64,000 bases of DNA, taken from NCBI GenBank assembly GCA_048938105.1, contig JBHLMN010000003.1, positions 320,001 to 384,000 of the forward strand. Reading direction: 5' to 3'. The position numbers were made by a program, and so were the translations under genes. The notes below the pieces were generated by a model. The model was not told the DNA's origin. It made no database searches and saw nothing but the letters and a program-made list of their open reading frames with translations. Positions 1 through 64,000 of the stretch are shown piece by piece; position 1 is the first letter of the stretch; the number at the start of each line of letters is the position of its first letter. The DNA comes from Promethearchaeota archaeon (GTDB lineage Archaea > Asgardarchaeota > Heimdallarchaeia > Hodarchaeales > Hodarchaeaceae).

Positions 1-294
1 CTCCAGATCTTTGTATTTTGTATGAATAATTACTCAATCTCCTGAATTATTATACATCATAGAAACTTTAACTTAGCGTTTTAATTTTTCTATGTTGAGC
101 TTCTCTTCAAGTAAATCTAAAAAACTGTACTGAGCAATCTGTGCAAATTGAAACAAGAATGAATACCTAGTCTTAAACAGATGGTATTACATTAAATTGA
201 TAACATACTTTTCAATCTTTATTAGAATGAATCCACATTCAAGCTGTTTTTACAACCTTATCAATTCGAACAGTATTCATGGTGTTCATATTAA

Positions 295-2769
295 ATGAAA
301 CAAATAGATTTATCTGGGATTTGGAATTGCACTCAAAAAAGCACTAAAAAAACTATTCCAATCAAGATTCCTGGAGATAACCATAAGGCTCTATTAGATG
401 CGGGAATAATTCTCCATCCATATGAAGGACTGAATGAGCTTGATATACAATGGGTGGGTAAAGAAGATTGGATTTTCTCGCGATCATTCACCGTTGCCAA
501 ATATATTTTATCGGAAAAGGAAATCTTCTTACATATTGACAGTTTAGACACAATTGCAGATATAAAAATCAATAATAATCCTATTAAAAGTTCTGATAAC
601 ATGTTTATTAGAACTAGATGTGATATAACTGATTCTCTTGTCGAAGGGAAAAATGAAATAACGATATTCTTTACCTCTGCAGAGAAAATCGCTGAGGAGC
701 GTTCTAAAAATCTCCCTTACGAAATTCCTCATACATTGAGTCCTGTTTACTCAGAACATAGAAATCTAGTAAGAAAGGTTCAATGTCATTCTGGATGGGA
801 TTGGGGCCCTTGTATGATGGTTACTGGAATTTATGGCGATGTTTACATTGGTACTCACAGTAAAGGACGTATAGATTATGTGTACACCAGAATTACGAAA
901 TTGAAAGAGAAGGAAAATATATGGCAAATATCTGTAACTGTTGAATTGCACTCTCCTATAGAATCTGAATCAGAAATTATTAGAATAGATATGAATGAGC
1001 TAGATATATCTGAATCTACTATAGTGACATTAAAAAAGGGAAAGAATGAAATAACCCTGAATTTACTCATTTCAAATCCAAAGCTATGGTGGCCTTTTGG
1101 ATATGGAGAACAGCATCTTTATAATTTAACTGTAACCACTCCTGATGATACATTATCAAAACGAATAGGTTTCCGTCAACTTGAAGTAATCACAGAAGAT
1201 GATAATATTGGCAGAAGTATGGTTTTTCGTGTAAATCAAAGAGAGATTTTTTGCAAGGGAGCGAATTGGATACCAATAGATGCTATGCCTTCTCTCCAAA
1301 GCCCTGATCGATATGAAAAATTATTATCTGATGTCATTGAAGCAAATATGAACATGATTCGAGTATGGGGTGGAGGTCAATATGAATCAGAAATCTTTTA
1401 CAACCTTTGTGATGAAAAAGGGATACTTATTTGGCAAGATTTCATGTTTTCCTGTAGTCTTTACCCTTCTGACCCTGAATTCCTCACTAATGTTGAAAAA
1501 GAAGTCACTCACCAAGTTAAACGCCTAAAAGATCATCCATGTATTGCAATCTGGTGTGGTGACAATGAAAACGTTGGTGCTCTCAACTGGTTTGCTGTTT
1601 CCATGCTAAATAGAGAACGATATCTTAATGATTATATTAAACTCAATAAAACAATTGAGAAAGTTGTTAAAAAGTTAGATCCAGACCGAAAATGGTGGCC
1701 AAGCTCACCTTGTGCGGGGGAAGATGATTACTCTGACAATTGGCATGATGATTCCAAAGGTGACATGCATTATTGGAGTGTATGGCATGAAGGAAAACCT
1801 TTTGAAGCCTATTATGAGGTGACACCTCGATTTTGTTCGGAATTTGGATTTCAATCCTTTCCTTCTCTTGAGACGGTAAAATCTTATGCTCCAGAAGATC
1901 AGTGGGATGTCACTTCTGGAGTAATGGAACATCATCAAAGGAGTATCAATGGGAATGAAATCATAACAAAAACTCTCGCACAGTATTTCAAAAAGCCCAC
2001 TAATTTTGAAGAATGGCTATATTTAAGTCAAGTCGGCCAAGCTTATGCAATAAAAACAGCTGTGGAGTACTGGAGAAGTAAACGCCCTATCTGTATGGGT
2101 ATTCTCTATTGGCAACTCAATGATCTATGGCCTGTCGCATCTTGGTCTTCAATTGAATATAATGGAAAATGGAAGCTTCTTCACTATGCTGCAAAGAAAT
2201 TCTACCAACCAATCCATGTAGCAGCATATAGTAAGGATGGTTATTCAACATTAGAAATTTGGGGTATGAATGATACTAATAAATCTTATGAGATTTTACT
2301 AGATATGAATTTCATTGATTTTTCAGGCAATATTTCACAAAAAGAACAACTTTCAATAAAACTAAATTCTGAAACTGCTAAGCAGATCAGGATACTTAAC
2401 CTAAAGAATGATCTCCCATTCAGTAGGGAAAAAGGATTTTTATATCTTAAAGCTAAAACTCCTTCTGTATTTCTTGAAAACACATTCTTTTTTATCCAAC
2501 CGAAATACTGTGAGCTTAAGCCTGCAAACATCACTTTTGAGATTGACACTAATCAATCATCCATTTTTTTGATTAAATTAGCAACTGACAAACCAGCATT
2601 CTTTGTCACCTTAGATTTTTTTGAAATAAAAGGAAAATTTAGTGACAATTGCTTCACAATAATTCCAGGTCAAAGAAAAACAGTAATCTTTTATCCTGAA
2701 CCTGAATGTATAATAAAGCCAAAAGAAGTACAAAAAGCCCTAAAGATTTTTCATTTGAAGCCAGACTAA
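295..2769 (+). CDS. GH2 beta-mannosidase
   Basis: 824 aa; RKxQCHSGWDWGP, KGANWIP, NMIRVWGGG, WQDFMF, WCGDNEN (acid/base), RFCSEFGFQS (nucleophile) and WQLNDLWP motifs typical of GH2 beta-mannosidases; no signal peptide. Confidence 0.9.
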   Translation: MKQIDLSGIWNCTQKSTKKTIPIKIPGDNHKALLDAGIILHPYEGLNELDIQWVGKEDWIFSRSFTVAKYILSEKEIFLHIDSLDTIADIKINNNPIKSSDNMFIRTRCDITDSLVEGKNEITIFFTSAEKIAEERSKNLPYEIPHTLSPVYSEHRNLVRKVQCHSGWDWGPCMMVTGIYGDVYIGTHSKGRIDYVYTRITKLKEKENIWQISVTVELHSPIESESEIIRIDMNELDISESTIVTLKKGKNEITLNLLISNPKLWWPFGYGEQHLYNLTVTTPDDTLSKRIGFRQLEVITEDDNIGRSMVFRVNQREIFCKGANWIPIDAMPSLQSPDRYEKLLSDVIEANMNMIRVWGGGQYESEIFYNLCDEKGILIWQDFMFSCSLYPSDPEFLTNVEKEVTHQVKRLKDHPCIAIWCGDNENVGALNWFAVSMLNRERYLNDYIKLNKTIEKVVKKLDPDRKWWPSSPCAGEDDYSDNWHDDSKGDMHYWSVWHEGKPFEAYYEVTPRFCSEFGFQSFPSLETVKSYAPEDQWDVTSGVMEHHQRSINGNEIITKTLAQYFKKPTNFEEWLYLSQVGQAYAIKTAVEYWRSKRPICMGILYWQLNDLWPVASWSSIEYNGKWKLLHYAAKKFYQPIHVAAYSKDGYSTLEIWGMNDTNKSYEILLDMNFIDFSGNISQKEQLSIKLNSETAKQIRILNLKNDLPFSREKGFLYLKAKTPSVFLENTFFFIQPKYCELKPANITFEIDTNQSSIFLIKLATDKPAFFVTLDFFEIKGKFSDNCFTIIPGQRKTVIFYPEPECIIKPKEVQKALKIFHLKPD

Positions 2770-2817
2770 ATTCAGCTCTCAGCATACCAATAGATCTATT
2801 CTTTTTTCCAATTTTAG

Positions 2818-3801
2818 TTATATAGTATTGACTCGAATAAATTCGATAAGCTCATCTATGTGAGAATAAGCAACACAAATTACTGTGTCAGCTGCCCCAT
2901 AATAGATAGCAACACGCCCAGTAGAAGCATCAGTTAATGCTGCACAAGGAAAAACAACATTTGGTACATCTCCCACGCATTCGTAAAGCCTTTGGGGGGA
3001 AAGAAAATATGGCCCAGTCCGATATTTTACCTTCCATGGTTGGTTAATATCAAGTATAGCGGCTCCTGCACTATAAACAAAACCGTTACATGATGTTAAT
3101 ACACCATGATAAATCATAAGCCACCCCTCAGAAGTTTCAATGGGAGTAGGACCAGCCCCAATTTTTGTCGATTGCCAACCAAGATTTGGTGACATTACAT
3201 GACGATGATGACCCCAATGAATCATATCAGGGCTTTCACTGTAGAAAATATCACCCCAAGGGGTATGTCCTCTATCACTGGGTCGACTCAACATTGTATA
3301 TCTATCATTAATTTTCCTAGGAAATAAGACACCATTTCGATTATAAGGTAAAAAAGCGTTTTCTAATTGATAAAATTCTTCAAAATCATAAGTAAATGCC
3401 ACACCAATGGTCGGACCATAATACCAATTGCACCAAGTCACATAAAATCGATCCTCTATCCAGCAAACTCGTGGATCATATCCGTAAACAAAAGTAGCTA
3501 TATCAGAATTTTCGGAAATAAAGGAGATTGGTTCATTATCGATTTCCCAGCCGATACCATCCTTACTCCTTCCTTTGTGAAGCCGCATATTCCGATACTT
3601 ATCATCACACCTAAAAATCCCTGCAAACTCACCTTGAAATGGAACAACAGCACTATTGAAAATACTGTTAGAAGAAGGTATTAAATCCCGTGGAATTATA
3701 GGATTTTGTTTTGAACGCCAAACCACATCTTTACAATCTTCTGGCTTATCTTCCCAAGGGATATTTGGTAGAGGTTCACCTATAATCTTAATATTTTCCA
3801 T
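2818..3801 (-). CDS. GH130 beta-mannoside phosphorylase (beta-1,4-mannooligosaccharide / mannosyl-GlcNAc phosphorylase-like)
   Basis: 327 aa; [46 protein letters not shown] and YYGAADT motifs of GH130. Confidence 0.9.
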
Positions 3802-3881
3802 CTTTACTTACACCAATCATTCAGTCATGAATTTTCTATTATTGAATAAATTATTGAGCTATATAGAAAGTTTCACCAAAC

Positions 3882-4871
3882 TTAGCTAGTTTTTATTCGA
3901 GGATCAATAAATCCATATGTAATATCGATTAAAAAATTACCAAGGATAGCAATAATTAAAATAACAATGGTTACACCCATAATAAGGGGATAGTCACGTG
4001 CATAAATAGCCTTAAGATAGAGGTTACCGATTCCTGGCCATAAAAAGACATATTCTACTATCAATGTCTCCCCAATGAGTTCGTTTAGTCTTAAGTTCAA
4101 CAGTGTAAATTGAGGTAAAATTGCATTTCTTTGTGCGTATTTTCTCAGTGTCTTTTTCCTGAATCCCAAATGTCCGGCATAACTTATGTAAGATGAATCT
4201 ATTTCATGAAGAGTCATGGCTCGCATACCTACTGCCCAACTTCCTGCATGCACAAGTAGCAATGTTATGAATGGCGCCAGGTAATGGCGTAAAAGATCAA
4301 TAAAGTAATCAAGACGAAAACCAGGAATCATTTGAGGACTTGATGCCCCAGGATGACTAAGTAAGATATTGTTTCCAACAACAAAATAAACAAAGATGAT
4401 TAATCCCAACCAATAAAACGGTGCGGATCGAAGAATAAGCAATATAAAATATGTCATTTCGTTGGCTCTGCCTTTCAAGTATGCTGATTTGCTCCCAATC
4501 CAATTACCCAAGAAAAAACTAATGAATAATATTGGGATCGCAAGAACAAGAGAATAGAAGAGAGGATGAATTATTACTTCTGAAACTCTCATAGGATAAT
4601 AGGAAATGGATGGTCCTAAATCCAGTTGAATTAAGTTCAACCAAAAAGATAGGTATTGTTCTTCTATTGGCTTATATAGCTCAAAAAAGTAAATCATGTA
4701 AAAATCATTTGTGTCAACCATCAGCCTCGGGATAATAAAAGCGATAGTAAGGGCAATGAATAGTGCTATCAAGTAAAATACAGCTTTCTTTATAAAGAAT
4801 TTTACATAAGCATGACTGAAACTTTTTGTTCCCTTCAAATCTCCGTTAACCATCCTTCTTATAACTATCAT
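3882..4871 (-). CDS. Orphan DppB/OppB-type ABC transporter permease (paralog of 24152..25288)
   Basis: 329 aa, multi-TM; DLGPSI, EAA-loop region, RNAILPQ, WPGIG, DYPLIMG, DITYGFIDPRI. Confidence 0.85.
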   Translation of the reverse strand: MIVIRRMVNGDLKGTKSFSHAYVKFFIKKAVFYLIALFIALTIAFIIPRLMVDTNDFYMIYFFELYKPIEEQYLSFWLNLIQLDLGPSISYYPMRVSEVIIHPLFYSLVLAIPILFISFFLGNWIGSKSAYLKGRANEMTYFILLILRSAPFYWLGLIIFVYFVVGNNILLSHPGASSPQMIPGFRLDYFIDLLRHYLAPFITLLLVHAGSWAVGMRAMTLHEIDSSYISYAGHLGFRKKTLRKYAQRNAILPQFTLLNLRLNELIGETLIVEYVFLWPGIGNLYLKAIYARDYPLIMGVTIVILIIAILGNFLIDITYGFIDPRIKTS

Positions 4872-5093
4872 TCTATATTTAATATTGATAGAAGCGAATA
4901 TATTCTACGAACTTTCTTCAAAATAGATTATTTCTAAAATCTTCTTTAATTCAAATTTCAGGCTCAAAGTCATCCAAATATTTAAAATTACTTTGTAGGA
5001 AGAAGTAATCTATTCTTTTTAAATCATCTTAGTTTTTTCTTTCTGCAAAAAAAGCACTCGAAACTTGAAGATTATGTGGGAAGTATCTAGAAT

Positions 5094-5549
5094 ATGACCA
5101 GCATATTGGAAAATCAAACAATTATTCAAATAGGGATAATTGTGAAAGATATTGAACAAACATCATTGATCTATTCAAAGTTATTTGGAATAGAAAAACC
5201 TCAATGGTTTTGGACAGAACCTTTTGATATAGCGAAGACAGAATATAAAGGAAATCCAACACCAACCAGAGCAAAATTAGCTTTCATAAAGCTAAAAAAC
5301 TTAGAGATAGAACTCATTGAACCAGATGACAACCCTAGTACATGGAAAGAGCATTTAGATACCAGAGGTGAGGGAGTCCATCATATAGCATTCATAATAG
5401 ATGGAATGAATCAGAAGGTTCTCGATCTAAATGAAATTGATATGCCTCTAATTCAGAGAGGAGAGTATACAGGGGGTCGGTATGCCTATATCGATTCTTT
5501 AAAAGGTTTGAAAGTGATGATTGAGCTACTTGAGCATGATAATGGTTAA
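5094..5549 (+). CDS. VOC/glyoxalase family protein (methylmalonyl-CoA epimerase-like)
   Basis: 151 aa; QIGIIVKD, IELIEP, GEGVHHIAF and terminal IELLE motifs. Confidence 0.85.
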   Translation: MTSILENQTIIQIGIIVKDIEQTSLIYSKLFGIEKPQWFWTEPFDIAKTEYKGNPTPTRAKLAFIKLKNLEIELIEPDDNPSTWKEHLDTRGEGVHHIAFIIDGMNQKVLDLNEIDMPLIQRGEYTGGRYAYIDSLKGLKVMIELLEHDNG

Positions 5550-5674
5550 TTAAAAGTGTGTAAAATCCTATTAAAACTTTAGACAATCTTTAACTTCAAT
5601 CTTCACAAATTACTGTAAGTTCAAGTATATTGTTTTCGTATAATTAGATTATTATAAATATAAATTCTTCTTTC

Positions 5675-6319
5675 TCATGATTTCCAGTTAATAACATTGA
5701 TGATCATCTTTTGGAAGACTTTTTTAGCAATTTGTTCTTCCCCATGTCCTAACGCCGTATAAAAAACAGTTCCTAACCCGTATGATTTCGTCCATGCAAT
5801 AGGACGGAGAAATCCCTGATAATCACATACCACAAGAATTTCGAGAGGAGGATACATTTCCATCAAATATAATTCATCAATGAGTGTGAAATCTGATACC
5901 CCCTGCATAATGGGGTGATCAGGGTTAACTACTTGAAAACGATACTCTTCTCCTAAAGGAGGATGAGTCAAGAATCTAGCCCCAAGCATTCGTAAATAAG
6001 CTTTAGAATTTTGAAAGGAACAAGAAGCACCATGGACGCCAATGAATGTTTTAGGTCCTCCAGTTTCTCCCCAGGGTGAGCCAATTATGGCATTTAAAAG
6101 ACCATTTTCTTGTTCTGATGTTAATTCTCTTCCTGTCGTGTAACAGACAATAACTTGAAACTTCTTGATATTTTGAGGTAAGAAAAAGTCTAGATCTTCC
6201 GTTAATGTCACCTTAAAGCCAACTTCTTCTAAAAAATCTTTGAAAATTGGTCCCATTACCGAGAAATCGTGAAATTCTGTTTCTAAGCCTCCAATAACTA
6301 AAATATTAACATCATTCAC
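5675..6319 (-). CDS. ThuA-like domain protein (class I glutamine amidotransferase-like fold)
   Basis: 214 aa; FIGVHGA, FLTHPP, HPIMQG, DELY, WTKSYGxGTVFYTALGH. Confidence 0.8.
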   Translation of the reverse strand: MNDVNILVIGGLETEFHDFSVMGPIFKDFLEEVGFKVTLTEDLDFFLPQNIKKFQVIVCYTTGRELTSEQENGLLNAIIGSPWGETGGPKTFIGVHGASCSFQNSKAYLRMLGARFLTHPPLGEEYRFQVVNPDHPIMQGVSDFTLIDELYLMEMYPPLEILVVCDYQGFLRPIAWTKSYGLGTVFYTALGHGEEQIAKKVFQKMIINVINWKS

Positions 6320-6385
6320 TGTTCTCCTCTCATAATACTTAGTACGGACAATAATCAGTATTTTTATGGATTATTTCTAGGAAAT

Positions 6386-7129
6386 CTATTCAAGATATTT
6401 TTGCAGCCATTTTATACTTTCAGCAATGAATTCCTCTAATTGCTCATTATGGAATAAGTGGTCTGCATTTTTTACTAAATGGAGTTTATGATTAACTGTT
6501 GAAGGTATTTGACCTACTGCTTTTACAGATAGTTCTGCCTTAACTGCACTATCAATTTCTCCATGAATAATCAATGAAGGTATGTTTAATTTTTGAAGAT
6601 TTTCATTAGTAGTGATTTCTTTTAATTCATGAATGAAATCTTCCTCAATATATATTTCTGGGGGAGTAGCAGAAGGTAATTTAAAGGGAAAATGACTGTA
6701 ATGTGACTTATTCGTGATTTGCTCCAAGTAGAATGCAGGAGCCCAAAAGATAGCAGTTCGTACAGGAATATTTGCTATAAGAGCTGTTAATCCTCCAAAA
6801 CTTAATCCGATAGTGGCAAATTTAGTGTAATTTAACCTTTCTGCCCAATGAAAAATATCTTCCAAATCACTGACCTGTTTCGATAATAAAACTGGCTCTC
6901 TCTTATTTTCCCCTGAACCTGAAAAATCAAAGATTATGGCATCATATCCTATTTTATTCAATTTTTTTGCTGTTTTTGGGAATCGTCCCCACTCATACTT
7001 GTCTCCTGTAAAACCATGACACAAAATTACTAATGGAGGTTTTTCTGTTGTTTTGACTGATGTTTCATATAGAATCGAAATTAATTCCCCTCCTTTTCTT
7101 TTTGGAATCTTTATTTTCTTTTCTGGAAT
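6386..7129 (-). CDS. Alpha/beta hydrolase (esterase-like); start extended upstream of the ORF-track start (7024)
   Basis: LCHGFTG, FDFSGSGE, GLSFGG nucleophile elbow, IHGEID, ADH. The frame stays open 5' to an ATT at 7129, preceded by GGTGAG and an in-frame TAG. Confidence 0.8.
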   Translation of the reverse strand: MPEKKIKIPKRKGGELISILYETSVKTTEKPPLVILCHGFTGDKYEWGRFPKTAKKLNKIGYDAIIFDFSGSGENKREPVLLSKQVSDLEDIFHWAERLNYTKFATIGLSFGGLTALIANIPVRTAIFWAPAFYLEQITNKSHYSHFPFKLPSATPPEIYIEEDFIHELKEITTNENLQKLNIPSLIIHGEIDSAVKAELSVKAVGQIPSTVNHKLHLVKNADHLFHNEQLEEFIAESIKWLQKYLE

Positions 7130-7395
7130 TGTGATCTCACCCTATTCATTAAGTTTCGTCTCTATTGAAAATCTTTGCTTTAATTACTGACAAAAAGGAT
7201 CAATAGTTCCTACTGAAGTATGATAAAACGCAATTTATGGATACATATTTATATATCATTTTTAGTTTGTTTATTTTCTGGATAGAATAAGTATTATTGA
7301 TCAACTCTCCTCTCCTCAGGAATCTAAGGTTTTACGAATGAATCTTGATTTTAATTAACCATTTCGCTAAAAATAGCATTAAATTAGTATAAAGT

Positions 7396-10300
7396 ATGAA
7401 GAATTGTGGGTTAAAAATGGATATTATAATAAGGTTGATGAATAATCAAACCTTTTTACTTTCAAAATTTGATTTTTTAGAATTTAATGAAGAAACGAAA
7501 AAAGAAATAGATTTAAGAAAACTAGCAATAAAAATCTTCAATATAGTCAACATCTTTGGTCCCAAAGCCATTGTCCTTGAATGCGAGGACAAAGCTTTAC
7601 AATCTTATCTCATAGATTCTTTGAGTTCCTGTCTTCAAGAGGAATTTACATTTGAAAAGTTAGGTGGAGGAGTTCAAATTTTAACCTCCCTTCCTTTTTA
7701 CAGTGAGGAGCCAATTTCTTTAACATCAAAAATAAAAAAGCTTGGCCAATTTGAAAATCAAATAGGGTTAGGTGTTGAAGTTGGGGGAAAAACAATTAAT
7801 GGAGTATGCATCGATGGTAATGGAAACATCATAAGACGATCAAAAAGAAACATAAGAAAAAGTAAAGGCTATAGATCTGTAATCAATCTCATTATTGATT
7901 TAATAAAAGAATTACTCGAGTCCTTAAATCCTGATAAAATTAAAAGTGTTGGAATCGGTATCCCTGGCGGAATTGGCCCCATTCTTGTCCGAAGAATGAT
8001 AATAATGGGAGATTTCCATGATATCAACCTCAGGGCTGAAATAGAAAATGCTATTGGTCATCCTACCTTTATTGAAAATGATGCTAACGTCATTGCTCTA
8101 GGAGAGAAAGAAATTTCAAGGATTGAAGGAGATTTCTTCACCCTTACACTCGGTGAGAGCGTTGGAGGAGGTATTATCATAAATGATCGTATAATTCATG
8201 GCGAAAACTACTTTGCCGGTGAATTAGGACATATAATTATTGATTACTCCCCAGATGCATCTGTTTGTGGTTGCGGGAATAAGGGCTGTTTTGAAGCGAA
8301 GATGGCAAAAATTACTGCTTTTACAAAAGAGAACTTGGATGAGATGGCAAAAGACGTAGCTAAAGCTATTAAGGTCATCGTTAATCTAACAAATATTAAC
8401 CAAGTGCTTATTGGGAGTAGTATTACGAAATTTGGATATAATTTTTATGAAGCCATACGAGATAATTTAAAAACTCGTTTTATTCCAAAAATAACCCCTG
8501 TTCAGGTTTATGAATCCTCATTAGAGAAATTTCCTGAAACTGAGCGCAAATTTGTAGGTGCAATCGGTGCAGCTATTATGGGGATGCAAAAAGTAGGAGA
8601 AATATCAGAAAAAGTTGTTGTAGTTGTCAAAGATAGCGATAATGAAATGGGAATAGCAGCAGCTCAAATAATAGCAGAACAAATACGAAGAAAACCGAAT
8701 ATGGTGTTGGGATTAGCAACTGGAAGTACTCCTATCAGTATGTACAAAGAATTAGTACGGATGCATAAAGAAGAAAACTTAGACTTCTCACAGGTTTCAA
8801 CTTTCAATCTTGATGAATATTATCCGATAAAAAAGGAAGATAGTCAAAGCTATTACACTTTCATGAATTATTGGCTATTTGACCATGTAAATATCAATCC
8901 TCAGAATATTCATGTCCCTAATGGGGATATTCCTAAAGACGATCTTGAATCATACTGTGAGCATTTTGAACAGTTGATATCTAAGGCTGGAGGCATCGAC
9001 ATTCAGATTTTAGGCATTGGGGAAAGTTTTTTTACTGATAAGAGAGAAATTCAAGGAGGCCATATCGGATTTAACGAAGCTGGTTCAGATTTTTCTTCAC
9101 GTACGAGAAAAATAGTATTAGCAGAGAAAACCCGAGTAGATAATGCGCGATTTTTTCAAAGAATCGAGGAAGTCCCTCGCTATGCGATTACTATGGGGAT
9201 AGGGACAATCTTGGAAGCTAAGAGAATAATTATGCTAGCTTCAGGAGAGCATAAAGCTCTCATAATTAAAGAAGCTGTTGAAGGAAGAATTACCCCCTCT
9301 ATACCAGCCTCTGCATTACAAGCCCACGCTAATACTACTTTCCTAATCGAAAAAGGCGCAGCATCCAATTTAAGTCGAATGTCCATCCCATGGTTATTCT
9401 TTGATATGGATTGGACGAATGAAAGCACTAAAACAAAAACTGATGAAATTAAGATTGATGAGGCGTTGATTTGGCTTTCATTAACCACCAAAAGACCATT
9501 GACTCAACTCGATTTACAAGATTTTCATAACAATTTTCTTTCAGATCTCCTTCAGCTTTACAATTACAATGTTCCTAGTTTAACCACCGAGGTAATAGAC
9601 AGGATTACCAATAAAATTGTCTATAAAGAAAAGCTTCCGAGACGTAAAAAGATACTAATCATCTCTTGTAGGCCTGGTGACGATGGTGTTATTGCTGACA
9701 TTGTTAGAGCTTTAATTAGTAATCATAATAAAGTAAAAATTGTAAATATGGTTAGTGGTAACATTAATGTGAAGAATTCTGATGTAATCGATTATTGTGA
9801 ACAGAACATTTTTGAGAAATCAATTAAGGAACGTATCTTAAATAATACCATTGATATGATTGATTTATTGCAGCTAAAGACTCTTGTTAGGAAATCTGAG
9901 TCAATAGATATGCATGCATATATGGGGATCTCATCTGAAAATCAAATTTTCTTGAATTTGCCATTCTATGAAACTAGAACAATCGAAAAAATCATTGAAA
10001 TCTCTGACGATGATATTATACCATTAATTTCCGTTTTAGACAAAGAACAACCAGATATAATTCTTATTCTAGGAGGAATAACTGATCCCCATGGACTTAA
10101 AGCAAGAATTGTAGAAATATTCGAATTAGCATTAAATAGATCTAAGATCCAAAAAGTAGATTTATGGTATTATAAGACGACTATGGAGGAGTTTTCGGTT
10201 GCTAAGGGAGATTTAATTATTCCTTTTTCTGAAAAAGAAATGGATCTGAAAGCAATAGCAATTCAACGATTAAATAGTCAACAGGTGGTTGATTTCCTTA

Positions 10301-10458
10301 TTATTCCTGGATTTGACCCACGACCGCTTTGGGAACGTATTAAAGAGCGGAATCAAAGAGTTGGACACATCCTTAGAACAATTGGTTTAGTTCCTGATGA
10401 ATATATTTACGCTTCAATTTGTCAGGTTTCTCAATATATCAAAGAGAGCTCTAAGTAA
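7396..10458 (+). CDS. nagB: Fusion of a ROK-family domain, glucosamine-6-phosphate deaminase (NagB) and a PIG-L/LmbE-like deacetylase-fold domain
   Basis: 1020 aa. ROK: ENDAN, GELGH, CGCGNKGCFE. NagB: LGLATGSTP, FNLDEYY, DIQILGIG, GHIGFNE, ITMGIGTIL. C-terminal domain: IISCRPGDD, FLNLPFYET, DPHG. Confidence 0.85.
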   Translation: MKNCGLKMDIIIRLMNNQTFLLSKFDFLEFNEETKKEIDLRKLAIKIFNIVNIFGPKAIVLECEDKALQSYLIDSLSSCLQEEFTFEKLGGGVQILTSLPFYSEEPISLTSKIKKLGQFENQIGLGVEVGGKTINGVCIDGNGNIIRRSKRNIRKSKGYRSVINLIIDLIKELLESLNPDKIKSVGIGIPGGIGPILVRRMIIMGDFHDINLRAEIENAIGHPTFIENDANVIALGEKEISRIEGDFFTLTLGESVGGGIIINDRIIHGENYFAGELGHIIIDYSPDASVCGCGNKGCFEAKMAKITAFTKENLDEMAKDVAKAIKVIVNLTNINQVLIGSSITKFGYNFYEAIRDNLKTRFIPKITPVQVYESSLEKFPETERKFVGAIGAAIMGMQKVGEISEKVVVVVKDSDNEMGIAAAQIIAEQIRRKPNMVLGLATGSTPISMYKELVRMHKEENLDFSQVSTFNLDEYYPIKKEDSQSYYTFMNYWLFDHVNINPQNIHVPNGDIPKDDLESYCEHFEQLISKAGGIDIQILGIGESFFTDKREIQGGHIGFNEAGSDFSSRTRKIVLAEKTRVDNARFFQRIEEVPRYAITMGIGTILEAKRIIMLASGEHKALIIKEAVEGRITPSIPASALQAHANTTFLIEKGAASNLSRMSIPWLFFDMDWTNESTKTKTDEIKIDEALIWLSLTTKRPLTQLDLQDFHNNFLSDLLQLYNYNVPSLTTEVIDRITNKIVYKEKLPRRKKILIISCRPGDDGVIADIVRALISNHNKVKIVNMVSGNINVKNSDVIDYCEQNIFEKSIKERILNNTIDMIDLLQLKTLVRKSESIDMHAYMGISSENQIFLNLPFYETRTIEKIIEISDDDIIPLISVLDKEQPDIILILGGITDPHGLKARIVEIFELALNRSKIQKVDLWYYKTTMEEFSVAKGDLIIPFSEKEMDLKAIAIQRLNSQQVVDFLIIPGFDPRPLWERIKERNQRVGHILRTIGLVPDEYIYASICQVSQYIKESSK

Positions 10459-10466
10459 TAATAAAA

Positions 10467-13073
10467 TTGTTTTTACGGAGTAAGACAACATTGAGTAAAA
10501 AAATTATCTTGAATAAAGAATGGAAAATGCAATCTTCTGGAAATTTATCAAAGTTTGGTGAAGTGATTTCCACTACTGATTTCATACCAGAAGATTGGTA
10601 TACTGTTGATGTTCCGACAACTGTCATAAATGGTCTTATTTTAAATGATGAATTCGATTTTAAAGATCCTTATTACGGATTAAATCTGAAATCAATACCA
10701 GGACACAAAGCACATATTACTCAACAGAATTATGAAAGCCGATATATGCCTGAAGACAGCCCTTTTAGAAAATCATGGTGGTTTAGAAAAGAGTTTTTAC
10801 TAGAAAGGAAGAATGGTAATGAGGAAACTTGGATAGCTTTTGATGGTATTAATTATTCAGCAAATATTTGGATAAATGGAAAACGGATTGCTGGTTCAGA
10901 TCATATAATTGGAACATATCGACGTTATGATTTTCATGTTACTCCTTTTGTGGATCTCGGAAAAAAGAACATAATTGCACTAGAGGTTTTTTCGCCTAAT
11001 CCTGATGATCTTGGAATAAGTTTTGTAGACTGGAACCCTTTACCTCCTGATGATGACATGGGTATTTGGCATCCAGTATATGTTTATATGACAGGCCCAG
11101 TTGCATTAAAGTATCCATTTGTGAAAAGCAAATTGAACATTGAAACTTTAAAAGAAGCTGAATTACTAATCAGTGTTGAACTGCATAATACACAAAAAAA
11201 CCAAGTAGAAGCTATCGTGGAAGGAAAAATTGGGGAAATAACTTTTCAAAAGGAATTATTCCTATCTTCGTATGAAAAAAAGGAATTCATTTTCTCTTGT
11301 GTGGATTTTCCCCAACTTCTAATAAAAGATCCACGTATTTGGTGGCCTTATCAACTTGGTTCGCCAGAGTTATATAAGCTGGATCTAATAGTCAAAGTGA
11401 ACGATGAAATCTCTGATGAAAAAGTAATAAATTTTGGAATAAGAGATGTAAAGTCTTCTATCAATGAATATGGTTCATGTGTATTCACTATCAATGGACA
11501 GAATATTCTCATCCGTGGTGGAGGTTGGACATGTGATATGATGCTTCACCAATCGAAAGAACGAGACGAAATTGATATTTCCTTTTTAAAGAATCTCAAT
11601 ATGAACACTTTACGACTTGAAGGTAAATTAGGATCAGATTATTTTTGGGAAAAATGTGATAGAGAAGGAATACTCGTTTTAGCAGGATGGGTCTGTTGTA
11701 GTCATTGGGAAAAGTGGAATAACTGGAAAAAAGGAGATTTAAGGGTTGCAAAAAAGTCTTTAGACTCTCAGATTCGTCGTCTTCGTAATCATCCAAGCTT
11801 GATAGCATGGTTATATGGGAGTGACTTCCCACCACCCGAATTTGTTGAGAAAGTTTATCTTGACGTATTAAAAGAACACAATGAACTTCCAATAATTTCA
11901 AGTGCGACAGCTGCACCTTCAGTAATTCTTGGAGAAACAGGAGTAAAGATGTCAGGGCCTTACACTTATGTACCACCTATCTATTGGTATACTAAAGGAA
12001 AACCAGGTTTTGCTGAGAGCTTTAATACTGAAACAGGGCCTGATGTGTGTATTCCTCCTTATGAGAGTTTGATGAAGATGTTACCTGAAAATCAGTTGTA
12101 TATAGGCAGCGAAGGTTGGAATTATCATGCAGGACTTGGTTCTTTCAAAAATACAGAAATAATAGAAGAAACAATTTCTAAAAGGTATGGTAAACCAAAG
12201 GATATTGAAGATTTTACACGAACCTCCCAAGTTCTTGGTTACGAATGTTGGCGAGCAATGTTTGAGGCATACGGGCAAAATTTTCCTAAAGCAACAGGTG
12301 TTATAGGTTGGATGTATAATAGTGCGTGGCCAAGCTTAATTTGGCAATTATTTGACTATTATTTTAATCCTAATGGTGCATTCTATGGTTCAAAGAAAGC
12401 CTGTGAACTCATTCATATCCAATATTCATATAGTGATGCATCAGTCTGGGTTATTAACGGAACACTTAATAAAAAGGAAAATCTAACCGTAACAGTGAAT
12501 CTATTTAATATTGATCTAGAAAAAAAGTATTCCTTTTCAAAAAAGGTGAATATTAATGGGAATGATAGAAAAAAAACTCTAACTGTTCCTAAAATAGAGG
12601 GATTATCTTCAGTATATTTTATTCAACTCCTCCTTGAGGATGGTTCAATTGTACTTAGTGAAAATTTCTACTGGCTTTCATTAAAAAACGATTTGTTTGA
12701 GGACAAAGATGAATGGTATTACAGTCCAGTTAAAGAACATGCAGATATGAGTAGTTTAAGAGATCTCCTCGATGCAGAAATAAAATGTGATTTTAGTATT
12801 ATCGAAAAAAAGAATGTGTACGAAATTTCTTTACGTATCACAAATATTTCCGATGTAATTGCATTTTTCCTAAGATATTATTTAATTGAGGAAGAAACAA
12901 ATCAATTTCTCACCCCTGTATATTGGGAGGATAACTGTATAAGTATTCTTCCTTCAGAGACAAGAGAAATTACAGGAGTTTTTCCAAAGAATACCATAAC
13001 CAGTAAAGTAAATGTTCAAATTGATGGTTGGAACTGCAGGCAAACATTGCGGTCGGAAAAAGGTATTAACTAA
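10467..13073 (+). CDS. GH2 exo-beta-D-glucosaminidase-like glycosidase (CsxA type)
   Basis: 868 aa; FDGINYSA, DWNPLPPD, IRGGGW, NTLRLEGK, GWVCCSHWE, WLYGSD (Asp acid/base rather than NE), FNTETGP, WPSLIWQLFDYY. Confidence 0.8.
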   Translation: MFLRSKTTLSKKIILNKEWKMQSSGNLSKFGEVISTTDFIPEDWYTVDVPTTVINGLILNDEFDFKDPYYGLNLKSIPGHKAHITQQNYESRYMPEDSPFRKSWWFRKEFLLERKNGNEETWIAFDGINYSANIWINGKRIAGSDHIIGTYRRYDFHVTPFVDLGKKNIIALEVFSPNPDDLGISFVDWNPLPPDDDMGIWHPVYVYMTGPVALKYPFVKSKLNIETLKEAELLISVELHNTQKNQVEAIVEGKIGEITFQKELFLSSYEKKEFIFSCVDFPQLLIKDPRIWWPYQLGSPELYKLDLIVKVNDEISDEKVINFGIRDVKSSINEYGSCVFTINGQNILIRGGGWTCDMMLHQSKERDEIDISFLKNLNMNTLRLEGKLGSDYFWEKCDREGILVLAGWVCCSHWEKWNNWKKGDLRVAKKSLDSQIRRLRNHPSLIAWLYGSDFPPPEFVEKVYLDVLKEHNELPIISSATAAPSVILGETGVKMSGPYTYVPPIYWYTKGKPGFAESFNTETGPDVCIPPYESLMKMLPENQLYIGSEGWNYHAGLGSFKNTEIIEETISKRYGKPKDIEDFTRTSQVLGYECWRAMFEAYGQNFPKATGVIGWMYNSAWPSLIWQLFDYYFNPNGAFYGSKKACELIHIQYSYSDASVWVINGTLNKKENLTVTVNLFNIDLEKKYSFSKKVNINGNDRKKTLTVPKIEGLSSVYFIQLLLEDGSIVLSENFYWLSLKNDLFEDKDEWYYSPVKEHADMSSLRDLLDAEIKCDFSIIEKKNVYEISLRITNISDVIAFFLRYYLIEEETNQFLTPVYWEDNCISILPSETREITGVFPKNTITSKVNVQIDGWNCRQTLRSEKGIN

Positions 13074-13161
13074 AATTACTAGTCAGAAGATTTTTCATTC
13101 TTAATGTGTCTCAATACTTGTGATATCATCTGCTATAGCATTAAAATAAGGACCCCTTCTC

Positions 13162-13866
13162 TCACCAATTCAATGGATTAGCATCAAAGTTAACAAAGAT
13201 TTGTTCATCAATTTTCCAATCCAATAAAATTGTCTTGGCTACATTATTTGCTGCTTCTAATGGGGTAATTGGGGCTTCAGATCCTCCCATATCTGAACTG
13301 AACCATCCAGGATGAATAGCTAATATCTTTACTCCATCTTTCTTATATCGATTATGGAGTAACTTTGACATCATATTCAACGCTGCTTTACTCATACAAT
13401 AACCATATTCACTTTCACGCCATGTTTGGTTACTAATCGATCCAGCTTCTGATGAAATATTAACTATCATTTTTTTTTGGCTGTTCTTCACTAATGGAAT
13501 AAAAAATTTGATCACTTTCAAGGGTGCAATAGAATTGACTTCAAAAGTTTGACTAATGGCCTCAAAATCCGTTTTTTCAAGAATAGGGCGATGGTTTTCT
13601 AAGTGAATGGCTGCATTGTTAATTAGAATATCAATGGAGGATGTAATATTTTTAATCTTTAAAAAAGCAGCTCGGATGTCATTTTCTTCAGTTACATTAA
13701 CTCTAAACAAGATTATATTGTCATTAAACTTAGTTTTTAGTTCCTTTAAACCATTACTCATAGAGCGATAAAGAGCAAACACAATGTTTCCATTTTCAAT
13801 GAGTATTTTAGTAAGAGCAAAACCTAAGCCCCTATTTGCTCCTGTAATCAGGATATTTCTTTTCAT
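13162..13866 (-). CDS. Short-chain dehydrogenase/reductase (CsgA/C-factor-like)
   Basis: 234 aa; TGANRGLG, INNAAI, NISSEAGS, YCMSK (YxxxK), HPGW..SDMGG. Confidence 0.9.
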   Translation of the reverse strand: MKRNILITGANRGLGFALTKILIENGNIVFALYRSMSNGLKELKTKFNDNIILFRVNVTEENDIRAAFLKIKNITSSIDILINNAAIHLENHRPILEKTDFEAISQTFEVNSIAPLKVIKFFIPLVKNSQKKMIVNISSEAGSISNQTWRESEYGYCMSKAALNMMSKLLHNRYKKDGVKILAIHPGWFSSDMGGSEAPITPLEAANNVAKTILLDWKIDEQIFVNFDANPLNW

Positions 13867-13927
13867 GATTTAACTCCAATGAATTAGTTATTGATCTTAT
13901 TGAACTGGTTAATTTCATAGAAAGTTG

Positions 13928-16357
13928 TCAATTTGAGAATTCTAGAGCATGTTCAATAGCCCAAATGCTTAATGGCCGCATATACATACTTGCCCGATAA
14001 TTACCTGTGACATCCCAGGCTTCAGGCGTACGGTACCAATATCCTCTGTTATAAGTGCTATTAGTGTTATAGACAACATTATATATTCCCCACGCTGTAT
14101 TCCATGCTTCATCTATCATTCCACGGTGAATCATAAATGCGGTAAGGGCATAAGTTGTACCTGTCCATACTTCTTGAGATTGTTCACTAGTTTTGTCAAT
14201 GTCACCATCAGGTCGCATACCATTAACAGCTCCCATTTGCCCATCAGCAAATTTAAGAACATTATAGTTGTAGATTTTTTGTAAGGCCGATAAAATATGA
14301 TTTTCGGAGACTATAGGCTCCAAATCTGTGGCGTCACAATACCATTGACCGCCTAATTGATCAGCCATTATACTGTCAGAATAAGATCCCTCACTTGCAT
14401 CATAGTTATAATACTCTCCATTCCAGAGTTTATCCTCATATGAAGCTTTTCCTCTTACTAACCAACTCGTATACAGATTTACGTTATCTGTATCTCCAAT
14501 TATTATTCCCATTTTAATCGCTGCCTCTAAAGCTGCTAACCACAAACCAGCACAATAAGCACTTTCATTTGACATCTTCCATTCATCATAGGTCTGGTCT
14601 GGAACCCCTTCATTTTCAGGTAAATGATCTCCATCGGTATCATAATTGTGTAAATAATCTAGTGCCATAACAACAGATGTCCAACCATCCTCCACTAATG
14701 TAGTATCATTGGTAAAGAAATAATCACGATAAAGTTGTAAGACGAATTTTGAGTTCATATCTTTCCACATATTGGAATCACGCCACCGATAAGAATTGAC
14801 AATGAACCAGGGATCTTCATAACCAATATCATGAGGGCAGCTTCCAGGAACTTTACGTGGACCAGTCTCATCAGTAGCCCATATTGTCGTAATTGTTGGG
14901 TCATCTATAGGTACAGCTGCAATAAAATCTCTGATTGCTTGTTTTTGCAACTCAGGCCATAGCTGAATTAATGAAAAAGAGGCATAATAAAGAACATCAA
15001 AGGTATTATACATACTATAGTCAAAACACTCAAGAAAACCAAATCGGCCAATCCCTTCTTCAAGAGGCCCTTCACTAACAAGACCATTTTCCCAAAACGT
15101 ACCTCCATCAACTAAATAGTATAACTCGTTGAATAAAGCTGTCTTATACCAATTAGGCCGACTTTCGTCTTCTAGAATTGGTTGTTGCCAAGAATCAATG
15201 GCTTCTTCCCAATTTGTATAATTAGCTAAAGCTTCAGAGGCAATGGCTAATGCATTTCTTCCAGTAGTTCCAAAAAAACGAGTGTACCGTTTATACCATT
15301 GCCTATTCCAGTCAAATTCAGTTATGGGGAAGTCCCAAGCAAGAATAAAGGGGATTATTTGCTGCTCACTAGGATCTAATTCTAATGTAACCGATAAAGC
15401 TGCACCAATATCTTCTAATATGTCCGCATGATCAGTATTGTTAATGTTGTCTAATTTACCATCTGTTGCGAAATCTTGCCAAACATCAGAACCTCCACTA
15501 CTTACAGAAAAGCATGAACGATAGCTGATAGTCCAATTGGGGCTATTCTGTGTTACCAAAGCGAATGAGCCATCCCATTCTTCCTCTACCGTCTCTTTAT
15601 CGCGAGTAAGGATAATTCCAGTCATATTTTTGTCATCAGAGGTGAAGGCGTAGTTATACTTATCCATAAGTGGATGATCAGTATTACAAATTGACCCTAC
15701 AAGGTTCTGCCATGTGAACATCAATCCTACGATTATTGACTCATTTGTTGGATTCTCAACGGCCCATTCAAATACTCCAACAGGATAGCTACTTTCTTTG
15801 TAATTTTTCGGGATAATAGGCGAGAACTGTTTTTGCAGCAAGTTCACAGGTAGCTCTTTCCAATTGTAATCATACCATGCTTTAGGAAATAATCCATAAT
15901 ATGTCCCTGCGCCGACTGGCATATCCCAATTCCATTTTAGGTCTGTGTCTGATTCCTTTAACGATGAAAGAACATGTGCATCAGATTCATCTTTTTGGGA
16001 CACAAAAACAGAGAACTGATTTGCATCTATTGTTTCAAATTTATGTTTCCCAATTTCTAGATGCCAACGAGCGAAATCTCCACGATAGGTTCGGCCAATG
16101 CTTCCTGCACCTAAACCTCCAAGTGGTACTCCGCCCCATTCTTTATCATCTATGATCCAATAACTAGTTTTCGGCTTCCCAGTTTGACTGTAAGGAACTC
16201 CAATTCCTCGTGACCATGCCACCTTAGGTATGGTACTAGGAATAGATACTGGCCCCTCTGGTGAGCTAGGCTGATATAAAGTTAACAAAACCACGCCAAT
16301 AGCGCTTATTAGTAATAATATTGTGATTATGCCAGCTATTATTATATTTCTTATCAT
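13928..16357 (-). CDS. GH116 beta-glucosidase (GBA2/non-lysosomal glucosylceramidase family) with an N-terminal membrane anchor
   Basis: 809 aa; GVPLGGLGAGSI, SYPVGVFEW, LFNELYY, FLECFDY, PHDIG, WKDMNSKF, PDQTYDEW, EVWTG, TPEAW, YMRPLSIW; hydrophobic residues 5-26. Confidence 0.9.
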   Translation of the reverse strand: MIRNIIIAGIITILLLISAIGVVLLTLYQPSSPEGPVSIPSTIPKVAWSRGIGVPYSQTGKPKTSYWIIDDKEWGGVPLGGLGAGSIGRTYRGDFARWHLEIGKHKFETIDANQFSVFVSQKDESDAHVLSSLKESDTDLKWNWDMPVGAGTYYGLFPKAWYDYNWKELPVNLLQKQFSPIIPKNYKESSYPVGVFEWAVENPTNESIIVGLMFTWQNLVGSICNTDHPLMDKYNYAFTSDDKNMTGIILTRDKETVEEEWDGSFALVTQNSPNWTISYRSCFSVSSGGSDVWQDFATDGKLDNINNTDHADILEDIGAALSVTLELDPSEQQIIPFILAWDFPITEFDWNRQWYKRYTRFFGTTGRNALAIASEALANYTNWEEAIDSWQQPILEDESRPNWYKTALFNELYYLVDGGTFWENGLVSEGPLEEGIGRFGFLECFDYSMYNTFDVLYYASFSLIQLWPELQKQAIRDFIAAVPIDDPTITTIWATDETGPRKVPGSCPHDIGYEDPWFIVNSYRWRDSNMWKDMNSKFVLQLYRDYFFTNDTTLVEDGWTSVVMALDYLHNYDTDGDHLPENEGVPDQTYDEWKMSNESAYCAGLWLAALEAAIKMGIIIGDTDNVNLYTSWLVRGKASYEDKLWNGEYYNYDASEGSYSDSIMADQLGGQWYCDATDLEPIVSENHILSALQKIYNYNVLKFADGQMGAVNGMRPDGDIDKTSEQSQEVWTGTTYALTAFMIHRGMIDEAWNTAWGIYNVVYNTNSTYNRGYWYRTPEAWDVTGNYRASMYMRPLSIWAIEHALEFSN

Positions 16358-16382
16358 AGATTAGTTCTTCCTTTGAATATAT

Positions 16383-18827
16383 TTAGCTTATAATTCCTTT
16401 AATTGTAACTTTTTTCTTTCTTATAAATGAAAACGGAATGATATTCCCTTCAATCGGTTGACCATCGACTTCAAGTATAATCGAATTCCCCTCACCAGTA
16501 CGTTCAAGAGAAATGCTGTAATCCACCCCACGGAAGGTACGTGTTGCTTTAAAGCTGGACCAGGATTTTGGAATGATGGGTACGATCTGTAATCCAGTAT
16601 AGGTAGGTCGAATCCCAAGAATCCAATTTGTAATGGCAATATAATTCCAAGCAGCGGTACCAGTTAGCCAAGAATTCTTAGCTTCCCCGAAATTTGGGGC
16701 ATCTCGCCCAGCGATCATCTGAGCATATACATATGGTTCACAACGATGTAGTTCACTAATGTCTTCCCTGACAGAAGGATTAATTCGCATGTAATAATCA
16801 TATGCCTTATCTCCGTGCCCGATTATTGATTCAGAAATCATTATCCACGGATTTGTATGACAAAAAATACTCGCGTTTTCTTTATACCCTGGAGGATATG
16901 ACGAAATTTCTCCTAAATGTAAATAATACTGCGAATAGGGAGGTTGATGGAGCATGATACCATGTGGTGTAGCTAATAGTTTCTCCACAGCAGTTAGCGC
17001 CTTTTCCGCTCTGCCATCATTAAGCCCTATTCCAGCTAAGATGCAGAATCCCTGAGGTTCGACGAAAATCTGCCCCTCTTTGGACTCATGTGACCCCACC
17101 TCATTCCCAAAGTCGTCGTAGGCGCGTAGGAACCAGTCTCCATCCCAACCATATTTGTTAACAGCCTTCTTCATCTTTTCAATCCAAGTGAGATATTCTG
17201 TTACCTCCTCCTCCAAATCACATTCTTGGAGAATCTCAACTAATTCTTTTGCTGCAAGTACGAACAGCCCTGCAATAAATATTGATTCGGCTACTTTTCC
17301 ATCTTTGTTTGTTGTTGTCTGAAAAGACTGGTCTGGTTCTTCAGAAAAACAGTTCAGATTCAAACAATCATTCCAGTCTGCGCGGCCAATAAGTGGTAAC
17401 TCATGAGGTCCCAACCGTTTCTGTGTATAAGAAAGACTTCTCTTTAAATGGTCTAAAAGCTTTTCTTCTGTTCCAGGTTGATTTTCATATACTACAAGTT
17501 CATCGAGTATATTAAAATCACCTGTTTCCTTCAGATATGAGGCTACACTCAAAATTAGCCAGAGGGGGTCATCATTGAAATTACTACCAATGTCATCATT
17601 GCCTCGTTTTGTAAGAGGTTGATATTGGTGATATGCACCACCTGTTTTCAATTGCGTGGCAGCTAAATCCAAAATACGTTCCCGTGCTCGTTCAGGGACC
17701 ATATGGATAAAACCTAACAAATCTTGATTAGAATCACGAAATCCTATACCACGTCCGATTCCAGACTCAAAGAATGAGGCTGATCGTGACAAATTAAAAG
17801 TGACCATACACTGATAGGCGTTCCAAATATTAACCATCCTATTTGTATGAATGTCGGGCGTTTCAACTTGGAATTTTTCTAATAAGCTATTCCAATATGA
17901 ATTAAGGTTGTTAAAGGCCCTTTCCACATTATACTTATCCAAATATTTAGCGATGATTTTTTTTACGGTTTTTTTATTGATCGTCTGTGATCCAGGTGGA
18001 TCAAACTTTTTGTTATGAGGATTCTCGTGGTACCCGAGTATGAAGATGATTTGCTTTGTTTCATTGGGATCTAGAGAAATCTTAACATGATGTGATCCTA
18101 TTGGTGCCCAACCATGAGCTTCAGAATTATAAGAATGACCTCTTTCTACTACCACAGGTTTTTCCCAACTCCGATAAGATCCTAGAAAGTCGTCACGCTT
18201 AGTATCGAATCCTTCTAGAGGTTCTGAACATGCGAAATACGCAAAATGATTTCTTCGTTCACGATATTCTGTTTTGTGATATATTATGTTATTTTCAATC
18301 TCTACCTCCCCAGTATTATAATTTCGTTGGAAGTTGGTAAAATCATCCAAAGCATCCCACAAACAAAATTCAATACAGGAAAAAATTGACAGATTTACTT
18401 GCCTCTCCTGCTGGTTTTTTAATGAAAGTTGCCAAATTTCTAGATTCTCACTTAAAGGGACAAAATATCGTGTTGTTGCTTCAATCTTATTGTACGTGGA
18501 ACCGATGATAGAATATCCTAGCCCGTGACGACAAGTGAAATTCTCCAAATTGTTACGAGTGGGTTGCCATGAAGGAGACCAAAATTCTGTTGTTTTGTTA
18601 TCTCGTAAATAAATGTATCGTCCACCAGAATCCAAAGGAACATTATTATAACGATATCGAGTTATACGTCTTGTTTTTGCATCTTGATAAAATGAATATC
18701 CCCCTGCGGTATTAGAGATAATTCCAAAATATTTTTCGCAGCCTAAATAGTTAATCCAAGGCAATGGAGTATCAGGTTGAGCAATGACATACTCTCTAAG
18801 ATCATCATCAAAATAACCGTACCGCAT
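16383..18827 (-). CDS. GH94 cellobiose phosphorylase-like
   Basis: 814 aa; YGYFDD, TPLPWINYLG, RYRYNNVP, GRGIGFRDSNQD, ADWNDCLNLNCFS, KENASIFCH, NSWLTGTAAW. Confidence 0.88.
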   Translation of the reverse strand: MRYGYFDDDLREYVIAQPDTPLPWINYLGCEKYFGIISNTAGGYSFYQDAKTRRITRYRYNNVPLDSGGRYIYLRDNKTTEFWSPSWQPTRNNLENFTCRHGLGYSIIGSTYNKIEATTRYFVPLSENLEIWQLSLKNQQERQVNLSIFSCIEFCLWDALDDFTNFQRNYNTGEVEIENNIIYHKTEYRERRNHFAYFACSEPLEGFDTKRDDFLGSYRSWEKPVVVERGHSYNSEAHGWAPIGSHHVKISLDPNETKQIIFILGYHENPHNKKFDPPGSQTINKKTVKKIIAKYLDKYNVERAFNNLNSYWNSLLEKFQVETPDIHTNRMVNIWNAYQCMVTFNLSRSASFFESGIGRGIGFRDSNQDLLGFIHMVPERARERILDLAATQLKTGGAYHQYQPLTKRGNDDIGSNFNDDPLWLILSVASYLKETGDFNILDELVVYENQPGTEEKLLDHLKRSLSYTQKRLGPHELPLIGRADWNDCLNLNCFSEEPDQSFQTTTNKDGKVAESIFIAGLFVLAAKELVEILQECDLEEEVTEYLTWIEKMKKAVNKYGWDGDWFLRAYDDFGNEVGSHESKEGQIFVEPQGFCILAGIGLNDGRAEKALTAVEKLLATPHGIMLHQPPYSQYYLHLGEISSYPPGYKENASIFCHTNPWIMISESIIGHGDKAYDYYMRINPSVREDISELHRCEPYVYAQMIAGRDAPNFGEAKNSWLTGTAAWNYIAITNWILGIRPTYTGLQIVPIIPKSWSSFKATRTFRGVDYSISLERTGEGNSIILEVDGQPIEGNIIPFSFIRKKKVTIKGIIS

Positions 18828-19059
18828 GTGTTTATCTTCCTCAATTTCTCTTTTTTTCTCTTATTGAATTATCAAAGTTTATGTGTAATCTGATATAATC
18901 ACCTAGTGAAATTTGCATTAAATATCGTTTTTTTTCTCCTAATTTCAAACATATTATCGTTTAATCATGTAAAAGATATAAAGAAAGACTTGAAACTTGG
19001 TTAATTAAATTATTTTTCTTATAAATTGTAAAAACAATATAGAATAAAGGGTTATTTAC

Positions 19060-21237
19060 ATGATTGAAGTATATAAGGATCCAACATATGCATTAAATAC
19101 AAGAACAAAGGATTTATTATCGAGAATGACGATTGAAGAAAAAGTAGGTCAGATGTGTCAACTTGATCTCAGTCACGATCCTAAAATCTGGATAAAAGAA
19201 AGAAATATTGGTTCATATCTTAATGTGAAATGGAAAGATACTCAAATCCTTCAAAAAATGGCTTTAGAAACACGGCTTGGTATCCCTCTTATTTTTGGAA
19301 TCGACGCGGTACATGGACATTGCTTTCATGATGGAGCAACAGTATTTCCAACGCAATTAGCAATGTCCTGCAGTTGGAATCCTGATTTATTAGAAGAGGT
19401 AGCTCGGATAACAGCAAAAGAAGTGATATACACAGGTATTCACTGGACTTTTTCTCCTATTCTCTGTATTGGACGAGACCCTCGTTGGGGTCGTATTGAT
19501 GAAACTTTTGGAGAAGATCCCTTTCTTATAGGAAAATTAGCTTCAGCAATGGTTAGGGGTTATCAGGGGAGGAACTTATCTGATCCCGAAAGCATTCTCG
19601 CCTGTCCAAAACATTTTGTAGCTTATGGTGAAACAATTGGAGGGAGGGACTCTGCAGAAGCAGAAATCTCAAGGAGAAAATTGAAAGATATCTTTTTACC
19701 ACCATTTAAGGAAGTAGTGGAGTCTGGTTGTGGTTCCATTATGGCAGGTTATCACTCAATAGATGGAACACCCTGCTCTGCAAATTCATGGTTATTAAGA
19801 GATGTATTAAAAACAGAATGGGGATTTAAAGGTTTCATTTTGACTGATTGGGCTAATGTAACTTGGTTGCATGAATCACAATTTGTTTCTCCTACATTAG
19901 CCAATGCGGCTGAAATTGCTCTTCTTGCTGGAAATGATATGATAATGTCAACCCCTGAATTTTATGATATCATAATCAAAGGAGTTAGAGAGGGTCACAT
20001 TGATGAAAAACTCATTGATGATGCCTGTTCGCGAATCTTGAAAATTAAATTCCGCCTAGGTCTCTTTGAACAAAAAGGATACCCTATCACTGATCTAAAT
20101 CCCAAAATTATTGGGTGTACGTTACATAAAAAGAAAGCTTTAGAAGCAGCACTTCAGTCATTAGTCTTATTAAAAAATAACAATGATCTTCTTCCTCTAA
20201 ATGAAAATTTAGGTAAGATTGCAGTATTAGGACCTAATGCAGATAATTCTATAGCTCAACTTGGCGACTGGTCCTTTGGAAAAGTTTTAAATTGGCCTCC
20301 AAAAGATAAAGATATTATAAATGGCCATAAAGCCAACACAGTTACTATTCTTGAAGGGATAAAAGCACGAGTTAAAGATAAGAGTTCTATATTGTATGCT
20401 AAGGGTTGTGATATATTAAACCCAGAAATAAAAGATATACAAAAAGCCACTTTTGTAGCTCAGGAAGCTGATGTAGCAGTAGTAGTTGTAGGGGATAGCC
20501 TTAGTTTAGTTGGAGAACATAAGGATCGAGCTTCTCTTGATCTTACAGGTGCACAAAATGAACTCTTAAAAGCTGTTAAAACGACAGGAACCCCTTTAGT
20601 TGTAGTTCTTATAAATGGAAAACCCTTAACAATTCCATGGGTAGCAAAAAATGCTGATGCAATTCTTGAAGCATGGAATCCTGGGAATGAAGGAGGAAAT
20701 GCAGTTGCTGCTGTACTTTTCGGGGATTATAATCCTTGTGGTAAGCTGACGATAAGCTTTCCTCTACATATTGGGCAGTTGCCTGTTTTTTATAATCAGC
20801 TGCCTGGGTGGCATGGAGGTAAATATGTAGACTTGGAGGCTGACCCTCTCTATCCATTTGGCTTTGGGTTATCTTATACTTCCTTTGAATATAAAAATCT
20901 TAGTTTATCAAAAACTAAATTGCAAAAAGATGAAATTTTGTATGTTTCCATGGATATTAAAAATACAGGGCATCGTAAAGGAGTCGAAATTGTACAACTT
21001 TATGTAAATGATAAATATAGCTCTGTAACAACTCCAATTAAGGAATTAAAAGGCTTTAAACGTGTTGACATACAACCTGGAGAAGAAAAACACGTTAAAA
21101 TAGTATTACCCATATCTACATTGTCATTGATTAATTCTGAAGGCGTAGAATGTGTTGAATCTGGAGAATTTGAAATTATGGTTGGTTGGTCATCAAGGGT
21201 TGAGGATCTTTTCAAGAAGACTATTGTTGTTTATTAA
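19060..21237 (+). CDS. GH3 beta-glucosidase/xylosidase
   Basis: 725 aa; DAVHG, RDPRWGR, FGEDP, KHF, ILTDW (nucleophile), GE..DR, PFGFGLSYT, C-terminal Fn3-like domain. Confidence 0.9.
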   Translation: MIEVYKDPTYALNTRTKDLLSRMTIEEKVGQMCQLDLSHDPKIWIKERNIGSYLNVKWKDTQILQKMALETRLGIPLIFGIDAVHGHCFHDGATVFPTQLAMSCSWNPDLLEEVARITAKEVIYTGIHWTFSPILCIGRDPRWGRIDETFGEDPFLIGKLASAMVRGYQGRNLSDPESILACPKHFVAYGETIGGRDSAEAEISRRKLKDIFLPPFKEVVESGCGSIMAGYHSIDGTPCSANSWLLRDVLKTEWGFKGFILTDWANVTWLHESQFVSPTLANAAEIALLAGNDMIMSTPEFYDIIIKGVREGHIDEKLIDDACSRILKIKFRLGLFEQKGYPITDLNPKIIGCTLHKKKALEAALQSLVLLKNNNDLLPLNENLGKIAVLGPNADNSIAQLGDWSFGKVLNWPPKDKDIINGHKANTVTILEGIKARVKDKSSILYAKGCDILNPEIKDIQKATFVAQEADVAVVVVGDSLSLVGEHKDRASLDLTGAQNELLKAVKTTGTPLVVVLINGKPLTIPWVAKNADAILEAWNPGNEGGNAVAAVLFGDYNPCGKLTISFPLHIGQLPVFYNQLPGWHGGKYVDLEADPLYPFGFGLSYTSFEYKNLSLSKTKLQKDEILYVSMDIKNTGHRKGVEIVQLYVNDKYSSVTTPIKELKGFKRVDIQPGEEKHVKIVLPISTLSLINSEGVECVESGEFEIMVGWSSRVEDLFKKTIVVY

Positions 21238-21585
21238 GAATGTACGTAATTTCTTTTTTGTAACTTCTATTAATTTTCTATCAATCCACATTGATCAGAT
21301 TAAACTGCTTATTTATGTCCAAAAAAGCTTAGGCAATTTCTTATTTTAACATCATATTTAGTACTACAGTAAGAATACGATAAAAATGAATTATAATTCA
21401 ATATGATATATATTTAACATGGTAAAATACCCTCTAAGTTCACACCTCTTGAAATAAGATCACATGTATTCATGATATGTATCCAAACATTTTACATGCC
21501 AGAAAAGATTTTAAATTGAAGAAGAAAATGATGTCGGTTTACTGAAATCCTATTTTTTTTCAGTAAAAAAAATGAAAGAAGGAAT

Positions 21586-23742
21586 ATGACTTTGAAACAC
21601 AAAACTAGAATTAATATACTAGTATTTCTTATTTTCCTATCTATGTTAGCCTTTCCTTTCAATTCTACAGCGCAAGGCAAAACAGCGGTGCCCGCAGCTA
21701 CTACTGTAGATTATACCACAGGATTCAACGTGAAACTAGGTGACTGGCCTATTCTGACTGTGTATGGTTGGAGTGATTCGATGATGCAGAGCACATTACT
21801 ATCAACTTACTTCACTGATCTGGGAATTTCGACGACTCCAGCATTCATTGAGTATGGAACTTATGTCAATGATTTCAATGCAATGGACTTCGAACTCATG
21901 AATTTCTGTATGGGATTTGGTCCAGCTAATCGACCATTCGCCGCATATGGTGCATTCACAGGTCAGGCAGGTCAATGGGCCAACTATACAGGATGGTACA
22001 GCCCAGAATTTGTGAACCTTCGGACTCAATGGGAAACTATTGACCCAACGAATACCACAGGAGAGCAAGCAATCGCCTCTAAACTACAGGAAATTATAGC
22101 AAGTGAGATGCCATCTATTCCTATGTTTCCAAATGGATATTGGTATTCGTTTAATAAGAAGTATTGGGAGAATTGGCCCACTAAAACAAATAACTGGATC
22201 CATGTAAGTGCACCCTGGAATACTGGTGGTGCTGGAGTGATGATGATGTATTTACTCAACCTTACATCAACTGGAACACCTGCACCAATTACAGGACAAG
22301 GTGCCTCAACTGACGCAGTAGTAATGCCAGCACGAGATGAGATTATTTGGTCTAGCGGTTATTGGCAAGGCCCCACGGGTTGGAATCCATTCTTTTGGGA
22401 AGAAGCATTTGGATCCTTTATCATGTACCAACCACTTTTTGACATGAATTACGAGAAAGGTGAACTGATGCCAATATTAGGCGAAAGCATGGTCTGGAAA
22501 GATGAGGGGTCGTGTCTCGAGATTACACTTCGAGATGAAGCAGAATGGTCTGATGGTACTCCTGTAAATAGTCAAGATGTTAACTACACATACAACTACC
22601 TACTTGCTCCCTTTAGGTTTGGAGATTTCTCAACGCGAGTAAACAAGACGGTGATTGTAGACGATAAAACAATCCAATTCTATATGAACCCAAAATACAA
22701 CTACAGCCAAATTATTTGGGATGGCTTTATTGGATACAATAAAATCGGCCCAGCACACGTATGGGAAGAGCTTGTCCCATGGTGGCGAGATGTAGGATTC
22801 GCTCAAGATTGGGGCGGTTGGGAACTGCAGGAATTCAAAAACAAATGGCTGGAAGATATTACGCTACCAAACGATACTAAAATTCCATTCCCAGCGGAAT
22901 GGAAGGTTTGTTCTGGACCATACCATCCTTACTTCGTCTCCGATACCTTCGATAGGCACATTTACATAAGAGACGATGATTGGTGGGGTAACGATGTCTG
23001 GCAAGCGCCAGAAGCCAAGTATATGGGGCAACTACATTATGCTACCAATTTCGCGGTGAATCAAGCGTATGCAGCTGATGAGATCGATTGGTTTGGTGGG
23101 TATTATCCCCGTATTTGGGAGCTCATAGCTGATAATCCAAATATTGATACTTGGACTGAAGGTGCTGAACCCTATTTCCTCCCGATTTCTGGAATGGTTG
23201 AAGTAGTTCCAAACCACCTCAGATATCCGTTTAACGAGTATTGGTTAAGGGAAGCATTAGCATACGCCATCAATTATTACGACATGTCTGAAGTCTCTTG
23301 TAGTGGTTACCTAGAGAGAGCTCGCATGGGCTACCTTGACGATAGAAGCCCAACACAAGCATACCTTTACGATAGTGCAGTTGAAACGAAGTATCATATC
23401 GATTATAACCTAACGAAAGCAATAGAAATCTTAGAAGAATATTGTTTCAAACATACTGATGGAGCATGGTACACAAAAGATGTTCCTGAAGAATATCAAT
23501 CCATGCTTGGACACGATGGTAACCCACTTAAAGACGAACTTGGAGTTGAAGAAACATCGGAGACTACTGCTACTAAGACCGCTACCAAAACCGCTACCAA
23601 AACCGCTACAAAAACCGCTACAAAGACCAAAACTAAAACCAAAACTTCAACAAGTCAAGCTGGTCCTGGTTTCGAGATTCTCGTTATTGCTACAGCAGCA
23701 TTTTGCATGACATTAGCCTATAAACGACGAAGACGAACATAG
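21586..23742 (+). CDS. Family-5 (cluster C) ABC solute-binding protein, oligosaccharide-binding type, with permuted domain order, Thr/Lys stalk and PGF-CTERM-like anchor
   Basis: 718 aa; signal peptide; internal LRDEAEWSDGTPVNSQDV family-5 signature, SGPY, LREALAYAI; (TATK)n stalk; GPGF + TM helix + KRRRR. Confidence 0.85.
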   Translation: MTLKHKTRINILVFLIFLSMLAFPFNSTAQGKTAVPAATTVDYTTGFNVKLGDWPILTVYGWSDSMMQSTLLSTYFTDLGISTTPAFIEYGTYVNDFNAMDFELMNFCMGFGPANRPFAAYGAFTGQAGQWANYTGWYSPEFVNLRTQWETIDPTNTTGEQAIASKLQEIIASEMPSIPMFPNGYWYSFNKKYWENWPTKTNNWIHVSAPWNTGGAGVMMMYLLNLTSTGTPAPITGQGASTDAVVMPARDEIIWSSGYWQGPTGWNPFFWEEAFGSFIMYQPLFDMNYEKGELMPILGESMVWKDEGSCLEITLRDEAEWSDGTPVNSQDVNYTYNYLLAPFRFGDFSTRVNKTVIVDDKTIQFYMNPKYNYSQIIWDGFIGYNKIGPAHVWEELVPWWRDVGFAQDWGGWELQEFKNKWLEDITLPNDTKIPFPAEWKVCSGPYHPYFVSDTFDRHIYIRDDDWWGNDVWQAPEAKYMGQLHYATNFAVNQAYAADEIDWFGGYYPRIWELIADNPNIDTWTEGAEPYFLPISGMVEVVPNHLRYPFNEYWLREALAYAINYYDMSEVSCSGYLERARMGYLDDRSPTQAYLYDSAVETKYHIDYNLTKAIEILEEYCFKHTDGAWYTKDVPEEYQSMLGHDGNPLKDELGVEETSETTATKTATKTATKTATKTATKTKTKTKTSTSQAGPGFEILVIATAAFCMTLAYKRRRRT
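23566..23646 (+). repeat. Intragenic 12-bp tandem repeat (about 5 copies, consensus ACCGCTACMAAR) plus a 6-bp ACYAAA run, encoding (TATK)5(TK)3
   Basis: actgctactaag accgctaccaaa accgctaccaaa accgctacaaaa accgctacaaag accaaa actaaa accaaa act. Confidence 0.9.
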
Positions 23743-23751
23743 GAATAAAGC

Positions 23752-23782
23752 CTCTCCCCCCTTTCTTTTTTTCCCTTTTTTT
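23752..23782 (+). terminator. Pyrimidine/oligo-T tract after the SBP gene (archaeal-type terminator)
   Basis: ctctcccccctttcttttttcccttttttt starting about 10 nt after the stop codon. Confidence 0.6.
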
Positions 23783-24151
23783 AATAAAATTAAATCTCAT
23801 GATAATTCACCTCAAATTTGTAAGTAAAATTTACTTTAACCCAATTAAAGGAGTTAATGTTATCATCATGCCACTTTTTTTGATGTGTAAAGAATATAAT
23901 TGTAATGGAACAATGAAAAGACTTTTAAAACCGCAAATAAGAAAGTGGAGGCGATAGATAGTTATCAGATCATCTTTTCGTTCTTTACTTATGTTCTAAC
24001 AGGAATGTGACTGAATAAGTGTACTTACTCATCCCTTAATCATTATTCAAGATAAAACAAATTTCCTTGGATAGCGAAAACTCTTAAGAAAAAAAAGAAA
24101 AATTAACCCAAAAAGTGATTATAATTCCTTAGATGAGATATAAAATTATAG

Positions 24152-25288
24152 GTGAGAAATTTGTCTTCTTCAGTAGAGCAAATAACAGAGATAAAAGAGA
24201 AAAAAAATGTATTACTAAGAATAAAAAGCACTTTTTCCCATTCTTATGCCAAATTCATAATGAAAAAAGCTGGTTTTTATCTACTTGTGATTTTTTGTGC
24301 CCTTACACTCACATTCCTCATTCCTAGGTTAATGCCTGGTGATCCTACTGACAGACTACTTCGGCCTCCTCCGAATGTCAGTGACCCTAAACAGCTGGAA
24401 CAATACTATAAGATGAAAGACCTTATAATAGCCTATTATGGTCTTGATAAACCTATATTCCCTGATCAATTTGTGGAATTCTGGGATCATATGTTCCATT
24501 TGGATTTGGGAACCTCTTATAGTCTTTATCCAGTTTCTGTTGTGGACGCCATGATACCACGGATTTGGATGACACTCATCCTCGTGATTCCAGTATTATT
24601 CATTAGTTTCTTCCTGGGTAATTGGATTGGAGGTAAAGCAGCCTTTGGAAGTTTAGAAAAAGGATATTCAGCCCAATTAGCTGACTTAGTATACTATGTG
24701 AATATGATCCTGCAATCTGCTCCCTTCTACTGGCTTGCTTTAATCGTTTATCTGTATTTCGTGATCGAGCTGAGAAAGCAAGGTGTTACTATTTTCCCAA
24801 TTAATCACCCAGGAGGAGTGGGTCCAGAAATGATCCCAAGTGTCTCAATTGAATATTTCATTGAGCTTTTACGTCATTATGCGTTACCTTTTATCACATT
24901 ACTTGTTACTTTTACTGGTGGTTGGGCAACAGGTATGCGAGCTATGACTCTTTATGAAATGGAATCAGAATATTTGTTATATTCTGAGCAAATGGGATTT
25001 AGGAAAAAGAAGTTACAATCATATGCCCAAAGGAACGCCATTTTACCTCAATTTACTGGATTAAATTTAAGATTTAATGATTTAGTAGGTGCGACTATAT
25101 TAACTGAAGCCATTTTCGGTTGGCCTGGTCTTGGTTCCATGCAATTAAACGCAATCATGATGCTGGATTTTCCATTAATAATTGGCACTTTTATAATTAC
25201 TTTGGTTATTGTGGTCTTTGGTAATTTTATCGTTGATATTACATATGGATTTATAGATCCTCGCATAAGAACTGGTCATGGAGGTTGA
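24152..25288 (+). CDS. dppB: ABC transporter permease (DppB/OppB type)
   Basis: 378 aa; PRLMPGDP, YGLDKP, DLGTS, RNAILPQ, EAIFGWPGLG, DFPLIIG, YGFIDPRIR. Confidence 0.9.
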   Translation: MRNLSSSVEQITEIKEKKNVLLRIKSTFSHSYAKFIMKKAGFYLLVIFCALTLTFLIPRLMPGDPTDRLLRPPPNVSDPKQLEQYYKMKDLIIAYYGLDKPIFPDQFVEFWDHMFHLDLGTSYSLYPVSVVDAMIPRIWMTLILVIPVLFISFFLGNWIGGKAAFGSLEKGYSAQLADLVYYVNMILQSAPFYWLALIVYLYFVIELRKQGVTIFPINHPGGVGPEMIPSVSIEYFIELLRHYALPFITLLVTFTGGWATGMRAMTLYEMESEYLLYSEQMGFRKKKLQSYAQRNAILPQFTGLNLRFNDLVGATILTEAIFGWPGLGSMQLNAIMMLDFPLIIGTFIITLVIVVFGNFIVDITYGFIDPRIRTGHGG

Positions 25289-25292
25289 ATAT

Positions 25293-26144
25293 ATGTTGGA
25301 TTTGATAAAACAAAATCGAGTATTCGCTTTTGCAATAGCTAGTTTTATCCTCATAATTGGCTTTGGATTTATAGTACCATACTTTACTAGAGATCCACTG
25401 GATCCTATTTTGGATAGGTTTGGAACTAGAGTCATTTTTCGACCCCCATCACCAAATTATATCCTGGGAACTGATGATTGGGGAAGAGATGTCTTTGCTC
25501 AACTTGCTCATGCCACACGTAATTCTTTAGAAATCGGTTTTGTTACAGGAATCATGGTTGCAATAATTGGTGTTACTATTGGAACTGCTGCAGGCTATTT
25601 AGGAGGTTGGATTGATGAAATACTTATGTTTCTTACTAATGTCGTTCTTGTTTTTCCTGTCTTTCCAATGTTATTAGTTCTCTCAGCTCATCTAGAAGAA
25701 AGATCTATGTTCATGGTTGCAGCAATTCTTGCTATTACAGGTTGGCCTTGGGTAGCAAGAGCTTTAAGAGCCCAGGTTCTCAGCTTAAAGGAAAGAGAAT
25801 TTGTGAATTTATCACGAGTCTCAGGGATGAGTAATATAAGAATAGCTTTAGCAGAAATTTTACCAAACATGCTTGCTTATATTGGATTGGTCATAGCAAT
25901 AGTTACTGGCGGAGCTATTGTCGCTGAAGCAGGAATTAGCATGTTAGGCCTGGGTCCAAATCCTCTAGTAAACCCTACATTGGGAGGAATGCTCTATTGG
26001 GTCATTCAGAACGAATCGATAAGATCTAATTACTATTGGTTGTATTTTCCCCCAGGGATCATTTTGACCTACTTTTTTGTTGACCTTTACATTTTACATA
26101 GGCATATGGACGAATTGTTCAATCCTAGATTGAGAAGGCGATAA
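25293..26144 (+). CDS. dppC: ABC transporter permease (DppC/OppC type)
   Basis: LGTDDWGRD, AGYLGGWID, ARALRAQVLSLKEREF, EILPN, AEAGISMLGLG, NPRLR; ATG at 25293 follows GGAGG (ORF track starts at 25278). Confidence 0.9.
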   Translation: MLDLIKQNRVFAFAIASFILIIGFGFIVPYFTRDPLDPILDRFGTRVIFRPPSPNYILGTDDWGRDVFAQLAHATRNSLEIGFVTGIMVAIIGVTIGTAAGYLGGWIDEILMFLTNVVLVFPVFPMLLVLSAHLEERSMFMVAAILAITGWPWVARALRAQVLSLKEREFVNLSRVSGMSNIRIALAEILPNMLAYIGLVIAIVTGGAIVAEAGISMLGLGPNPLVNPTLGGMLYWVIQNESIRSNYYWLYFPPGIILTYFFVDLYILHRHMDELFNPRLRRR

Positions 26145-26148
26145 CTAA

Positions 26149-27132
26149 ATGTCTGACTTACTCTTGGACGTAAAAAACCTAAAAGGTTATTATAAGGGTG
26201 TTTTTGGTGTTGTTCATGGAGTAGATGATGTTACATTTACGCTTGAAAAAGGGGAAATTGTTGGTCTTGCTGGAGAATCAGGTTGTGGCAAATCCACTTT
26301 AGCTGAACTCATTACAGGAACCCCCAGACCCCTCTTACATTATGAAGAGGGCACGGTTATTGTTGATGGATTTAATATTTATGAAATTAACAAGGAAGAC
26401 TTGAGAACAGAGGTAAAGTGCAAGCGGATGTCATATGTCCCCCAAGCATCATTAGAATCTTTAAATCCCGTGAAAAAGATAAAGAATTTCATCATGGATG
26501 TGGTACGAGAACGAACTGGTAAAAAAGGAGAAAAGAAGAAAATTCAAAAGCTTGCAGCAGACCATTTTGCCAGAGTTGGCCTAGATAAAGATGTTCTTAA
26601 TCGCTATCCCCATGAACTTAGTGGTGGGATGAAGCAGCGGGTTGTAATTGCGATTTCTACTTTATGGAATCCAACACTTTTAATTATTGACGAACCAACA
26701 AGTGCTCTTGATGTCACCTCACAAAAACGTATGGTAAAAATGCTATCGGAAGTAAAAAAGGAAGGGATTATTCAAAGCATCTTATTTGTCTCCCATGATA
26801 TCGCTACTCTCAGACAAATATGTGATAGAATCATCATCATGTATTGTGGTGAAATTGTCGAAACAGGAAAGATGGGAGATATAATCAATAATCCACTTCA
26901 TCCCTATACGAAGGGATTAATTTCATCCATTGTTTCATTTAATCCAGACGGTACTCGTCCAGCTGAATTGAAAAGCATTCCAGGAGAACAACCTGACTTA
27001 AGGAACCCTCCATCTGGTTGCCGATTCCACCCAAGGTGTTATAGTGCTGGCACCCACTGCAAAGAGTATGAACCCCCAATCTATACCCCATCTGGTAAAG
27101 ATCATCAAGTGAAATGCTGGTTATTCAAATAA
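26149..27132 (+). CDS. dppD: ABC transporter ATP-binding protein (DppD/OppD type)
   Basis: GESGCGKS, YPHELSGGMKQR, IIDEPTSALD, HPYT, C-terminal CRFHPRC..C..C Cys motif. Confidence 0.92.
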   Translation: MSDLLLDVKNLKGYYKGVFGVVHGVDDVTFTLEKGEIVGLAGESGCGKSTLAELITGTPRPLLHYEEGTVIVDGFNIYEINKEDLRTEVKCKRMSYVPQASLESLNPVKKIKNFIMDVVRERTGKKGEKKKIQKLAADHFARVGLDKDVLNRYPHELSGGMKQRVVIAISTLWNPTLLIIDEPTSALDVTSQKRMVKMLSEVKKEGIIQSILFVSHDIATLRQICDRIIIMYCGEIVETGKMGDIINNPLHPYTKGLISSIVSFNPDGTRPAELKSIPGEQPDLRNPPSGCRFHPRCYSAGTHCKEYEPPIYTPSGKDHQVKCWLFK

Positions 27133-27148
27133 TCGAATTGGTGTTCTC

Positions 27149-27952
27149 ATGACCGCAAATGAATTGCTTCTAAAAGTTGACAAATTAACAAAAATATATT
27201 CATCTGGTCTATTAAGGACAATCCAAGTGATTGGAGCAAAAAATGTATCTTTTAATATTAAAAGAGGTGAAATTATTTCTCTTGTAGGTGAGAGCGGAAG
27301 TGGAAAATCGACAACAGCCAATATGATCTTGAAGCTAATCAAACCAACAAGTGGACATATTTTTCTTAATGATAAAGATATTTTTTTAATTAAAAATAGA
27401 AAAGAATACTATAAAAGAGTACAAGTGATATTTCAAGATCCATATTCCTCCTTTAACTTAGTATACAAAATTGATCGTATGTTAAACCAAGCTTTTAACC
27501 TTCTCGACACTCATTTCTCTAAAGCCACAAAACAGGAAATTATTGAAGATACTTTGGCGCAAATAGGTCTAAATGCAGATGAAGTTTTAGGCAGGTACCC
27601 TCATCAACTTAGTGGAGGGCAGCTACAACGATTTCTCTTAGCAAGAGTCTTAATTATCCGACCTGACTTGTTAATTGCTGATGAACCAACTAGTATGATT
27701 GATGCCTCGTCACGAGCAGGGATCCTGAATCTTCTTGAAGATTTAAAGGACGATACAGGTTTATCTGTGCTGTTCATTACACATGATATTGCTCAAGCAC
27801 AATACATATCCAGCAAGGTTTGTGTGATGAAAAACGGGGAAATTATTGAAAAAGGTCTATGTGAGAAAGTTTTTGCTCATCCACAACATCAATATACAAG
27901 AGATTTACTGGCGAGTATACCTGATCTGCATAATAAATGGGGGGATATATAG
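27149..27952 (+). CDS. dppF: ABC transporter ATP-binding protein (DppF/OppF type)
   Basis: GESGSGKS, FQDPYSS, YPHQLSGGQLQR, ADEPTSMID, HQYT. Confidence 0.92.
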   Translation: MTANELLLKVDKLTKIYSSGLLRTIQVIGAKNVSFNIKRGEIISLVGESGSGKSTTANMILKLIKPTSGHIFLNDKDIFLIKNRKEYYKRVQVIFQDPYSSFNLVYKIDRMLNQAFNLLDTHFSKATKQEIIEDTLAQIGLNADEVLGRYPHQLSGGQLQRFLLARVLIIRPDLLIADEPTSMIDASSRAGILNLLEDLKDDTGLSVLFITHDIAQAQYISSKVCVMKNGEIIEKGLCEKVFAHPQHQYTRDLLASIPDLHNKWGDI

Positions 27953-27998
27953 AGCAATATAGGATTTAAAAACGAAGAATTAAAATTGGGTAAAAAAG

Positions 27999-29099
27999 TT
28001 GAAAAACCGAAATTTAGCTTATATGATTATTTTTATTGGAATAATCATGAGTATTGGAATAATACAAATTAGATGTGTAAAGGCAGTAAGAGCAAACAGA
28101 AATGTCAAAAGGATTGGAAAATTTGATGACGGAGGCAAAGGTTTTGGTGTTTTTGTGAACAATTCTATCGCTTACTTAGCTGATGGTTATGAAGGATTAG
28201 ATACTGTAAACATTAGCATCCCGGAGGAGGCGTACAAATTAGGAAAGTATAATGATTATGCTGGCCAATCCAGAAGTGTTTATGTAAGTGGCGCTTATGC
28301 GTATGTAGCTGAAGGTGAACGGTATGGTTTAGAGATTCTCGATGTATCCGATCCTACTAAACCCATCCAAGTAGGAGAATATAATGAATTTGATGGTGAA
28401 GCTAGAGATGTTGTTGTTATTAATTCTTATGCCTTTCTCGCTGATTTTAAGAATGGAGTTAAAATTATTAATGTAACTGATCCGACCAATCCGACAAAAG
28501 TTGGACAATACGACGATGGTGGTGAGGCTTGTGGAATATATATTAATAAAACACTTGCTTATATTGCAGATGGAAACGATGGCCTTGAGATCTTAAATAT
28601 AAGTGATCCACTTAATCCAGTGGAAATAGGCCAGTGCTATGATGATAGTGGCAGAGCTACTGGGATTTTTGTCAGTGGTTCTTATGCGTTTGTGGCTGAT
28701 TTTGACAATGGGCTTGAGATCATTAATATAAGTGACCCAACTAATCCAATTGAAGTCGGGGAATGCTATGATGATAGTGGATTAGCTAATTCCGTATTCG
28801 TTGAAGGTTCCCTTGCTTATATCGCTGATAATCAAGATGGACTAGAAGTGATTGATGTCAGTAATGTCACTAATCCTGTTGAAATAGGTCAATTCTATGA
28901 AGAATATGGCCTTGTCGGCATGGCAATGGATGTTGTTGTTTACAACTCCTTTATTTATGTAGCTCATGGATCACAAGGATTAGAAATTCTGAAGTTTGAA
29001 ACATATTCCCCTCCCCCAGATATTATCCCATTTGTCGTTGTTGGAGCTGTAGTGATTGGTGTAGGAGTTTGGTTTTTCAAAGGAAAAAAAGAGGAATAG
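27999..29099 (+). CDS. LVIVD-repeat beta-propeller surface protein with a C-terminal TM anchor
   Basis: 366 aa; signal peptide; about 7 repeats of ~43 aa (AYxADxxxGLEIxxISDPxNPxExG); C-terminal hydrophobic helix followed by KGKK. Confidence 0.85.
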   Translation: MKNRNLAYMIIFIGIIMSIGIIQIRCVKAVRANRNVKRIGKFDDGGKGFGVFVNNSIAYLADGYEGLDTVNISIPEEAYKLGKYNDYAGQSRSVYVSGAYAYVAEGERYGLEILDVSDPTKPIQVGEYNEFDGEARDVVVINSYAFLADFKNGVKIINVTDPTNPTKVGQYDDGGEACGIYINKTLAYIADGNDGLEILNISDPLNPVEIGQCYDDSGRATGIFVSGSYAFVADFDNGLEIINISDPTNPIEVGECYDDSGLANSVFVEGSLAYIADNQDGLEVIDVSNVTNPVEIGQFYEEYGLVGMAMDVVVYNSFIYVAHGSQGLEILKFETYSPPPDIIPFVVVGAVVIGVGVWFFKGKKEE

Positions 29100-29113
29100 A
29101 TTCTGGAAAGAAT

Positions 29114-29887
29114 CTATTTTACTTGTTTCATGTTTCTACAGACGTTTTTGCGGAGAATAACAACCATCAGTGTGAATGCAATTAGTGAAATCGTACATTC
29201 CAATCCTGGAGTTCCATTAGCGGCATTTGAATTACTAGATTCGGGAGCTTCCCATAGAGAAGCTTCATCAGGATAATAATCCCAATAAGAGACGCCGCTT
29301 GTTAAGGTTTCTTTATAGACTGAAGTTGTATCAACTGATGTCCAAGACCAAACCTCAATATCCCAATTGCCAGAATTTGAGAGTATATCCCAAGAAGAAA
29401 TATCGCTTTTCCAAGAGAGACTTTTACTATCAGTGTCTATAGTGGGTTTATCAACACCATTTGATACACCACCAGTTTCATTTTTCCAAACATACCAAGA
29501 GGCTGATGATACTGTAGTAGAAGTTATTCCCCCCACTCTAAACCAAGCTGCGCCAGGAATCATATCACCCATAGTTCTTCCACCCTCAAAGTCAATCCAG
29601 ATTTCATAAATATGTGAACCATCAATAATAGGTGTGTCTTGGCATTTCAGGGTTACTGCTATCTTATTTTCATTGTCAACAGCTTCAACAGAAAGAGATA
29701 CAATATCAATCTCATTTTTAAAGTCACCTATTTTGTAATTATAGTCTGAACCATCCCAACTGATCATCTCAACATCATCTGTATCATCATTTGCTATATC
29801 CGCGTTTGGTAATGATTTTATGGGTATCAATAAGACGAGTACCAGTCCACAAGTAAGAAATGGAATTATTCTTAATTTTTTACGCAT
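29114..29887 (-). CDS. Secreted Trp/Asp-rich hypothetical protein with a PGx-CTERM-like anchor (possible DOMON/CBM9-like beta-sandwich)
   Basis: 257 aa; signal peptide; DDTDDV..EIDIVS..YEIWID; S/N linker, TPGL + TM + RK. Confidence 0.6.
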   Translation of the reverse strand: MRKKLRIIPFLTCGLVLVLLIPIKSLPNADIANDDTDDVEMISWDGSDYNYKIGDFKNEIDIVSLSVEAVDNENKIAVTLKCQDTPIIDGSHIYEIWIDFEGGRTMGDMIPGAAWFRVGGITSTTVSSASWYVWKNETGGVSNGVDKPTIDTDSKSLSWKSDISSWDILSNSGNWDIEVWSWTSVDTTSVYKETLTSGVSYWDYYPDEASLWEAPESSNSNAANGTPGLECTISLIAFTLMVVILRKNVCRNMKQVK

Positions 29888-30043
29888 TATTAGTCTGACT
29901 CCTGTTACTTAAACGTTTTTGACAAAGCGCCCTCACAATGAATTTAGTTTATTATATGAATTTTCCTCTATTATTTGATCTGTCACACATTTTCTATATT
30001 TTAATAGATGAATTCAGAACGATTCAAAGGAGGGAGTTTTGTC

Positions 30044-32410
30044 CTATCCCATCTCAATATTAATTGTATGTTTTTTCCCTACTTCTAATATTGATAATTG
30101 ATTGCTTTCTAGTGTTTTTTTCCCAATATTCACCTTTTTTACCCCTTTAGACACATGGTTTGGATTTTCAACCTTTATATCATACGTTGCATCCCTAAAA
30201 CGTCGGATAACACGGAAATTAGTCCATTCATTAGGAATACATGGATCTACCTTCAAACCATGAAATGTTGGTTGTATTCCAAGAATTGATTCCATGACAA
30301 CCTTCATTGACCACGCTGCTGTTCCTGTAAGCCAGGAATTTTTCGCTAATCCGAATTTTGGATGGTTTTTTCCAGCAATCATCTGTGAATAGACATAAGG
30401 TTCAGCTTTATGAATCTCTCCCATCCTGTTCTTCGTAGGTGGGGCAATTTTCTTGTAATATTCATAAGCTCGCCCCCCTCTTCCTAACTTACACTCAGCA
30501 ATGATCAACCACGGATTAGTATGGCAGAATATTGAAGCATTTTCTTTTAATCCAGGAGAAAAAGTAGTTATTCCACCCAATTCTGGATAATACTCGGTAA
30601 AAGGAGGGGCAAGAAGCATGACCCCGTATTCCGTGTCAAGATGCTTTTTTACAGAGTCTAGACATTGATAAGCTCTGTCTTTGGTGGCAACATCACTGAT
30701 AATAGCCCAAGTTTGAGTATTGAGGAAGATTTTTCCTTCCTTACATTTTGAACTTCCTACAGGTTCACCAACATCAGTAAAAGCTCTAATATACCATTCT
30801 CCATCCCATGCTACCTCGTTTACATGATTTCGTATTTCACTAGCCAGATTATTAAATGTTCTGGAATCCTGTTCATTCTCATATTCTTTTGTAAGTGCTG
30901 CTAAATCTAATAGAGCTTTATGAAATTGCATTGCTACCCAAACGCTTTCACCAGCATTATTTGGGCCAGGGAGGCTAAAAGGATCATTCCAATCTGCGGT
31001 ACCTATCAATGGCATACCATGTTTTCCCATGTTATTTTGGGTGAATTCAATTGCCCTTTTGAGATGGTCGTACAAAGAAGCATTAGATCCTTCAATAAAT
31101 GATATTTCTTCATCTAAGATAGATATATCTCCAGTTTCTTTGATGTATTCAGAAACAGCTAAAATCAACCATAAATGGTCATCACTAAAGAATTTCATGC
31201 TTTTCTTAGTGTATTCAGGAAAAGCACCTTTACCAGAGAGAGGGAAATATAAATGATAGACTTTACCACTTTCAAACTGGTTTTTAGCTAGATCTAGGAG
31301 TCGTTGACGGACTTTTTTTGGGAGAACATAATTAATTGCCATTGCATCTTGGCTACAATCTCTAAATCCCATTCCTCTACCTATACCTGTTTCATATAAA
31401 GACACATATCGCGACCAGTCAAATGTGACTTTACATTGATAGGGATTCCAGATATTAACCATTAAATTAAGTTCATTATCAGGAGTGTCTACTACAAGGG
31501 CTTCTAGGTGATTAATCCAAGAATTTGCTAATTTTTTAAGCGCAGATTGTACCTTTAATTGGTCTATATATTTCTGAACATATTCTTTCGCTTCAGCTTC
31601 TTCATTACTAACGCCTAGAATGAATATAATATTTCTTTCCTCGTGAGGATCAATAGTTAAGGCATTACAAGTAGCAGCAATAGGATTTCCACCAAAGGCT
31701 TGAGAATTAAAACACGAACCTCTTTCTACACCTAGAGGATTAATTTCTGACCTGTATTGACCAATAAAAACTTCTCGGTCGCAGTCGTAACTGCTTATAT
31801 CTCCATTTGATGAAAAAAAGGCATATCCAGTACTCCTATCAAAAAAAGAGTAATAAATAATGCCATCCTTGAATTTTGCTTCAGCCACGTTTTGGATATA
31901 CTGAAGATCATTTTGATCTCCTAACGCTCTCCATAAACAGAACTCTGCATAAGAAAAAATACTCAAGTTCTTTCTTTCAGATCTTGTATTTTTCAATGAC
32001 AACATCCATATTTCTAAGTTCTCTTTTAAGGGAACAAAATAAATGATTTCACTTTCAATTCCCATAAACGATGATTTGACTTTAGTATATCCCAAGCCAT
32101 GTCGGCATTCATAACTATCCAGATCCCTAGGTACTGGTTGCCAAGTAGGAGACCAATATTGAGAAGTTTCATTATCTCTGATATAGATATACCTTCCAGG
32201 CCTATCCATTGGTAAATTATTATATCTATATCTTAATAATCTTCGATCTCTTGGATCTATATGGAAACTATACCCTCCACCAGTGTTCGAAACCATAGCA
32301 CAATATTGACTATTACTTAAATAATTAATCCAAGGAGTAGGGGTGTCTGGTCTCGTGATCACATATTCTTTTGTATCTTGTGAAAAATATCCATACTTCA
32401 AACTATTCAC
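30044..32410 (-). CDS. GH94 glycoside phosphorylase (second paralog; specificity probably not cellobiose)
   Basis: 788 aa; PDTPTPWINYL, RYRYNNLP, GRGMGFRD, ADWNDPFSL, KENASIFCH, NSWLTGTAAW. Confidence 0.88.
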   Translation of the reverse strand: MNSLKYGYFSQDTKEYVITRPDTPTPWINYLSNSQYCAMVSNTGGGYSFHIDPRDRRLLRYRYNNLPMDRPGRYIYIRDNETSQYWSPTWQPVPRDLDSYECRHGLGYTKVKSSFMGIESEIIYFVPLKENLEIWMLSLKNTRSERKNLSIFSYAEFCLWRALGDQNDLQYIQNVAEAKFKDGIIYYSFFDRSTGYAFFSSNGDISSYDCDREVFIGQYRSEINPLGVERGSCFNSQAFGGNPIAATCNALTIDPHEERNIIFILGVSNEEAEAKEYVQKYIDQLKVQSALKKLANSWINHLEALVVDTPDNELNLMVNIWNPYQCKVTFDWSRYVSLYETGIGRGMGFRDCSQDAMAINYVLPKKVRQRLLDLAKNQFESGKVYHLYFPLSGKGAFPEYTKKSMKFFSDDHLWLILAVSEYIKETGDISILDEEISFIEGSNASLYDHLKRAIEFTQNNMGKHGMPLIGTADWNDPFSLPGPNNAGESVWVAMQFHKALLDLAALTKEYENEQDSRTFNNLASEIRNHVNEVAWDGEWYIRAFTDVGEPVGSSKCKEGKIFLNTQTWAIISDVATKDRAYQCLDSVKKHLDTEYGVMLLAPPFTEYYPELGGITTFSPGLKENASIFCHTNPWLIIAECKLGRGGRAYEYYKKIAPPTKNRMGEIHKAEPYVYSQMIAGKNHPKFGLAKNSWLTGTAAWSMKVVMESILGIQPTFHGLKVDPCIPNEWTNFRVIRRFRDATYDIKVENPNHVSKGVKKVNIGKKTLESNQLSILEVGKKHTINIEMG

Positions 32411-32603
32411 CTACAAAGATGAAAATCATTGCTTCATCTTAAAAATTATATCTCTGCTAATTATTACTAAGTTGTAGCTACTGAAGATTTTGAAGTTATT
32501 TCTTCTTGTAATTATCTATATATAGCTCAATACTGACATTCTCACTCGTTTAGCCAGTTTTAGGCTTAGAAGAAGAAAGAGGGATTCATCAGAATGTTAA
32601 AGA

Positions 32604-33980
32604 CTAAGATCGCTTGATTCTTTTATTACTATTGAATATAATTAAGAAGGAAATTGTAATTATTAAGGCTTGGAAATCATAGCCTGGTGAAGATTTTGAA
32701 GTAGTAGATGTAGATGAGATTGAAACTATAACGGAGTCGCTAGTAGTAGAAATTCCATCAGAGAAAACGATAGTATAATCATATGTTCCAATTGTAGAAG
32801 TGTCAATAATGATGATGATCGGGGTACCATTCTCCCAGATCTCGTCAGGTTGACTAATTAGGCTTCCATTCCTATAAATATTATATGTTCCTGTAGAATT
32901 ATTATTGTCAGTAATAATCCATGAAATATTTGCTTCTTCATTTTGAATTACATTAATATCTTTAGGAGAGGTACTTATGGGAGGAAATGGATTAATTCCT
33001 CCTCCGAAATATTCTTCAAATACATAAGCTGCTTCTTTAGCGGTTCGATTTTCAGTGAAAATTCCCCAGTGAGGCCCAACGGCACCTTCCTGGTTAATCT
33101 TCCATGCCTCATCAAAAGCTTCAAATAAATAACTCTTTATGTCATTTTGAATGAGGAGAGGGAGTAGATCCTCAAAATATTGTTTCTGAGCTTCCTCAGA
33201 GCAATCAGCTCTTCCACTACTAGGCCACCCAGCTTCAGCGAGAATGACTTCTTTGTCTGGATAAGCATTCTGTACACTCTTAAAAACCTGTATTGTATAT
33301 GTTGCGGCAATTTCAAGCGGTATTGCCTCCCAAAATGGATAGACATGTGTGAACAATACATCACACGCATCAGCAAGATTTGGGTGGTCTAACCATATAT
33401 TCCACGGTTCAGCTGTAGTTACAGGAGTAGATGTTTCACTTTTTACTAATGAAATATAATCTAGCAATTTATTTTCAGTCATACCCCCCCCTCTCAAGAG
33501 CGCTTCGTTCCCCACAATTAATAATGAGGAGATATTGGCGACATCAAGAGCAGATTTGATCTCAAAAGAATTTTGAAAATGTTGTTGTATAGTATTGTTG
33601 GGTTCCAGCCAAATTCCGGTAGCACAATTGATTCCTAGCTCATGAGCTACCTCACAGATCAAATCTTGATCATAATTCATGCCATAGGTTCGTATATCTG
33701 TTACATTCAAACGTTTTAATATTTCCAGATCCTCTTGGATATTATCTAAAATTATATATTCATTTGGAGGCCCAAGGTATCGAAAGGCACCATAACTCAA
33801 TCCATGGAATTTCAACGATGAATCTTTTTGAGTTAATCTGATCTTATCCTGAATCTTTTCATTTAAAACTTGAATCTCAAATTTTTGACCATTATCAGCA
33901 AGAATTATGTGTGTGAAGGAACTTATAACAATTAAAGCTAATATTACAAAAATAAATCTTTTAGATTTCATTGTTTCCAT
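32604..33980 (-). CDS. Surface-anchored GH17 beta-1,3-glucanase/transglucosylase with a C-terminal Ig-like domain
   Basis: 458 aa; signal peptide; IRTYG, VGNEAL, VTTAEPW, HVYPFWE, AEAGWPS, FEAFDEAWK; S/T linker, SPGY + TM + KRIKR. Confidence 0.85.
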   Translation of the reverse strand: METMKSKRFIFVILALIVISSFTHIILADNGQKFEIQVLNEKIQDKIRLTQKDSSLKFHGLSYGAFRYLGPPNEYIILDNIQEDLEILKRLNVTDIRTYGMNYDQDLICEVAHELGINCATGIWLEPNNTIQQHFQNSFEIKSALDVANISSLLIVGNEALLRGGGMTENKLLDYISLVKSETSTPVTTAEPWNIWLDHPNLADACDVLFTHVYPFWEAIPLEIAATYTIQVFKSVQNAYPDKEVILAEAGWPSSGRADCSEEAQKQYFEDLLPLLIQNDIKSYLFEAFDEAWKINQEGAVGPHWGIFTENRTAKEAAYVFEEYFGGGINPFPPISTSPKDINVIQNEEANISWIITDNNNSTGTYNIYRNGSLISQPDEIWENGTPIIIIIDTSTIGTYDYTIVFSDGISTTSDSVIVSISSTSTTSKSSPGYDFQALIITISFLIIFNSNKRIKRS

Positions 33981-34058
33981 CCTTTAAAACTGATAAAATT
34001 CCTATTAATGATTTGAATTATTTTAGTTATTATTTTAATTTTTTAGCCATGATAAAAT

Positions 34059-34928
34059 TTACACTTGATAAGATGAATTCTGATAAACACGAACATAATC
34101 TACAATCATTCTTTGGGGGAATATTGAATCATCAACTCCTTTTTGTCCCCCCCAAGTTCCTCCAACCGCAATATTCAATATGAAATAGAATTCTTGATCA
34201 AATGGCCATACACTGAAATGCATGAAAGTAGTATTATCTTCATTTTTATATGTAAAATAATTTTTCTTGTCTACATAAAAATCAATTCTATCTGGGAACC
34301 ATTCAATCGCATAGACATGAAAACTCGTTTCACAATCAGTCACATTTATGTTGCCTCCCTTTTGGTTACCGTTAACCCAATTATATGCACTACAGTGTAT
34401 AGTCCCATAAGTAATTCCTGGGGTAAATCCAACATATTCCATGATATCCATTTCTCCACTATTAGGCCACGATCCATATTTCCCCTCCTTGGGCATCATC
34501 CAAAAAGCCGGCCAAATTCCTCTACCAGAAGGTAATTTTATGCGTGCTTCAAAACGACCATAAGTCCAGTTTCCTTTGTACCGTGTCGTAATTCTTGCTG
34601 AAGTATATCCAAATCCAGTGTAATCTTTACGAGCTTCTATTATAAGGACATCATTCTCTACTCGAGAGTTATTTATATTTTTAACATATGCTTGTTCTTC
34701 ATCATTTACCCATCCAGGTCCATGTAATTCAAAGTTCCATTTATTTTCATCTGGGAGTCCAGAATAATCAAATTCATCAGACCAAACTAGTTTTTCCCAA
34801 GAATGAGGCGAATTTGGTTTAAAACGATCATTGTTAGTATCTATCATATTGATGAAATTAATTAGTATGAGACCGACCAATACAACCGCTATTGGAATCG
34901 CTATAACAATTAATCTATTAATTTCCAT
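34059..34928 (-). CDS. GH16 laminarinase (beta-1,3(4)-glucanase) with an N-terminal TM anchor
   Basis: 289 aa; WSDEF, YTSARI, WPAFWMMP, EMDIME catalytic motif, FHVYAIEW, NIAVGG, VDYVRVYQ. Confidence 0.92.
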   Translation of the reverse strand: MEINRLIVIAIPIAVVLVGLILINFINMIDTNNDRFKPNSPHSWEKLVWSDEFDYSGLPDENKWNFELHGPGWVNDEEQAYVKNINNSRVENDVLIIEARKDYTGFGYTSARITTRYKGNWTYGRFEARIKLPSGRGIWPAFWMMPKEGKYGSWPNSGEMDIMEYVGFTPGITYGTIHCSAYNWVNGNQKGGNINVTDCETSFHVYAIEWFPDRIDFYVDKKNYFTYKNEDNTTFMHFSVWPFDQEFYFILNIAVGGTWGGQKGVDDSIFPQRMIVDYVRVYQNSSYQV

Positions 34929-35009
34929 GGATTTTCCCTTTCATTAAATATCAAAGCTGAAAAATATTAAAACAATTCGTTGAAAAACAACTGATGAAAA
35001 GAGGCATGA

Positions 35010-35726
35010 ATGATGGGAAAGGTGCTGGAAATAGCAAAAATGATTGATCACTCATTACTTCATCCTACTTTAACTGATGAAGAATTAGAATTAGGTTGCC
35101 AACTAGCAAGAAAATTGAATGTGGCTTCAGTTTGCATTAAACCTTATGCAGTTAAATTGGCAGTAGAGAAGTTAAAAGATTCTGATGTTGCTGTTGGTAC
35201 CGTGATTGGGTTTCCACATGGAAATAGCAAAATAGATGTCAAAATTTTTGAAGCAGAACAAGCTTGTAAAGACGGTGCCATAGAACTAGATGTAGTAGTA
35301 AATATCGGTAAAGTACTGAGTGAAGATTGGGAATACATTGAAAAAGAAATCGGAGCCATTATCACTGTTTCCAAAAAGTACAATACTATTGTTAAAATCA
35401 TTTTTGAGAATGACCTTTTATCTGATGATCACTATAAGATTAAACTTTGTGAGATCTGTAGTAAATTCAATGTGGATTATATTAAAACCTCAACTGGATA
35501 TGGTTTCGTTAAAGGAGAAAATGGAAAGTATTCATATAAAGGAGCTACAGATCATGATCTTAAGTTAATGAGAGATCACTCTTCTAAGGAAGTCAAAATA
35601 AAAGCTGCAGGAGGAGTACGAACACTTAATGATGTTTTAAGAGTTAAAGAAATTGGAGTAACAAGAATTGGTGCAACAGCAACTGAGATCATTATTAAGG
35701 AAGCAAAAATCAAATTTAAAGATTAA
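35010..35726 (+). CDS. deoC: Deoxyribose-phosphate aldolase
   Basis: IDHSLL, VIGFPHG, ELDVV, YIKTSTG, IKAAGGVR, RIGAT. Confidence 0.92.
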   Translation: MMGKVLEIAKMIDHSLLHPTLTDEELELGCQLARKLNVASVCIKPYAVKLAVEKLKDSDVAVGTVIGFPHGNSKIDVKIFEAEQACKDGAIELDVVVNIGKVLSEDWEYIEKEIGAIITVSKKYNTIVKIIFENDLLSDDHYKIKLCEICSKFNVDYIKTSTGYGFVKGENGKYSYKGATDHDLKLMRDHSSKEVKIKAAGGVRTLNDVLRVKEIGVTRIGATATEIIIKEAKIKFKD

Positions 35727-35943
35727 AGAGTCTGTGAAAAACCTCAAAATGAGTTTAGTAAATATTATACTCATTTATCACTTTTTCATTTCTCAATTTA
35801 AAATCTATCAGATAAAAGATAATATATCAATCAATTTAAGTTTAAACTTATCAACGAAGTTTATTTAATTCTAGTTAATTAACTACCTCAATAATCCTAT
35901 TCAAAATATCTTAATTTAATGTTATTTAAGGATGATATACTAA

Positions 35944-37158
35944 ATGCTTCTTTTAAATATCAGAAATACTAGTATCTTAATACTCTTTATTCTAGGGATT
36001 AATTGCATATTTACGATTGGATATGCCCACAATGATTCTTCTGTAAATAATTTAGAGCCAAAAAATTACTTACAAGGAGTTAATTTAGGGAATGCTCTTG
36101 AAGCACCAAGAGAAGGAGCCTGGGGGGTCACTTTAAAAGAATTTTATTTCCAATCGATTAAAGAAGCGGGATTCAGTCTTATCCGTATCCCAATTAGATG
36201 GAATGCTCACGCAAAAGTAGCAGCTCCTTATACGATAGAAACAGAATTCTTCAATCGTATTGACTGGGCTGTTAACCACTCCCTATCTCGTGGTCTTGTC
36301 ACAATAATAAATATCCATCACTATGAAGCTCTTATGACGAATCCTCAAGCCCATAAAGAGCGCTTCCTTGCTTTGTGGCATCAAATTTCTACTCATTATC
36401 AGAATTACTCTGAAAACCTATATTTTGAGTTACTTAATGAGCCTACTTATGATCTTAATGGCTCCCTTTGGAACCAATATCTCCAAGAAGCCATTGAAAT
36501 AGTCAGAGAATTAAATCCTCAAAGAACAATCATTATTGGCCCCACAAACTGGAACAATATCTATGATCTTAGTATGTTATCTCTTCCTGAAGATGATCAC
36601 AATATTCTTGTCACATTCCACTATTATTCACCATTTCATTTCACTCATCAGGATGCAAAATGGGTTTCTGGAAGTGATCAATGGAGTGGAACGACTTGGA
36701 ACGGAACAGATTCTGAAAAAGCAGCCATCAGACAAGATTTAGATTACGCTGCTCAATGGGCTAAGGATCACAATAGACCTCTTTTATTGGGTGAGTTTGG
36801 TGCATATCAAGAGGCAGATATGGACTCAAGAGTTCGTTGGACCGATTTTGTTGCAAGAGAGGCTGAAAAACGAAATATTTCTTGGGCTTACTGGGAGTTC
36901 TGTTCAGGTTTTGGAATATTCAAGCTTGGTAATAATAAATGGAGAATAGAACTATTACAAGCGTTATTACCAGAAAGCCCAATTCTACCCACTACTAAGT
37001 CTAAAAGTACATCCAGTATTCTAACCACTTCTAAGAGTTCTTCCATTTCCATGACTAGTACTACTGATTCTACCATGAATACCACGAATAATACTGGATT
37101 TTTATTCTCTTTAATCACTGTACTTTTTAGTACCATCATTTATCGAAAAAGAAAATAG
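35944..37158 (+). CDS. Surface-anchored GH5 endoglucanase (Thermotoga Cel5A-like)
   Basis: 404 aa; signal peptide; GVNLGNALEAP, IRIPIRW, NIHHY, FELLNEP, FHYYSPFHFTHQ, LGEFGAY, WAYWEF; S/T linker, TGF + TM + RKRK. Confidence 0.9.
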   Translation: MLLLNIRNTSILILFILGINCIFTIGYAHNDSSVNNLEPKNYLQGVNLGNALEAPREGAWGVTLKEFYFQSIKEAGFSLIRIPIRWNAHAKVAAPYTIETEFFNRIDWAVNHSLSRGLVTIINIHHYEALMTNPQAHKERFLALWHQISTHYQNYSENLYFELLNEPTYDLNGSLWNQYLQEAIEIVRELNPQRTIIIGPTNWNNIYDLSMLSLPEDDHNILVTFHYYSPFHFTHQDAKWVSGSDQWSGTTWNGTDSEKAAIRQDLDYAAQWAKDHNRPLLLGEFGAYQEADMDSRVRWTDFVAREAEKRNISWAYWEFCSGFGIFKLGNNKWRIELLQALLPESPILPTTKSKSTSSILTTSKSSSISMTSTTDSTMNTTNNTGFLFSLITVLFSTIIYRKRK

Positions 37159-37266
37159 TAATTCTTTTCTTTCTTATTCATGAATTTTAGGAAGAATATT
37201 CATTATACTTAGGAATATTTATATATCATAAAGGAAAAGAGAAATCCCATAACGTAGTGGTGAAAG

Positions 37267-38631
37267 TTGAGTGAAAAAACCATTGGATCAGATCTTCTCG
37301 GATCGCTTACCGAAATAGCCGAGATTACGAAAGCAATTAGTCACGAAAAGAGATTAAAAATTCTAATCTTAGTGATGGACGAAGCTCAAGACTTCTCTTC
37401 ATTACTAGCGAAGACAGAATTGCAAAAAACAGCTTTATCGAATCACTTATCCAAAATGCTACAATTCAACTTAATAAAACGGGTTGAACGAGGAAAGTAT
37501 CTAATTACCACTGATGGTCTTAAACTACTCACTTTGATTACGTCTTTTTATCACGAAGCAAGCGTGAAACAGGAACTAGAGAGAAAAAAACTCATTCATC
37601 GCTATACACACAGAAGGATGAAAAAAATGGAAAAAAAAATAAACATCGAACCAACATACCAACCCTGTTGGATTTCATATTTAGGTTCCGTATCTGGGGT
37701 GATGAAAGCTTTAGGGAAAGAAGAACATGACCTAGTAAACACTGGAGGTTATACTGGATATGCTTTTGCTTTACCAAATGTTTCCAAGGATTCAACCTGC
37801 CCGTCTGGTCCTACTGCATTAGGAAAAATGTGGCAAGAAATCATGAAAGGAACAGGTGTTCTGGGATATAATATTAAACAATATGATGATCCCAGTTGTT
37901 ATCCTAAACAAGAAGGACATATCACTCCAGAAGATCGAGATAGAGCTAATAAGCTCTTTCAAAGGATTAAAACAGCTATTGATCAAAACAATCCAGTTGT
38001 TCTCTGGGGGTTACCAATCCCCGAATATGGAATAGTAACTGGTTATCAAGAAAGTTCATATTTGGTAAGTACTTTTCGTAGTTTAATTAACCAACCTGAT
38101 GATCCTGTTGCATTTGACGCCCTTCAAGCACCTGGAGGCCTTCATGCAGTCATTTTTGAGAATCAATTAAGTAAAGTTACAATGTCCGATGATCGGGATG
38201 CCCTCCAAAGAGCAATCACTCTAGCTGAAGGGCAATTAGCAGAAGATAATTATGTAGCTGGAGTCCTTGCTTACGAAACATGGGCTAATGTATTGGAAAC
38301 TGCTCCACAAGAGAAAGTCTTATATCACGGAAATTCTTATAATAATGAGTGCACATTAGAAGCAAAAGATCTATCTGCTGCCTTCCTCGGACGATTAGCG
38401 GAGAAATATAATACTGAACCATTTTCTAGCTATTTAAAAGAAGCTGCAGAGAAATTCGGCAAAATAGTAGAGCTGCTGAAATCTTTCCAGAAAATCTTTC
38501 CTTTCGCTTTTGAAGGTGATCTATCGGAAGAAAAACGACTTGAGGGAGCAAAGATTCTCCGTGAAGTCATTCCCCACGAAAGACAAACCCTCACTTTAAT
38601 GAAAAAAGCGCTGGAATCTTGGACTGAATAG
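37267..38631 (+). CDS. ArsR-type winged-HTH regulator fused to a large uncharacterised C-terminal domain
   Basis: 454 aa; KAISHEKRLKIL..KTALSNHLSKM..ERGKY; C-terminal domain paralogous to 53620..55098. Confidence 0.75.
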   Translation: MSEKTIGSDLLGSLTEIAEITKAISHEKRLKILILVMDEAQDFSSLLAKTELQKTALSNHLSKMLQFNLIKRVERGKYLITTDGLKLLTLITSFYHEASVKQELERKKLIHRYTHRRMKKMEKKINIEPTYQPCWISYLGSVSGVMKALGKEEHDLVNTGGYTGYAFALPNVSKDSTCPSGPTALGKMWQEIMKGTGVLGYNIKQYDDPSCYPKQEGHITPEDRDRANKLFQRIKTAIDQNNPVVLWGLPIPEYGIVTGYQESSYLVSTFRSLINQPDDPVAFDALQAPGGLHAVIFENQLSKVTMSDDRDALQRAITLAEGQLAEDNYVAGVLAYETWANVLETAPQEKVLYHGNSYNNECTLEAKDLSAAFLGRLAEKYNTEPFSSYLKEAAEKFGKIVELLKSFQKIFPFAFEGDLSEEKRLEGAKILREVIPHERQTLTLMKKALESWTE

Positions 38632-38697
38632 CTTATTATCCACTTTTTCTTTTTTATTATCAATATCATTTTGGAAAATTTTTTTCGAAGATTGTCC

Positions 38698-39789
38698 CTA
38701 TAAATTTCGAATAATTGATTTGAGGAATGATGGATCTGTTAATATATCCGTACTATCAATGAATTCATTAACGGTGCCAATAGGGTACTTTATTGCATTT
38801 AGAGGAGCAGATATTGTCTTTTCAAGTTCGTTTACAATAAAGTGAGTATCGATCACGGTTTGTGGTCGTTTGTGGTAAGACTGGGGTTTTAAATTGAGAG
38901 GGGGAGTAATTTTCAATCTATTCTGTTTCTCAAGGAGAATGAGGTATGTTTCGCAAAGATATTCTTCCCTTTTCTTCCATTCTTTCTCCTCTAAGATTTT
39001 ATGCAGTAAGGGCTCTAACTCTTTGCTGAGGGGGAGTTTTTTGAATACTAATCCAATCCATTTAGCATAGGGAATGTATTGCTTGGATATTACAAAAGCT
39101 ATCATTATAATATATCGTATAAGCCGTGATGCTTCAATTTGTGACCCTAAATCATCACCAACAATACCAGTTCTTCCCACAAAAGCAATTTCCTGATCAA
39201 TATGCTTCCACAAGCTCATCAACTTGAATTTCCAAACATTTTCAGGATAATATTGGAGTTTTTTTCGTGCTTCTGTTAAATCCCCTACATCATCATAAAA
39301 GACCCTTCCCGAGGTAAATTCCAGTAATTTCTGCTCTGGTAACATTAACCAAACTTTTTGAGTGAGATTTAAATTGGAAATGCCTAGATTCTTCTTAAGA
39401 TATGATTTAACGTTGTGAATCTCAACTCTATGATTAATCGAACCTTTAGAGGTGGGAATTAACATTTGAGTCATATTATCTTGAGGATCAGGTTCACTCC
39501 AATTAGTTGAAAACCCTAGAAACTCAGGTGGAAGATTGTCTCGAAATATACTATCGAGTTTCCTAGTGTAACTTTGGTAATCCTCTTCATGTAAAAAAAG
39601 GAGTAATCTTGGACCCCAATGATGATCCCTTGATATATTATCATCATATCCAAGTACTTCAGAACCTGGGCCTATTAATGCTGCCGCATATCTTAGTTCG
39701 GGGAAATATTGGTTAATAAGATCCTTTATTATTTCTTTGTAAAATAATTCTGATAGTTGTAGCCCAGAAATATCCTTTTGGGACACCAT
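38698..39789 (-). CDS. DUF4037-domain protein (nucleotidyltransferase-like)
   Basis: 363 aa; GPGSEVLGYDDxxSRDHHWGPR, TSGRVFYD, YYPENVW, PYAKW. Confidence 0.8.
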   Translation of the reverse strand: MVSQKDISGLQLSELFYKEIIKDLINQYFPELRYAAALIGPGSEVLGYDDNISRDHHWGPRLLLFLHEEDYQSYTRKLDSIFRDNLPPEFLGFSTNWSEPDPQDNMTQMLIPTSKGSINHRVEIHNVKSYLKKNLGISNLNLTQKVWLMLPEQKLLEFTSGRVFYDDVGDLTEARKKLQYYPENVWKFKLMSLWKHIDQEIAFVGRTGIVGDDLGSQIEASRLIRYIIMIAFVISKQYIPYAKWIGLVFKKLPLSKELEPLLHKILEEKEWKKREEYLCETYLILLEKQNRLKITPPLNLKPQSYHKRPQTVIDTHFIVNELEKTISAPLNAIKYPIGTVNEFIDSTDILTDPSFLKSIIRNL

Positions 39790-39929
39790 GGTTACACTTA
39801 ATTCTATTTAATTAAAAAATGCTTTGTTATTTTACACATATTTGTTGGAAAGTCTTTTATTCACTTAAGATTATCGCTCCATTCATAAAAGGACTTCTTA
39901 GCACAATCCAGTCCAGTTAATTCTTGTAA

Positions 39930-42215
39930 TTACCAACTCATTGGGCGTGCATTGGTGTCGACATATATCGGATCTTCAATAACCCAATCTAAAAAGAGAA
40001 TAGCTGCAACACGTGAAGCAGCTTGTTCAGGGGTGAGAGGAGCATCAGAACCTCCCATCTCAGATGAAAACCACCCAGGAGCGATAGCTAAGACTTTGAT
40101 TTTCTCTTTTTTTAAGCGATTTTGTAATATTTGTGAAAACATATTCATAGCTGCTTTCGCCATGGTATACCCATATTCACTCTCTCTATATTGATTACTT
40201 ATGGAACCTGCCTCTGATGAAATATTGATAATTAGCTTTCTTTTCTGGCTTTTACGTATGAAAGGCAGAAAGTGTTTAATTACTTTCATTGTTCCAAGGA
40301 CATTAGTTTCTATTGTTTTACTGATCACAGTGAAATCAAGTTCATCAATATCAGGTTTATTTCTCTCTAGATAGATGGCTGCCGAATTAATCAGGATATC
40401 AATGGTAGAGGTGAGGCGGGCTACTTCCTTCGTAGCCTGCATAAGCTCTTCTTCGTTGGTGACATCCACTGAAAAAAGATGGAGAGTGTTCTGGAACTTT
40501 GTCTTTAGATGTTCTAGTTCAGGAGTAAGATTAATATCAAAAGCATAAATTGTATGATCCTCATCCCTCTCGAGTAAGCTTTTTGTTAAGGCAAAACCAA
40601 GTCCCTTCCCTGCTCCTGTAATTAGGATTGTCATCTGTTTTTGAATAAGTGATCTTTTTCTCTCAGTTTCGTGTTTTATCTTAGCATAAAAAAGATATTC
40701 ATCCTTACCTGGAATTAGTTCAACAGTTTGTCCATTGATTATTGCTTCCCCTTGTAGAATATTATTGGGAATAGAAATACTGCTATTTTCTATCTTAGTA
40801 TCATAATGAATCTGATCACCTGGTTTTACGGGAGGAGCAGGAATTCCTCTCAATCGACTTCTAATTTGCTGTTGTGCTATAACTGTTCCTCGAATTGCCT
40901 TTGCCAGCTCTCTTTCAAATTCTTCAGCATTTTCAAACCCAATGGTGGTCAAGAATTTCTCTTTATCCACTGAAACGAGTACTTCTTGTAATTTTTTCCA
41001 TTCATCCATTCCCATTCGATGAAATTTCATCCCAGAGAGGCTTATTTCACGCCTATTCGTATCCTTTGCTTTCATGGTTCCTGTTCTTTGCTGTGAACGT
41101 TGTCGGCCCTTAGAGTTTTGATCCCATTTTTGCCATTTCTTAGATTTTGTTTGTTTAATAAGCATCTCATGCTTGTTTAAATGAAAAAGAAAGATTCCTG
41201 TTTTACTTTCTAAATCTAGACTGAATGGAAGCCGAAAAATTAAATCACCTTTAGAAAAAATTATCTGTTCATTCGCTTTCCGTATCGTGATTCTTTGGTT
41301 GATCTCATAATACTCATTGAAAGTAGAAATAGTCTCCATTGAAGCCATTCCTTGAACCTCCTCGAGTACTTGAGGAACAAGGGTTTTACCTTCTTGGACA
41401 CGGCTTTCAATAACTCCACTTGACAAAAGTAATTTCGTTGTACTTGTACTAAAGGACATAATTGCCATAAAAATGGCAAAACCAATTAAACCTAGTACAA
41501 CTAGATTATGAAGATCCATTTGATCAAGTAAGATAAAGATAATAGTTAATAAAATCCATTTTATGGCTTCTAAAGGACCTGAGAACAGGGATCCGAGCAA
41601 TTTGATCGGGTTTAGGATAATATCAAGATAATCTAACTTTACAAGACGATAATAATAGAATACTACTAAATTAAAATAACCAATGAATAGAAAAAGCCCA
41701 ACAGTAACCTCTGATAAGAATTGAAGTTCACGTAAGCCAGTTAAAAAGAGGAGTATTACTGTTAATTTCCATACATTTAGTAAGAGATTACTATAGAAAG
41801 GAGGGAGGTTAAAGATTATTTCTTGGGAATGTTTTTTAGGTGAAATGAGAAACCAGACGAGAAAAATAATTGCTAAATAGAGAACCATTATTTCATTAAC
41901 TTGAAGATCAAGACCAAGGTCATCAAGAATAGCATTTTTTTGTCCATAAATTCCAAAACAAATAATCCATGCTACAAGAAATCCCATAATTCCCCCCTCT
42001 AATTCTAAGGCATTTTTCTTTCGAGCGATTATACGGGATGTAATCGTGGTTAAAAGATTCAATCCTCCCATAACAAGGAAGATTAGGGGATTTTGTTGTG
42101 AAATAGTTATAATTATCCATCCTAAGGCAAATAAAATCCCTAGTGTGGTTAACCATTTGGGTTTAATTTTCAGGGGTTGATCAAGACTAGGATTAGAAGT
42201 GATTCTTTCTACCAA
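39930..42215 (-). CDS. Multi-TM membrane protein in frame with a C-terminal SDR (the SDR alone is 39930..40634)
   Basis: 761 aa; about 8 TM helices in residues 20-260; C-terminal MTILITGAGKGLG, NISSEAGS, YTMAK, APGWFSSEMGG. Confidence 0.7.
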   Translation of the reverse strand: MVERITSNPSLDQPLKIKPKWLTTLGILFALGWIIITISQQNPLIFLVMGGLNLLTTITSRIIARKKNALELEGGIMGFLVAWIICFGIYGQKNAILDDLGLDLQVNEIMVLYLAIIFLVWFLISPKKHSQEIIFNLPPFYSNLLLNVWKLTVILLFLTGLRELQFLSEVTVGLFLFIGYFNLVVFYYYRLVKLDYLDIILNPIKLLGSLFSGPLEAIKWILLTIIFILLDQMDLHNLVVLGLIGFAIFMAIMSFSTSTTKLLLSSGVIESRVQEGKTLVPQVLEEVQGMASMETISTFNEYYEINQRITIRKANEQIIFSKGDLIFRLPFSLDLESKTGIFLFHLNKHEMLIKQTKSKKWQKWDQNSKGRQRSQQRTGTMKAKDTNRREISLSGMKFHRMGMDEWKKLQEVLVSVDKEKFLTTIGFENAEEFERELAKAIRGTVIAQQQIRSRLRGIPAPPVKPGDQIHYDTKIENSSISIPNNILQGEAIINGQTVELIPGKDEYLFYAKIKHETERKRSLIQKQMTILITGAGKGLGFALTKSLLERDEDHTIYAFDINLTPELEHLKTKFQNTLHLFSVDVTNEEELMQATKEVARLTSTIDILINSAAIYLERNKPDIDELDFTVISKTIETNVLGTMKVIKHFLPFIRKSQKRKLIINISSEAGSISNQYRESEYGYTMAKAAMNMFSQILQNRLKKEKIKVLAIAPGWFSSEMGGSDAPLTPEQAASRVAAILFLDWVIEDPIYVDTNARPMSW

Positions 42216-42362
42216 GGCCAGTTCCTCTTACATAAGAGAGGAAAAACATGTGTGTTTTAATAACTCCGATAGTGGAATACTAAAAAATAGAGAAAATTCA
42301 CTTATTGAGATAAAATCTTTTTCTCCTATAGGTTATGAAAAGATTGTGATTCCCTATTACGC

Positions 42363-43103
42363 TTATTCCATTGCTTTCCTTTTCATTTCTGCTGGCATTT
42401 TCTCAATAGAATAACGTAATGACACTCGGGGCATTGTACTTTTATTTGCCAATACATAATGGAAAACTTCCTCCCTGAATTTATTACTGGCTTCTTTTAA
42501 CATCCACCCATATCCTTTGAGAACATAGATATTGGGATCATTGAGTAAAGTACTCGCTACCTCAAAACAATGATCAAGATATTTTTCTCTCCTTAAGGCA
42601 TAAATGAATGATACTGCAGCTGCACGTCTGACCCAGGGATTCGATGATTGAGTCCATTGTTTTACTTTAGGTATGAATTCAGGGTAGTGCAGAAGAAAAT
42701 CCCCCATAGTTCTTGTACAAAATGAGTCACAGCTTCCCCAACTAGTGATATATGTTTTAATCCAAGATTCTAGAACGTTAAAATGACTGGGTTCATATTG
42801 CTTTTTAACCTTAAAACTCCAATCTGTTGCAATGAGCCTCAACTCAGTAACTTTTTCAGAATATAGATGTTCACAGACTTTAAACACGGCATTTACGTCT
42901 TTTATTCCTTTTCCTCTCAATTCTTTCCAGTATGGGGATGCAACCTTACGAACAGCGGGAATACGAATTCCCAATCGTTTGTATCCATATTCATCTATTG
43001 TTTCATGAATAGCTCCGTAAAAAAATTCTTTATTGACTTTTTTTAAATCAGTAAGCACTCTTGTTGTCAAATCATTAAGATAAGAAGCACTTACTCCTTT
43101 CAA
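42363..43103 (-). CDS. DNA alkylation repair protein (AlkD-like HEAT-repeat family)
   Basis: 246 aa; LGIRIPAVR, SWGSCD, WVRRAA, KGYGWMLKE, LRYSIEK. Confidence 0.85.
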   Translation of the reverse strand: MKGVSASYLNDLTTRVLTDLKKVNKEFFYGAIHETIDEYGYKRLGIRIPAVRKVASPYWKELRGKGIKDVNAVFKVCEHLYSEKVTELRLIATDWSFKVKKQYEPSHFNVLESWIKTYITSWGSCDSFCTRTMGDFLLHYPEFIPKVKQWTQSSNPWVRRAAAVSFIYALRREKYLDHCFEVASTLLNDPNIYVLKGYGWMLKEASNKFREEVFHYVLANKSTMPRVSLRYSIEKMPAEMKRKAME

Positions 43104-43196
43104 GGGATATAACCTTCATTGTCATTTTTATGTAATTTCGTTTAAAATATTAATGTTGAGACCACCTCATCAGCACAACTAAACCAATTGTGACTT

Positions 43197-44171
43197 ATGA
43201 TGATCTTTAATGATAGAAAAATCAAGAATATTGTAGAACATTTTGATGTTGGACACCTTCACAAGGTAATAACAAGGCTCGATAGTGGATTTCAAAGTGA
43301 TAATTACCATATTCGAACAGATAAAGGAGACTATATTCTTCGGCTTATCTATGATTCAGTCAAAAATATAGAATATATCATGGAAATTTATGATTATTTC
43401 GCTGATCATGGTATTAAAACATCAAAACCAGTAAAAACTAAGGAAGGGACATTCAGTCTTTTATATGAAAATAATGTCGTAGTTGTCCAATCTTTTATAG
43501 CTGGCTCTTATTATGAATCGTTAGATAAAATAGATTCAGTACTTCCATTCTATGGTAGAGAATTAGGTAAGTTCCATCAAGTATCCCTTAAAATGGTAGA
43601 AGAAAAAGGTGAAAAGAGGCTTTCAGCTAAACAATGGGACTCAATTTTATACGTTAAAGCCAGTAGAGACTACTTACCAAACAATGACTATATAAAACAA
43701 CAATATGAATTATGGGAAAGAGACATTGGTTTTTTTCCTGAAGATCAGCTTACCAAGGCGGTCATTCACGGCGATGTAGGGCCTAAAGATTTCTTCTTTA
43801 AGGATGGGAATTTTATGGGAATAATTGACTTTAATGCTGCTCATTTAGATTTCCTCCTCTTTGATATAGCTCCTATGATGATGTATTCTGATTTATACAA
43901 ACCTGAACGAAAAAAACACTATAATACTTTTATTACTGCTTATCTAGAGGAGGCACCCATAACAATAGAGGAATTAAAATGGTTACACCTCGTACTCAGA
44001 ACTAGATGGTTATTACAAATACTTTATCATCAATCTAGATACGAGGAGGGAATAACGCAAGGATTGGAAACTGGAAAAGTAGAAGAAAATTTAATTGGGG
44101 TGCGAGATGGGGAAAATTTTCTGAAAATAACAAATAAAACTTCCAAAGATTCCTATGCTATTATTGAGTAG
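43197..44171 (+). CDS. APH / type II homoserine kinase-like phosphotransferase
   Basis: 324 aa; SGFQSDNY, YILRL, LGKFH, IHGD, GIIDF, FDIA. Confidence 0.75.
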   Translation: MMIFNDRKIKNIVEHFDVGHLHKVITRLDSGFQSDNYHIRTDKGDYILRLIYDSVKNIEYIMEIYDYFADHGIKTSKPVKTKEGTFSLLYENNVVVVQSFIAGSYYESLDKIDSVLPFYGRELGKFHQVSLKMVEEKGEKRLSAKQWDSILYVKASRDYLPNNDYIKQQYELWERDIGFFPEDQLTKAVIHGDVGPKDFFFKDGNFMGIIDFNAAHLDFLLFDIAPMMMYSDLYKPERKKHYNTFITAYLEEAPITIEELKWLHLVLRTRWLLQILYHQSRYEEGITQGLETGKVEENLIGVRDGENFLKITNKTSKDSYAIIE

Positions 44172-45498
44172 AAAGCTGATTCATGATTTCTGCATGAGCT
44201 GATATAATGTCTAAGGTTGAATTATCCTTGTTATAAACCGAATACCAACCAGGGGTCTCATGAGGTGGATCGCCAATCCATTTATCACCTGGTCTAGATT
44301 GTCCCGCCCATGCCCAAAAATTACTACCGACAAGACGACCTCCAGAGGCTGCAGAATTATACACTTCATCATAGACTGCTAAATAAAATGTATCACGATA
44401 TATTGTACTTGAATCTGGGTTATAAATGTCCTGATAAGAACTCCAATCGCGAGCAAGTCCAAATTCCTCCACTACTAGAGGTTTGTTCAATGAATTAGCA
44501 ATCGCTAGATTATTTTGTAAATAACTAAGGGATTTGGATTCAGCACTTTCATAAGTCCAAGGAGAATCTGGAGAATACCATCCCCAGTTTTGTGGCCAAA
44601 CATGGACAGTTAAATAATTAATGAACGAAATATCGTGGACTCCACTATAATTTAAACCATCCCATTCATGATCCCCCTCACATCCAGTAGTGACCATGTG
44701 GTTTGGATCCAATGATTTTATGTATTCTGCAGTATCAGAGCTCCATTTTATAGGAAAATTACGTGGTTCATTGGCAAGTTCCCAGGAGAAGATTGTAGGA
44801 TCCTCATAATACTTTAATCCAGTATAAGGATTTGTATGGTTGATAATTGTTTGAATATGATTCTTATACCATGTTTGACATTCCTCATAATTGTAAAATC
44901 GCGATGAATACGTAATGAAAGTATTCCAATCATTTTCAGGAGGGTATGGAATGGAAGAATTTTCATACCAAGAAACATATTGGGCCATTCCTCCTGACCA
45001 TTGCCAATAATTGTTGAGAACCATTACAGCTTTCATTCTCCTTAATTTGATCTGTTTTAAAAGATAATCCAAACCATCAAGAACAGATGCATCATATTCA
45101 CCAGGGGAAATAAGTAAGGCTGGAGTAATTCGATAAGGTTCTGAATTTGGCCCTTCTGAAGTAGCCATAATTCGCAGATTTGTCACTCCCAGCTGCTTTA
45201 ACGAATCTAACTCGAGATTGAGACGAGTTCGGTTTCCATTAGGCCCATCTATCGCTAAAATCATTCCTTGCCAAAAATTAGCACCAGCAAAATAATATTT
45301 ACTTCTATTAACTACAAATTGATTATTATAGACCGATACAAAAAGTGAGTTTGGGATATCATTCTCATTAGAATCTTGTTGAGGGTTTATTAATTCAAAA
45401 AGGAGTCCAAGACTTATTATCGTAATACAAATAGCTACAATAATTATAAATGATATAAAATAGATCATACGATGATTTATTTTTGCAGAATTCATCAA
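44161..45498 (-). CDS. GH5 beta-mannanase/mannosidase (GH5_7-like) with an N-terminal TM anchor
   Basis: 445 aa; GANFW, NLRI, NNYWQWSGGMAQY, WELANEPR, HVWPQNW, VEEFG, FWAW, GDPPHETPGWYSVY. Confidence 0.88.
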   Translation of the reverse strand: MMNSAKINHRMIYFISFIIIVAICITIISLGLLFELINPQQDSNENDIPNSLFVSVYNNQFVVNRSKYYFAGANFWQGMILAIDGPNGNRTRLNLELDSLKQLGVTNLRIMATSEGPNSEPYRITPALLISPGEYDASVLDGLDYLLKQIKLRRMKAVMVLNNYWQWSGGMAQYVSWYENSSIPYPPENDWNTFITYSSRFYNYEECQTWYKNHIQTIINHTNPYTGLKYYEDPTIFSWELANEPRNFPIKWSSDTAEYIKSLDPNHMVTTGCEGDHEWDGLNYSGVHDISFINYLTVHVWPQNWGWYSPDSPWTYESAESKSLSYLQNNLAIANSLNKPLVVEEFGLARDWSSYQDIYNPDSSTIYRDTFYLAVYDEVYNSAASGGRLVGSNFWAWAGQSRPGDKWIGDPPHETPGWYSVYNKDNSTLDIISAHAEIMNQLSTQ

Positions 45499-45609
45499 TA
45501 ATATCCAAACAATGAATGTATTAAACTAATCGTATGTTAAATTAATAAAAACCTAGATTGATACTAATTCTTACTAATACATGATCTAGAGATTTTCCTT
45601 CCTTTCCTA

Positions 45610-45930
45610 CTATCCATAGATGGTAGGTTCGTCAAGACGTTCAATTTTAAAAATAACTGGTCTAAAACCATCGCTGCAACATGCAATTGAGGTTTTCTCA
45701 TCTTTCATCCAACCAGAATACATTGTACCTTCAACAGTCTGAGCAATTACTGTTTTATAAATATCATTCCAAGCCCAAGGACAAAAACCTTCAGGAGGCT
45801 TAAAAGGGTCGATAATGAATTCTTGTCCTTCAGTAAAAACTTCACATGGTTTAATGTCGCCAGTTGCGTATTCATTAATTAAATCTTTTAACAATGTCTT
45901 TTTTAACACAGTAATTTTCACTTTTTTCAT
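45610..45930 (-). CDS. TIGR04076-family protein
   Basis: KVKITV, PCEVFxEGQEF, FCPWAWNDI, CCSDGFRPVIFKIER; ATG at 45930 follows GGTGA (ORF track starts at 45987). Confidence 0.8.
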   Translation of the reverse strand: MKKVKITVLKKTLLKDLINEYATGDIKPCEVFTEGQEFIIDPFKPPEGFCPWAWNDIYKTVIAQTVEGTMYSGWMKDEKTSIACCSDGFRPVIFKIERLDEPTIYG

Positions 45931-46090
45931 GAGATTCACCTTTGAAATAACAATAAAATTTATTTTGAATGTCTTCCAGATTTTCAACCCATAAATAGTT
46001 TTGACTTATAATTAATCACTTGAAAACCAAATAGATTCAAAAAATTAATTTCATTCGTGATTTAGAGTTATAAAATACTTTCTTTTTTTT

Positions 46091-47110
46091 TCACCAACAA
46101 TGATGGACTAAAGGACGAATATATTCATTATAGATCTGTTCTACTCCGTTCATTTGTCTCTCGGTTAATGGGGCAAGATTAGCCGCTTTAACATTCATTT
46201 CAACGTGAGAGACTTTGCTAGCTCCTGGGATAACACAACTTACTTCATCAAACATTAATATCCAACGAAGAGCATAGAGAGCTAGATTTTCTGGGTCAGG
46301 AAAAAGATCCTTTAGGTTTTCAACGGCTGTCAGTCCCATATTATAGTCAACTCCTGAGAATGTTTCTCCCTTATCAAATGCTTGACCGTCTCTATTGAAA
46401 AATCTATGATCATTTTTATTAAATACAGTATGTTTGGTGAACTTTCCTGTAAGTAAACCGCTAGCTAGGGGGACCCTAGCAATTATACCAACATTTCTCT
46501 TCTTTGCTTCTTTAAAAACCTTTTCTGCAGGCTTCAAACGAAATATATTGAAGATGATCTGAACTGTGGCAACATTTGAGAACTCCATTGCCTTTAATGC
46601 TTCTTCTACCTTTTCAACACTGACTCCATAGTGATGGATTTTTCCTTCTTCTTTCAAAGTATCTAATAACTCAAAGACCTCTAAATTATTGTAAACCTCT
46701 GGAGGAGGGCAATGGAGTTGAAGAAGATCAATTCTATCGGCCTGAAGTCTTTTTTTACTATTTTCAATAAAATTCCTTATATTTTCTTCATTGTAACCTT
46801 CTGCTATGTGAGGGTTTAACAATCTGCCGCTTTTTGTTGCAACATAGACTTTCTCATTCGTACTGTTTAACACTTGACCAATTGATTTCTCACTTTGGCC
46901 AGCTTTTTCGCCATATACATCTGCTGTGTCAATAAAGTTGATTCCTAAAGCAATCGCTTTGTTTAATATTATTTCCGCGTTTTTATAATCAAAAGGCTCT
47001 CCCCATCTTCCCCCTACTTGCCACGTTCCTAAACTAACTTCAGAGACTTTATATCCAGTTTTACCAAGTCTTCTATATTTCATAATAATAATCACTTTAC
47101 TTCTATTCAA
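46091..47110 (-). CDS. Aldo/keto reductase
   Basis: MKYRRLGKTG, LGTWQVGG, FIDTADVYG, VATK, IDLLQLH, PLASGLL, IPGA; real start probably 47083. Confidence 0.92.
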   Translation of the reverse strand: MNRSKVIIIMKYRRLGKTGYKVSEVSLGTWQVGGRWGEPFDYKNAEIILNKAIALGINFIDTADVYGEKAGQSEKSIGQVLNSTNEKVYVATKSGRLLNPHIAEGYNEENIRNFIENSKKRLQADRIDLLQLHCPPPEVYNNLEVFELLDTLKEEGKIHHYGVSVEKVEEALKAMEFSNVATVQIIFNIFRLKPAEKVFKEAKKRNVGIIARVPLASGLLTGKFTKHTVFNKNDHRFFNRDGQAFDKGETFSGVDYNMGLTAVENLKDLFPDPENLALYALRWILMFDEVSCVIPGASKVSHVEMNVKAANLAPLTERQMNGVEQIYNEYIRPLVHHCW

Positions 47111-47313
47111 AGGAACTCAAGAGTCACATTAAATTAATTATTCCAATGTTTTATTGAATAAAATGATCCTAAAACAGGATATCTAGTAAACTTAAAAATT
47201 TGTTTCATAAAGCCAAGACCATTTTAAATCCGAGTTTAACTAGAAAAAAACAATGCTTCTAATCACTTTATTTCAATAATCTTTTTTAGATTTAACTAAA
47301 TCTATGTTATGGG

Positions 47314-48108
47314 ATGCTAATGTATGGTTCAAAGACTGAAGATCCTATAGTGAAATATTATGATGAAACAGTGGGTACAAGTGGAAGATATGAAATGGAA
47401 TGGTATCTTACAAAAGCTCATTCTTTCGGAGACCCAATTCTTGATATTGCCTGTGGAACTGGGAGAATGTCCATACTACTTGCAAAAGAAGGACACGATG
47501 TTGTTGCGTTTGACCGATCGGAAGGAATGCTTACTCGCTTCCATGAAAAACTTTCAAGAGAACCTATCGAAATTAAGAATAGAGTGCAGATTTTTCAACA
47601 AAATATGGATAATTTTTCTTTTAAAGAAAAGTTTAACACAATTATTTGTGTTGATAGTTTTTTTCATAATTTATCTGAGCAAGAAGCATTAAAGTGCTTA
47701 AAATGTGTCTCCCAACATCTAACTTCGCAAGGAAGATTTCTTTTCAATGTACCAAATCCAAATCAAGAATTCTTACAGAAATGTCTGGAATCTCAAGGGA
47801 AAATTTGGAATATTAGAAACAAATATCCATTAGGAAATTCAGGAAAAACAATTAAAGTTGAAGATGCATCAGCTGCGGATATACAAGCACAATTGATATT
47901 CACAAAGCTTCGATTTACGTGTTTTGATTCTGAAGGTAACATTATTGAAAGAACTGAATCAAGTTGGACAACTCGATATATGTACGAAGACCAATACCTC
48001 ACCTTAATTGAAGCAAGCGGACTAGAGGTAGAATTAATTGTTGGAACTTATCAAAACGAACCAGTTTCACCCACATCCCAATTAATTTTCCAATTAAAAT
48101 TAAAATGA
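47314..48108 (+). CDS. Class I SAM-dependent methyltransferase
   Basis: ILDIACGTGR, AFDRSEGM, LTSQGRF. Confidence 0.88.
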   Translation: MLMYGSKTEDPIVKYYDETVGTSGRYEMEWYLTKAHSFGDPILDIACGTGRMSILLAKEGHDVVAFDRSEGMLTRFHEKLSREPIEIKNRVQIFQQNMDNFSFKEKFNTIICVDSFFHNLSEQEALKCLKCVSQHLTSQGRFLFNVPNPNQEFLQKCLESQGKIWNIRNKYPLGNSGKTIKVEDASAADIQAQLIFTKLRFTCFDSEGNIIERTESSWTTRYMYEDQYLTLIEASGLEVELIVGTYQNEPVSPTSQLIFQLKLK

Positions 48109-48389
48109 CGATAATTCCGTAGATTTTTATCTAAGACTGGTTGGGGTTTAAAGAATGAACCAATGCTTGGTTTTTTTGTAATAGTAGATAGAATTTTGAG
48201 TACTATAGCCCTAAATCCGAAAGATTTTTTAGGTGTCAGTTATAGAGGGCGAATGTGTTAACAAATGCACACTAATGGGAGGTACTCTCAATTGCTAGTA
48301 AATATTAGCATAAAGATAGAGTTGATAAGATGATAAACGACATTAGTTGTGCCAGATAGAGCTTAAAAGGATTAAATCTGCTGATATAA

Positions 48390-49595
48390 ATGAAGAAAAG
48401 TATTCAATTAGATAACAAGACGTTAGAAATTCTCAATGCGTTCAAGAAACACCCTCAACAATCACTTGATGAAGTAATTTCCGATTTAATTTCTGATTTA
48501 AACGATACTCTTACGAATAATATCCTTTTTGACTCTCTTATGGATCATCTTCCAGCTTCAGTGTACTTTAAAGATCGTGAAGGACGTCATCTAAAGGTAT
48601 GCAAAACCACACAGAAAGATTATAATGAAATATATTGCAAAAGATTCGGACTAGAACCTCAAGACATGATAGGAAAGACAGATGAAGAATTATATAAGCC
48701 AGAGCTTGCAAAAAGAACCTTTAAAGATGATCTTTACGTTATAGAATCGGAAAATGCTATTATTAATCGTGAGGAGCATACACCACCTGATGGGAGATAT
48801 TTCTCGACAACAAAAGCGCCTATATTTAATAAGAAAGGTTATGTGACTGGACTAGTTGGGATTACCTACGAAATTACAGCTCTAAAAGTTACAGAACAAC
48901 AGCTAAAAAAAACAACTAAAGCGTTACGAAACTTAAGTGAATCTTTAATGGTAATTAATACTATTTTAAGACATGATATTCTGAATTATTTAACACAGGT
49001 TATTGGATTTTTAGATTTATATAAAAAAGAGAGAGATGAATTCTATTTAGAGCGTGTTTATAATCCCGTTCAAAGAGCTGTTAGTCTTATAAATAAATTG
49101 GGAGAACTTGAGAAACTGATTATTCAAAAGGAGCCATTAAAACCACATGATCTTCGTGAAATATCAGAAATTATTGTGAAGAATCTCTCATCTCCAACAG
49201 TTAAATTTAATATTGTTGGGCAGGGGGTTGTTCTTGCAGATCAAGCCTTATATTCAGTCATTGAAAATTTAGTCGGAAATGCTCTTATTCACGCCCAGAC
49301 AGAATCCATTGAATTAATAATTAATGAAACAGAGGATAATTACTACGAGCTAAAAGTTATTGATTACGGTGTAGGGATAAAAGATCAAATAAAAGAAAAA
49401 TTATTCCAACCAGGTCAGAAATTTGGCAGGAAAGGAGGGACTGGGTATGGTCTCTATGTTGTTAAGAAAATTATAGAACGTTATGAGGGAGAAATCAAAG
49501 TAGAAGATAACCTACCAAGGGGTACAATTTTTTCTGTAAAACTAAAGAAAGCAAATTCTAAGGATAAAAAAGTTAGGGATATAATTGAAGAATAA
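48390..49595 (+). CDS. PAS-domain sensor histidine kinase with an N-terminal ribbon-helix-helix-like segment
   Basis: 401 aa; PAS (VYFKDREG..MIGKTD..KAPI..GLVGI), H-box LRHDILN, N-box NLVGNA, DYGVGI, GTGYGL. Confidence 0.88.
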   Translation: MKKSIQLDNKTLEILNAFKKHPQQSLDEVISDLISDLNDTLTNNILFDSLMDHLPASVYFKDREGRHLKVCKTTQKDYNEIYCKRFGLEPQDMIGKTDEELYKPELAKRTFKDDLYVIESENAIINREEHTPPDGRYFSTTKAPIFNKKGYVTGLVGITYEITALKVTEQQLKKTTKALRNLSESLMVINTILRHDILNYLTQVIGFLDLYKKERDEFYLERVYNPVQRAVSLINKLGELEKLIIQKEPLKPHDLREISEIIVKNLSSPTVKFNIVGQGVVLADQALYSVIENLVGNALIHAQTESIELIINETEDNYYELKVIDYGVGIKDQIKEKLFQPGQKFGRKGGTGYGLYVVKKIIERYEGEIKVEDNLPRGTIFSVKLKKANSKDKKVRDIIEE

Positions 49596-50130
49596 TCATT
49601 CAATTTTTATTAAACAAATTGTTGAATACTCAGCGTGGATATGTGAAAAGCTTTGTAAAAAGCTTGAAAATACTTCTGACGAGAAATTCAACCAAGATAT
49701 AGGGCCAAAATTCGTTAACGATACTAGATGTCCAACATCATCGTTAAGATCCATAATTGAACACTGTATGATTGGTTTGGAATATGGTAGGCATATTATC
49801 AGATCTTTAGCTTGGAATGAAGAGGATATAATCCAGAATTTCCGCTTATTTACAAAAGAACAGCTACTAGAACAATGGTTAAGGCAATTTATCGAATTTA
49901 AACAACTATTGGCAGATCATATTGGAAAAACTGTAATATTTAATGATGAGGAAATATATCTTGGCAGTGATTTCTTTTTTGCTTTTTTCAACCACTTAAC
50001 GTACCATTCTGGCCAGTTTATGATCGCTCTGAAGATCGTTGGTGAGGAGACTATTGATCTTGATTATATGACCTTTTTAAAGGAAATTGGTAGCAAGGAT
50101 TTTATCAGAAATCTCTCCACAGAATCTTGA
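49585..50130 (+). CDS. DinB/YfiT-family protein
   Basis: SLRSIIEH..., FNHLTYHSGQ. Confidence 0.75.
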   Translation: MKNNHSIFIKQIVEYSAWICEKLCKKLENTSDEKFNQDIGPKFVNDTRCPTSSLRSIIEHCMIGLEYGRHIIRSLAWNEEDIIQNFRLFTKEQLLEQWLRQFIEFKQLLADHIGKTVIFNDEEIYLGSDFFFAFFNHLTYHSGQFMIALKIVGEETIDLDYMTFLKEIGSKDFIRNLSTES

Positions 50131-50259
50131 AAGAACAAGTGTTGAATCTACTTAGTAGTAATAATTTATCCAGGCATTATTGTGCTAATTTACCAAACTA
50201 AAATTGCCATTAATTAAAATTTTATAATAGAAACCTAAGATCTATTTTTTTCAAAATAC

Positions 50260-51393
50260 ATGGAGCTATGTTTAATGGGAACCATATATAATATTGTAGA
50301 AAAGAGAATGCCACATCTTATTCTTGAAGGAACCTCTTATGAGATAGGTAAAAGGATTGGGAACCTTTTAAAAAATAAGTATAAAGGGTTCGCATCATTT
50401 CTCACCTCAGGAAATCTCAATCCTCAAAAACTTGGTTTTAATAATTTTCAAGAGATGCAGGAATTGTATGAAGAAAGCTGTCCAGGAATTACTGATGAAA
50501 TACATGGCTTTGCTGACAGTTTAAATGTGCAGACAAATAAAATCATTTATTATGGCTTTCCGTTCTCACTTCAACAAAATTGCAGTCATATGGTTGCACT
50601 ACCATCTATTACAACCAAAAATCATGTTCTTGTTGGGAGGAGCTATGAGTGGAATCATAATGAGGAAGATTTAATCCTTTTTACTACAAAAATCAGGAAT
50701 AAAAGGGTTCATATTGGATTTTCAAATCTACTTTTAGGTCGTTATGAAGGTTTTAACTCTGATGGTCTTTGTATAACGTCTTCAGGGGGAGGAGCATATA
50801 ATGCACCTATTAAGAATAAAAAGGGTGTATTTTTTTCTCTTGCTGTCAGATCTCTTTTAGAAAATTGTGGAACAGTAGAAGCAGGGGTCGATTTATTACA
50901 AGAATTACCAGTTTTCTCCTCATCAAATTTCATCCTAGCCGATAAACAAGGAAAAGCAGCGCTAATAGAGTGTTTAGATAGTGAATATAGCATAAAACAA
51001 ATAAATGGTGAAACACAATCATATTTAATTTCAACTAATCATTATACTTTACCTGAAAAGATAAAATATAACAAATATGTTAATAATTGGCTTTTACCAA
51101 ATTCAAAAACACGTTATGAAAGAATCAAATCAGAATTTAGCGCTGATATGCCTTCAATAAGTCAAGATACGATGAAGAACATTTTATCGAAGGAAATACC
51201 AAATGGAGTTTGTGCTTATTACCATAAGGATTGTTTTGGGACTTTATGGTCAATGATCTTTGATTTAACAGAAGGAACAGTAGAAATAAGTTTTGGTCCA
51301 CCCTCACATAATAAATGGAATGTATTCAATTTTGAGACATTGGAAAACATAGAAGGTTATTTAGCGCAATTTCCAGAGAGTCTCATTGAATGA
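50260..51393 (+). CDS. C45-family Ntn-hydrolase (autoproteolytic acyltransferase/peptidase)
   Basis: GTSYEIG, QNCSH (nucleophile Cys), GRSYEW, EGFNSDGL, STNHY, TLWSMIFDL. Confidence 0.85.
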   Translation: MELCLMGTIYNIVEKRMPHLILEGTSYEIGKRIGNLLKNKYKGFASFLTSGNLNPQKLGFNNFQEMQELYEESCPGITDEIHGFADSLNVQTNKIIYYGFPFSLQQNCSHMVALPSITTKNHVLVGRSYEWNHNEEDLILFTTKIRNKRVHIGFSNLLLGRYEGFNSDGLCITSSGGGAYNAPIKNKKGVFFSLAVRSLLENCGTVEAGVDLLQELPVFSSSNFILADKQGKAALIECLDSEYSIKQINGETQSYLISTNHYTLPEKIKYNKYVNNWLLPNSKTRYERIKSEFSADMPSISQDTMKNILSKEIPNGVCAYYHKDCFGTLWSMIFDLTEGTVEISFGPPSHNKWNVFNFETLENIEGYLAQFPESLIE

Positions 51394-51455
51394 GTAACAG
51401 ATTTGAGTTGTAACAACAAAATAGGAATTCATAAGTATAAGGACAGTATGATAGC

Positions 51456-52310
51456 GTGAAGTATGGAATCAATATAATCTGTTTTATTGGTCAAACCCAA
51501 AAGAAGGGAATTGAATTTCATATTGAATGTGCAGAGGCAGCTGAAGATGCAGGATGGGATGGTTTTTTCATCTGGGATCATATTTGGGGCTTTTGGGATA
51601 ATCACACATTGAAAGTTTTAGATCCTTGGATTATCTTGTCTGCTGTTGCAGCAAGAACTGAAAAAATAAAAATTGGCCCTATGGTAACACCTTTGGCACG
51701 TAGGAGACCATGGAAAGTGGCGAGAGAAGCTGTCACTTTGGATCACTTATCAGGTGGTCGATTGATACTTGGAGTTGGATTAGGGGGTACATTTGAGGAG
51801 TTTGGCCTCTTCAATGAACCAGTAGAGCCAAGAATCAGAGCTGAAAAACTTGATGAGGGGTTAGAGATACTTACAGGGTTATGGGGAGGGAAATCCTTCT
51901 CCTATGATGGTAAATATTATAATATCAAAGAGGTAACATTTATTCCCAAACCAATCCAGAACCCAAGAATCCCCATTTGGGTTGCAGGATATTGGCCAAA
52001 CAAATTACCTTTTTATCGTGCAGCAAGGTATGATGGGGTTGTTCCTGCAGCAGAGTTTGGTGTTGATTTTGGTCCTGACAAACTAGAAGATGTATTAAAT
52101 ATCATTAGGAAGAAGAGAGGCAATCTTGAAGGTTTTGAAGTCGTGGGTGGAGGTTCAACAACTGGTATTGATACATCAAAAGATACTGATATCGTTCAAC
52201 CATGGATTGAAGCTGGGGCAACCTGGTTTATGGAACACATCAATGATTGGATTGGTACAGAAGAAGAGCTTCTCACACGTATTCAAAGAGGCCCTCCCGA
52301 TGTTGTTTAA
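51456..52310 (+). CDS. LLM-class (luciferase-like) flavin-dependent oxidoreductase
   Basis: GWDGFFIWDH, DPW, VTPLARRRPWKVARE, LDHLSGGRLILGVGLG, PIWVAG. Confidence 0.9.
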   Translation: MKYGINIICFIGQTQKKGIEFHIECAEAAEDAGWDGFFIWDHIWGFWDNHTLKVLDPWIILSAVAARTEKIKIGPMVTPLARRRPWKVAREAVTLDHLSGGRLILGVGLGGTFEEFGLFNEPVEPRIRAEKLDEGLEILTGLWGGKSFSYDGKYYNIKEVTFIPKPIQNPRIPIWVAGYWPNKLPFYRAARYDGVVPAAEFGVDFGPDKLEDVLNIIRKKRGNLEGFEVVGGGSTTGIDTSKDTDIVQPWIEAGATWFMEHINDWIGTEEELLTRIQRGPPDVV

Positions 52311-52339
52311 ACAATAACGTTTATTGGTAGCTGATTCTG

Positions 52340-53170
52340 GTGTTGGATTCTGTAGCTTTGGTGAAATATGAGAATAATATAAGAAAGACTCTAGAGACTG
52401 GTATTGGGCTTATTGATGGTTTTCAGAATTTGAAATCGCCCGTCCTAATCAAACCGAATATTTGTACGCAGATAGATAAGACTGGTTTTGCAGTAAATGA
52501 TGTTCAGGTAGTTGAAGTGTTAATAAAACTGATTCTTAAAGAAAACCAAGATTTATCTATTAAAATTGTGGAATCAGACAGTATAAGCAAGTTTGCTGAT
52601 GAAGCTTACATCAAATTCGGTTATAGTAATTTAGAAAAAAAAATGCAAATGTCTGGTTTTGATGTATCATTAATTAATCTCACTCATTCCCCAACGGTTG
52701 AAATCAATTTTGAAGGAAGTTATTTTACGAATCCCAAGTTACCTGAGATTCTTCTTGGTTCAAAGTTTTTAATTTCTTTAGCTGTTGCAAAAACTCATTT
52801 TTTGACTTTCTTAACTGGAACCTTGAAGAATCTTTTTGGTCTACTCCCTAGAAAGGATCAATCATTCTATCATCCCCATATTAATGATGTTATTGTTGAC
52901 ATAAATAGGATAATTCAACCTAGTCTCTGTATTGTTGATGCTAGAGTAGGTCTTGAGGGTTGGGCGGGGCCAAAATCAAGACGTTTAGATAGATTCATAA
53001 TAGGAAGGAAGCCTGTGTCAACAGATGCCACCATGGCTAGGATTATGGGTTTTAAACCAGGGGAAGTTCTTCACTTGGTCGAAGCAGAGAAGTATGATCT
53101 AGGTTCCCTGACTCCTACTGTTATTGGAGAGAAGATTGAAACCTCAATAGTGAAATTCAATCCACCATAA
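52340..53170 (+). CDS. DUF362-family protein
   Basis: VLIKPNI, AKTH, TGTLKNLFG, IVDA, PVSTD. Confidence 0.8.
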   Translation: MLDSVALVKYENNIRKTLETGIGLIDGFQNLKSPVLIKPNICTQIDKTGFAVNDVQVVEVLIKLILKENQDLSIKIVESDSISKFADEAYIKFGYSNLEKKMQMSGFDVSLINLTHSPTVEINFEGSYFTNPKLPEILLGSKFLISLAVAKTHFLTFLTGTLKNLFGLLPRKDQSFYHPHINDVIVDINRIIQPSLCIVDARVGLEGWAGPKSRRLDRFIIGRKPVSTDATMARIMGFKPGEVLHLVEAEKYDLGSLTPTVIGEKIETSIVKFNPP

Positions 53171-53253
53171 ATTTGTTATTGGATATAGAAATGATATGAA
53201 TTATTAAAGTTACATCGAAATACACATTGTAAAACAAACAGATTATGAAAAAA

Positions 53254-53436
53254 TTAGGTAGATTGTTTCATCTGGACTTGAGTAGGAATACTTGACAACT
53301 TACATTTTTTCATGGGTTTAAAATTGTGTTTTTCTAAAACTGTAGCTTTATGTTTTCTTTCCATAATCTTATCGAAAGATCTTCTCTTCATTCTATATTC
53401 ACGTACTAATTCTAAATGAATTAAGGTTGTTACCAT
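53254..53436 (-). CDS. Small basic hypothetical protein, divergent from the ArsR-fusion gene
   Basis: 60-aa ORF filling an otherwise empty gap; AGGGA upstream; no recognisable family. Confidence 0.4.
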   Translation of the reverse strand: MVTTLIHLELVREYRMKRRSFDKIMERKHKATVLEKHNFKPMKKCKLSSIPTQVQMKQST

Positions 53437-53619
53437 TTTTTATCCCTATTTTTAATATTATTCAATTTTTGTTCAATTATTTTTATTATATTATTCAGGA
53501 ATTATTGAATATAATTTGTTTATAAACTTTATGATTGTTGAAAATTAGTCAAAATTTATTCAATTATTTTTGAAAAAATATTCACAAATCTTATATAATA
53601 ATTAGTGATTTTGCATTAA

Positions 53620-55098
53620 TTGAATTTCATCATGAAATCTACTAATAATGATGATTTAGCTCAAGATTTCCCTCTTGGTTCACTAGAAAGTATCATCGAT
53701 CTTTTAAAAGCTACTGCACATGATACACGTTTACAAATTTTAGTCTATTTATCCAATTCTGAAAAATCCCTTCCTTATTTACACGAGCATATTAAAGCTA
53801 AGTTTGCTAGCAAAGGAAAAGTAAGTAAAACTGCACTTGCTCATCATCTAAATCAACTTATAGACACAGGATTAGTTGAAAAAACGGCCCGAGGAATGTA
53901 TAGCCTTACTGAATACGGTTTAGTTTACATTAAACAGATGAGAACAGTTTTAGAAACATATAGCGAGAGAAATCAAATTATTTCCGAACCTGAAAAGCAG
54001 AAGGAATTCACATATGTATCAGATTATCTTAAAACAAGTTCTGAAACTTCAAAAAATATGGTTAGTGGGAATCCTCTGTATCAGAGTGGATGGAATTCTT
54101 ATATCTCTTCTGTTTCCGGAGTACTAGAATCTCTTGGTGTTAATGATGACTATATTCAATTGAGTGGACGTTCAGCATATTGTTTTATATTTAAAGTATC
54201 CATAGGGGCCATATCTTTCTTGGGAGAAGGAATATTATCTGATAAGGCATGGGAGGAGATTTACAAGGGAACTGAAAGTTTTGGGTGGAAAATTAATGAG
54301 TGGAAGTCTGAACGAGTATATCCCCACCTGTGGAACATAACTGGAGAAGATTTTGAGACAGCAAAAGAGATGTTTTATCGTATTCGCTTTATAATTGATG
54401 AGTATGATACTCCAGTAGTTTTATGGGGTCTTCGTGTTCCCAGTTTTGGTATTGTCAAGGGTTACGACGATGATAGTTATATTGTAAGCACTTATTATCG
54501 TAAAGAAGCTCTTAATGACACACCAGTAAGATATGACTCTATTTATGCTCATGGATCTTTTAAATTTCTTTATTTTACTAAAAGTGAGGGTATCAAATCT
54601 GTGGAGGAAGAGGATAAAACATCCATCACACGAGCTATCAATATGGCTAAAGGAGTAAATGTTACACCTGAAAATACTGTACTTGGGTATAAATACATTT
54701 CAGGACCAGAGGCTTACAGTGAGTTTGCAGACATTCTTTTGAATTTTGACACATCATTACCTGAAATTGCTACTGGATTTCATGGTAGATTTTATCAAGA
54801 CGCAAAAGCAGTTGCTATGGAATACCTTGAACGACTGGCGCGTAAATATACTAGTTTGCCTCAAGGAGAGTTATTACTCAATGCTAGTAAACAATACCGT
54901 GTGATAAAAAGCATTTTTGAAGAATTTATGGTTCTTTTCCCTTATTTTGACATTAAATCTAATAAATCTAAAAAAAGAATAACTGAAGAGAAGAGGAAGA
55001 AGGGAGCTGATCTTTTATTAAAAGCAAAGGATTATGAAGAATCTGGCATTAAATATTTAGAACAAGCTGCTAAACAATGGAGATCTTCTTCAAGATAA
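53620..55098 (+). CDS. ArsR-type winged-HTH regulator fused to a large uncharacterised C-terminal domain (paralog of 37267..38631)
   Basis: 492 aa; KATAHDTRLQIL..KTALAHHLNQL..ARGMY; shared PxYQxxWxSY..SVSGV and PVVLWGL..PxxGIV.GY motifs. Confidence 0.75.
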   Translation: MNFIMKSTNNDDLAQDFPLGSLESIIDLLKATAHDTRLQILVYLSNSEKSLPYLHEHIKAKFASKGKVSKTALAHHLNQLIDTGLVEKTARGMYSLTEYGLVYIKQMRTVLETYSERNQIISEPEKQKEFTYVSDYLKTSSETSKNMVSGNPLYQSGWNSYISSVSGVLESLGVNDDYIQLSGRSAYCFIFKVSIGAISFLGEGILSDKAWEEIYKGTESFGWKINEWKSERVYPHLWNITGEDFETAKEMFYRIRFIIDEYDTPVVLWGLRVPSFGIVKGYDDDSYIVSTYYRKEALNDTPVRYDSIYAHGSFKFLYFTKSEGIKSVEEEDKTSITRAINMAKGVNVTPENTVLGYKYISGPEAYSEFADILLNFDTSLPEIATGFHGRFYQDAKAVAMEYLERLARKYTSLPQGELLLNASKQYRVIKSIFEEFMVLFPYFDIKSNKSKKRITEEKRKKGADLLLKAKDYEESGIKYLEQAAKQWRSSSR

Positions 55099-55179
55099 TC
55101 AATTATTCAACTCTTATTTGGCTTACAAGATTTTATATTGGTTATCTTTAAAAAATTTAACAGTTTACCATTAATTCAC

Positions 55180-56373
55180 ATGAAATCTGAATTAATTGAA
55201 TTGAAAATTGCCCTAGAGAACGAATTGGATAATATCTTAGAATATTGGATGAAATATTCTTTAGATAATGAATATGGGGGATTCTACGGCAGGATTGATC
55301 ATCATAACCAAGTTATTCCCAAATCTTCAAAGAGTTGTATACTCAATACTCGTATTCTTTGGACATTTTCTGCTGCTTATAATTTTTTGAAAAAAAAAGA
55401 ATTACTCGAAGTCGCCATTAGAGCCTATAATTATATTCTAAATCATTTTTTTGATCACGAATATGGAGGCCTTTATTGGGAAGTTGACTATCTGGGTAAT
55501 CCACTAGATATGCGTAAACAGATTTATGCACAAGCTTTCGGAATTTATGGGTTTTCAGAATATTATAAGGCCTGTGGAGATATAGATAGTCTTCGTCATG
55601 CACAAGAGCTTTTTTGGTTGATAGAAAAATATAGTCTTGACCCAAAAAATAACGGTTACATTGAAGCGTTAGATAAAAAATGGCAACCGTTGCTAGATAT
55701 GCGACTAAGCAAAAAAGATATTAACGAACCAAAATCAATGAATACCCATTTACATATTCTAGAAGCTTACACAAATTTATATTATGTCTGGAAGGAAAAA
55801 TCACTTAATAAGCAGATTGAAAACTTATTATGGATTTTTCTCAATAAAATAATCGACCAGAAATCTCATCATTTTCAGTTATTTTTTGATTTAAGTTGGA
55901 CAGTAAAATCCTCAATAATTTCATTTGGTCATGATATTGAAGGATCATGGTTACTAACTGAAGCTACTGAAGCATTAGGAAATGAGAAATTATTGAAAGA
56001 GATAAATGACGTCGTCATAAAGCTGGTTGATAGAACTGTAAAGGAAGGAACAGATAAAAGTAGTTCTCTCTTCTATGAAAATGATAATAAAACTGGAGAA
56101 ATGGACTTTGATAAGCACTGGTGGTGTCAAGCTGAAGCAATGATCGGATTAGTGAACGCCTGGCAGATAACAGGAAATCAACAATATTTGAAGAATGCTA
56201 CTGATATCTGGGATTATATTACACAATTCATTATTAATACTGAACATGGAGAATGGAACGCCGTGATTGATAAATTCGACCATATTATCACTACAGGGGA
56301 TAGAGTTGGATTCTGGAAAGGCCCCTATCATAATACAAGGGCTTGTATAGAGGTTATTAATCGTGTAGGTTAG
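55180..56373 (+). CDS. AGE-family epimerase, cellobiose/mannobiose 2-epimerase-like
   Basis: GGFYG, LNTRILWTFS, KQIYAQAF, KSMNTHLHILEAY, SFGHDIEGSWL, WWCQAEA, WKGPYH; ATG at 55180 (ORF track starts at 55138). Confidence 0.88.
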   Translation: MKSELIELKIALENELDNILEYWMKYSLDNEYGGFYGRIDHHNQVIPKSSKSCILNTRILWTFSAAYNFLKKKELLEVAIRAYNYILNHFFDHEYGGLYWEVDYLGNPLDMRKQIYAQAFGIYGFSEYYKACGDIDSLRHAQELFWLIEKYSLDPKNNGYIEALDKKWQPLLDMRLSKKDINEPKSMNTHLHILEAYTNLYYVWKEKSLNKQIENLLWIFLNKIIDQKSHHFQLFFDLSWTVKSSIISFGHDIEGSWLLTEATEALGNEKLLKEINDVVIKLVDRTVKEGTDKSSSLFYENDNKTGEMDFDKHWWCQAEAMIGLVNAWQITGNQQYLKNATDIWDYITQFIINTEHGEWNAVIDKFDHIITTGDRVGFWKGPYHNTRACIEVINRVG

Positions 56374-56758
56374 CGGAAATTACCGCGATCACTTCAATCT
56401 CAATCGTTATTCCCTCGATTGGGGAAAGAGCTTGAATCGTAACGCGAGTAGGTTCATATCCAACCTTGAAAAATTCTCGATACACTTGATCCATCTTATT
56501 AAATTCATTAGCATCTTTCATAAAGATGGTAACTCTCACGACATTATCCATTGAAGTCCCCGAAGATTCTAATAAAAATTTTACATTTTGTAATGCTTTC
56601 CGTGTTTGCTGCTCAATCGTTCCAGGGATAATATCACCTGTTTTCAGATCACAAGATAATTGGCTAGAAAGAAATAATAAATCCCCAGCCTTAACAATAT
56701 GATTAAATGGACTTTTTGGCCTCTTAATGCCATCAATAGTGATGATTTCTTTTTGCAT
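56357..56758 (-). CDS. RidA/YjgF family protein
   Basis: SPFNH, LFLSSQ, EQQT..NV, MDQVY, PTRVTI, IEIEVIA. Confidence 0.88.
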   Translation of the reverse strand: MQKEIITIDGIKRPKSPFNHIVKAGDLLFLSSQLSCDLKTGDIIPGTIEQQTRKALQNVKFLLESSGTSMDNVVRVTIFMKDANEFNKMDQVYREFFKVGYEPTRVTIQALSPIEGITIEIEVIAVISANLHD

Positions 56759-56856
56759 TCATTAATCCACCAGTTATATCTAATAATTTATGCAAGTTAA
56801 GACATCTATAATAACTTATTAAAATCAGATCATTTAATTGAAAAAAAAGGTGATGA

Positions 56857-57354
56857 ATGATGCAGAAATTAGAAAATGCAAAGGGTCAATTGCATTATGC
56901 ATTGAACATGGCAATGAAGACATTAGATAAAGCAATTTTATTAATTCCCGATAAAAAACTCAATTGGAAACCTATTGATGATGCAATGACTGCAGCTGAA
57001 CTCGGTATTCATGTTTACCAAGGCTCATTAACCTTAACAGCTGGGACTTTGAAAGGCGAGTTCAACAATGAGGATTACAATATTATTCCCTTTGACCCCC
57101 AAAAAATAAACTCTTCAAAAGAAATTGTAGAGTATGGAGCGAATGTTAAGCAATTTATTCAAGAAACGGTTGAAAAATTAACGGAGGAAGACATGGATAA
57201 GCAAATTACCTACAACTGCTGGGGTGGTGTTAAAATGGGAGGATTTGAGTCATTATCAACGATCCTTGAGGAAACTATTCATCACCGAGGACAATTATGC
57301 CTATATTTACGCATGATGGGAATTAAGCCTCCCTTCATTTACGATTTTAGTTGA
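56857..57354 (+). CDS. DinB-family protein
   Basis: WKP..MTAAELGIH, ETIHHRGQL..YLRMMGIKPP. Confidence 0.85.
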   Translation: MMQKLENAKGQLHYALNMAMKTLDKAILLIPDKKLNWKPIDDAMTAAELGIHVYQGSLTLTAGTLKGEFNNEDYNIIPFDPQKINSSKEIVEYGANVKQFIQETVEKLTEEDMDKQITYNCWGGVKMGGFESLSTILEETIHHRGQLCLYLRMMGIKPPFIYDFS

Positions 57355-57429
57355 TCTAGCAAAAATTATATTGTTTCAACAAATCAATTCAATAATCAGA
57401 TTTAGTATATCCTCTGTTAGGGATTTAAA

Positions 57430-58353
57430 ATGAATTCAAAAATAATTACTGTGACTGGTGAAATCCCATCAAAGGAAATGGGTTTTACTCTACCACATGA
57501 ACATATATTAGTAGATTTTATTGGTGCTGAAGAAACAGGAAAGCATAGATACAATCCTGATGAAGTCATTAACATCATGTTTCCATATCTACTAGACATC
57601 CAAAAACTCGGTGTAACAACTTTTATTGATTGTACACCAATGTTTCTAGCAAGAGATGTTAAGATCCTAAAAGAATTGGCAAATAAAACTAATTTGAACA
57701 TTCTTACAAATACAGGCTTATATGGTAGAGATCCATATATTCCAAAATATACTTATATACAATCCATTGAAGAATTAGCAAATCAATGGATTCGAGAAGC
57801 AAAAGAGGGAATAGAGGACACAGTAATAAAACCAGGTTTCATAAAAACAGCTGTAGATGGGGGAGAATTCACTGAAATCGAGAAGAAACTCATTGAAGTA
57901 GCTGCAGTAGTATCCAATGAAACAAATCTTACAATAGCGACTCATACATGTTTTGGAGAGAAAGCACTACAAATCCTGAACGTTCTTAAGGATTATGATG
58001 TTAAGCCACAGAAATGGATTTTTGTCCATGCAAACATCGAAGAGAAAATAGAACTCATTTTACAGGTTGCCGAACAGGGAGCATGGATAGAACTTGATGG
58101 AGTTGGACAAGAAGGTCAGGATGAAAAGATACTTCGTATATTAAATATATTAATTGATCAAGAGTATCAAGATCAAATCCTATTGTCCCAAGATGCAGGT
58201 TGTTATTTTGTAGGAGAACCTAATGGGGGCGAAATAAGACCTTTTAGTCATTTCATCACCAAGTTCATACCTATGTTGCGTAACAGTGGAATTCAAGACG
58301 ATTTGATTCAGAAATTTACTATCAATAACCCTGCAGCTGCTTTTTCGATATAG
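57430..58353 (+). CDS. Phosphotriesterase-family metallohydrolase/lactonase
   Basis: TLPHEH, DCTP, NTGLY, GFIK, ATHT, FVHA, IELDG, LLSQDAG, NNPA. Confidence 0.88.
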   Translation: MNSKIITVTGEIPSKEMGFTLPHEHILVDFIGAEETGKHRYNPDEVINIMFPYLLDIQKLGVTTFIDCTPMFLARDVKILKELANKTNLNILTNTGLYGRDPYIPKYTYIQSIEELANQWIREAKEGIEDTVIKPGFIKTAVDGGEFTEIEKKLIEVAAVVSNETNLTIATHTCFGEKALQILNVLKDYDVKPQKWIFVHANIEEKIELILQVAEQGAWIELDGVGQEGQDEKILRILNILIDQEYQDQILLSQDAGCYFVGEPNGGEIRPFSHFITKFIPMLRNSGIQDDLIQKFTINNPAAAFSI

Positions 58354-58409
58354 TAATCAGCTATTAGTTGGTCTAAAAAGAATAAAACAACATCACTTTT
58401 TGGAATCCT

Positions 58410-59183
58410 ATGCACTTTAATCATCATAAGCAAATTATATACAAGCTTAAACAACATTTCATGGACGATCCGAATGTTCATGCACTTATCATCAACGGCT
58501 CTGTTGCTCGGGGGTCAGCTGGCCCTGAATCAGATGTTGATTTCGTTTTAGTGGTATCAGAAGAAGAGTATGAAAATAGAGAACATAATAACAAAATCCA
58601 TTTTAGTTGCAATTCGTTTTGTATTCCTCCTTGTATAGCTGTAAATGGATCAGCAAAGACTGTAGAAATGCTGAAATGGCTTGCTAATAACGGTTCTGAT
58701 GTCGCCAGGTATGCTTTTGTTCAAGCAAACATCATTTTCTCAAAGCTATCAGACCTCAATAGAATATTAGAGCAAATTACTGTATTCCCCACTCATGATA
58801 TCACTGAAAAATTAGAGAGCTTTTACAGCCAGGTCAAAATGCATTATTCCTATCTTGAATATGGACATTATAGTCAAAATACTTATGTTTTGTACCAAAC
58901 AGCAGTACTACTAGCATTATTTGGAGGGAGAATGATCTTAACTCATAATAATATGTTTTATCCTGGTCGAAAGTGGTTTATGACACAATTAGAGGAAGCA
59001 AAACAAAAACCTAAAGATTTTATTTATTTTACGAAGGAATTATTGCAGTATCCCAATTTAACAAACGCGAAAGAATTTTGTGATATATTACTCAATTTCA
59101 GGGACTGGCCAAAGCCACCTGAAGGATGGTTTAACCGTTTTGAAAAGGATATGAAAAAGCATCGTTGGAATGCAATTGATTAG
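58410..59183 (+). CDS. Nucleotidyltransferase-domain protein (pol-beta superfamily)
   Basis: NGSVARG..SDVDF (GS-x10-DxD), YPGRKW. Confidence 0.8.
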   Translation: MHFNHHKQIIYKLKQHFMDDPNVHALIINGSVARGSAGPESDVDFVLVVSEEEYENREHNNKIHFSCNSFCIPPCIAVNGSAKTVEMLKWLANNGSDVARYAFVQANIIFSKLSDLNRILEQITVFPTHDITEKLESFYSQVKMHYSYLEYGHYSQNTYVLYQTAVLLALFGGRMILTHNNMFYPGRKWFMTQLEEAKQKPKDFIYFTKELLQYPNLTNAKEFCDILLNFRDWPKPPEGWFNRFEKDMKKHRWNAID

Positions 59184-59187
59184 ACTA

Positions 59188-59487
59188 CTACCCAGCTGTT
59201 GATGCTAATATTTCCAAGAGTAGCCTAACAGAAAAACCAATTACCAACATCACAAAACCATACCCAAAGCAGATGAGGAACACAGGTAAGAACGCATCAG
59301 ATTGTGTTACATCCAAGATGAGATTTGTAGGAAAGTAAGATAAAACTGCAGCTCCAATAACAGCAATTAAAATTGAACCACCAATAAAAATTATTATTTC
59401 TACAATTGTTAATGGTTCATCTTTGGGATCTATTTCGGTTTCTTGGGTACCATCCGTTATTTTTGGTGTTTTATCATTATCGTTCAT
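59188..59487 (-). CDS. Small two-TM membrane protein
   Basis: Two hydrophobic helices; likely start is MNDNDK (59487) or 59496, because the track start (59511) lies inside an IS-end hairpin. Confidence 0.55.
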   Translation of the reverse strand: MNDNDKTPKITDGTQETEIDPKDEPLTIVEIIIFIGGSILIAVIGAAVLSYFPTNLILDVTQSDAFLPVFLICFGYGFVMLVIGFSVRLLLEILASTAG

Positions 59488-59495
59488 AAGAATCA

Positions 59496-59913
59496 TCGCA
59501 AGGAAACCCACTACTTTAGTGGTGGGAGGAATTACGAGTAATAGGGAGAGAGGTGGTTCTCACACCGTTAGACGAGTAACCATACTCTCGGAATTAATTA
59601 AATTGATATTGATTTTAAATTTTCCTAGTTATTGTTTGAAAGCGGTCTAAAACCTTTTTAAATGTGTTTTATGGACAAAACAATTGGCATCCCTGAGATC
59701 CATCTTATTGTATAAGGCAATAAGGTAAGGCACTCACCTATTTGTAGGTGAGAGAGACGGTTGAAGCGATCTTGTCAAGCGATGCACTTTACACCTATCG
59801 CATAATGGTATATCCGTTTTGCGGAGGCTGTCCGTCAATCAGCCTAATGTAGCGGTACTCTACCCCTGTAGTTGCTAGCTACAAGCCAGCGAATTGATTC
59901 GGTGGTAATTGAC
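59496..59913 (+). mobile_element. Non-autonomous IS200/IS605-family remnant (PATE/MITE-like) without tnpA or tnpB
   Basis: Left-end-like hairpin CCCACTAC-TTTA-GTGGTGGG (59507-59526); second hairpin CTCACCTA-TTTG-TAGGTGAG (59733-59752); right-end-like ...CTACAAGCCAGCGAATTGATTCGGTGGTAATTGAC ending at 59913; left boundary uncertain. Confidence 0.65.
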
Positions 59914-59935
59914 ATCTACTATTCATCCTGCCTTT
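59775..59935 (+). ncRNA. Putative TnpB-type omegaRNA/reRNA scaffold plus flanking guide
   Basis: Stems AGGCTG/CAGCCT, TGTAGC/GCTACA and GCCAgCGAAT/ATTCGgTGGT; loop GTCAAT (59834-59839) is complementary to terminal ATTGAC (59908-59913); about 19 nt then a T-rich tract; 5' end uncertain. Confidence 0.55.
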
Positions 59936-60094
59936 TTTCTTTTTCTCATTATTTTAATTCTAGGTAAATGATTTGGAAATATAGTATTAAGTGATTATCA
60001 TTTCTATTAAGTTCTTTAATAACCATTCTGTGCTACAAAGTTTGTTCGATATTTTTTAGGATGTATGAAATTGTGGAAATAAGAGAGATAAATC

Positions 60095-60817
60095 ATGATC
60101 TACAAAGAAAATCTTGAACTGGCGCTAGAAAATGTTGGACGTTATGAACAATACAAATTTATAAGAGCGTGGGGGATTGTCAGTATAATCGTAGGGTTGA
60201 CAAGGTTTTTCTTGGCCTTTATCATCGAAATTTTCTTAACCTGGTTTGTTATTCGTGATCTGTTTAATTTTTCAAGATCTGGTGCAATTTTTTTGGGATT
60301 CTTGAAATCGTTCATTCAAGTTTTTACTCTCATTTTATTAGCTATCATATTCTTCTATAGCTATATTTCTGTAAGAAAGACCATTTTTACAGAAAATCAA
60401 CTAATTTCTCAACGAATAATTAATCTTGGTTTAGCTTTGATAATTTTATATTTATTTGTATTTGTTTTCAGAATTCCTGGGAGTACATATCGAATAGACT
60501 TCATAGGTGTCCTTCTTTGTTATTTTTTGCTTAATAGAAGAACAGAAAATGATTTTAAGGAATTATTATATCAAGGAATTACCCTTTTCCTTGTTCTAGC
60601 TTTTAATTTTGTCTGGCAATTTATTTACATCCTCACTTTTTTGAATTTCAATATTGATATGCCACGTAGTTCAAACGATTTAGCCATTCCAGTCTTTATG
60701 CTCTCTTATTTTATTATAAATTTCGCTATAGCTGCGATTTATGTTGGAACTGGATATTTGTTAATAAAAAAGGCATCGAGAGTTTTGGAAGGAGAAAATG
60801 ATTCTTCAAGGGTTTGA
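60095..60817 (+). CDS. Hypothetical multi-TM membrane protein
   Basis: 240 aa, about 6 hydrophobic helices; overlaps the downstream HTH gene. Confidence 0.7.
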   Translation: MIYKENLELALENVGRYEQYKFIRAWGIVSIIVGLTRFFLAFIIEIFLTWFVIRDLFNFSRSGAIFLGFLKSFIQVFTLILLAIIFFYSYISVRKTIFTENQLISQRIINLGLALIILYLFVFVFRIPGSTYRIDFIGVLLCYFLLNRRTENDFKELLYQGITLFLVLAFNFVWQFIYILTFLNFNIDMPRSSNDLAIPVFMLSYFIINFAIAAIYVGTGYLLIKKASRVLEGENDSSRV

Positions 60818-61133
60818 AATGACAGAATTGAACAAAATACCTGAGGAATTCGAGATTTTCATTCCAACAGTCCGTTTAACTATAATGATTCTACTTTATA
60901 ATCACCAGAAAGTTACTTTTACTGAACTTCAAAGACTTCTAAATCTAACACCAGGAAATCTTGATCATCACCTAAAAAAATTAGAAAACAGCAACTCTAT
61001 CAGGATGTACAAAAAAATTTTTCCGCAGCGCCCGTTAACTGTTATCGAAATCACAGAAACAGGAAAAAAATCATTTCATGAGTATATTACAATCCTTAAA
61101 GGAATATTGAACCAGATTGATACGAATCAATAA
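60798..61133 (+). CDS. Winged-helix transcriptional regulator (HTH_34/ArsR-like)
   Basis: RLTIMILL, FTELQRLL, TPGNLDHHLKKLE, ITETG; real start may be 60819. Confidence 0.85.
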   Translation: MILQGFEMTELNKIPEEFEIFIPTVRLTIMILLYNHQKVTFTELQRLLNLTPGNLDHHLKKLENSNSIRMYKKIFPQRPLTVIEITETGKKSFHEYITILKGILNQIDTNQ

Positions 61134-61217
61134 TCTTATTTTAGCTATCTGATGGGTTAAAAGAAAAACACAAATTAAAATACCATATTTCTCTATCACT
61201 AAATTGTAAACGTGATT

Positions 61218-61892
61218 TCACAGTATTTTCTTTATCTTTTCAGCTCTATCATGTAATCCACGTCTTAAGGTCTGTTCTAATAAGACTTCTAATGGTGGGG
61301 CTTTTATACTATAATTTTTCCAGTTGATTAATTGTAATTGTTTCTCTGCCAAAAAACCAAAATCTTTCTGTATCTGTAAACTTTCATCCTCGAAGACTCC
61401 TCCAATCCATTCTATTCTACTGTGTAAGAAAGCTCTCCCAAACCATTTACAGAACCAATCCTTCGTGTCGGCCACAGGTTCATAAACGTAATCATCTAGA
61501 AGTATCCCCAATTTTAACGCACTTTCATGATCAGTGACCAAATCAATATCACGCGGAATAATTTTCGCACCATATAAGGCTAAAGCGCAACTCCCGGTTA
61601 CCCACCAGTGGAGCGATTCCGATTCTATCAATTCTAAAAAGGCCAATAATGCTTTTTCCCAAGGAATTAGAATCTCATTAGCTGCTTGTTTAAGCATTTC
61701 TTCTGCAATTTCTTTGAATCGCTCAAAATACTTTTCTAGATGTGGAATATCTTTAGGAAAACTTCTTCCAAACCCCTCCTCCAATTCAGGATATTGCAAT
61801 TTTCTTAGAACTGTTCTGTAATTCTCATTAGATGTATTAATTAGAAATACTACTTCTACGCCTTTCTCTTTCCAATCAATTTCCAAAGACAT
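61218..61892 (-). CDS. Nucleotidyltransferase-fold protein
   Basis: WWVTGSCALALYG..PRDIDL (GS..DxD). Confidence 0.7.
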   Translation of the reverse strand: MSLEIDWKEKGVEVVFLINTSNENYRTVLRKLQYPELEEGFGRSFPKDIPHLEKYFERFKEIAEEMLKQAANEILIPWEKALLAFLELIESESLHWWVTGSCALALYGAKIIPRDIDLVTDHESALKLGILLDDYVYEPVADTKDWFCKWFGRAFLHSRIEWIGGVFEDESLQIQKDFGFLAEKQLQLINWKNYSIKAPPLEVLLEQTLRRGLHDRAEKIKKIL

Positions 61893-61967
61893 AATAACTC
61901 ACAATGTTAATAGTATTAAAGATTATTTCCATTATGGGGGAGCTCTATAATTAGATTTTAAGATAAA

Positions 61968-62807
61968 TTATGGTGGTGGCCCATTCCTCACTATCTGTTG
62001 AATATTCTTTGAGGAACCTCGACCAGGATAAATGCACTCAACTATCCATGTCACCCCCGCATCTATATAATCGTATATCCACTGATTTTCCTCTTTTTTA
62101 GCTGATGTAACGACAGGGTGTATCACATCAAAAGGTTCTGAGGTTTTTCGATGTAGTTTAATGTATTTAATGATTTCTTTGATGTCATCTGTCCACAATG
62201 GTTCCTCAAATCCTTCTCTAATAGGAAAAATCCCATTAAATTTTGCTGCTCGTCGAAATGGCTTTTTATTTGGCCAAGTACCCCCAACCCAGATAGGAAT
62301 TGGTTTTTGTACTGGTTTGGGAATGAATTTAACCTCGTTTATCTGAAAGAACTGGCCTTGATAAGAGAATGGCTCACCAGTCCATAGTCCTGTCAAGATA
62401 TCAAGCCCTTCATCTAATTTCTTCCCACGAACTTGAGGGTCATCATCTTCACCAAAATCACGGAATTCAGTATCCACTCCTAACCCAATTCCTAAGATTA
62501 ACCTTCCATTGGACAATCGATCTAATGAAACTGTTTCTCTAGCGACTTTCCATGGTCTTCTTCGCGCTAATGCAGTTACGGTTGTCCCAATTCTAAGCTC
62601 TTTTGTTTTTGTGGCTATCCCTGCCAAGGTTATCCATGGATCAAGTATTGGATTAGCACTGTCTTTATTTAGATGCATATGATCCCAGATGAAAAAACCA
62701 TCCCAATTACTCTCCTCTGCTAGTATTGATAGTTCCAAATAATCTTGAGGGTCTGTAAAGACTCCATGATTAGCAATATAAACACCAAACTTTACATCAG
62801 AACCCAT
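61968..62807 (-). CDS. LLM-class flavin-dependent oxidoreductase (paralog of 51456..52310)
   Basis: WDGFFIWDH, DPW, RRRPWKVARE, LSNGRLILGIGLG, PIWVGG, C-terminal GPP. Confidence 0.9.
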   Translation of the reverse strand: MGSDVKFGVYIANHGVFTDPQDYLELSILAEESNWDGFFIWDHMHLNKDSANPILDPWITLAGIATKTKELRIGTTVTALARRRPWKVARETVSLDRLSNGRLILGIGLGVDTEFRDFGEDDDPQVRGKKLDEGLDILTGLWTGEPFSYQGQFFQINEVKFIPKPVQKPIPIWVGGTWPNKKPFRRAAKFNGIFPIREGFEEPLWTDDIKEIIKYIKLHRKTSEPFDVIHPVVTSAKKEENQWIYDYIDAGVTWIVECIYPGRGSSKNIQQIVRNGPPP

Positions 62808-63061
62808 TCAAGCCACCTACAAATTATATAATGAAAAAAAAACAATGTATATTTATACATGGTTATATCAACTGATGATTGATTTAAATTCATAGATAAA
62901 ATCTCTTTTATTTGGGATCATGCGTTCAGATATTCTGGATCATAAGGGGAGGAGTGATAAGAACTGATATTCTTTAAGTATAGCTTGGGAAGAATTTTTA
63001 TAATCTTGGAATGCAAGAAAAGGAGATATAACCTCTAAAAAATAATTCTGAAGAAACAACA

Positions 63062-64000
63062 ATGAAACAACTATCCTTGGTACTAGTATTACTGGTACTT
63101 GTATTAGGATTGAATAACTGGATTATAAAGCCAAAGATTCAAATAAATGATAAAGGGTTTGTCCCCAATACCTTAAGAAATCAATCTAAATTCATAAGCG
63201 CTTCAATTCAAGACCCCCCTGCAGCATTTTTGACAGGAACCTACAGTGATCGCGGAGTGGATATAGATGGAGATGGGAAGTTCAACCAACTGGTTATCGA
63301 TGTAGAGATCAATGTCACCTCTACAGGATCCTATTCCTTATATCTCGAAATAAATTCAACGAAAAACGATATTACCTTTAGCGGAGGAAGTTGGGAGTAC
63401 TGTAACGTTGGGATCCAAATATTGTCTGTATCTATTCATGTTGATGTAGGATTGATTTATTGCTACCGAGTAAACACCTCTTACGTTGTAGATTATATCA
63501 GACTTGAAAATTCGGATCATAACATTCTGGATTGGGTATATACTCCTCATACCACTCGTATCTACAACTATACAGAGTTTGATCCCCCTACAGCATTCTT
63601 AACAGGAACCTACAGTGATCGCGGAGTGGATACAGATGGAGATGGGAAGTTCAACCAACTGGTTATCGATATAGAGATCAATGTCACCTCAGCAGGATCC
63701 TATTACCTAGATCTCGAACTAAGCTCCACGAACGGTAATATTACCTTATATGGAGAAAGTTGGGAGTACTGTAACGTTGGGATCCACACAATGTCTGTAT
63801 CTATTCATGTTAAGGTAGGGTTGATTTATTACTACCGACTAAACACCTCTTACGTGGTAGATTATATTACATTCGAAGATTGGACACGTTTTAACATCTT
63901 AGGTCGGATTTATACACCTCATACCACTCGTATCTACAACTACACCGAGTTTAATCCCCCTGTAGCTTTCTTAACAGGAACCTACAGTGATCGCGGAGTG
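63062..64000 (+). CDS. Secreted tandem-repeat surface protein, partial (runs off the window; not in the ORF track)
   Basis: ATG at 63062, open frame to the window end; MKQLSLVLVLLVLVLGL signal peptide; repeated DPPxAFLTGTYSDRGVDxDGDGKFNQLVIDxEINVT...RIYNYTEF modules. Confidence 0.88.
   Translation, partial: MKQLSLVLVLLVLVLGLNNWIIKPKIQINDKGFVPNTLRNQSKFISASIQDPPAAFLTGTYSDRGVDIDGDGKFNQLVIDVEINVTSTGSYSLYLEINSTKNDITFSGGSWEYCNVGIQILSVSIHVDVGLIYCYRVNTSYVVDYIRLENSDHNILDWVYTPHTTRIYNYTEFDPPTAFLTGTYSDRGVDTDGDGKFNQLVIDIEINVTSAGSYYLDLELSSTNGNITLYGESWEYCNVGIHTMSVSIHVKVGLIYYYRLNTSYVVDYITFEDWTRFNILGRIYTPHTTRIYNYTEFNPPVAFLTGTYSDRGV
63212..64000 (+). repeat. Intragenic tandem repeat of about 369-372 bp (2 full units plus the start of a third)
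   Basis: acaggaacctacagtgatcgcggagtg occurs three times; units start at 63212, 63581 and 63953. Confidence 0.92.

Follow-up and report, generated by a model that had tools for sequence, protein, structure and literature searches.

A putative beta-glucan capture, import and phosphorolysis locus within a variable carbohydrate island of a Hodarchaeales archaeon

Results

The window analysed here is the whole 64,000-nucleotide stretch of DNA, in which gene families were assigned with Pfam and NCBIfam profiles and by sequence searches of the PDB. The features that follow are given with their coordinates, their strand and the matches on which each assignment rests; G011 and G016 are related genomes.

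295..2769, plus: GH2 beta-mannosidase-like, predicted cytoplasmic (Pfam Glyco_hydro_2_N2 5e-50, mannosidase Ig domains)
2818..3801, minus: GH130, beta-1,4-mannooligosaccharide phosphorylase type, predicted cytoplasmic (Pfam 2e-66)
3882..4871, minus: orphan ABC permease, upstream of and co-oriented with GH130 (BPD_transp_1)
5675..6319, minus: ThuA-like protein, sugar-related accessory gene (Pfam ThuA 6e-34; 78% identical in G011)
7396..10458, plus: fusion of ROK kinase-like, NagB glucosamine-6-phosphate deaminase and C-terminal domains, 1020 aa (Pfam ROK, Glucosamine_iso)
10467..13073, plus: GH2 exo-beta-D-glucosaminidase-like, predicted cytoplasmic (Pfam Ig_GlcNase 3e-22, GH2 domains)
13928..16357, minus: GH116 beta-glucosidase, N-terminal membrane anchor (Pfam 3e-142; TxGH116, 5BVU, 830 bits)
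16383..18827, minus: GH94a, cellobiose phosphorylase type, predicted cytoplasmic (C. thermocellum cellobiose phosphorylase 3QDE)
19060..21237, plus: GH3 beta-glucosidase, predicted cytoplasmic (Pfam GH3 N, C and Fn3-like domains)
21586-27952, plus: complete Opp/Dpp-type ABC importer, the only one in the window (Pfam, PDB searches), made up of the next three entries
21586..23742, plus: family-5 (Opp-type) oligosaccharide-binding protein, SBP (PDB matches)
24152-25288 and 25278-26144, plus: two ABC permeases (BPD_transp_1 twice)
26149-27132 and 27149-27952, plus: two ABC ATPases with oligo_HPY C-terminal regions (Pfam ABC_tran, oligo_HPY)
27999..29099, plus: LVIVD-repeat beta-propeller surface protein, last gene of the ABC operon (Pfam LVIVD 8e-58)
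29114..29887, minus: unk257, exported 257-aa protein, with PGL, transmembrane (TM) segment and basic tail (from its termini)
30044..32410, minus: GH94b, archaea-only GH94 clade, predicted cytoplasmic (cellobiose phosphorylase 746 bits, chitobiose phosphorylase 599 bits)
32604..33980, minus: GH17-like beta-1,3-glucan enzyme (weak Pfam GH17 match, 34.6 bits; 4WTP at E 1e-21)
34059..34928, minus: GH16 beta-1,3(4)-glucanase, N-terminal membrane anchor (Pfam 5e-25)
35010..35726, plus: DeoC/LacD-family aldolase (Pfam; 74% identical in G016, where it also lies beside GH5)
35944..37158, plus: GH5 endoglucanase, Thermotoga Cel5A type (Pfam 4e-54; 3AMC 380 bits)
37267..38631, plus: HTH454, ArsR-type winged helix with a second domain of ~350 aa, candidate locus regulator (Pfam HTH_5)
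44161..45498, minus: GH5 beta-mannosidase/mannanase, N-terminal membrane anchor (4LYP 310 bits, 1UUQ 273 bits)
53620..55098, plus: HTH492, paralogue of HTH454 (~30% identity over full length)
55138..56373, plus: cellobiose 2-epimerase-like, predicted cytoplasmic (Pfam GlcNAc_2-epim 2e-40)

Every family named in the preliminary description, which had listed eleven glycosidase or phosphorylase genes, an epimerase and one ABC importer, was confirmed by the Pfam and PDB searches. The GH130 protein matched UhgbMP (536 bits), RaMP2 (5AYD, 509 bits) and TM1225 (445 bits) and is 85% identical in G011; the neighbouring GH2 beta-mannosidase-like gene is missing from the G011 and G016 loci. The ROK-NagB fusion (NCBIfam PRK02122, 498 bits; nagB, 279 bits) is 83% identical in G011, and the exo-glucosaminidase-like GH2 is 65% identical there and 63% identical in Asgard genome G143, where it adjoins ABC genes. 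GH3 is conserved at 80-88% identity in G011, G016 and G012, and the GH16 protein shares 62% identity with the corresponding domain of a G011 protein of 1296 aa. The PDB match of the GH17-like protein, 4WTP, is a GH17 glucanosyltransferase, a remodelling enzyme. The epimerase scored 378 bits with NCBIfam EpiA versus 118 bits with AGE. The second GH5 protein (44161..45498) had no Pfam match, and its PDB match 4LYP is a GH5 exo-mannosidase; its gene sits among unrelated genes.

The two GH94 proteins are of different kinds. GH94a matched 3QDE over its full length with 1137 bits, and is 81-91% identical in congeners and 73% identical to Anaerolineae proteins. The nearest relatives of GH94b are in Bathyarchaeia (63-69%) and Asgard archaea (58-66%), with bacterial proteins at 50% or below, and it falls in an all-archaeal clade (SH-like support 100) that has no characterised member. 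The cellodextrin phosphorylase type is absent, as both GH94 genes match such enzymes at 67-89 bits only. Of 399 Asgard genomes, 45 carry GH94; among congeners the figure is only 5 of 20. A bacterial donor had been considered earlier, and the sole hint of one, the 73% identity, suggests Chloroflexota; the GH94a tree did not bear this out, most Asgard sequences lying beside the sampled bacteria and not within them.

The best PDB matches of the SBP were 2O7I, the Thermotoga cellobiose/beta-glucan binder TM0031, and the mannoside binders 1VR5/4PFU, with the matched segments out of order; scores with 2O7I and 4JSD were about 154 bits. The protein is circularly permuted relative to its orthologues in G011 and G016. 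The ATPases are 55-65% identical across Asgard classes, and 63% and 58% identical in one Bathyarchaeia locus; the LVIVD protein keeps its position in G011 and G016 at 42-44% identity. The orphan permease is a 47-48% identical paralogue of the first importer permease and is kept next to GH130 in G011 (61%). Among relatives the ABC genes are far more diverged than the flanking enzymes (52-55% identity for the SBP versus 83-91% for GH94a).

An N-terminal hydrophobic segment was found in GH116, GH17, GH16, both GH5 proteins, the SBP, the LVIVD protein and unk257, and none was found in the two GH2, GH3, two GH94, GH130 and epimerase proteins, even in the longest possible ORF. The orthologues in G011 and G016 divide in the same way, and the sorting of the enzymes by location proposed in the preliminary description thus holds in all three loci. 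The GH116 anchor (residues 5-23) is conserved in G011 and G016, and the catalytic domain is predicted to lie outside the cell. Several of the exported proteins carry a signal peptide and a C-terminal tail: the SBP has a Thr/Lys linker followed by PGF, TM and a basic tail; the GH17-like protein a Ser/Thr linker with PGY (PGF in the G011 orthologue), TM and a basic tail; the GH5 endoglucanase a Ser/Thr linker with TGF, TM and a basic tail; and the LVIVD protein a C-terminal TM. A cognate archaeosortase was matched below the model cut-off only (31 versus 75 bits). No match to unk257 was found in Pfam or NCBIfam, nor was it found in the relatives' loci.

In the 5.85-Mb genome, tblastn located GH94, GH116, GH2, GH16, GH17, the GH5 mannosidase and the epimerase nowhere but in the window, and the clustering of these genes far exceeds chance. 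The 56-kb span first described as a single unit did not stand as such: the coherent part covers about 1-38.6 kb of the window, and the genes at 38.7-53 kb are unrelated accessory genes that are not conserved in relatives. HTH492 and the epimerase, at 53.6-56.4 kb, belong to the system but are displaced from it. Upstream, the island extends past the window start with GH20, which ends 9 bases before it, and then two GH130 genes and a GH4 gene. As the preliminary description had anticipated, the genes are clustered in relatives: the core order GH116-GH94a-GH3-SBP-permease-permease-ATPase-ATPase-LVIVD-GH94b-GH17 is kept in G011 (CP070695.1) and G016 at 44-87% amino-acid identity, so that a core of ~20 kb has the same order in three species. 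A smaller module of GH94a, the ABC genes and GH94b occurs in nine further distant Asgard genomes examined, from four families, often accompanied by an HTH492 orthologue, GH130, GH3, GH116 or the epimerase, and its ABC-GH94b part is also found in one Bathyarchaeia locus. In G128 and Hodarchaeota YT5_056 the epimerase is a direct neighbour of the ABC/GH130 module. Peripheral gene order differs among G000, G011, G016 and G004. Because the periphery is shuffled between species and GH94 is confined to a quarter of the congeners, the island is accessory and modular, not a fixed unit.

The two ArsR-type paralogues are the likeliest candidates for dedicated regulators of the locus. Elsewhere among Asgard genomes, orthologues of HTH492 are neighbours of the ABC/GH94 module, and in at least 13 genomes one lies within about 10 kb of GH94 on the same contig. 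A search for an operator shared across the promoters of the locus found none.

Discussion

With a probability of roughly 0.7, we read the locus as a system for the capture, import and phosphorolysis of beta-glucans and beta-glucosides that lies within a larger, variable carbohydrate island. The tethered GH5 endoglucanase, GH16, GH17-like and GH116 enzymes, presumably facing outwards, would cut beta-1,4-, beta-1,3- and mixed-linkage glucans to short oligosaccharides, which the tethered family-5 SBP (Thermotoga TM0031 type) would pass to the Opp/Dpp-type importer. In the cytoplasm GH3 may trim the imported oligosaccharides, and GH94a and GH94b would phosphorolyse disaccharides to glucose-1-phosphate and a free sugar, sparing one ATP per bond. 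Phosphoglucomutases encoded outside the locus could channel the product into glycolysis; there are five PGM/PMM genes in other parts of the genome. Two probable side branches would handle beta-mannosides (GH5 mannosidase, GH130, GH2 and cellobiose 2-epimerase) and amino sugars (GH2 glucosaminidase, the ROK-NagB fusion and GH20 upstream of the window). Several points count against this reading: no operator common to the promoters was found, the periphery is shuffled between species and GH94 is absent from most congeners, the archaeosortase match lies below the cut-off, the island represents three substrate classes but has only one complete importer, and GH17 enzymes are frequently transglycosylases, not hydrolases.

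It is highly improbable that the metagenome-assembled genome is contaminated with bacterial DNA at this stretch or that the stretch is a chimeric join. The genome has a CheckM-type contamination of 7.25%, and the Anaerolineae-like identity of GH94a would fit such an origin, but the same locus lies together with a Hodarchaeales-type RpoB on CP070695.1, a 4.94-Mb single-contig chromosome, and therefore the contig is not chimeric. The locus is also found in G016, G012 and G004, GC content is even along the stretch, and the close relatives of GH94b and the ABC genes are archaeal only. Judged by its RpoB, 90-98% identical to Hodarchaeota and Heimdallarchaeota records, the source organism is a Hodarchaeales (Asgard) archaeon, in agreement with the Asgard-type host originally proposed.

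A more serious alternative, though still an unlikely one, is a loose accessory collection of independent small beta-glucoside, mannoside and amino-sugar operons gathered by gene transfer and recombination, with neither common regulation nor functional links outside the GH94-ABC core. Such a collection would accommodate the varying periphery, the unrelated genes at 38.7-53 kb, the fruitless operator search, the patchiness within the genus and the greater divergence of the ABC genes. It sits less easily with a 20-kb core order kept in three species, with the fact that, in distant Asgard lineages, the ABC/GH94 module is again accompanied by GH130, GH3, GH116, the epimerase and the regulator, and with the concentration of nearly all CAZyme families of the genome in the window. 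We consider it improbable that the main role of the locus is to recycle or remodel glycans of the cell itself (N-glycan cores, envelope or extracellular beta-glucan) and not to feed on external polysaccharide. Breakdown of a Man-beta-GlcNAc core would suit GH20, the UhgbMP-type GH130, the GH2 beta-mannosidase and the glucosaminidase and NagB functions, and the kinship of GH17 with the glucanosyltransferase 4WTP points the same way; yet a Cel5A-type endoglucanase, a cellobiose phosphorylase and a TM0031-like importer typify nutrient acquisition, and absence of the module from most congeners is unexpected for envelope maintenance.

Read as a beta-glucan uptake system, the locus is a fine archaeal representative of an already known type of sugar-uptake locus, with a core common to other Asgard archaea and Bathyarchaeia. 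It lacks a SusC/SusD pair and so does not qualify as a strict PUL: the ORFs of the window include no SusC/SusD or TonB components, and the label ‘PUL-like’ used previously applies only in the loose Gram-positive/Thermotoga sense. As in Bacteroidota PULs, glycanases of the cell surface are encoded together with a binding protein, a transporter, exo-enzymes of the cell interior and a candidate regulator, but the Asgard host has no outer membrane or periplasm and the likeness is one of functional analogy only; ‘selfish’ uptake would likewise be an analogy at most. A further parallel exists in Thermotoga maritima, in which TM0024-TM0032 encode a GH16 laminarinase, GH3 BglB and an Opp-family cellobiose/laminaribiose ABC importer with binding protein TM0031. 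Both loci have GH16, GH3 and a five-gene Opp/Dpp-type sugar importer, the SBP best matches TM0031 in the PDB, and T. maritima Cel5A (3AMC) is the nearest match of the GH5 endoglucanase. The Asgard locus differs in adding two GH94 genes, GH116 and GH17, in the archaeal-style C-terminal tails of its enzymes and SBP, in the permuted SBP and in its regulator family.

Clostridium thermocellum and Ruminococcus albus combine cellodextrin ABC import with cellobiose/cellodextrin phosphorylases, and the R. albus mannan route uses cellobiose 2-epimerase and GH130 phosphorylases. These systems and ours would have in common an endoglucanase acting outside the cell, oligomer uptake by ABC transport and phosphorolysis that spares ATP, and the cellobiose phosphorylase-like GH94a, the RaMP2-like GH130 and the EpiA-like epimerase resemble their enzymes. 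The Asgard locus has neither a cellulosome nor a cellodextrin phosphorylase type, its importer is Opp-type and not CUT1/CUT2, and its second GH94 belongs to the archaea-only clade.

The preliminary description had also proposed that no such organised locus had been characterised in an Asgard archaeon, and our literature search found no locus-level description there. Organised saccharolytic loci with Opp-type importers are nevertheless known from Thermotoga and from other archaea: in Pyrococcus furiosus, the genes of the cellobiose ABC transporter CbtABCDF, an inducible high-affinity Opp-family importer for beta-glucosides, reportedly adjoin glycosidases, with a beta-mannosidase neighbouring, and LamA/CelB laminarin genes are present (Koning et al. 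2001, PMC95372, cited in PMC11284389). By description, not by sequence, both organisms encode an Opp-family beta-glucoside importer beside glycosidases, but the pathway of P. furiosus, a hyperthermophile of a different phylum, is hydrolytic whereas that of the Asgard locus would be phosphorolytic. The analysis further contributes the phylum-wide distribution of GH94/ABC modules and the archaeal GH94b clade.

Gene content and extent of the locus

ORFs of at least 100 aa in the window and in the 38 kb upstream of it were translated, and those not nested in larger genes were scanned against Pfam. Carbohydrate genes were found to be densely packed between 295 and 37158, and further ones lie downstream.

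Carbohydrate-related genes and candidate regulators in the window
295-37158, first block: GH2 mannosidase-like gene, GH130, orphan ABC permease (3882-4871), ThuA
second block: 1020-aa ROK + NagB fusion (7396-10458), GH2 exo-glucosaminidase-like enzyme
third block: GH116, GH94a (16383-18827), GH3
importer block (21586-27952): family-5 binding protein (21586-23742), two permeases, two ATPases with oligo_HPY tails (five genes, Opp/Dpp-type); then an LVIVD-repeat protein (27999-29099)
last block: 257-aa exported protein of unknown function (29114-29887), GH94b (30044-32410), GH17-like gene, GH16, DeoC-type aldolase, GH5, 454-aa ArsR-type HTH protein (HTH454, 37267-38631)
44161-45498: second GH5, silent in Pfam, 310 bits to the GH5 exo-beta-1,4-mannosidase 4LYP
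53620-55098: second ArsR-type HTH protein (HTH492)
55138-56373: epimerase, 378 bits to the cellobiose 2-epimerase EpiA versus 118 bits to N-acylglucosamine epimerase

The preliminary description had placed eleven glycosidases or phosphorylases, one epimerase and one oligosaccharide ABC importer at 295-56373, and Pfam, profile and PDB matches gave the same count, with the importer complete. The boundaries, however, have to be redrawn. On the upstream side the island extends beyond the window, with the end of a GH20 gene 9 bases outside it and two GH130 genes, a GH4 gene and several large ORFs without a Pfam domain further out. The genes at 38.7-53 kb are unrelated, among them those for DUF4037, a membrane SDR, a DNA alkylation repair protein, APH, an aldo-keto reductase, a methyltransferase and a histidine kinase, and none of the genes in this stretch was found at the relatives' loci. 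When the complete 5.85-Mb genome was searched with tblastn, no copy of GH94, GH116, GH2, GH16, GH17, the GH5 mannosidase or the epimerase was detected outside the window. The genome has four GH130 genes, and a 65-kb stretch of the window's contig contains three of them.

The upstream stretch (contig JBHLMN010000003.1, 282001-320000) carries further genes besides GH20, two GH130 and GH4. Two of these encode DUF6785/DUF6784 membrane proteins and two encode Peptidase_M28-FtsX fusions; another five ORFs, 521-748 aa long, lack a Pfam domain, and none of these five was found in the loci of the congeners G011 and G016. In the 1020-aa fusion, 83% conserved in G011, an N-terminal region is followed by a ROK kinase-like domain, then by a NagB glucosamine-6-phosphate deaminase and, at the C-terminus, by a domain of ~340 aa (NCBIfam PRK02122, 498 bits). 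The GH2 glucosaminidase-like gene begins 8 bases downstream of the fusion gene. The orphan permease is 47-48% identical to the first permease of the importer and adjoins GH130 here and in G011, with neither a dedicated binding protein nor a dedicated ATPase beside it.

Host of the locus

Hodarchaeales are the proposed closest relatives of eukaryotes. The genome contains an archaeal 16S rRNA gene on another contig, C9, and its RpoB shares 90-98% identity with records that bear the names Hodarchaeota, Hodarchaeum mangrovi and Heimdallarchaeota. The closed relative G011 (CP070695.1) is a single contig of 4.94 Mb on which RpoB is encoded together with a collinear version of the locus at 4.259-4.293 Mb; since a 16S rRNA search of G011 gave no match, RpoB linkage was used for this genome. 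Because of the RpoB identity and the collinear copy on the same contig as RpoB in CP070695.1, the suspected Asgard host is confirmed and a bacterial or chimeric origin of the contig is very unlikely. The 16S match on C9 (1695-3919) spans 2225 bases against a model of 1478 positions, indicating one or more large insertions in the gene.

Enzymes, localisation and proposed route of the sugars

Comparison with characterised proteins points to enzymes of beta-glucan and beta-mannan breakdown. GH94a, composed of a supersandwich and a catalytic domain, matches the Clostridium thermocellum cellobiose phosphorylase 3QDE with 1137 bits over residues 1-799 and is predicted to be of the cellobiose-phosphorylase type. 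GH94b has the same domain architecture and, by score, sits between cellobiose phosphorylases (746 bits) and chitobiose phosphorylases (599 bits). The best matches of the other enzymes were the Thermoanaerobacterium beta-glucosidase TxGH116 for GH116 (830 bits), Thermotoga Cel5A for the GH5 endoglucanase (380 bits) and a GH17 beta-1,3-glucanosyltransferase for the GH17-like protein (E 1e-21), while GH130 groups with the beta-1,4-mannooligosaccharide and Man-GlcNAc phosphorylases UhgbMP (536 bits), RaMP2 (509 bits) and TM1225 (445 bits).

Localisation was called from hydropathy on the longest possible ORFs. A hydrophobic N-terminal segment is present in GH116, GH17, GH16, both GH5 proteins, the binding protein, the LVIVD-repeat protein and the 257-aa protein, whereas both GH2 proteins, GH3, both GH94 proteins, GH130 and the epimerase have none. 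The division into exported and cytoplasmic enzymes that had been proposed is thus present here by hydropathy, and orthologues from two further species show it too. In the binding protein, GH17, GH5 and the 257-aa protein, a Ser/Thr(/Lys)-rich linker leads to a PGF-like motif, after which a hydrophobic helix and a basic tail close the C-terminus. The motif reads GPGFE followed by a transmembrane helix and RRRR in the binding protein, PGY in GH17, PGL in the 257-aa protein and TGF in GH5, with PGF in the GH17 of G011. These tails look like archaeal PGF-CTERM sorting signals, whereas GH116, GH16 and the GH5 mannosidase have an N-terminal anchor only. The archaeosortase ArtA model TIGR04125 (cut-off 75 bits) gave best genome matches of 31 and 22 bits, confined to the C-terminal half of the model, and the genome may encode a divergent exosortase-family protein.

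Taken together, the parts match the scheme of Thermotoga, Pyrococcus and cellulolytic Firmicutes, in which tethered endo-enzymes, a high-affinity importer and cytoplasmic breakdown act in series. Here, tethered endo-enzymes would cut the polymer outside the cell, the binding-protein-dependent importer would take up short oligomers with high affinity, exo-hydrolysis and phosphorolysis would proceed in the cytoplasm, and PGM/PMM, for which five genes exist elsewhere in the genome, could pass the sugar-1-phosphates onward.

The importer and its permuted binding protein

The importer has the composition of the Opp/Dpp family, namely a sugar-type family-5 binding protein, two permeases and two ATPases with an oligo_HPY C-terminal region. 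The binding protein belongs to Pfam SBP_bac_5, and its five best PDB matches are Thermotoga binders of cellobiose/beta-glucan and mannosides, TM0031 (cellobiose/beta-glucan) and the mannoside binders TM1223/TM1226 being its nearest structural relatives. As assembled, this protein is by alignment a naturally occurring circular permutant: its residues 48-236 align with 470-659 of its G011 counterpart at 62% identity, and its residues 218-652 with 15-453 at 52%. Despite the permutation, signal peptide and PGF tail keep their terminal positions. The canonical order was found in the congeners G011, G016, G012 and G004 and in nine other Asgard genomes, with the exception of G330 and G338, where the N-terminal part alone was matched. 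Because of the permuted topology, the predicted binding of beta-linked oligosaccharides carries additional uncertainty.

In comparison with G011, G016 and G012, identities are far lower for the binding protein (52-55%) and the permeases (56-63%) than for the neighbouring GH94a (81-91%), GH3 (80-88%) and GH116 (81-87%), which suggests that the importer at 21586-27952 has either undergone allele replacement or evolved fast.

Conservation, distribution and origin

GH94 occurs in only 5 of 20 congeners, which makes it an accessory trait of the genus. The centre of the locus is stable in both G011 and G016, where the order GH116-GH94a-GH3-binding protein-permease-permease-ATPase-ATPase-LVIVD-GH94b-GH17 is maintained at 44-87% identity. 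The placement of GH20, GH16, GH130, DeoC-GH5 and the amino-sugar genes around this core varies between the three genomes, and since GH20 and GH16 lie at different ends of the core in them, the outer parts of the island have undergone repeated rearrangement. In G011 (about 4,292,075-4,295,965) the GH16 orthologue is contained within a protein of 1296 aa, compared to 289 aa here.

Beyond the genus, GH94 was detected in 45 of 399 Asgard genomes, representing 13 of 85 genera. In nine distant Asgard genomes among those examined, GH94a and GH94b stand together with the same five ABC genes, frequently next to an HTH492 orthologue, GH130, GH3, GH116, the GH2 glucosaminidase or the epimerase, and one Bathyarchaeia locus combines GH94b with these ABC genes. 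Chloroflexota had been named beforehand as one of several possible donor groups. Such a source of GH94a, with which the 73% identity to Anaerolineae proteins might be thought to agree, is not borne out as a firm claim by a FastTree phylogeny of 129 sequences: 17 of the 19 Asgard GH94a proteins form one group (support 93) that lies beside, not inside, the 79 bacterial sequences sampled, and one Thor-type GH94a nests in Anaerolineae (support 98). As the bacteria in this tree are the best 80 matches only, it does not single out a donor. Bacterial GH94a loci have GH3, GH130 and epimerase neighbours as here and lack the Opp-type importer. The GH94b clade comprises 22 sequences, all archaeal (19 Asgard and three Bathyarchaeia; support 100), and the nearest bacterial sequences are at most 50% identical.

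A tentative reading, to which we give a probability of roughly three in ten as a whole, is that GH94a, the Opp-type ABC importer, GH94b and the HTH protein constitute an archaea-specific sugar module exchanged horizontally among several Asgard classes and Bathyarchaeia, that GH94b would have a specificity new to GH94 (for example for beta-1,3- or mixed-linkage glucobiose or an amino-sugar disaccharide), and that the HTH492 family would represent a new class of sugar-sensing archaeal regulators with a BtrH_N/DUF4872-like sensor.

Candidate regulators

HTH454, which follows GH5, and HTH492 are local paralogues of about 30% identity, each combining an ArsR-HTH with a domain of ~350 aa without assignment. 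Members of the HTH492 family were found in 67 of 399 Asgard genomes; in at least 13 the best-scoring orthologues lie at most about 10 kb from GH94 on the same contig, and in at least 13 Asgard genomes HTH492 orthologues border the ABC genes. Because HTH492 orthologues and the epimerase adjoin the GH94/ABC module elsewhere in Asgard archaea, the HTH492-epimerase pair at 53.6-56.4 kb is best interpreted as belonging to the system but displaced from it.

No exact 5-N(0-12)-5 palindrome was present in four or more of 14 upstream regions, and aligning the divergent GH94a/GH3 promoter of four species revealed no conserved block beyond the start-codon regions. With 16 occurrences in the window against 12 expected, the motif TATTCA-N8-TGAATA shows no enrichment; its three clustered sites lie upstream of HTH492 only. 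Co-regulation of the locus is putative, and no shared operator was found in the promoters searched. The stretch at 53451-53606, upstream of HTH492, holds two copies of a 69-nt repeat, each with a TATTCA-N8-TGAATA-like site, and a third such site overlaps the first copy; these repeat-borne sites could be an autoregulatory operator. An AlphaFold2 model of the regulator from a 7-sequence alignment had a mean pLDDT of 51, too poor for a fold search, and the ESM Atlas returned, as leads only, unnamed bacterial clusters (0.93) and BtrH_N/DUF4872/Peptidase_C39_2 clusters (0.83-0.85).

Relationship to known sugar-uptake loci

According to Sheridan et al. in 2016, a PUL of the Gram-positive type is said to be a co-located CAZyme, transporter and regulator. 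At 14-38 kb, GH5, GH16, GH17, GH116, GH3 and GH94 flank the ABC importer, and the locus resembles this type in that polysaccharide-degrading CAZymes stand beside a sugar transporter; HTH454 and HTH492 are candidates for the dedicated regulator, and expression of the genes together on the cognate glycan would be expected. A Bacteroidota-type PUL, in contrast, contains an adjacent SusC-like TonB-dependent transporter and SusD-like lipoprotein, and Pfam detected no SusC, SusD or TonB-type domain in the scanned ORFs of at least 100 aa in the window and the 38 kb upstream. Without this pair, the term PUL-like is acceptable only in the loose meaning applied to Gram-positive loci. Overall, the initial interpretation is borne out in part: the Asgard host, the split in localisation and the clustered core hold; the full span to 56 kb is not one unit, and "selfish" uptake, in which large oligosaccharides would be taken in and little would be lost outside the cell, is a putative analogy.

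The locus belongs to an already known type of sugar-uptake locus and leaves knowledge of how such loci work unchanged; its significance comes mainly from the host lineage and from three uncharacterised, tractable components, namely the archaea-only GH94b clade, the regulator family and the naturally permuted binding protein. A conserved, linked module for capture, import and phosphorolysis in Hodarchaeales leads to the hypothesis that cello- and laminari-oligosaccharides are the substrates, which could steer enrichment and cultivation. Asgard archaea, and the Heimdall group especially, have been portrayed as poor sugar degraders, Sifarchaeota being termed saccharolytic and polysaccharide use in the Heimdall group "less supported" (bioRxiv 10.1101/2020.10.14.339440), and prior claims of cellulose use by Asgard archaea were based on gene inventories (bioRxiv 10.1101/385732). 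Archaeal Opp-type sugar importers have long been known (Koning et al. 2001, PMC95372, cited in PMC11284389). Consistent with the novelty claimed at the outset, our literature searches returned Asgard CAZyme inventories and no description of such an organised locus.

Other features of the window

No dispersed repeat family of ~28 bp, as sought for dif-like module sites, was found in the window; the CGTTGG core occurs 17 times versus 8 expected, a count that carries no reading without arm sequences. At the downstream edge, an ORF of 888 aa without a Pfam match runs from 63062 past 64000 to about 65728 on the contig and contains tandem repeats of ~370 bp with 87% identity (63212-63511 / 63581-63880 and 63520-63628 / 63892-64000).

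Follow-up and report, generated by a model that had tools for sequence, protein, structure and literature searches.

The window analysed here, 64,000 nucleotides in length, carries an operon in which the open reading frame at positions 21586-23742 of the forward strand is the sole binding-protein gene beside an Opp/Dpp-type ABC importer. The frame runs uninterrupted for 718 amino acids, with a signal peptide, a stalk and an anchor all present, and around the operon lie genes for glycoside hydrolases of families GH116, GH94 (two), GH3, GH17, GH16 and GH5. In the list that follows, segment A denotes the first two thirds of a canonical family-5 binding protein and segment B its C-terminal third.

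19060..21237, + strand: GH3 beta-glucosidase, directly upstream (Pfam)
21586..21678, + strand: Sec-type signal peptide, residues 1-31 (translation: basic n-region, hydrophobic core, ...STAQG)
21679..21720, + strand: new N-terminal tail, residues 32-45 (de-permuted alignment)
21721..22263, + strand: segment B, the canonical C-terminal third, now first, residues 46-226 (match to 2o7i 370-558)
22264..22323, + strand: 20-residue linker from old C-terminus to old N-terminus, residues 227-246 (pLDDT dip, alignment of kin)
22324..23553, + strand: segment A, the canonical first two thirds with the family-5 signature, residues 247-656 (2o7i 4-358; PF00496 2-290)
23554..23661, + strand: Thr/Ala/Lys stalk, residues 657-692 (translation and repeat search, family D1, 23554-23649)
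23662..23742, + strand: PGF/Heimdall-CTERM-like sorting tail and stop codon (GPGF, hydrophobic helix, KRRRRT)
24152..27952, + strand: Opp/Dpp-type ABC importer, two permeases (BPD_transp_1) and two ATPases (ABC_tran+oligo_HPY) (Pfam)

The order along the chain is signal peptide, segment B, a linker of about 20 residues, segment A, a T/A/K stalk and a predicted PGF/Heimdall-type anchor. The canonical SBP_bac_5 order, with the C-terminal third last, is not present, as judged from crossed alignments with 2o7i and with 37 homologues. The Pfam profile SBP_bac_5 (PF00496) matches residues 294-637 only, corresponding to positions 2-290 of 368 (88.4 bits; cut-off 32.4), and the family-5 signature LRDEAEWSDGTPVNSQDV begins at residue 315. 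An earlier note on this DNA had placed the signature at about this residue rather than within the first 100 or so, and had read residues ~49-227 as resembling the C-terminal third of a binding protein; both observations hold. In a phmmer search of PDB sequences, residues 246-396 match 2o7i 4-155, residues 438-623 match 2o7i 170-358 and residues 49-233 match 2o7i 370-558, the last with an i-Evalue of 1.6e-14. The crossed pattern obtained with 2o7i, which the earlier note had predicted, recurred with 4jsd, 4pft and 1vr5.

BLAST matches to orthologues are likewise crossed, with 52-62% identity across both segments. Segment A shares 52-60% identity with residues ~36-453 of canonical orthologues, and segment B 56-62% with residues ~434-659 of P0002 and P0004; in the canonical orthologues an equivalent signal peptide immediately precedes segment A. 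The left end of the linker falls where the stalk starts in canonical kin, after ..LNL, and its right end, ..VVMPARDE, matches their mature N-terminus, for example that of P0006 (..ITMPARDE). In the de-permuted alignment residues 32-45 fill the variable loop that in canonical kin lies just before the conserved G-F/Y-NVKLGDW strand, and they most likely represent the downstream half of a cut hypervariable loop.

Segments A and B are each present once, which indicates permutation and not duplication. At the nucleotide level no duplicated A/B segment was found in the frame or its flanks, a repeat search of 21200-24200 returning only the 12-nt stalk repeat, of which there are about six tandem units, and pairs at chance level. 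Since both segments are nearest to the same orthologues (52-60 and 56-62% identity for A and B, respectively) and the locus is syntenic, the comparison points to one ancestral gene and not to a chimera. On the sequence evidence we regard the protein as a genuine circular permutant of a cluster C (SBP_bac_5) binding protein of the Thermotoga cellobiose/mannoside type.

The crossed alignments support the earlier proposal that the chain was re-opened at a surface loop, with a Thr/Gly/Pro/Ala linker fusing the old termini. With the chain re-opened there, the stalk and anchor exit the fold elsewhere than in the canonical protein, a change of attachment point that had also been foreseen and that follows from the permuted order. 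The end of the folded part requires revision: it had been set at ...HTDGAWY, but in the orthologue alignments the conserved part continues to about residue 652-655 (...KDELGVE).

Two short similarities were considered as junction remnants of a duplication, one between the signal-peptide tail (..TAQGKTAV..) and the linker (..TGQGASTDAV..), the other between the linker start (TSTGT) and the stalk start (TSETT). Shuffled controls equalled their local-alignment scores in 40-85% of trials, with protein and with DNA, and the motifs were therefore dropped as evidence.

The permuted order is not an assembly error. A 12.7-kb Logan contig from run X1, which may be the source sample, spans 21000-24300 with zero differences. 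In sample X2 a contig of 1718 bases spans 21469-23186, crossing the signal-peptide/B and B/A junctions, and one of 256 bases spans 23439-23694, crossing the A/stalk junction. Contiguity at the linker, for which the earlier note had sought confirmation, is thus established by contigs built independently from two samples, which cross all three junctions. Another study yielded a variant of 97% identity, which extends about 24-27 nt over two junctions. Contigs from X4 and X5 (other studies) contain parts only, 21129-21721 and 23017-23577, and are counted as a hint because they cross junctions by less than 31 nt.

The genome was assembled from metagenomic data and has an estimated contamination of 7%, and the exact protein is absent from a collection of 15 billion proteins, both of which would fit a canonical gene in pieces, or two copies, joined in the wrong order during assembly or binning. 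Nevertheless, we consider such an artefact extremely improbable given that the independent contigs of both samples have the permuted order at every junction. Moreover, the three junctions are all in frame and biologically sensible (signal peptide to fold to stalk), the genome has no second copy that could be mis-joined and the flanks are syntenic with those of congeners.

The same locus is found in two genomes of the genus, G009 and G011, with synteny over GH3, SBP, permease, permease, ATPase, ATPase and LVIVD. The GH3 enzymes are 80-82% identical, the importer genes are unchanged in order and orientation, and the binding proteins are canonical. No second family member was detected in the query's own genome, where the gene is single copy. 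The canonical Asgard orthologues P0002, P0003, P0004 and P0006, 52-62% identical to the query in both segments, share its locus (GH3, SBP, ABC importer, LVIVD), its signal peptide, a T/K-rich stalk and a PGF/Heimdall-CTERM-like anchor; they run A then B, whereas the protein in the window runs B, linker, A. P0004 is named at NCBI hypothetical protein JSW11_19765, Candidatus Heimdallarchaeota archaeon.

All 37 of the 37 closest homologues that have both segments are canonical in order, as are all family members with both segments detected in 300 Asgard species genomes, among which the query was the only match colinear with itself. Close permuted relatives were found neither by a word-indexed search nor in the same-genus genomes or the 300 Asgard genomes. 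In a tree built from A and B together the query groups as the sister of canonical P0004/P0006 (99*), and its branch length is ordinary (0.29, compared with 0.24-0.31). The gene was rearranged in situ, at the locus that its orthologues occupy, once this lineage had split from the sequenced congeners.

As to the route, we give about even odds to a tandem duplication whose copies fused in frame and lost their outer parts; the linker would in that case combine the beginning of the former stalk with the N-terminal tail of the former mature protein. No fused A-B-A-B or tandem form was found among family members of at least 740 aa or in the syntenic loci, nor, by a weak search, among proteins of 1258-3590 aa.

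The AlphaFold2 model, computed from an input alignment in which the A and B rows were unpaired, has a compact normal fold with a pLDDT of 90.4 and a pTM of 0.88. Only the linker is predicted to be floppy, with pLDDT 60-68 between flanks above 90 on both sides. VIA-align superposes residues 220-617 of the model on the first ~375 residues of 2o7i/4pfu with Z of 21.5-23. The best hits of Foldseek and VIA-align are Thermotoga cellobiose and mannoside binders, matched over segment A only since both programs are sequential aligners.

Once de-permuted, the query is colinear with 14 canonical kin. In this alignment the cut loop, which varies from 7 to ~36 residues, is the longest and most variable loop. 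By analogy with OppA-type architecture, not from coordinates, we would place the loop in the second lobe, so that both hinge crossings should remain intact and the tether should exit lobe 2 rather than lobe 1.

The best PDB relatives of the query bind cellobiose or mannosides, and an analysis of the locus suggests that beta-glucan oligosaccharides, either cello- or laminari-oligosaccharides, most likely remain the ligands of the protein. The anchored GH16, GH17 and GH5 neighbours would release such oligosaccharides for the predicted receptor, which would pass them to the adjacent ABC importer for degradation inside the cell by GH94, GH3 and GH116. Our preferred reading, which we judge probable, is a working beta-glucan-oligosaccharide receptor, a lineage-specific permutant whose chain was opened anew in a hypervariable surface loop, through a rearrangement that would be roughly neutral and that the fold has tolerated more than once.

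A real rearrangement might instead have wrecked the protein and left the frame as a relic of recent date, of no further use to the transporter, and the query does stand alone, no permuted relative having been found within ~40% divergence. We think this very unlikely. The 718-codon frame is intact from signal peptide to stalk and anchor, the branch length is ordinary and the fold prediction is confident. The variant that is 3% diverged in nucleotide sequence differs by nine synonymous and four non-synonymous codon changes, a small count that assumes the variant to be permuted also. The locus has no other binding-protein gene and the genome no second family member. Finally, independent permutants occupy equally intact sugar operons.

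These came from an exhaustive search, which recovered four further permuted lineages, each with canonical sisters.

P0052: Lokiarchaeia-like contig; cut in the query's loop
P0061: GCA_964552335.1; cut in the query's loop
P0122/P0195: Thermococcus celericrescens WP_083500652.1 and T. sp. 21S7; cut ~100 residues from the canonical C-terminus
P0163/P0196: bacterial lipoprotein; cut ~25 residues earlier than in the query, with P0163 N-terminally lipid-anchored

Like the query, these proteins run B before A and are encoded by intact genes next to ABC importers and glycoside hydrolases. They are 25-38% identical to it, each is nearest to canonical proteins, and they represent independent events. Besides the query, the family representatives comprise 157 canonical and 4 permuted proteins. 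The permuted label changes five times on the tree, at least four of the changes being forced by supported branches, and a single clade of permutants is rejected by the AU test (p 1e-5). The phylogeny shows that the family has undergone at least four independent permutations, of which three fall in the query's loop. The genomes that carry the query and P0052 are of Asgard type, and the Asgard permutants are singletons, without known permuted descendants.

The earlier note had suggested that the permutation was an adaptation to C-terminal (archaeal) tethering. This is not borne out: canonical Asgard orthologues such as P0004 bear the same stalk and anchor, the 37 closest homologues and the members in the 300 Asgard genomes keep the canonical order, and P0163, a bacterial N-terminal lipoprotein, is permuted. 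Among the family representatives, canonical order with the same stalk and anchor is the rule.

A related possibility is that selection fixed the permutation because a C-terminal tether on lobe 2 instead of lobe 1 improves reach or docking on the permease. In its favour, three independent cuts (query, P0052 and P0061) fall in one loop, all in C-terminally anchored proteins. We nonetheless find this improbable. The 157 canonical representatives outnumber the permuted ones, with the same stalk and anchor as a rule, all the searched Asgard genomes are canonical, and every permutant is a singleton amid canonical sisters; P0163 and the differently cut Thermococcus protein are permuted too. Moreover, no other loop is as long or as variable as the shared one, so that tolerance alone accounts for its repeated use. 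We favour a rearrangement that would have been roughly neutral rather than adaptive.

It is conceivable, if rather unlikely, that the loop leading from the beta-hairpin behind the ...EILEEY.. helix to the NVKLGDW strand serves as a natural site at which the cluster C fold is re-opened again and again, owing to a real benefit or to a particular mutational process. In such a process the repetitive DNA that encodes the stalk, or binding-protein genes in tandem, might for example promote recombination. If this is true, the very young pairs of permutant and canonical orthologues, ~60% identical and in the same operon context, amount to a natural experiment on tether position, chain topology and importer docking.

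Among characterized systems the closest are the cellobiose-binding protein of Thermotoga maritima (2o7i/3i5o; TM0031) and the mannoside-binding proteins TM1223/TM1226 (1vr5, 4pft, 4pfu). They belong to the same Pfam family (SBP_bac_5) and cluster C, are the best matches of the query in sequence (E 3e-44) and structure (Z 21.5-23), and share with it Opp-type transporter partners and a glycoside-hydrolase neighbourhood. They differ in that their residues ~370-558 come first in the query, which, unlike them, has a C-terminal stalk and a PGF-type tail, and in that the query's cut loop carries a long insertion absent from the Thermotoga proteins.

The natural permutations on record are mostly known just as ancient differences that have become fixed between families. 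Here the event has been caught young, with a permuted gene in the same operon as the canonical orthologues of its congeners and with halves that are 52-62% identical. Among ABC-transporter binding proteins, natural permutation has been described for one sugar-binding class; our literature search found no published description for the large family-5/cluster C class. In that other class, Treponema pallidum Tp0684 (TpMglB-2) is a natural circular permutant that is membrane-tethered and still binds its sugar, and it demonstrates that the bilobed fold tolerates permutation (PMC4990184). TpMglB-2 belongs to cluster B (type I) rather than cluster C, and a fourth hinge crossing results from its permutation, whereas the two hinge crossings of the query should be untouched. 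It also founds a conserved subfamily, whereas the family-5 permutants occur singly and scattered, each beside canonical sisters.

Matched permuted and canonical pairs, one of them in a cultivable Thermococcus, offer a means to test the origin and cost of permutation and the effect of tether position on delivery to the permease. The cuts provide protein engineers with naturally validated split or permutation sites in a widely used class of biosensor scaffold. For annotation, a profile match over only two thirds of such a protein can mask a rearranged yet complete fold.

With regard to the anchor, residues 656-716 are matched by TIGR04281 (PGF-anchored SBP tail). On the query tail NF045529 (Heimdall-CTERM) stays under its cut-off of 24 bits, at 17 bits, and on that of canonical P0004 it reaches 29.5 bits. 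The archaeosortase A profile TIGR04125 gives two sub-threshold hits in the genome, of 31 and 22 bits (cut-off 75), at C64 and C38, which may represent another archaeosortase type.

Open reading frame 21586-23742 on the + strand (718 codons, open throughout) encodes a sugar-binding protein of family 5 in which, as sequence comparison confirms, the two parts of the canonical chain are circularly permuted. Pfam SBP_bac_5 matches residues 294-637 only (profile positions 2-290 of 368, 88.4 bits), and the family signature LRDEAEWSDG..., usually found in the region of residues 80-100, begins at residue 315, close to where the earlier note had placed it. A phmmer search of the query against PDB sequences gave crossed matches to the Thermotoga maritima cellobiose-binding protein 2o7i.

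Crossed phmmer matches between the query and 2o7i
Query 246-396: 2o7i chain 4-155
Query 438-623: 2o7i chain 170-358
Query 49-233: 2o7i chain 370-558 (i-Evalue 1.6e-14)

The identical pattern was obtained with 4jsd, 4pft and 1vr5. Segment A (residues 247-656, canonically the first two thirds) and segment B (residues 46-226, canonically the C-terminal third) are each present once. Since the segments are crossed and single-copy, the permutation proposed in the earlier note is correct; its sole amendment is that the folded part does not stop at ...GAWY, as conservation in the alignments extends to about residue 652-655.

A permuted order might be produced by a mis-join at the linker during assembly. 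The genome (5.85 Mb in 65 contigs) is 99% complete with 7% contamination, and we compared public runs over 21000-24300. In X1, a possible source run, a 12.7 kb Logan contig spans the whole region with zero differences. In X2, another sample from the study of X1, a 1718-base contig (21469-23186, eight differences) spans the junction of signal peptide and B as well as the B/A linker, and a 256-base contig (23439-23694) crosses the A/stalk junction. Contigs of both runs thus cross the linker in the permuted order and bridge all junctions, and the three junctions are in frame and biologically sensible, which makes an artefact very improbable. A 97%-identical variant in X4, from a different study, covers 21454-21721 and 23033-23577 and extends some 24-27 nt beyond two junctions, a hint, falling short of proof, that the permuted allele is present elsewhere.

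The closest proteins are from Asgard archaea (named Heimdallarchaeota, Hodarchaeota/Hodarchaeales and Hermodarchaeota; 52-60% identity). Pairwise BLAST places A before B in them, which is why their best local alignments span only about 65-70% of the query. All 37 homologues from this search with both segments detectable are canonical. Three genomes of the same genus (G009, G011 and G012) have the A match and, downstream of it in the same frame, the B match; two of these (G009 and G011) have the whole neighbourhood in common with the window: GH3 (80-82% identical), the binding protein, two permeases, two ATPases and an LVIVD-repeat protein. The window's own genome holds no second member of the subfamily. 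Among 300 Asgard species genomes, drawn evenly, the family occurs in 32 and is canonical wherever both segments are present; the single colinear match is the window itself. Taken together, the canonical syntenic congeners, the single copy and the survey indicate that the rearrangement occurred in place, within the lineage of the query.

When 1.84 billion cluster representatives were searched exhaustively with HMMER, a few matches proved colinear with the query. BLAST of each segment against every fetched protein separated 157 canonical from four permuted representatives, and permutation was also seen in two additional cluster members.

Other permuted members of the family
P0052 (659 aa), L015:8001-9980, Logan contig SRR22273277_82 (254 kb): cut in the same loop as the query; GIPGF tail
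P0061 (686 aa), GCA_964552335.1, ABC operon with GH94: cut in the same loop as the query; T-rich stalk and transmembrane anchor
P0122/P0195, Thermococcus celericrescens and T. sp. 21S7: cut about 100 residues from the canonical C-terminus
P0163/P0196, bacterial lipoprotein (..LAGC): cut about 25 residues earlier than in the query

P0052 lies in an ABC operon with a GH94 gene on both sides, and small GTPases of the Arf/Rag type are encoded on the same contig. The closest relatives of P0052 are all canonical, among them a Candidatus Lokiarchaeum ossiferum protein (62% identity). On a tree of segment A (97 rows) the permuted state needs five changes, at least four of them forced by well-supported branches. 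On the A+B tree (36 rows) the query is sister to the canonical Asgard orthologues P0004/P0006 (support 99), P0052 to P0198 (100) and P0061 to P0060 (97). The AU test rejected monophyly of the three same-loop permutants (lnL difference 829, p 1e-5), as well as a grouping of the query with P0052 (p 1e-4). These trees and tests indicate at least four independent permutations in the family, three of them in the same loop.

When re-joined as A+B, the query is colinear with 14 canonical kin across the cut. The site, flanked by ...DE and the conserved G-F/Y-NVKLGDW strand, is a hypervariable loop whose length ranges from 7 to about 36 residues among the kin. The query has about 22 residues here, and the equivalent gap in 2o7i amounts to only about 12. 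The 20-residue linker (227-246) begins after ..LNL, where the canonical stalk starts, and ends in ..VVMPARDE, the counterpart of ..ITMPARDE at the mature N-terminus of P0006 and similar kin, so that it does join the old C-terminus to the usual N-terminus. A head-to-tail fusion of two copies would yield such ends, as would any event keeping both old ends. Duplication, fusion and trimming is the textbook favourite route to permutation; that the query took it would be about an even bet. No fused or tandem intermediate was found among the family members, long proteins or syntenic loci examined. An impression of duplicated motifs at the junctions failed shuffling controls and was dropped.

AlphaFold2, given an alignment in which each canonical homologue forms two rows (A part and B part), modelled residues 28-662 with pLDDT 90.4 and pTM 0.88; the only parts of low confidence are the linker (blocks at 68 and 60), the extreme C-terminus and the new N-terminal tail. 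Foldseek ranked 2o7i first over only 421 aligned columns, and VIA-align superposed model residues 220-617 on the first 375 or so residues of 4pfu, 4pft, 1vr5 and 2o7i (Z 21.5-23). Only segment A is superposed because both methods are sequential, an obligatory result for a permutant. By analogy with OppA-type architecture, the cut is presumably in the second lobe, past the helix-hairpin motif; neither hinge crossing would then be broken, and lobe 2 would be where the tether leaves the fold.

The permutation had been proposed as an adaptation to C-terminal tethering. Canonical P0004, however, ends in a T/K-rich stalk and a GPGFE...RRKKK tail, scoring 29.5 bits with NF045529 (Heimdall-CTERM; cut-off 24 bits), against 17 bits for the query tail. 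Since proteins of canonical order can be anchored in this way too, the rationale falls away, and these sequences do not support the adaptive interpretation. The stalk DNA (23554-23649) comprises about six 12-nt tandem units (ACC GCT ACC AAA and variants) encoding (TATK)n then (TK)n; one Logan contig from another study terminates within it. Archaeosortase-like matches in the genome are confined to two ORFs (about 257-259 aa; G000:C64:58355-58675 and G000:C38:34283-34606), scoring 31 and 22 bits with the ArtA model (cut-off 75). The many PGF/Heimdall-type tails may be processed by a different archaeosortase type.

Neither the reading frame nor any sorting signal is disrupted, the query has a branch of ordinary length on the A+B tree, the 97% variant differs by nine synonymous and four non-synonymous codon changes, and this is the operon's sole binding-protein gene. 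We take these as signs that the protein is probably still functional. It is a young permutant in a repeatedly permuted family. Among ABC binding proteins, a natural circular permutant has been described in Treponema pallidum: TpMglB-2, which has an extra hinge crossing (PMC4990184). TpMglB-2 belongs to cluster B and the query to family 5/cluster C. The query is a sugar-type protein, and its orthologues are canonical. Our full-text literature search brought up no account of a permuted binding protein of family 5/cluster C. The worth of the finding lies in matched permuted and canonical orthologue pairs and a recurrent cut site rather than in a new transport mechanism.

Since T. celericrescens is cultivated, its permuted protein is open to bench testing. 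There (L019:6001-7836; GCA_001484195.1 LLYW01000038.1) about 100 final canonical residues are placed first. The adjacent genes encode a PIG-L deacetylase, GH1, an ABC importer, a SIS-domain protein and a GH35 GlmA-like glucosaminidase, a sugar-uptake cluster that looks like the Thermococcales chitin pathway.

Genes for GH116, two GH94 phosphorylases, GH3, GH17, GH16 and GH5 surround the query; from these beta-glucan-type neighbours and the Thermotoga relatives, cello- or laminari-oligosaccharides are the likely ligands.

Further features of the locus
13928-18827 and 29114-37158: dense beta-glucan utilisation locus holding the permuted gene, with GH116, GH94, GH3, the ABC importer, the LVIVD-repeat protein, a second GH94 and GH17-, GH16- and GH5-type enzymes
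27999-29099: LVIVD-repeat protein (five repeats, 192 bits), directly after the ABC ATPase genes
23743-23790: long pyrimidine/T-rich run immediately 3' of the binding-protein stop codon

The LVIVD-repeat protein keeps its position in G009 and G011 (about 44% identity). The T-rich run precedes a 409-bp gap between the binding-protein and permease genes, an arrangement that would fit a separate, higher-level binding-protein transcript.

Follow-up and report, generated by a model that had tools for sequence, protein, structure and literature searches.

The DNA considered here lies in a window of 64,000 nucleotides (C14:320001-384000 of a 5.85-Mb assembly, the host genome G000; positions below are those of the window), between an ORF on the minus strand (59188-59488) and a plus-strand gene at 60095. 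A preliminary description had proposed a stand-alone guide-RNA gene for TnpB, or for a TnpB-derived regulator, in this interval. The structured stretch is instead the right-hand part of a 425-bp mobile element without a gene of its own. When relatives were searched with the surrounding 2.5 kb, query positions 1090-1514 were absent from the sister species G003, in which the flanks are contiguous. The empty-site junction there reads ...TCGTTCAT/ATCTACTATTC..., that is, TTCAT/ATCTAC in G003 against TTCAT[425 bp]ATCTAC in G000. Because exactly that stretch is missing between contiguous flanks, the element (hereafter the mini) is assigned to 59489-59913 on the plus strand, with a 1-nt ambiguity in the alignment gap. 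The empty-site comparison suggested at the outset thus supplied both exact ends (59489-59913) and the transposon-adjacent motif (TAM), TTCAT, directly 5′ of the mini at 59484-59488 (plus strand). It also disposes of the idea of a domesticated guide-RNA gene, since the scaffold is the right end of a complete element that has a left end and whose insertion is lacking in G003.

Comparison of G003 with G000 shows that the mini was inserted directly 3′ of TTCAT without target duplication, and its termini, AAGAATC... and ...AATTGAC, form no terminal inverted repeats; these three features are hallmarks of the IS200/IS605 family. TTCAT also lies 5′ of the left end in three of four full-length tnpB elements and in three of four close minis, the motifs flanking other copies being TTCAT, TTTAT or TTCAC. 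Subterminal hairpins at 59507-59526 (left) and 59886-59905 (right) align with the ends of tnpB elements. The left one, followed by a conserved AGGAATT (together 59507-59533, plus strand), is present in all minis with compensatory changes in its stem, and its distance from the TAM is identical in the mini and in full-length tnpB elements. The latter share a common left-end hairpin and then GGAGGAATT, about 45 nt past TTCAT, which is the layout seen at 59484-59533. The longest ORFs within the mini are of about 34 aa, tblastn with TnpB detected only a 23-residue remnant, and the mini is taken to be non-coding because indels among its copies are not multiples of three. Positions 59489-59913 are very probably a protein-less IS200/IS605-family derivative of the tnpB-only insertion sequences of G000, of the kind known as palindrome-associated transposable elements (PATEs).

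The two hairpins of the mini differ in sequence type, the left (CCCACTAC...GTGGTGGG, 59507-59526) being unlike the right (CCAGCGAAT...ATTCGGTGG, 59886-59905); the full-length elements of G000 have the same hairpin type at both ends. Hairpins of the left-end type of the mini occur elsewhere, at the right end of a tnpB in MAG BC1 and next to a Y1 tnpA in G074 (L040:420-449; L049 around 1500), and on this account the mini looks chimeric.

Four DNA metagenome runs contain the mini and other right-end copies, with contigs that part exactly after 59913 or 59914; no joint across the mini, corresponding to an empty site, was seen in these runs, although rare alleles would not show up in contigs. No RNA run was listed as containing the stretch. 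In another study, a mangrove metagenome has a contig that agrees with the mini at all of 160 nt (window 59697-59856), and other contigs from that source carry right-end copies with other flanks.

tnpB-linked relatives and the omegaRNA scaffold

As first noted, there is no tnpB in the window, nor is there a tnpA: Y1 TnpA (PF01797) is absent from the whole of the 99%-complete G000 genome. The reading of the structured stretch as a TnpB-type omegaRNA scaffold without an adjacent tnpB was borne out by its homology to the 3′ ends of three intact tnpB genes. Searching for copies attached to tnpB, as had been advised, BLAST and nhmmer returned three in G000 (C4:158842-159050, C14:229285-229493 and C39:66812-67024), so the reservation that related copies downstream of tnpB might be lacking falls away. 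Each overlaps the last 125-130 nt of an ORF of 387-388 aa, and all end in GGTGGTAATTGAC. In the three encoded TnpB proteins Pfam recognises OrfB_IS605 and Cas12f1-like_TNB, and alignment with solved structures of TnpB and Cas12f shows that the RuvC Asp/Glu/Asp residues and a CxxC zinc finger are kept. The peptide resembling a TnpB C-terminus that had been read from the mini is a genuine remnant, 15 of 23 residues being identical to residues 346-368 of the G000 TnpB, but the reading GLSVNQPNVA was wrong by one residue and should be replaced by RLSVNQPNVAVL. More distant TnpB-like sequences in G000, 25-31% identical to the TnpB studied here, lie at C14:392481-393131 (about 8.5 kb past the end of the window), C59:806-1456, C64:32774-33091 and C13:10364-10549.

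The omegaRNA core (59799-59905, plus strand), homologous to the tnpB 3′ end and right end, consists of four consecutive stems, A (59799-59823), B (59825-59845), C (59848-59883) and D (59886-59905), all on the plus strand. Together with a pseudoknot these match the consecutive stems originally proposed. The pseudoknot joins GTCAAT in the loop of stem B (59834-59839) to the last six bases of the element, the right-end terminus ATTGAC (59908-59913), both on the plus strand; direct reading confirms this complementarity and its positions. Folding of the plus strand over 59680-59945 gave z = -3.6, with none of 200 shuffles as good, against z = -2.0 for the minus strand, and G+C is 0.46 in the structured stretch compared with approximately 0.30-0.35 around it. 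Rfam contained no family reaching its gathering score, and at E values up to 10 returned only chance-level matches.

Covariation places the structure of the scaffold beyond chance. Among 15 close copies the four stems and pseudoknot pair in 93% of cells and 17 pairs have changed on both sides, a level of support reached by none of 500 shuffles; the pseudoknot, including the terminal ATTGAC, is invariant in this set. A covariance model was then made from the mini and the tnpB-linked copies, leaving out the pseudoknot, and was used to search 82 genomes of the class. It scored the window copy at 130.5 bits and allowed 26 copies to be aligned, in which 90% of cells pair (26-41% in slid controls) and 29 of 39 pairs have changed on both sides, matched by none of 500 shuffles; these figures carry the caveat of an alignment fitted to nested stems and of sequences that are mutually related. 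Addition of the distant copies also supplied the pseudoknot covariation that had been sought through a covariance model: pairing is 97% across the 26 copies and two of its six pairs show compensatory change on both sides, the halves reading ATCAGT/ACTGAT in G004 and GTCAGT/ACTGAT in G080. In stem B, AGGGCU/AGYCCU is replaced by AGGCUG/CAGCCU in the minis, a compensatory swap, and stems A and B are thus kept without coding constraint. Several pairs are mostly G-U wobbles. The window copy lacks, in stem C, an extension of 26-29 nt present in the tnpB-linked copies, and has a single G-G mismatch in stem D.

The sequences of stems A and B in the mini differ from those of every tnpB-linked copy found in the 82 class genomes. 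No tnpB-linked parent with the mini-type stem B (GGCTG...CAGCC) was found in these genomes or in the species collection, a search in which three copies from G060 lay at contig ends with their upstream context missing. The contigs concerned of G060, a genome from another family (C225, C597 and C624; loci L065, L074 and L081), begin or end inside a mini-type scaffold with stem B GGCTG/CAGCC, which suggests an assembly-breaking repeat, and since an RLSVNQPNV frame is readable the copies could be tnpB-linked parents. In a small sample, the genomes with intact minis (G000, G014, G005 and G080) all have a related tnpB, and none was found in G007, whose mini is degenerate.

PF01797 was detected in 10 of the 82 class genomes, in one of which (G074) it adjoins a left-end hairpin 91% identical to that of the mini. 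Since G000 has no Y1 TnpA, its copy of the mini is probably immobile at present; this absence bears on present mobility and not on the classification as PATE-type. A fragment of Y1 TnpA (profile positions 3-61) adjoins a tnpB element of the mini-related family (L026/L071; G012:C99:20268-20438). The tnpB family to which the mini belongs probably once comprised tnpA and tnpB, and so was of IS605 type rather than purely of IS1341 type.

Gene-less relatives, the upstream region and the flank

Four to five gene-less copies occur at differing loci in four genomes of the genus (G000, G014, G007, and G005 with two). Those at other loci are 68-85% identical to the mini across the full 425 bp and share its architecture, with unrelated flanks. 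The G014 mini is 85% identical and copy a of G005 74% identical, both preceded by TTCAT; copy b of G005 (68%) follows TTTAT and has a damaged pseudoknot loop; and the degenerate mini of G007 follows TTCAC and has a mutated terminus. By blastn, detectable similarity between the mini and full-length elements is confined to mini positions 8-45 (the left end) and 305-425 (scaffold and right end), the central 260 bp giving none. Short remnants consisting of the right end only were found at L028 and L033. In G080, from another family of the class, there are at least five near-identical related minis of about 350 bp, of the same layout and at different loci. Three of these (L068, L075 and L080, on contigs C54, C8 and C10) run for about 350 bp and end at locus position 1619, and in all the G080 minis TCATGA and then two variable bases stand in front of the identical sequence. 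The covariance-model search of G080 found no tnpB-linked omegaRNA of the family of its minis; one TnpB there is 37% identical.

Part of the region that separates the ends of the mini is itself conserved. The TATA-like sequence first noticed upstream of the scaffold is present, as ctttttaaat at 59654-59663, and its position is conserved among the minis. Within it TTTTTAAAT (59655-59663, plus strand), which holds its place in five genus-level minis, is a candidate archaeal promoter for a scaffold RNA. In four of the five, about 23-30 nt separate the box from the first conserved stem downstream of it; the G014 mini has a 14-nt deletion between box and stem. Downstream, RNAalifold predicts a structured 5′ domain (59686-59785, plus strand) in which a closing stem encloses hairpins at 59702-59726 and 59733-59752, and when it was run on four minis, pairs of this domain were found changed on both sides. 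The second hairpin sits between AAGGCAC and AGAGAGACGGTT, a module also seen, with other stem sequences, in the minis of G007 and G080. The same module of AAGGCAC, hairpin and AGAGAGACGGTT, recognised there by eye, also occurs within tnpB, approximately 555 nt upstream of the right end, where it encodes KGTRS...RERRF.

The hairpin inside tnpB is found at C4:158850-158915 of G000 and in the equivalent region in C39 and C14; its closing stem reads CUCGAUC/GGUCGAG in most copies and CUCGUUC/GAACGAG in that of G004. Either an RNA element or a coincidence of codons may account for it, the latter because it coincides with two CGA-containing codon runs.

Immediately past the element, the 19 nt at 59914-59932 (plus strand) and the T-tract from 59933 read as first reported. 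The would-be guide is, however, ancestral target DNA: in G003 it is contiguous with TTCAT, and the guide-sized flank is therefore the ancestral flank of the insertion. It is unique in the G000 genome, and there is no second target in that genome, beside TTCAT, at up to four mismatches over 20 nt. Viral contigs gave 27 exact 16-mer matches to the flank, a number that by a rough, uncomputed estimate is near chance level for the size of the collection; none has TTCAT in front of it or continues beyond the 16 nt. The suggestion that this flank guides TnpB to some other target is accordingly not sustained by any second match beside a TAM, whether in the genome or among viral contigs.

A role for the T-tract as a designed terminator, and with it its place in a guide gene, was rejected: it is host sequence, found also at the empty site and absent beside both G005 minis, and only one other mini has such a tract beside it. 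Over 59933-59940 the T-rich stretch differs from the empty-site relative (L012 around 1520-1545) by a 5-nt indel and several substitutions, reading AATAATTCTTTC there and TTTTTTC in the window.

Possible roles of the mini

In IS605, TnpA moves the element, and TnpB with an omegaRNA derived from the right end cuts the TAM-flanked empty site (Karvelis 2021, PMC8612924; Meers 2023). According to Meers et al. (2023, bioRxiv 10.1101/2023.03.14.532601), omegaRNAs are frequently encoded by PATEs and would depend on TnpB supplied in trans. The overall best explanation of the present locus, and one we hold to be probable, is that it is a PATE-type mini whose omegaRNA serves TnpB in trans. Such use is suggested by the intact resident TnpBs with their TTCAT, the apparent structural selection on the scaffold, and the co-occurrence of tnpB with intact minis. 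An RNA of approximately 250 nt would start about 25 nt downstream of the TATA-like box, near 59686, and run through the 5′ domain and the scaffold into the flank. TnpB from the three intact full-length copies (C4, C14 and C39), which share the same TTCAT, would load this RNA in trans, and the complex would then cut an element-free allele at TTCAT followed by ATCTACTATTC... (59914-59932). In line with the homing model of IS605 TnpB, such a cut would help the mini to be retained or copied back; a Y1 TnpA would be required for movement as such.

Taken by itself, the proposal that the mini RNA is made and is used by TnpB we regard as evenly balanced. Several observations count against it or qualify it: the family is low in copy number, with one mini in G000; the extension of 26-29 nt is missing from stem C and stem D is mismatched; the G014 mini has its 14-nt deletion downstream of the TATA-like box; such strings abound at a G+C of about 33%; and the mini RNA may not suit the resident TnpBs, its stems A and B differing from those of all tnpB-linked copies found in the 82 class genomes. 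Moreover, with no TnpA and hence no excision, there is at present nothing on which homing could act.

A serious rival, if a distinctly less probable one, is that the mini is an inert fossil, in which the hairpins are only single-stranded DNA signals for TnpA and the scaffold is a leftover of the tnpB 3′ end, with no functional RNA. The lack of TnpA and the single copy in G000 are what would be expected of a fossil, as are the truncated stem C and mismatched stem D, the decay of copy b of G005 (68%, with its damaged pseudoknot loop) and of the G007 copy with its mutated terminus, and the right-end-only remnants at L028 and L033. TnpA, however, needs only the subterminal hairpins, and yet four stems, a pseudoknot and a 5′ domain have been kept by compensatory changes after coding was lost. 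The preponderance of G-U wobbles in several pairs fits a single transcribed strand, the TATA-like box is conserved in position, and the near-identical minis in G080, of which there are at least five, point to recent activity of such elements.

It is improbable that the main effect of the mini is on its neighbours, by coming between the minus-strand ORF (59188-59488) and its native upstream region and by driving or terminating transcription towards the plus-strand gene at 60095. The insertion does abut the ATG of the minus-strand ORF, the CAT of TTCAT being its start codon, and the candidate promoter points towards 60095; but such an effect would be incidental to a single insertion, and it leaves the conserved architecture at unrelated loci unexplained. 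The ORF encodes a conserved membrane protein of 100 aa, and its native upstream region has been displaced by 425 bp. In G000 its frame can extend into the left end of the mini as far as a GTG at 59511 (59188-59511).

A domesticated stand-alone guide-RNA gene, serving TnpB or a nuclease-dead regulator of TldR type at a fixed host target, is the least likely of all: for it speak the scaffold without adjacent tnpB, the candidate promoter upstream and T-tract downstream, and the distant TnpB-like genes in G000; against it, the locus is polymorphic and empty in the closest relative G003, the left end is complete, the guide is ancestral flank and unique in the genome, the flanks of other copies are unrelated, catalytic residues are intact in the closest TnpBs, and the T-tract is host sequence absent beside two G005 minis. 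Neither a guide conserved at the same locus across species, nor a nuclease-dead TnpB, nor a TAM-adjacent match to a promoter was found, and nothing points to the TnpB-derived regulator that had been suggested, the related TnpBs retaining the catalytic D/E/D.

Beyond the trans-acting use of TnpB that we prefer, it is tempting to suggest, albeit tentatively, that the minis of Heimdallarchaeia are an old, self-maintaining selfish lineage consisting of guide RNA only, with its own promoter, a 5′ domain taken from an internal segment of tnpB, and TnpA and TnpB acting in trans. If this were so, the hairpin module inside tnpB could have a function as an RNA element in the native transcript of that gene.

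Comparison with known systems

PATEs derived from IS605/IS1341-type elements are known from Haloquadratum walsbyi (Dyall-Smith et al. 2011, PMC3119063) and from Geobacillus stearothermophilus (Meers et al. 2023, bioRxiv 10.1101/2023.03.14.532601). Like them, the mini encodes no protein and lacks inverted terminal repeats and target duplication; the palindromes near its ends are related to those of resident tnpB elements, a target motif of 4-5 nt stands at its 5′ end, and its insertion is strain- or species-specific; like the PATE HqIRS71 it keeps a disrupted part of the tnpB C-terminal coding region. It differs from the described PATEs in that its host is an Asgard (Hodarchaeota) archaeon, that the approximately 260 bp between its ends show no detectable similarity to full-length elements but for one short tnpB-internal module, that it includes a TATA-like box conserved in position and a 5′ domain of structured RNA, and that its left-end and right-end hairpins are of different sequence types.

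The precedents for non-coding RNA and for regulators are more distant. In Halobacterium salinarum, sense-overlapping transcripts (sotRNAs) arise at the 3′ end of IS1341-type tnpB (Gomes-Filho et al. 2015, PMC4615843). They provide an archaeal precedent for a candidate non-coding RNA from tnpB 3′ end sequence, with the difference that sotRNAs lie inside an intact tnpB, whereas the coding part of the mini is gone and its transcription would need its own upstream promoter. TldRs are nuclease-dead, TnpB-like repressors with guide RNAs (bioRxiv 10.1101/2023.11.30.569447). The analogy drawn in the preliminary description was that of a TnpB-type guide scaffold not used for transposon homing; the mini departs from TldR systems in that its guide is the insertion flank, its locus is polymorphic, catalytic residues are kept in the related TnpBs, and there is no fixed host target.

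The scaffold itself is closest to that of ISDra2-type omegaRNAs, for which a cryo-EM structure has been published (PMC10097598). It lies at the right end, overlapping the tnpB 3′ end in the full-length relatives of the mini; the position of its guide is the DNA flank immediately past the element, and a 5-nt T-rich TAM lies 5′ of the target. The ISDra2 TnpB omegaRNA (reRNA) reportedly has several stems and a pseudoknot that uses bases just before the guide, and the mini likewise has multiple stems and a pseudoknot with bases in that position. In contrast to ISDra2-type RNAs it has no tnpB in cis, lacks one stem extension, and has no Rfam match.

The mini amounts to a natural omegaRNA cassette, in Hodarchaeota, that stands apart from its nuclease and is cleanly delimited, its ends being exact, its empty site and TAM established and its fold backed by covariation. 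It offers a compact variant of the scaffold, with stem C shortened, and it supports a modular view of IS605 components, in which the ends are for TnpA and the RNA is for TnpB. Since it is a PATE-type derivative that keeps a TnpB guide-RNA scaffold, and omegaRNA-carrying PATEs have already been described in archaea and bacteria, it plainly exemplifies a known kind and is neither a new system nor a new mechanism.
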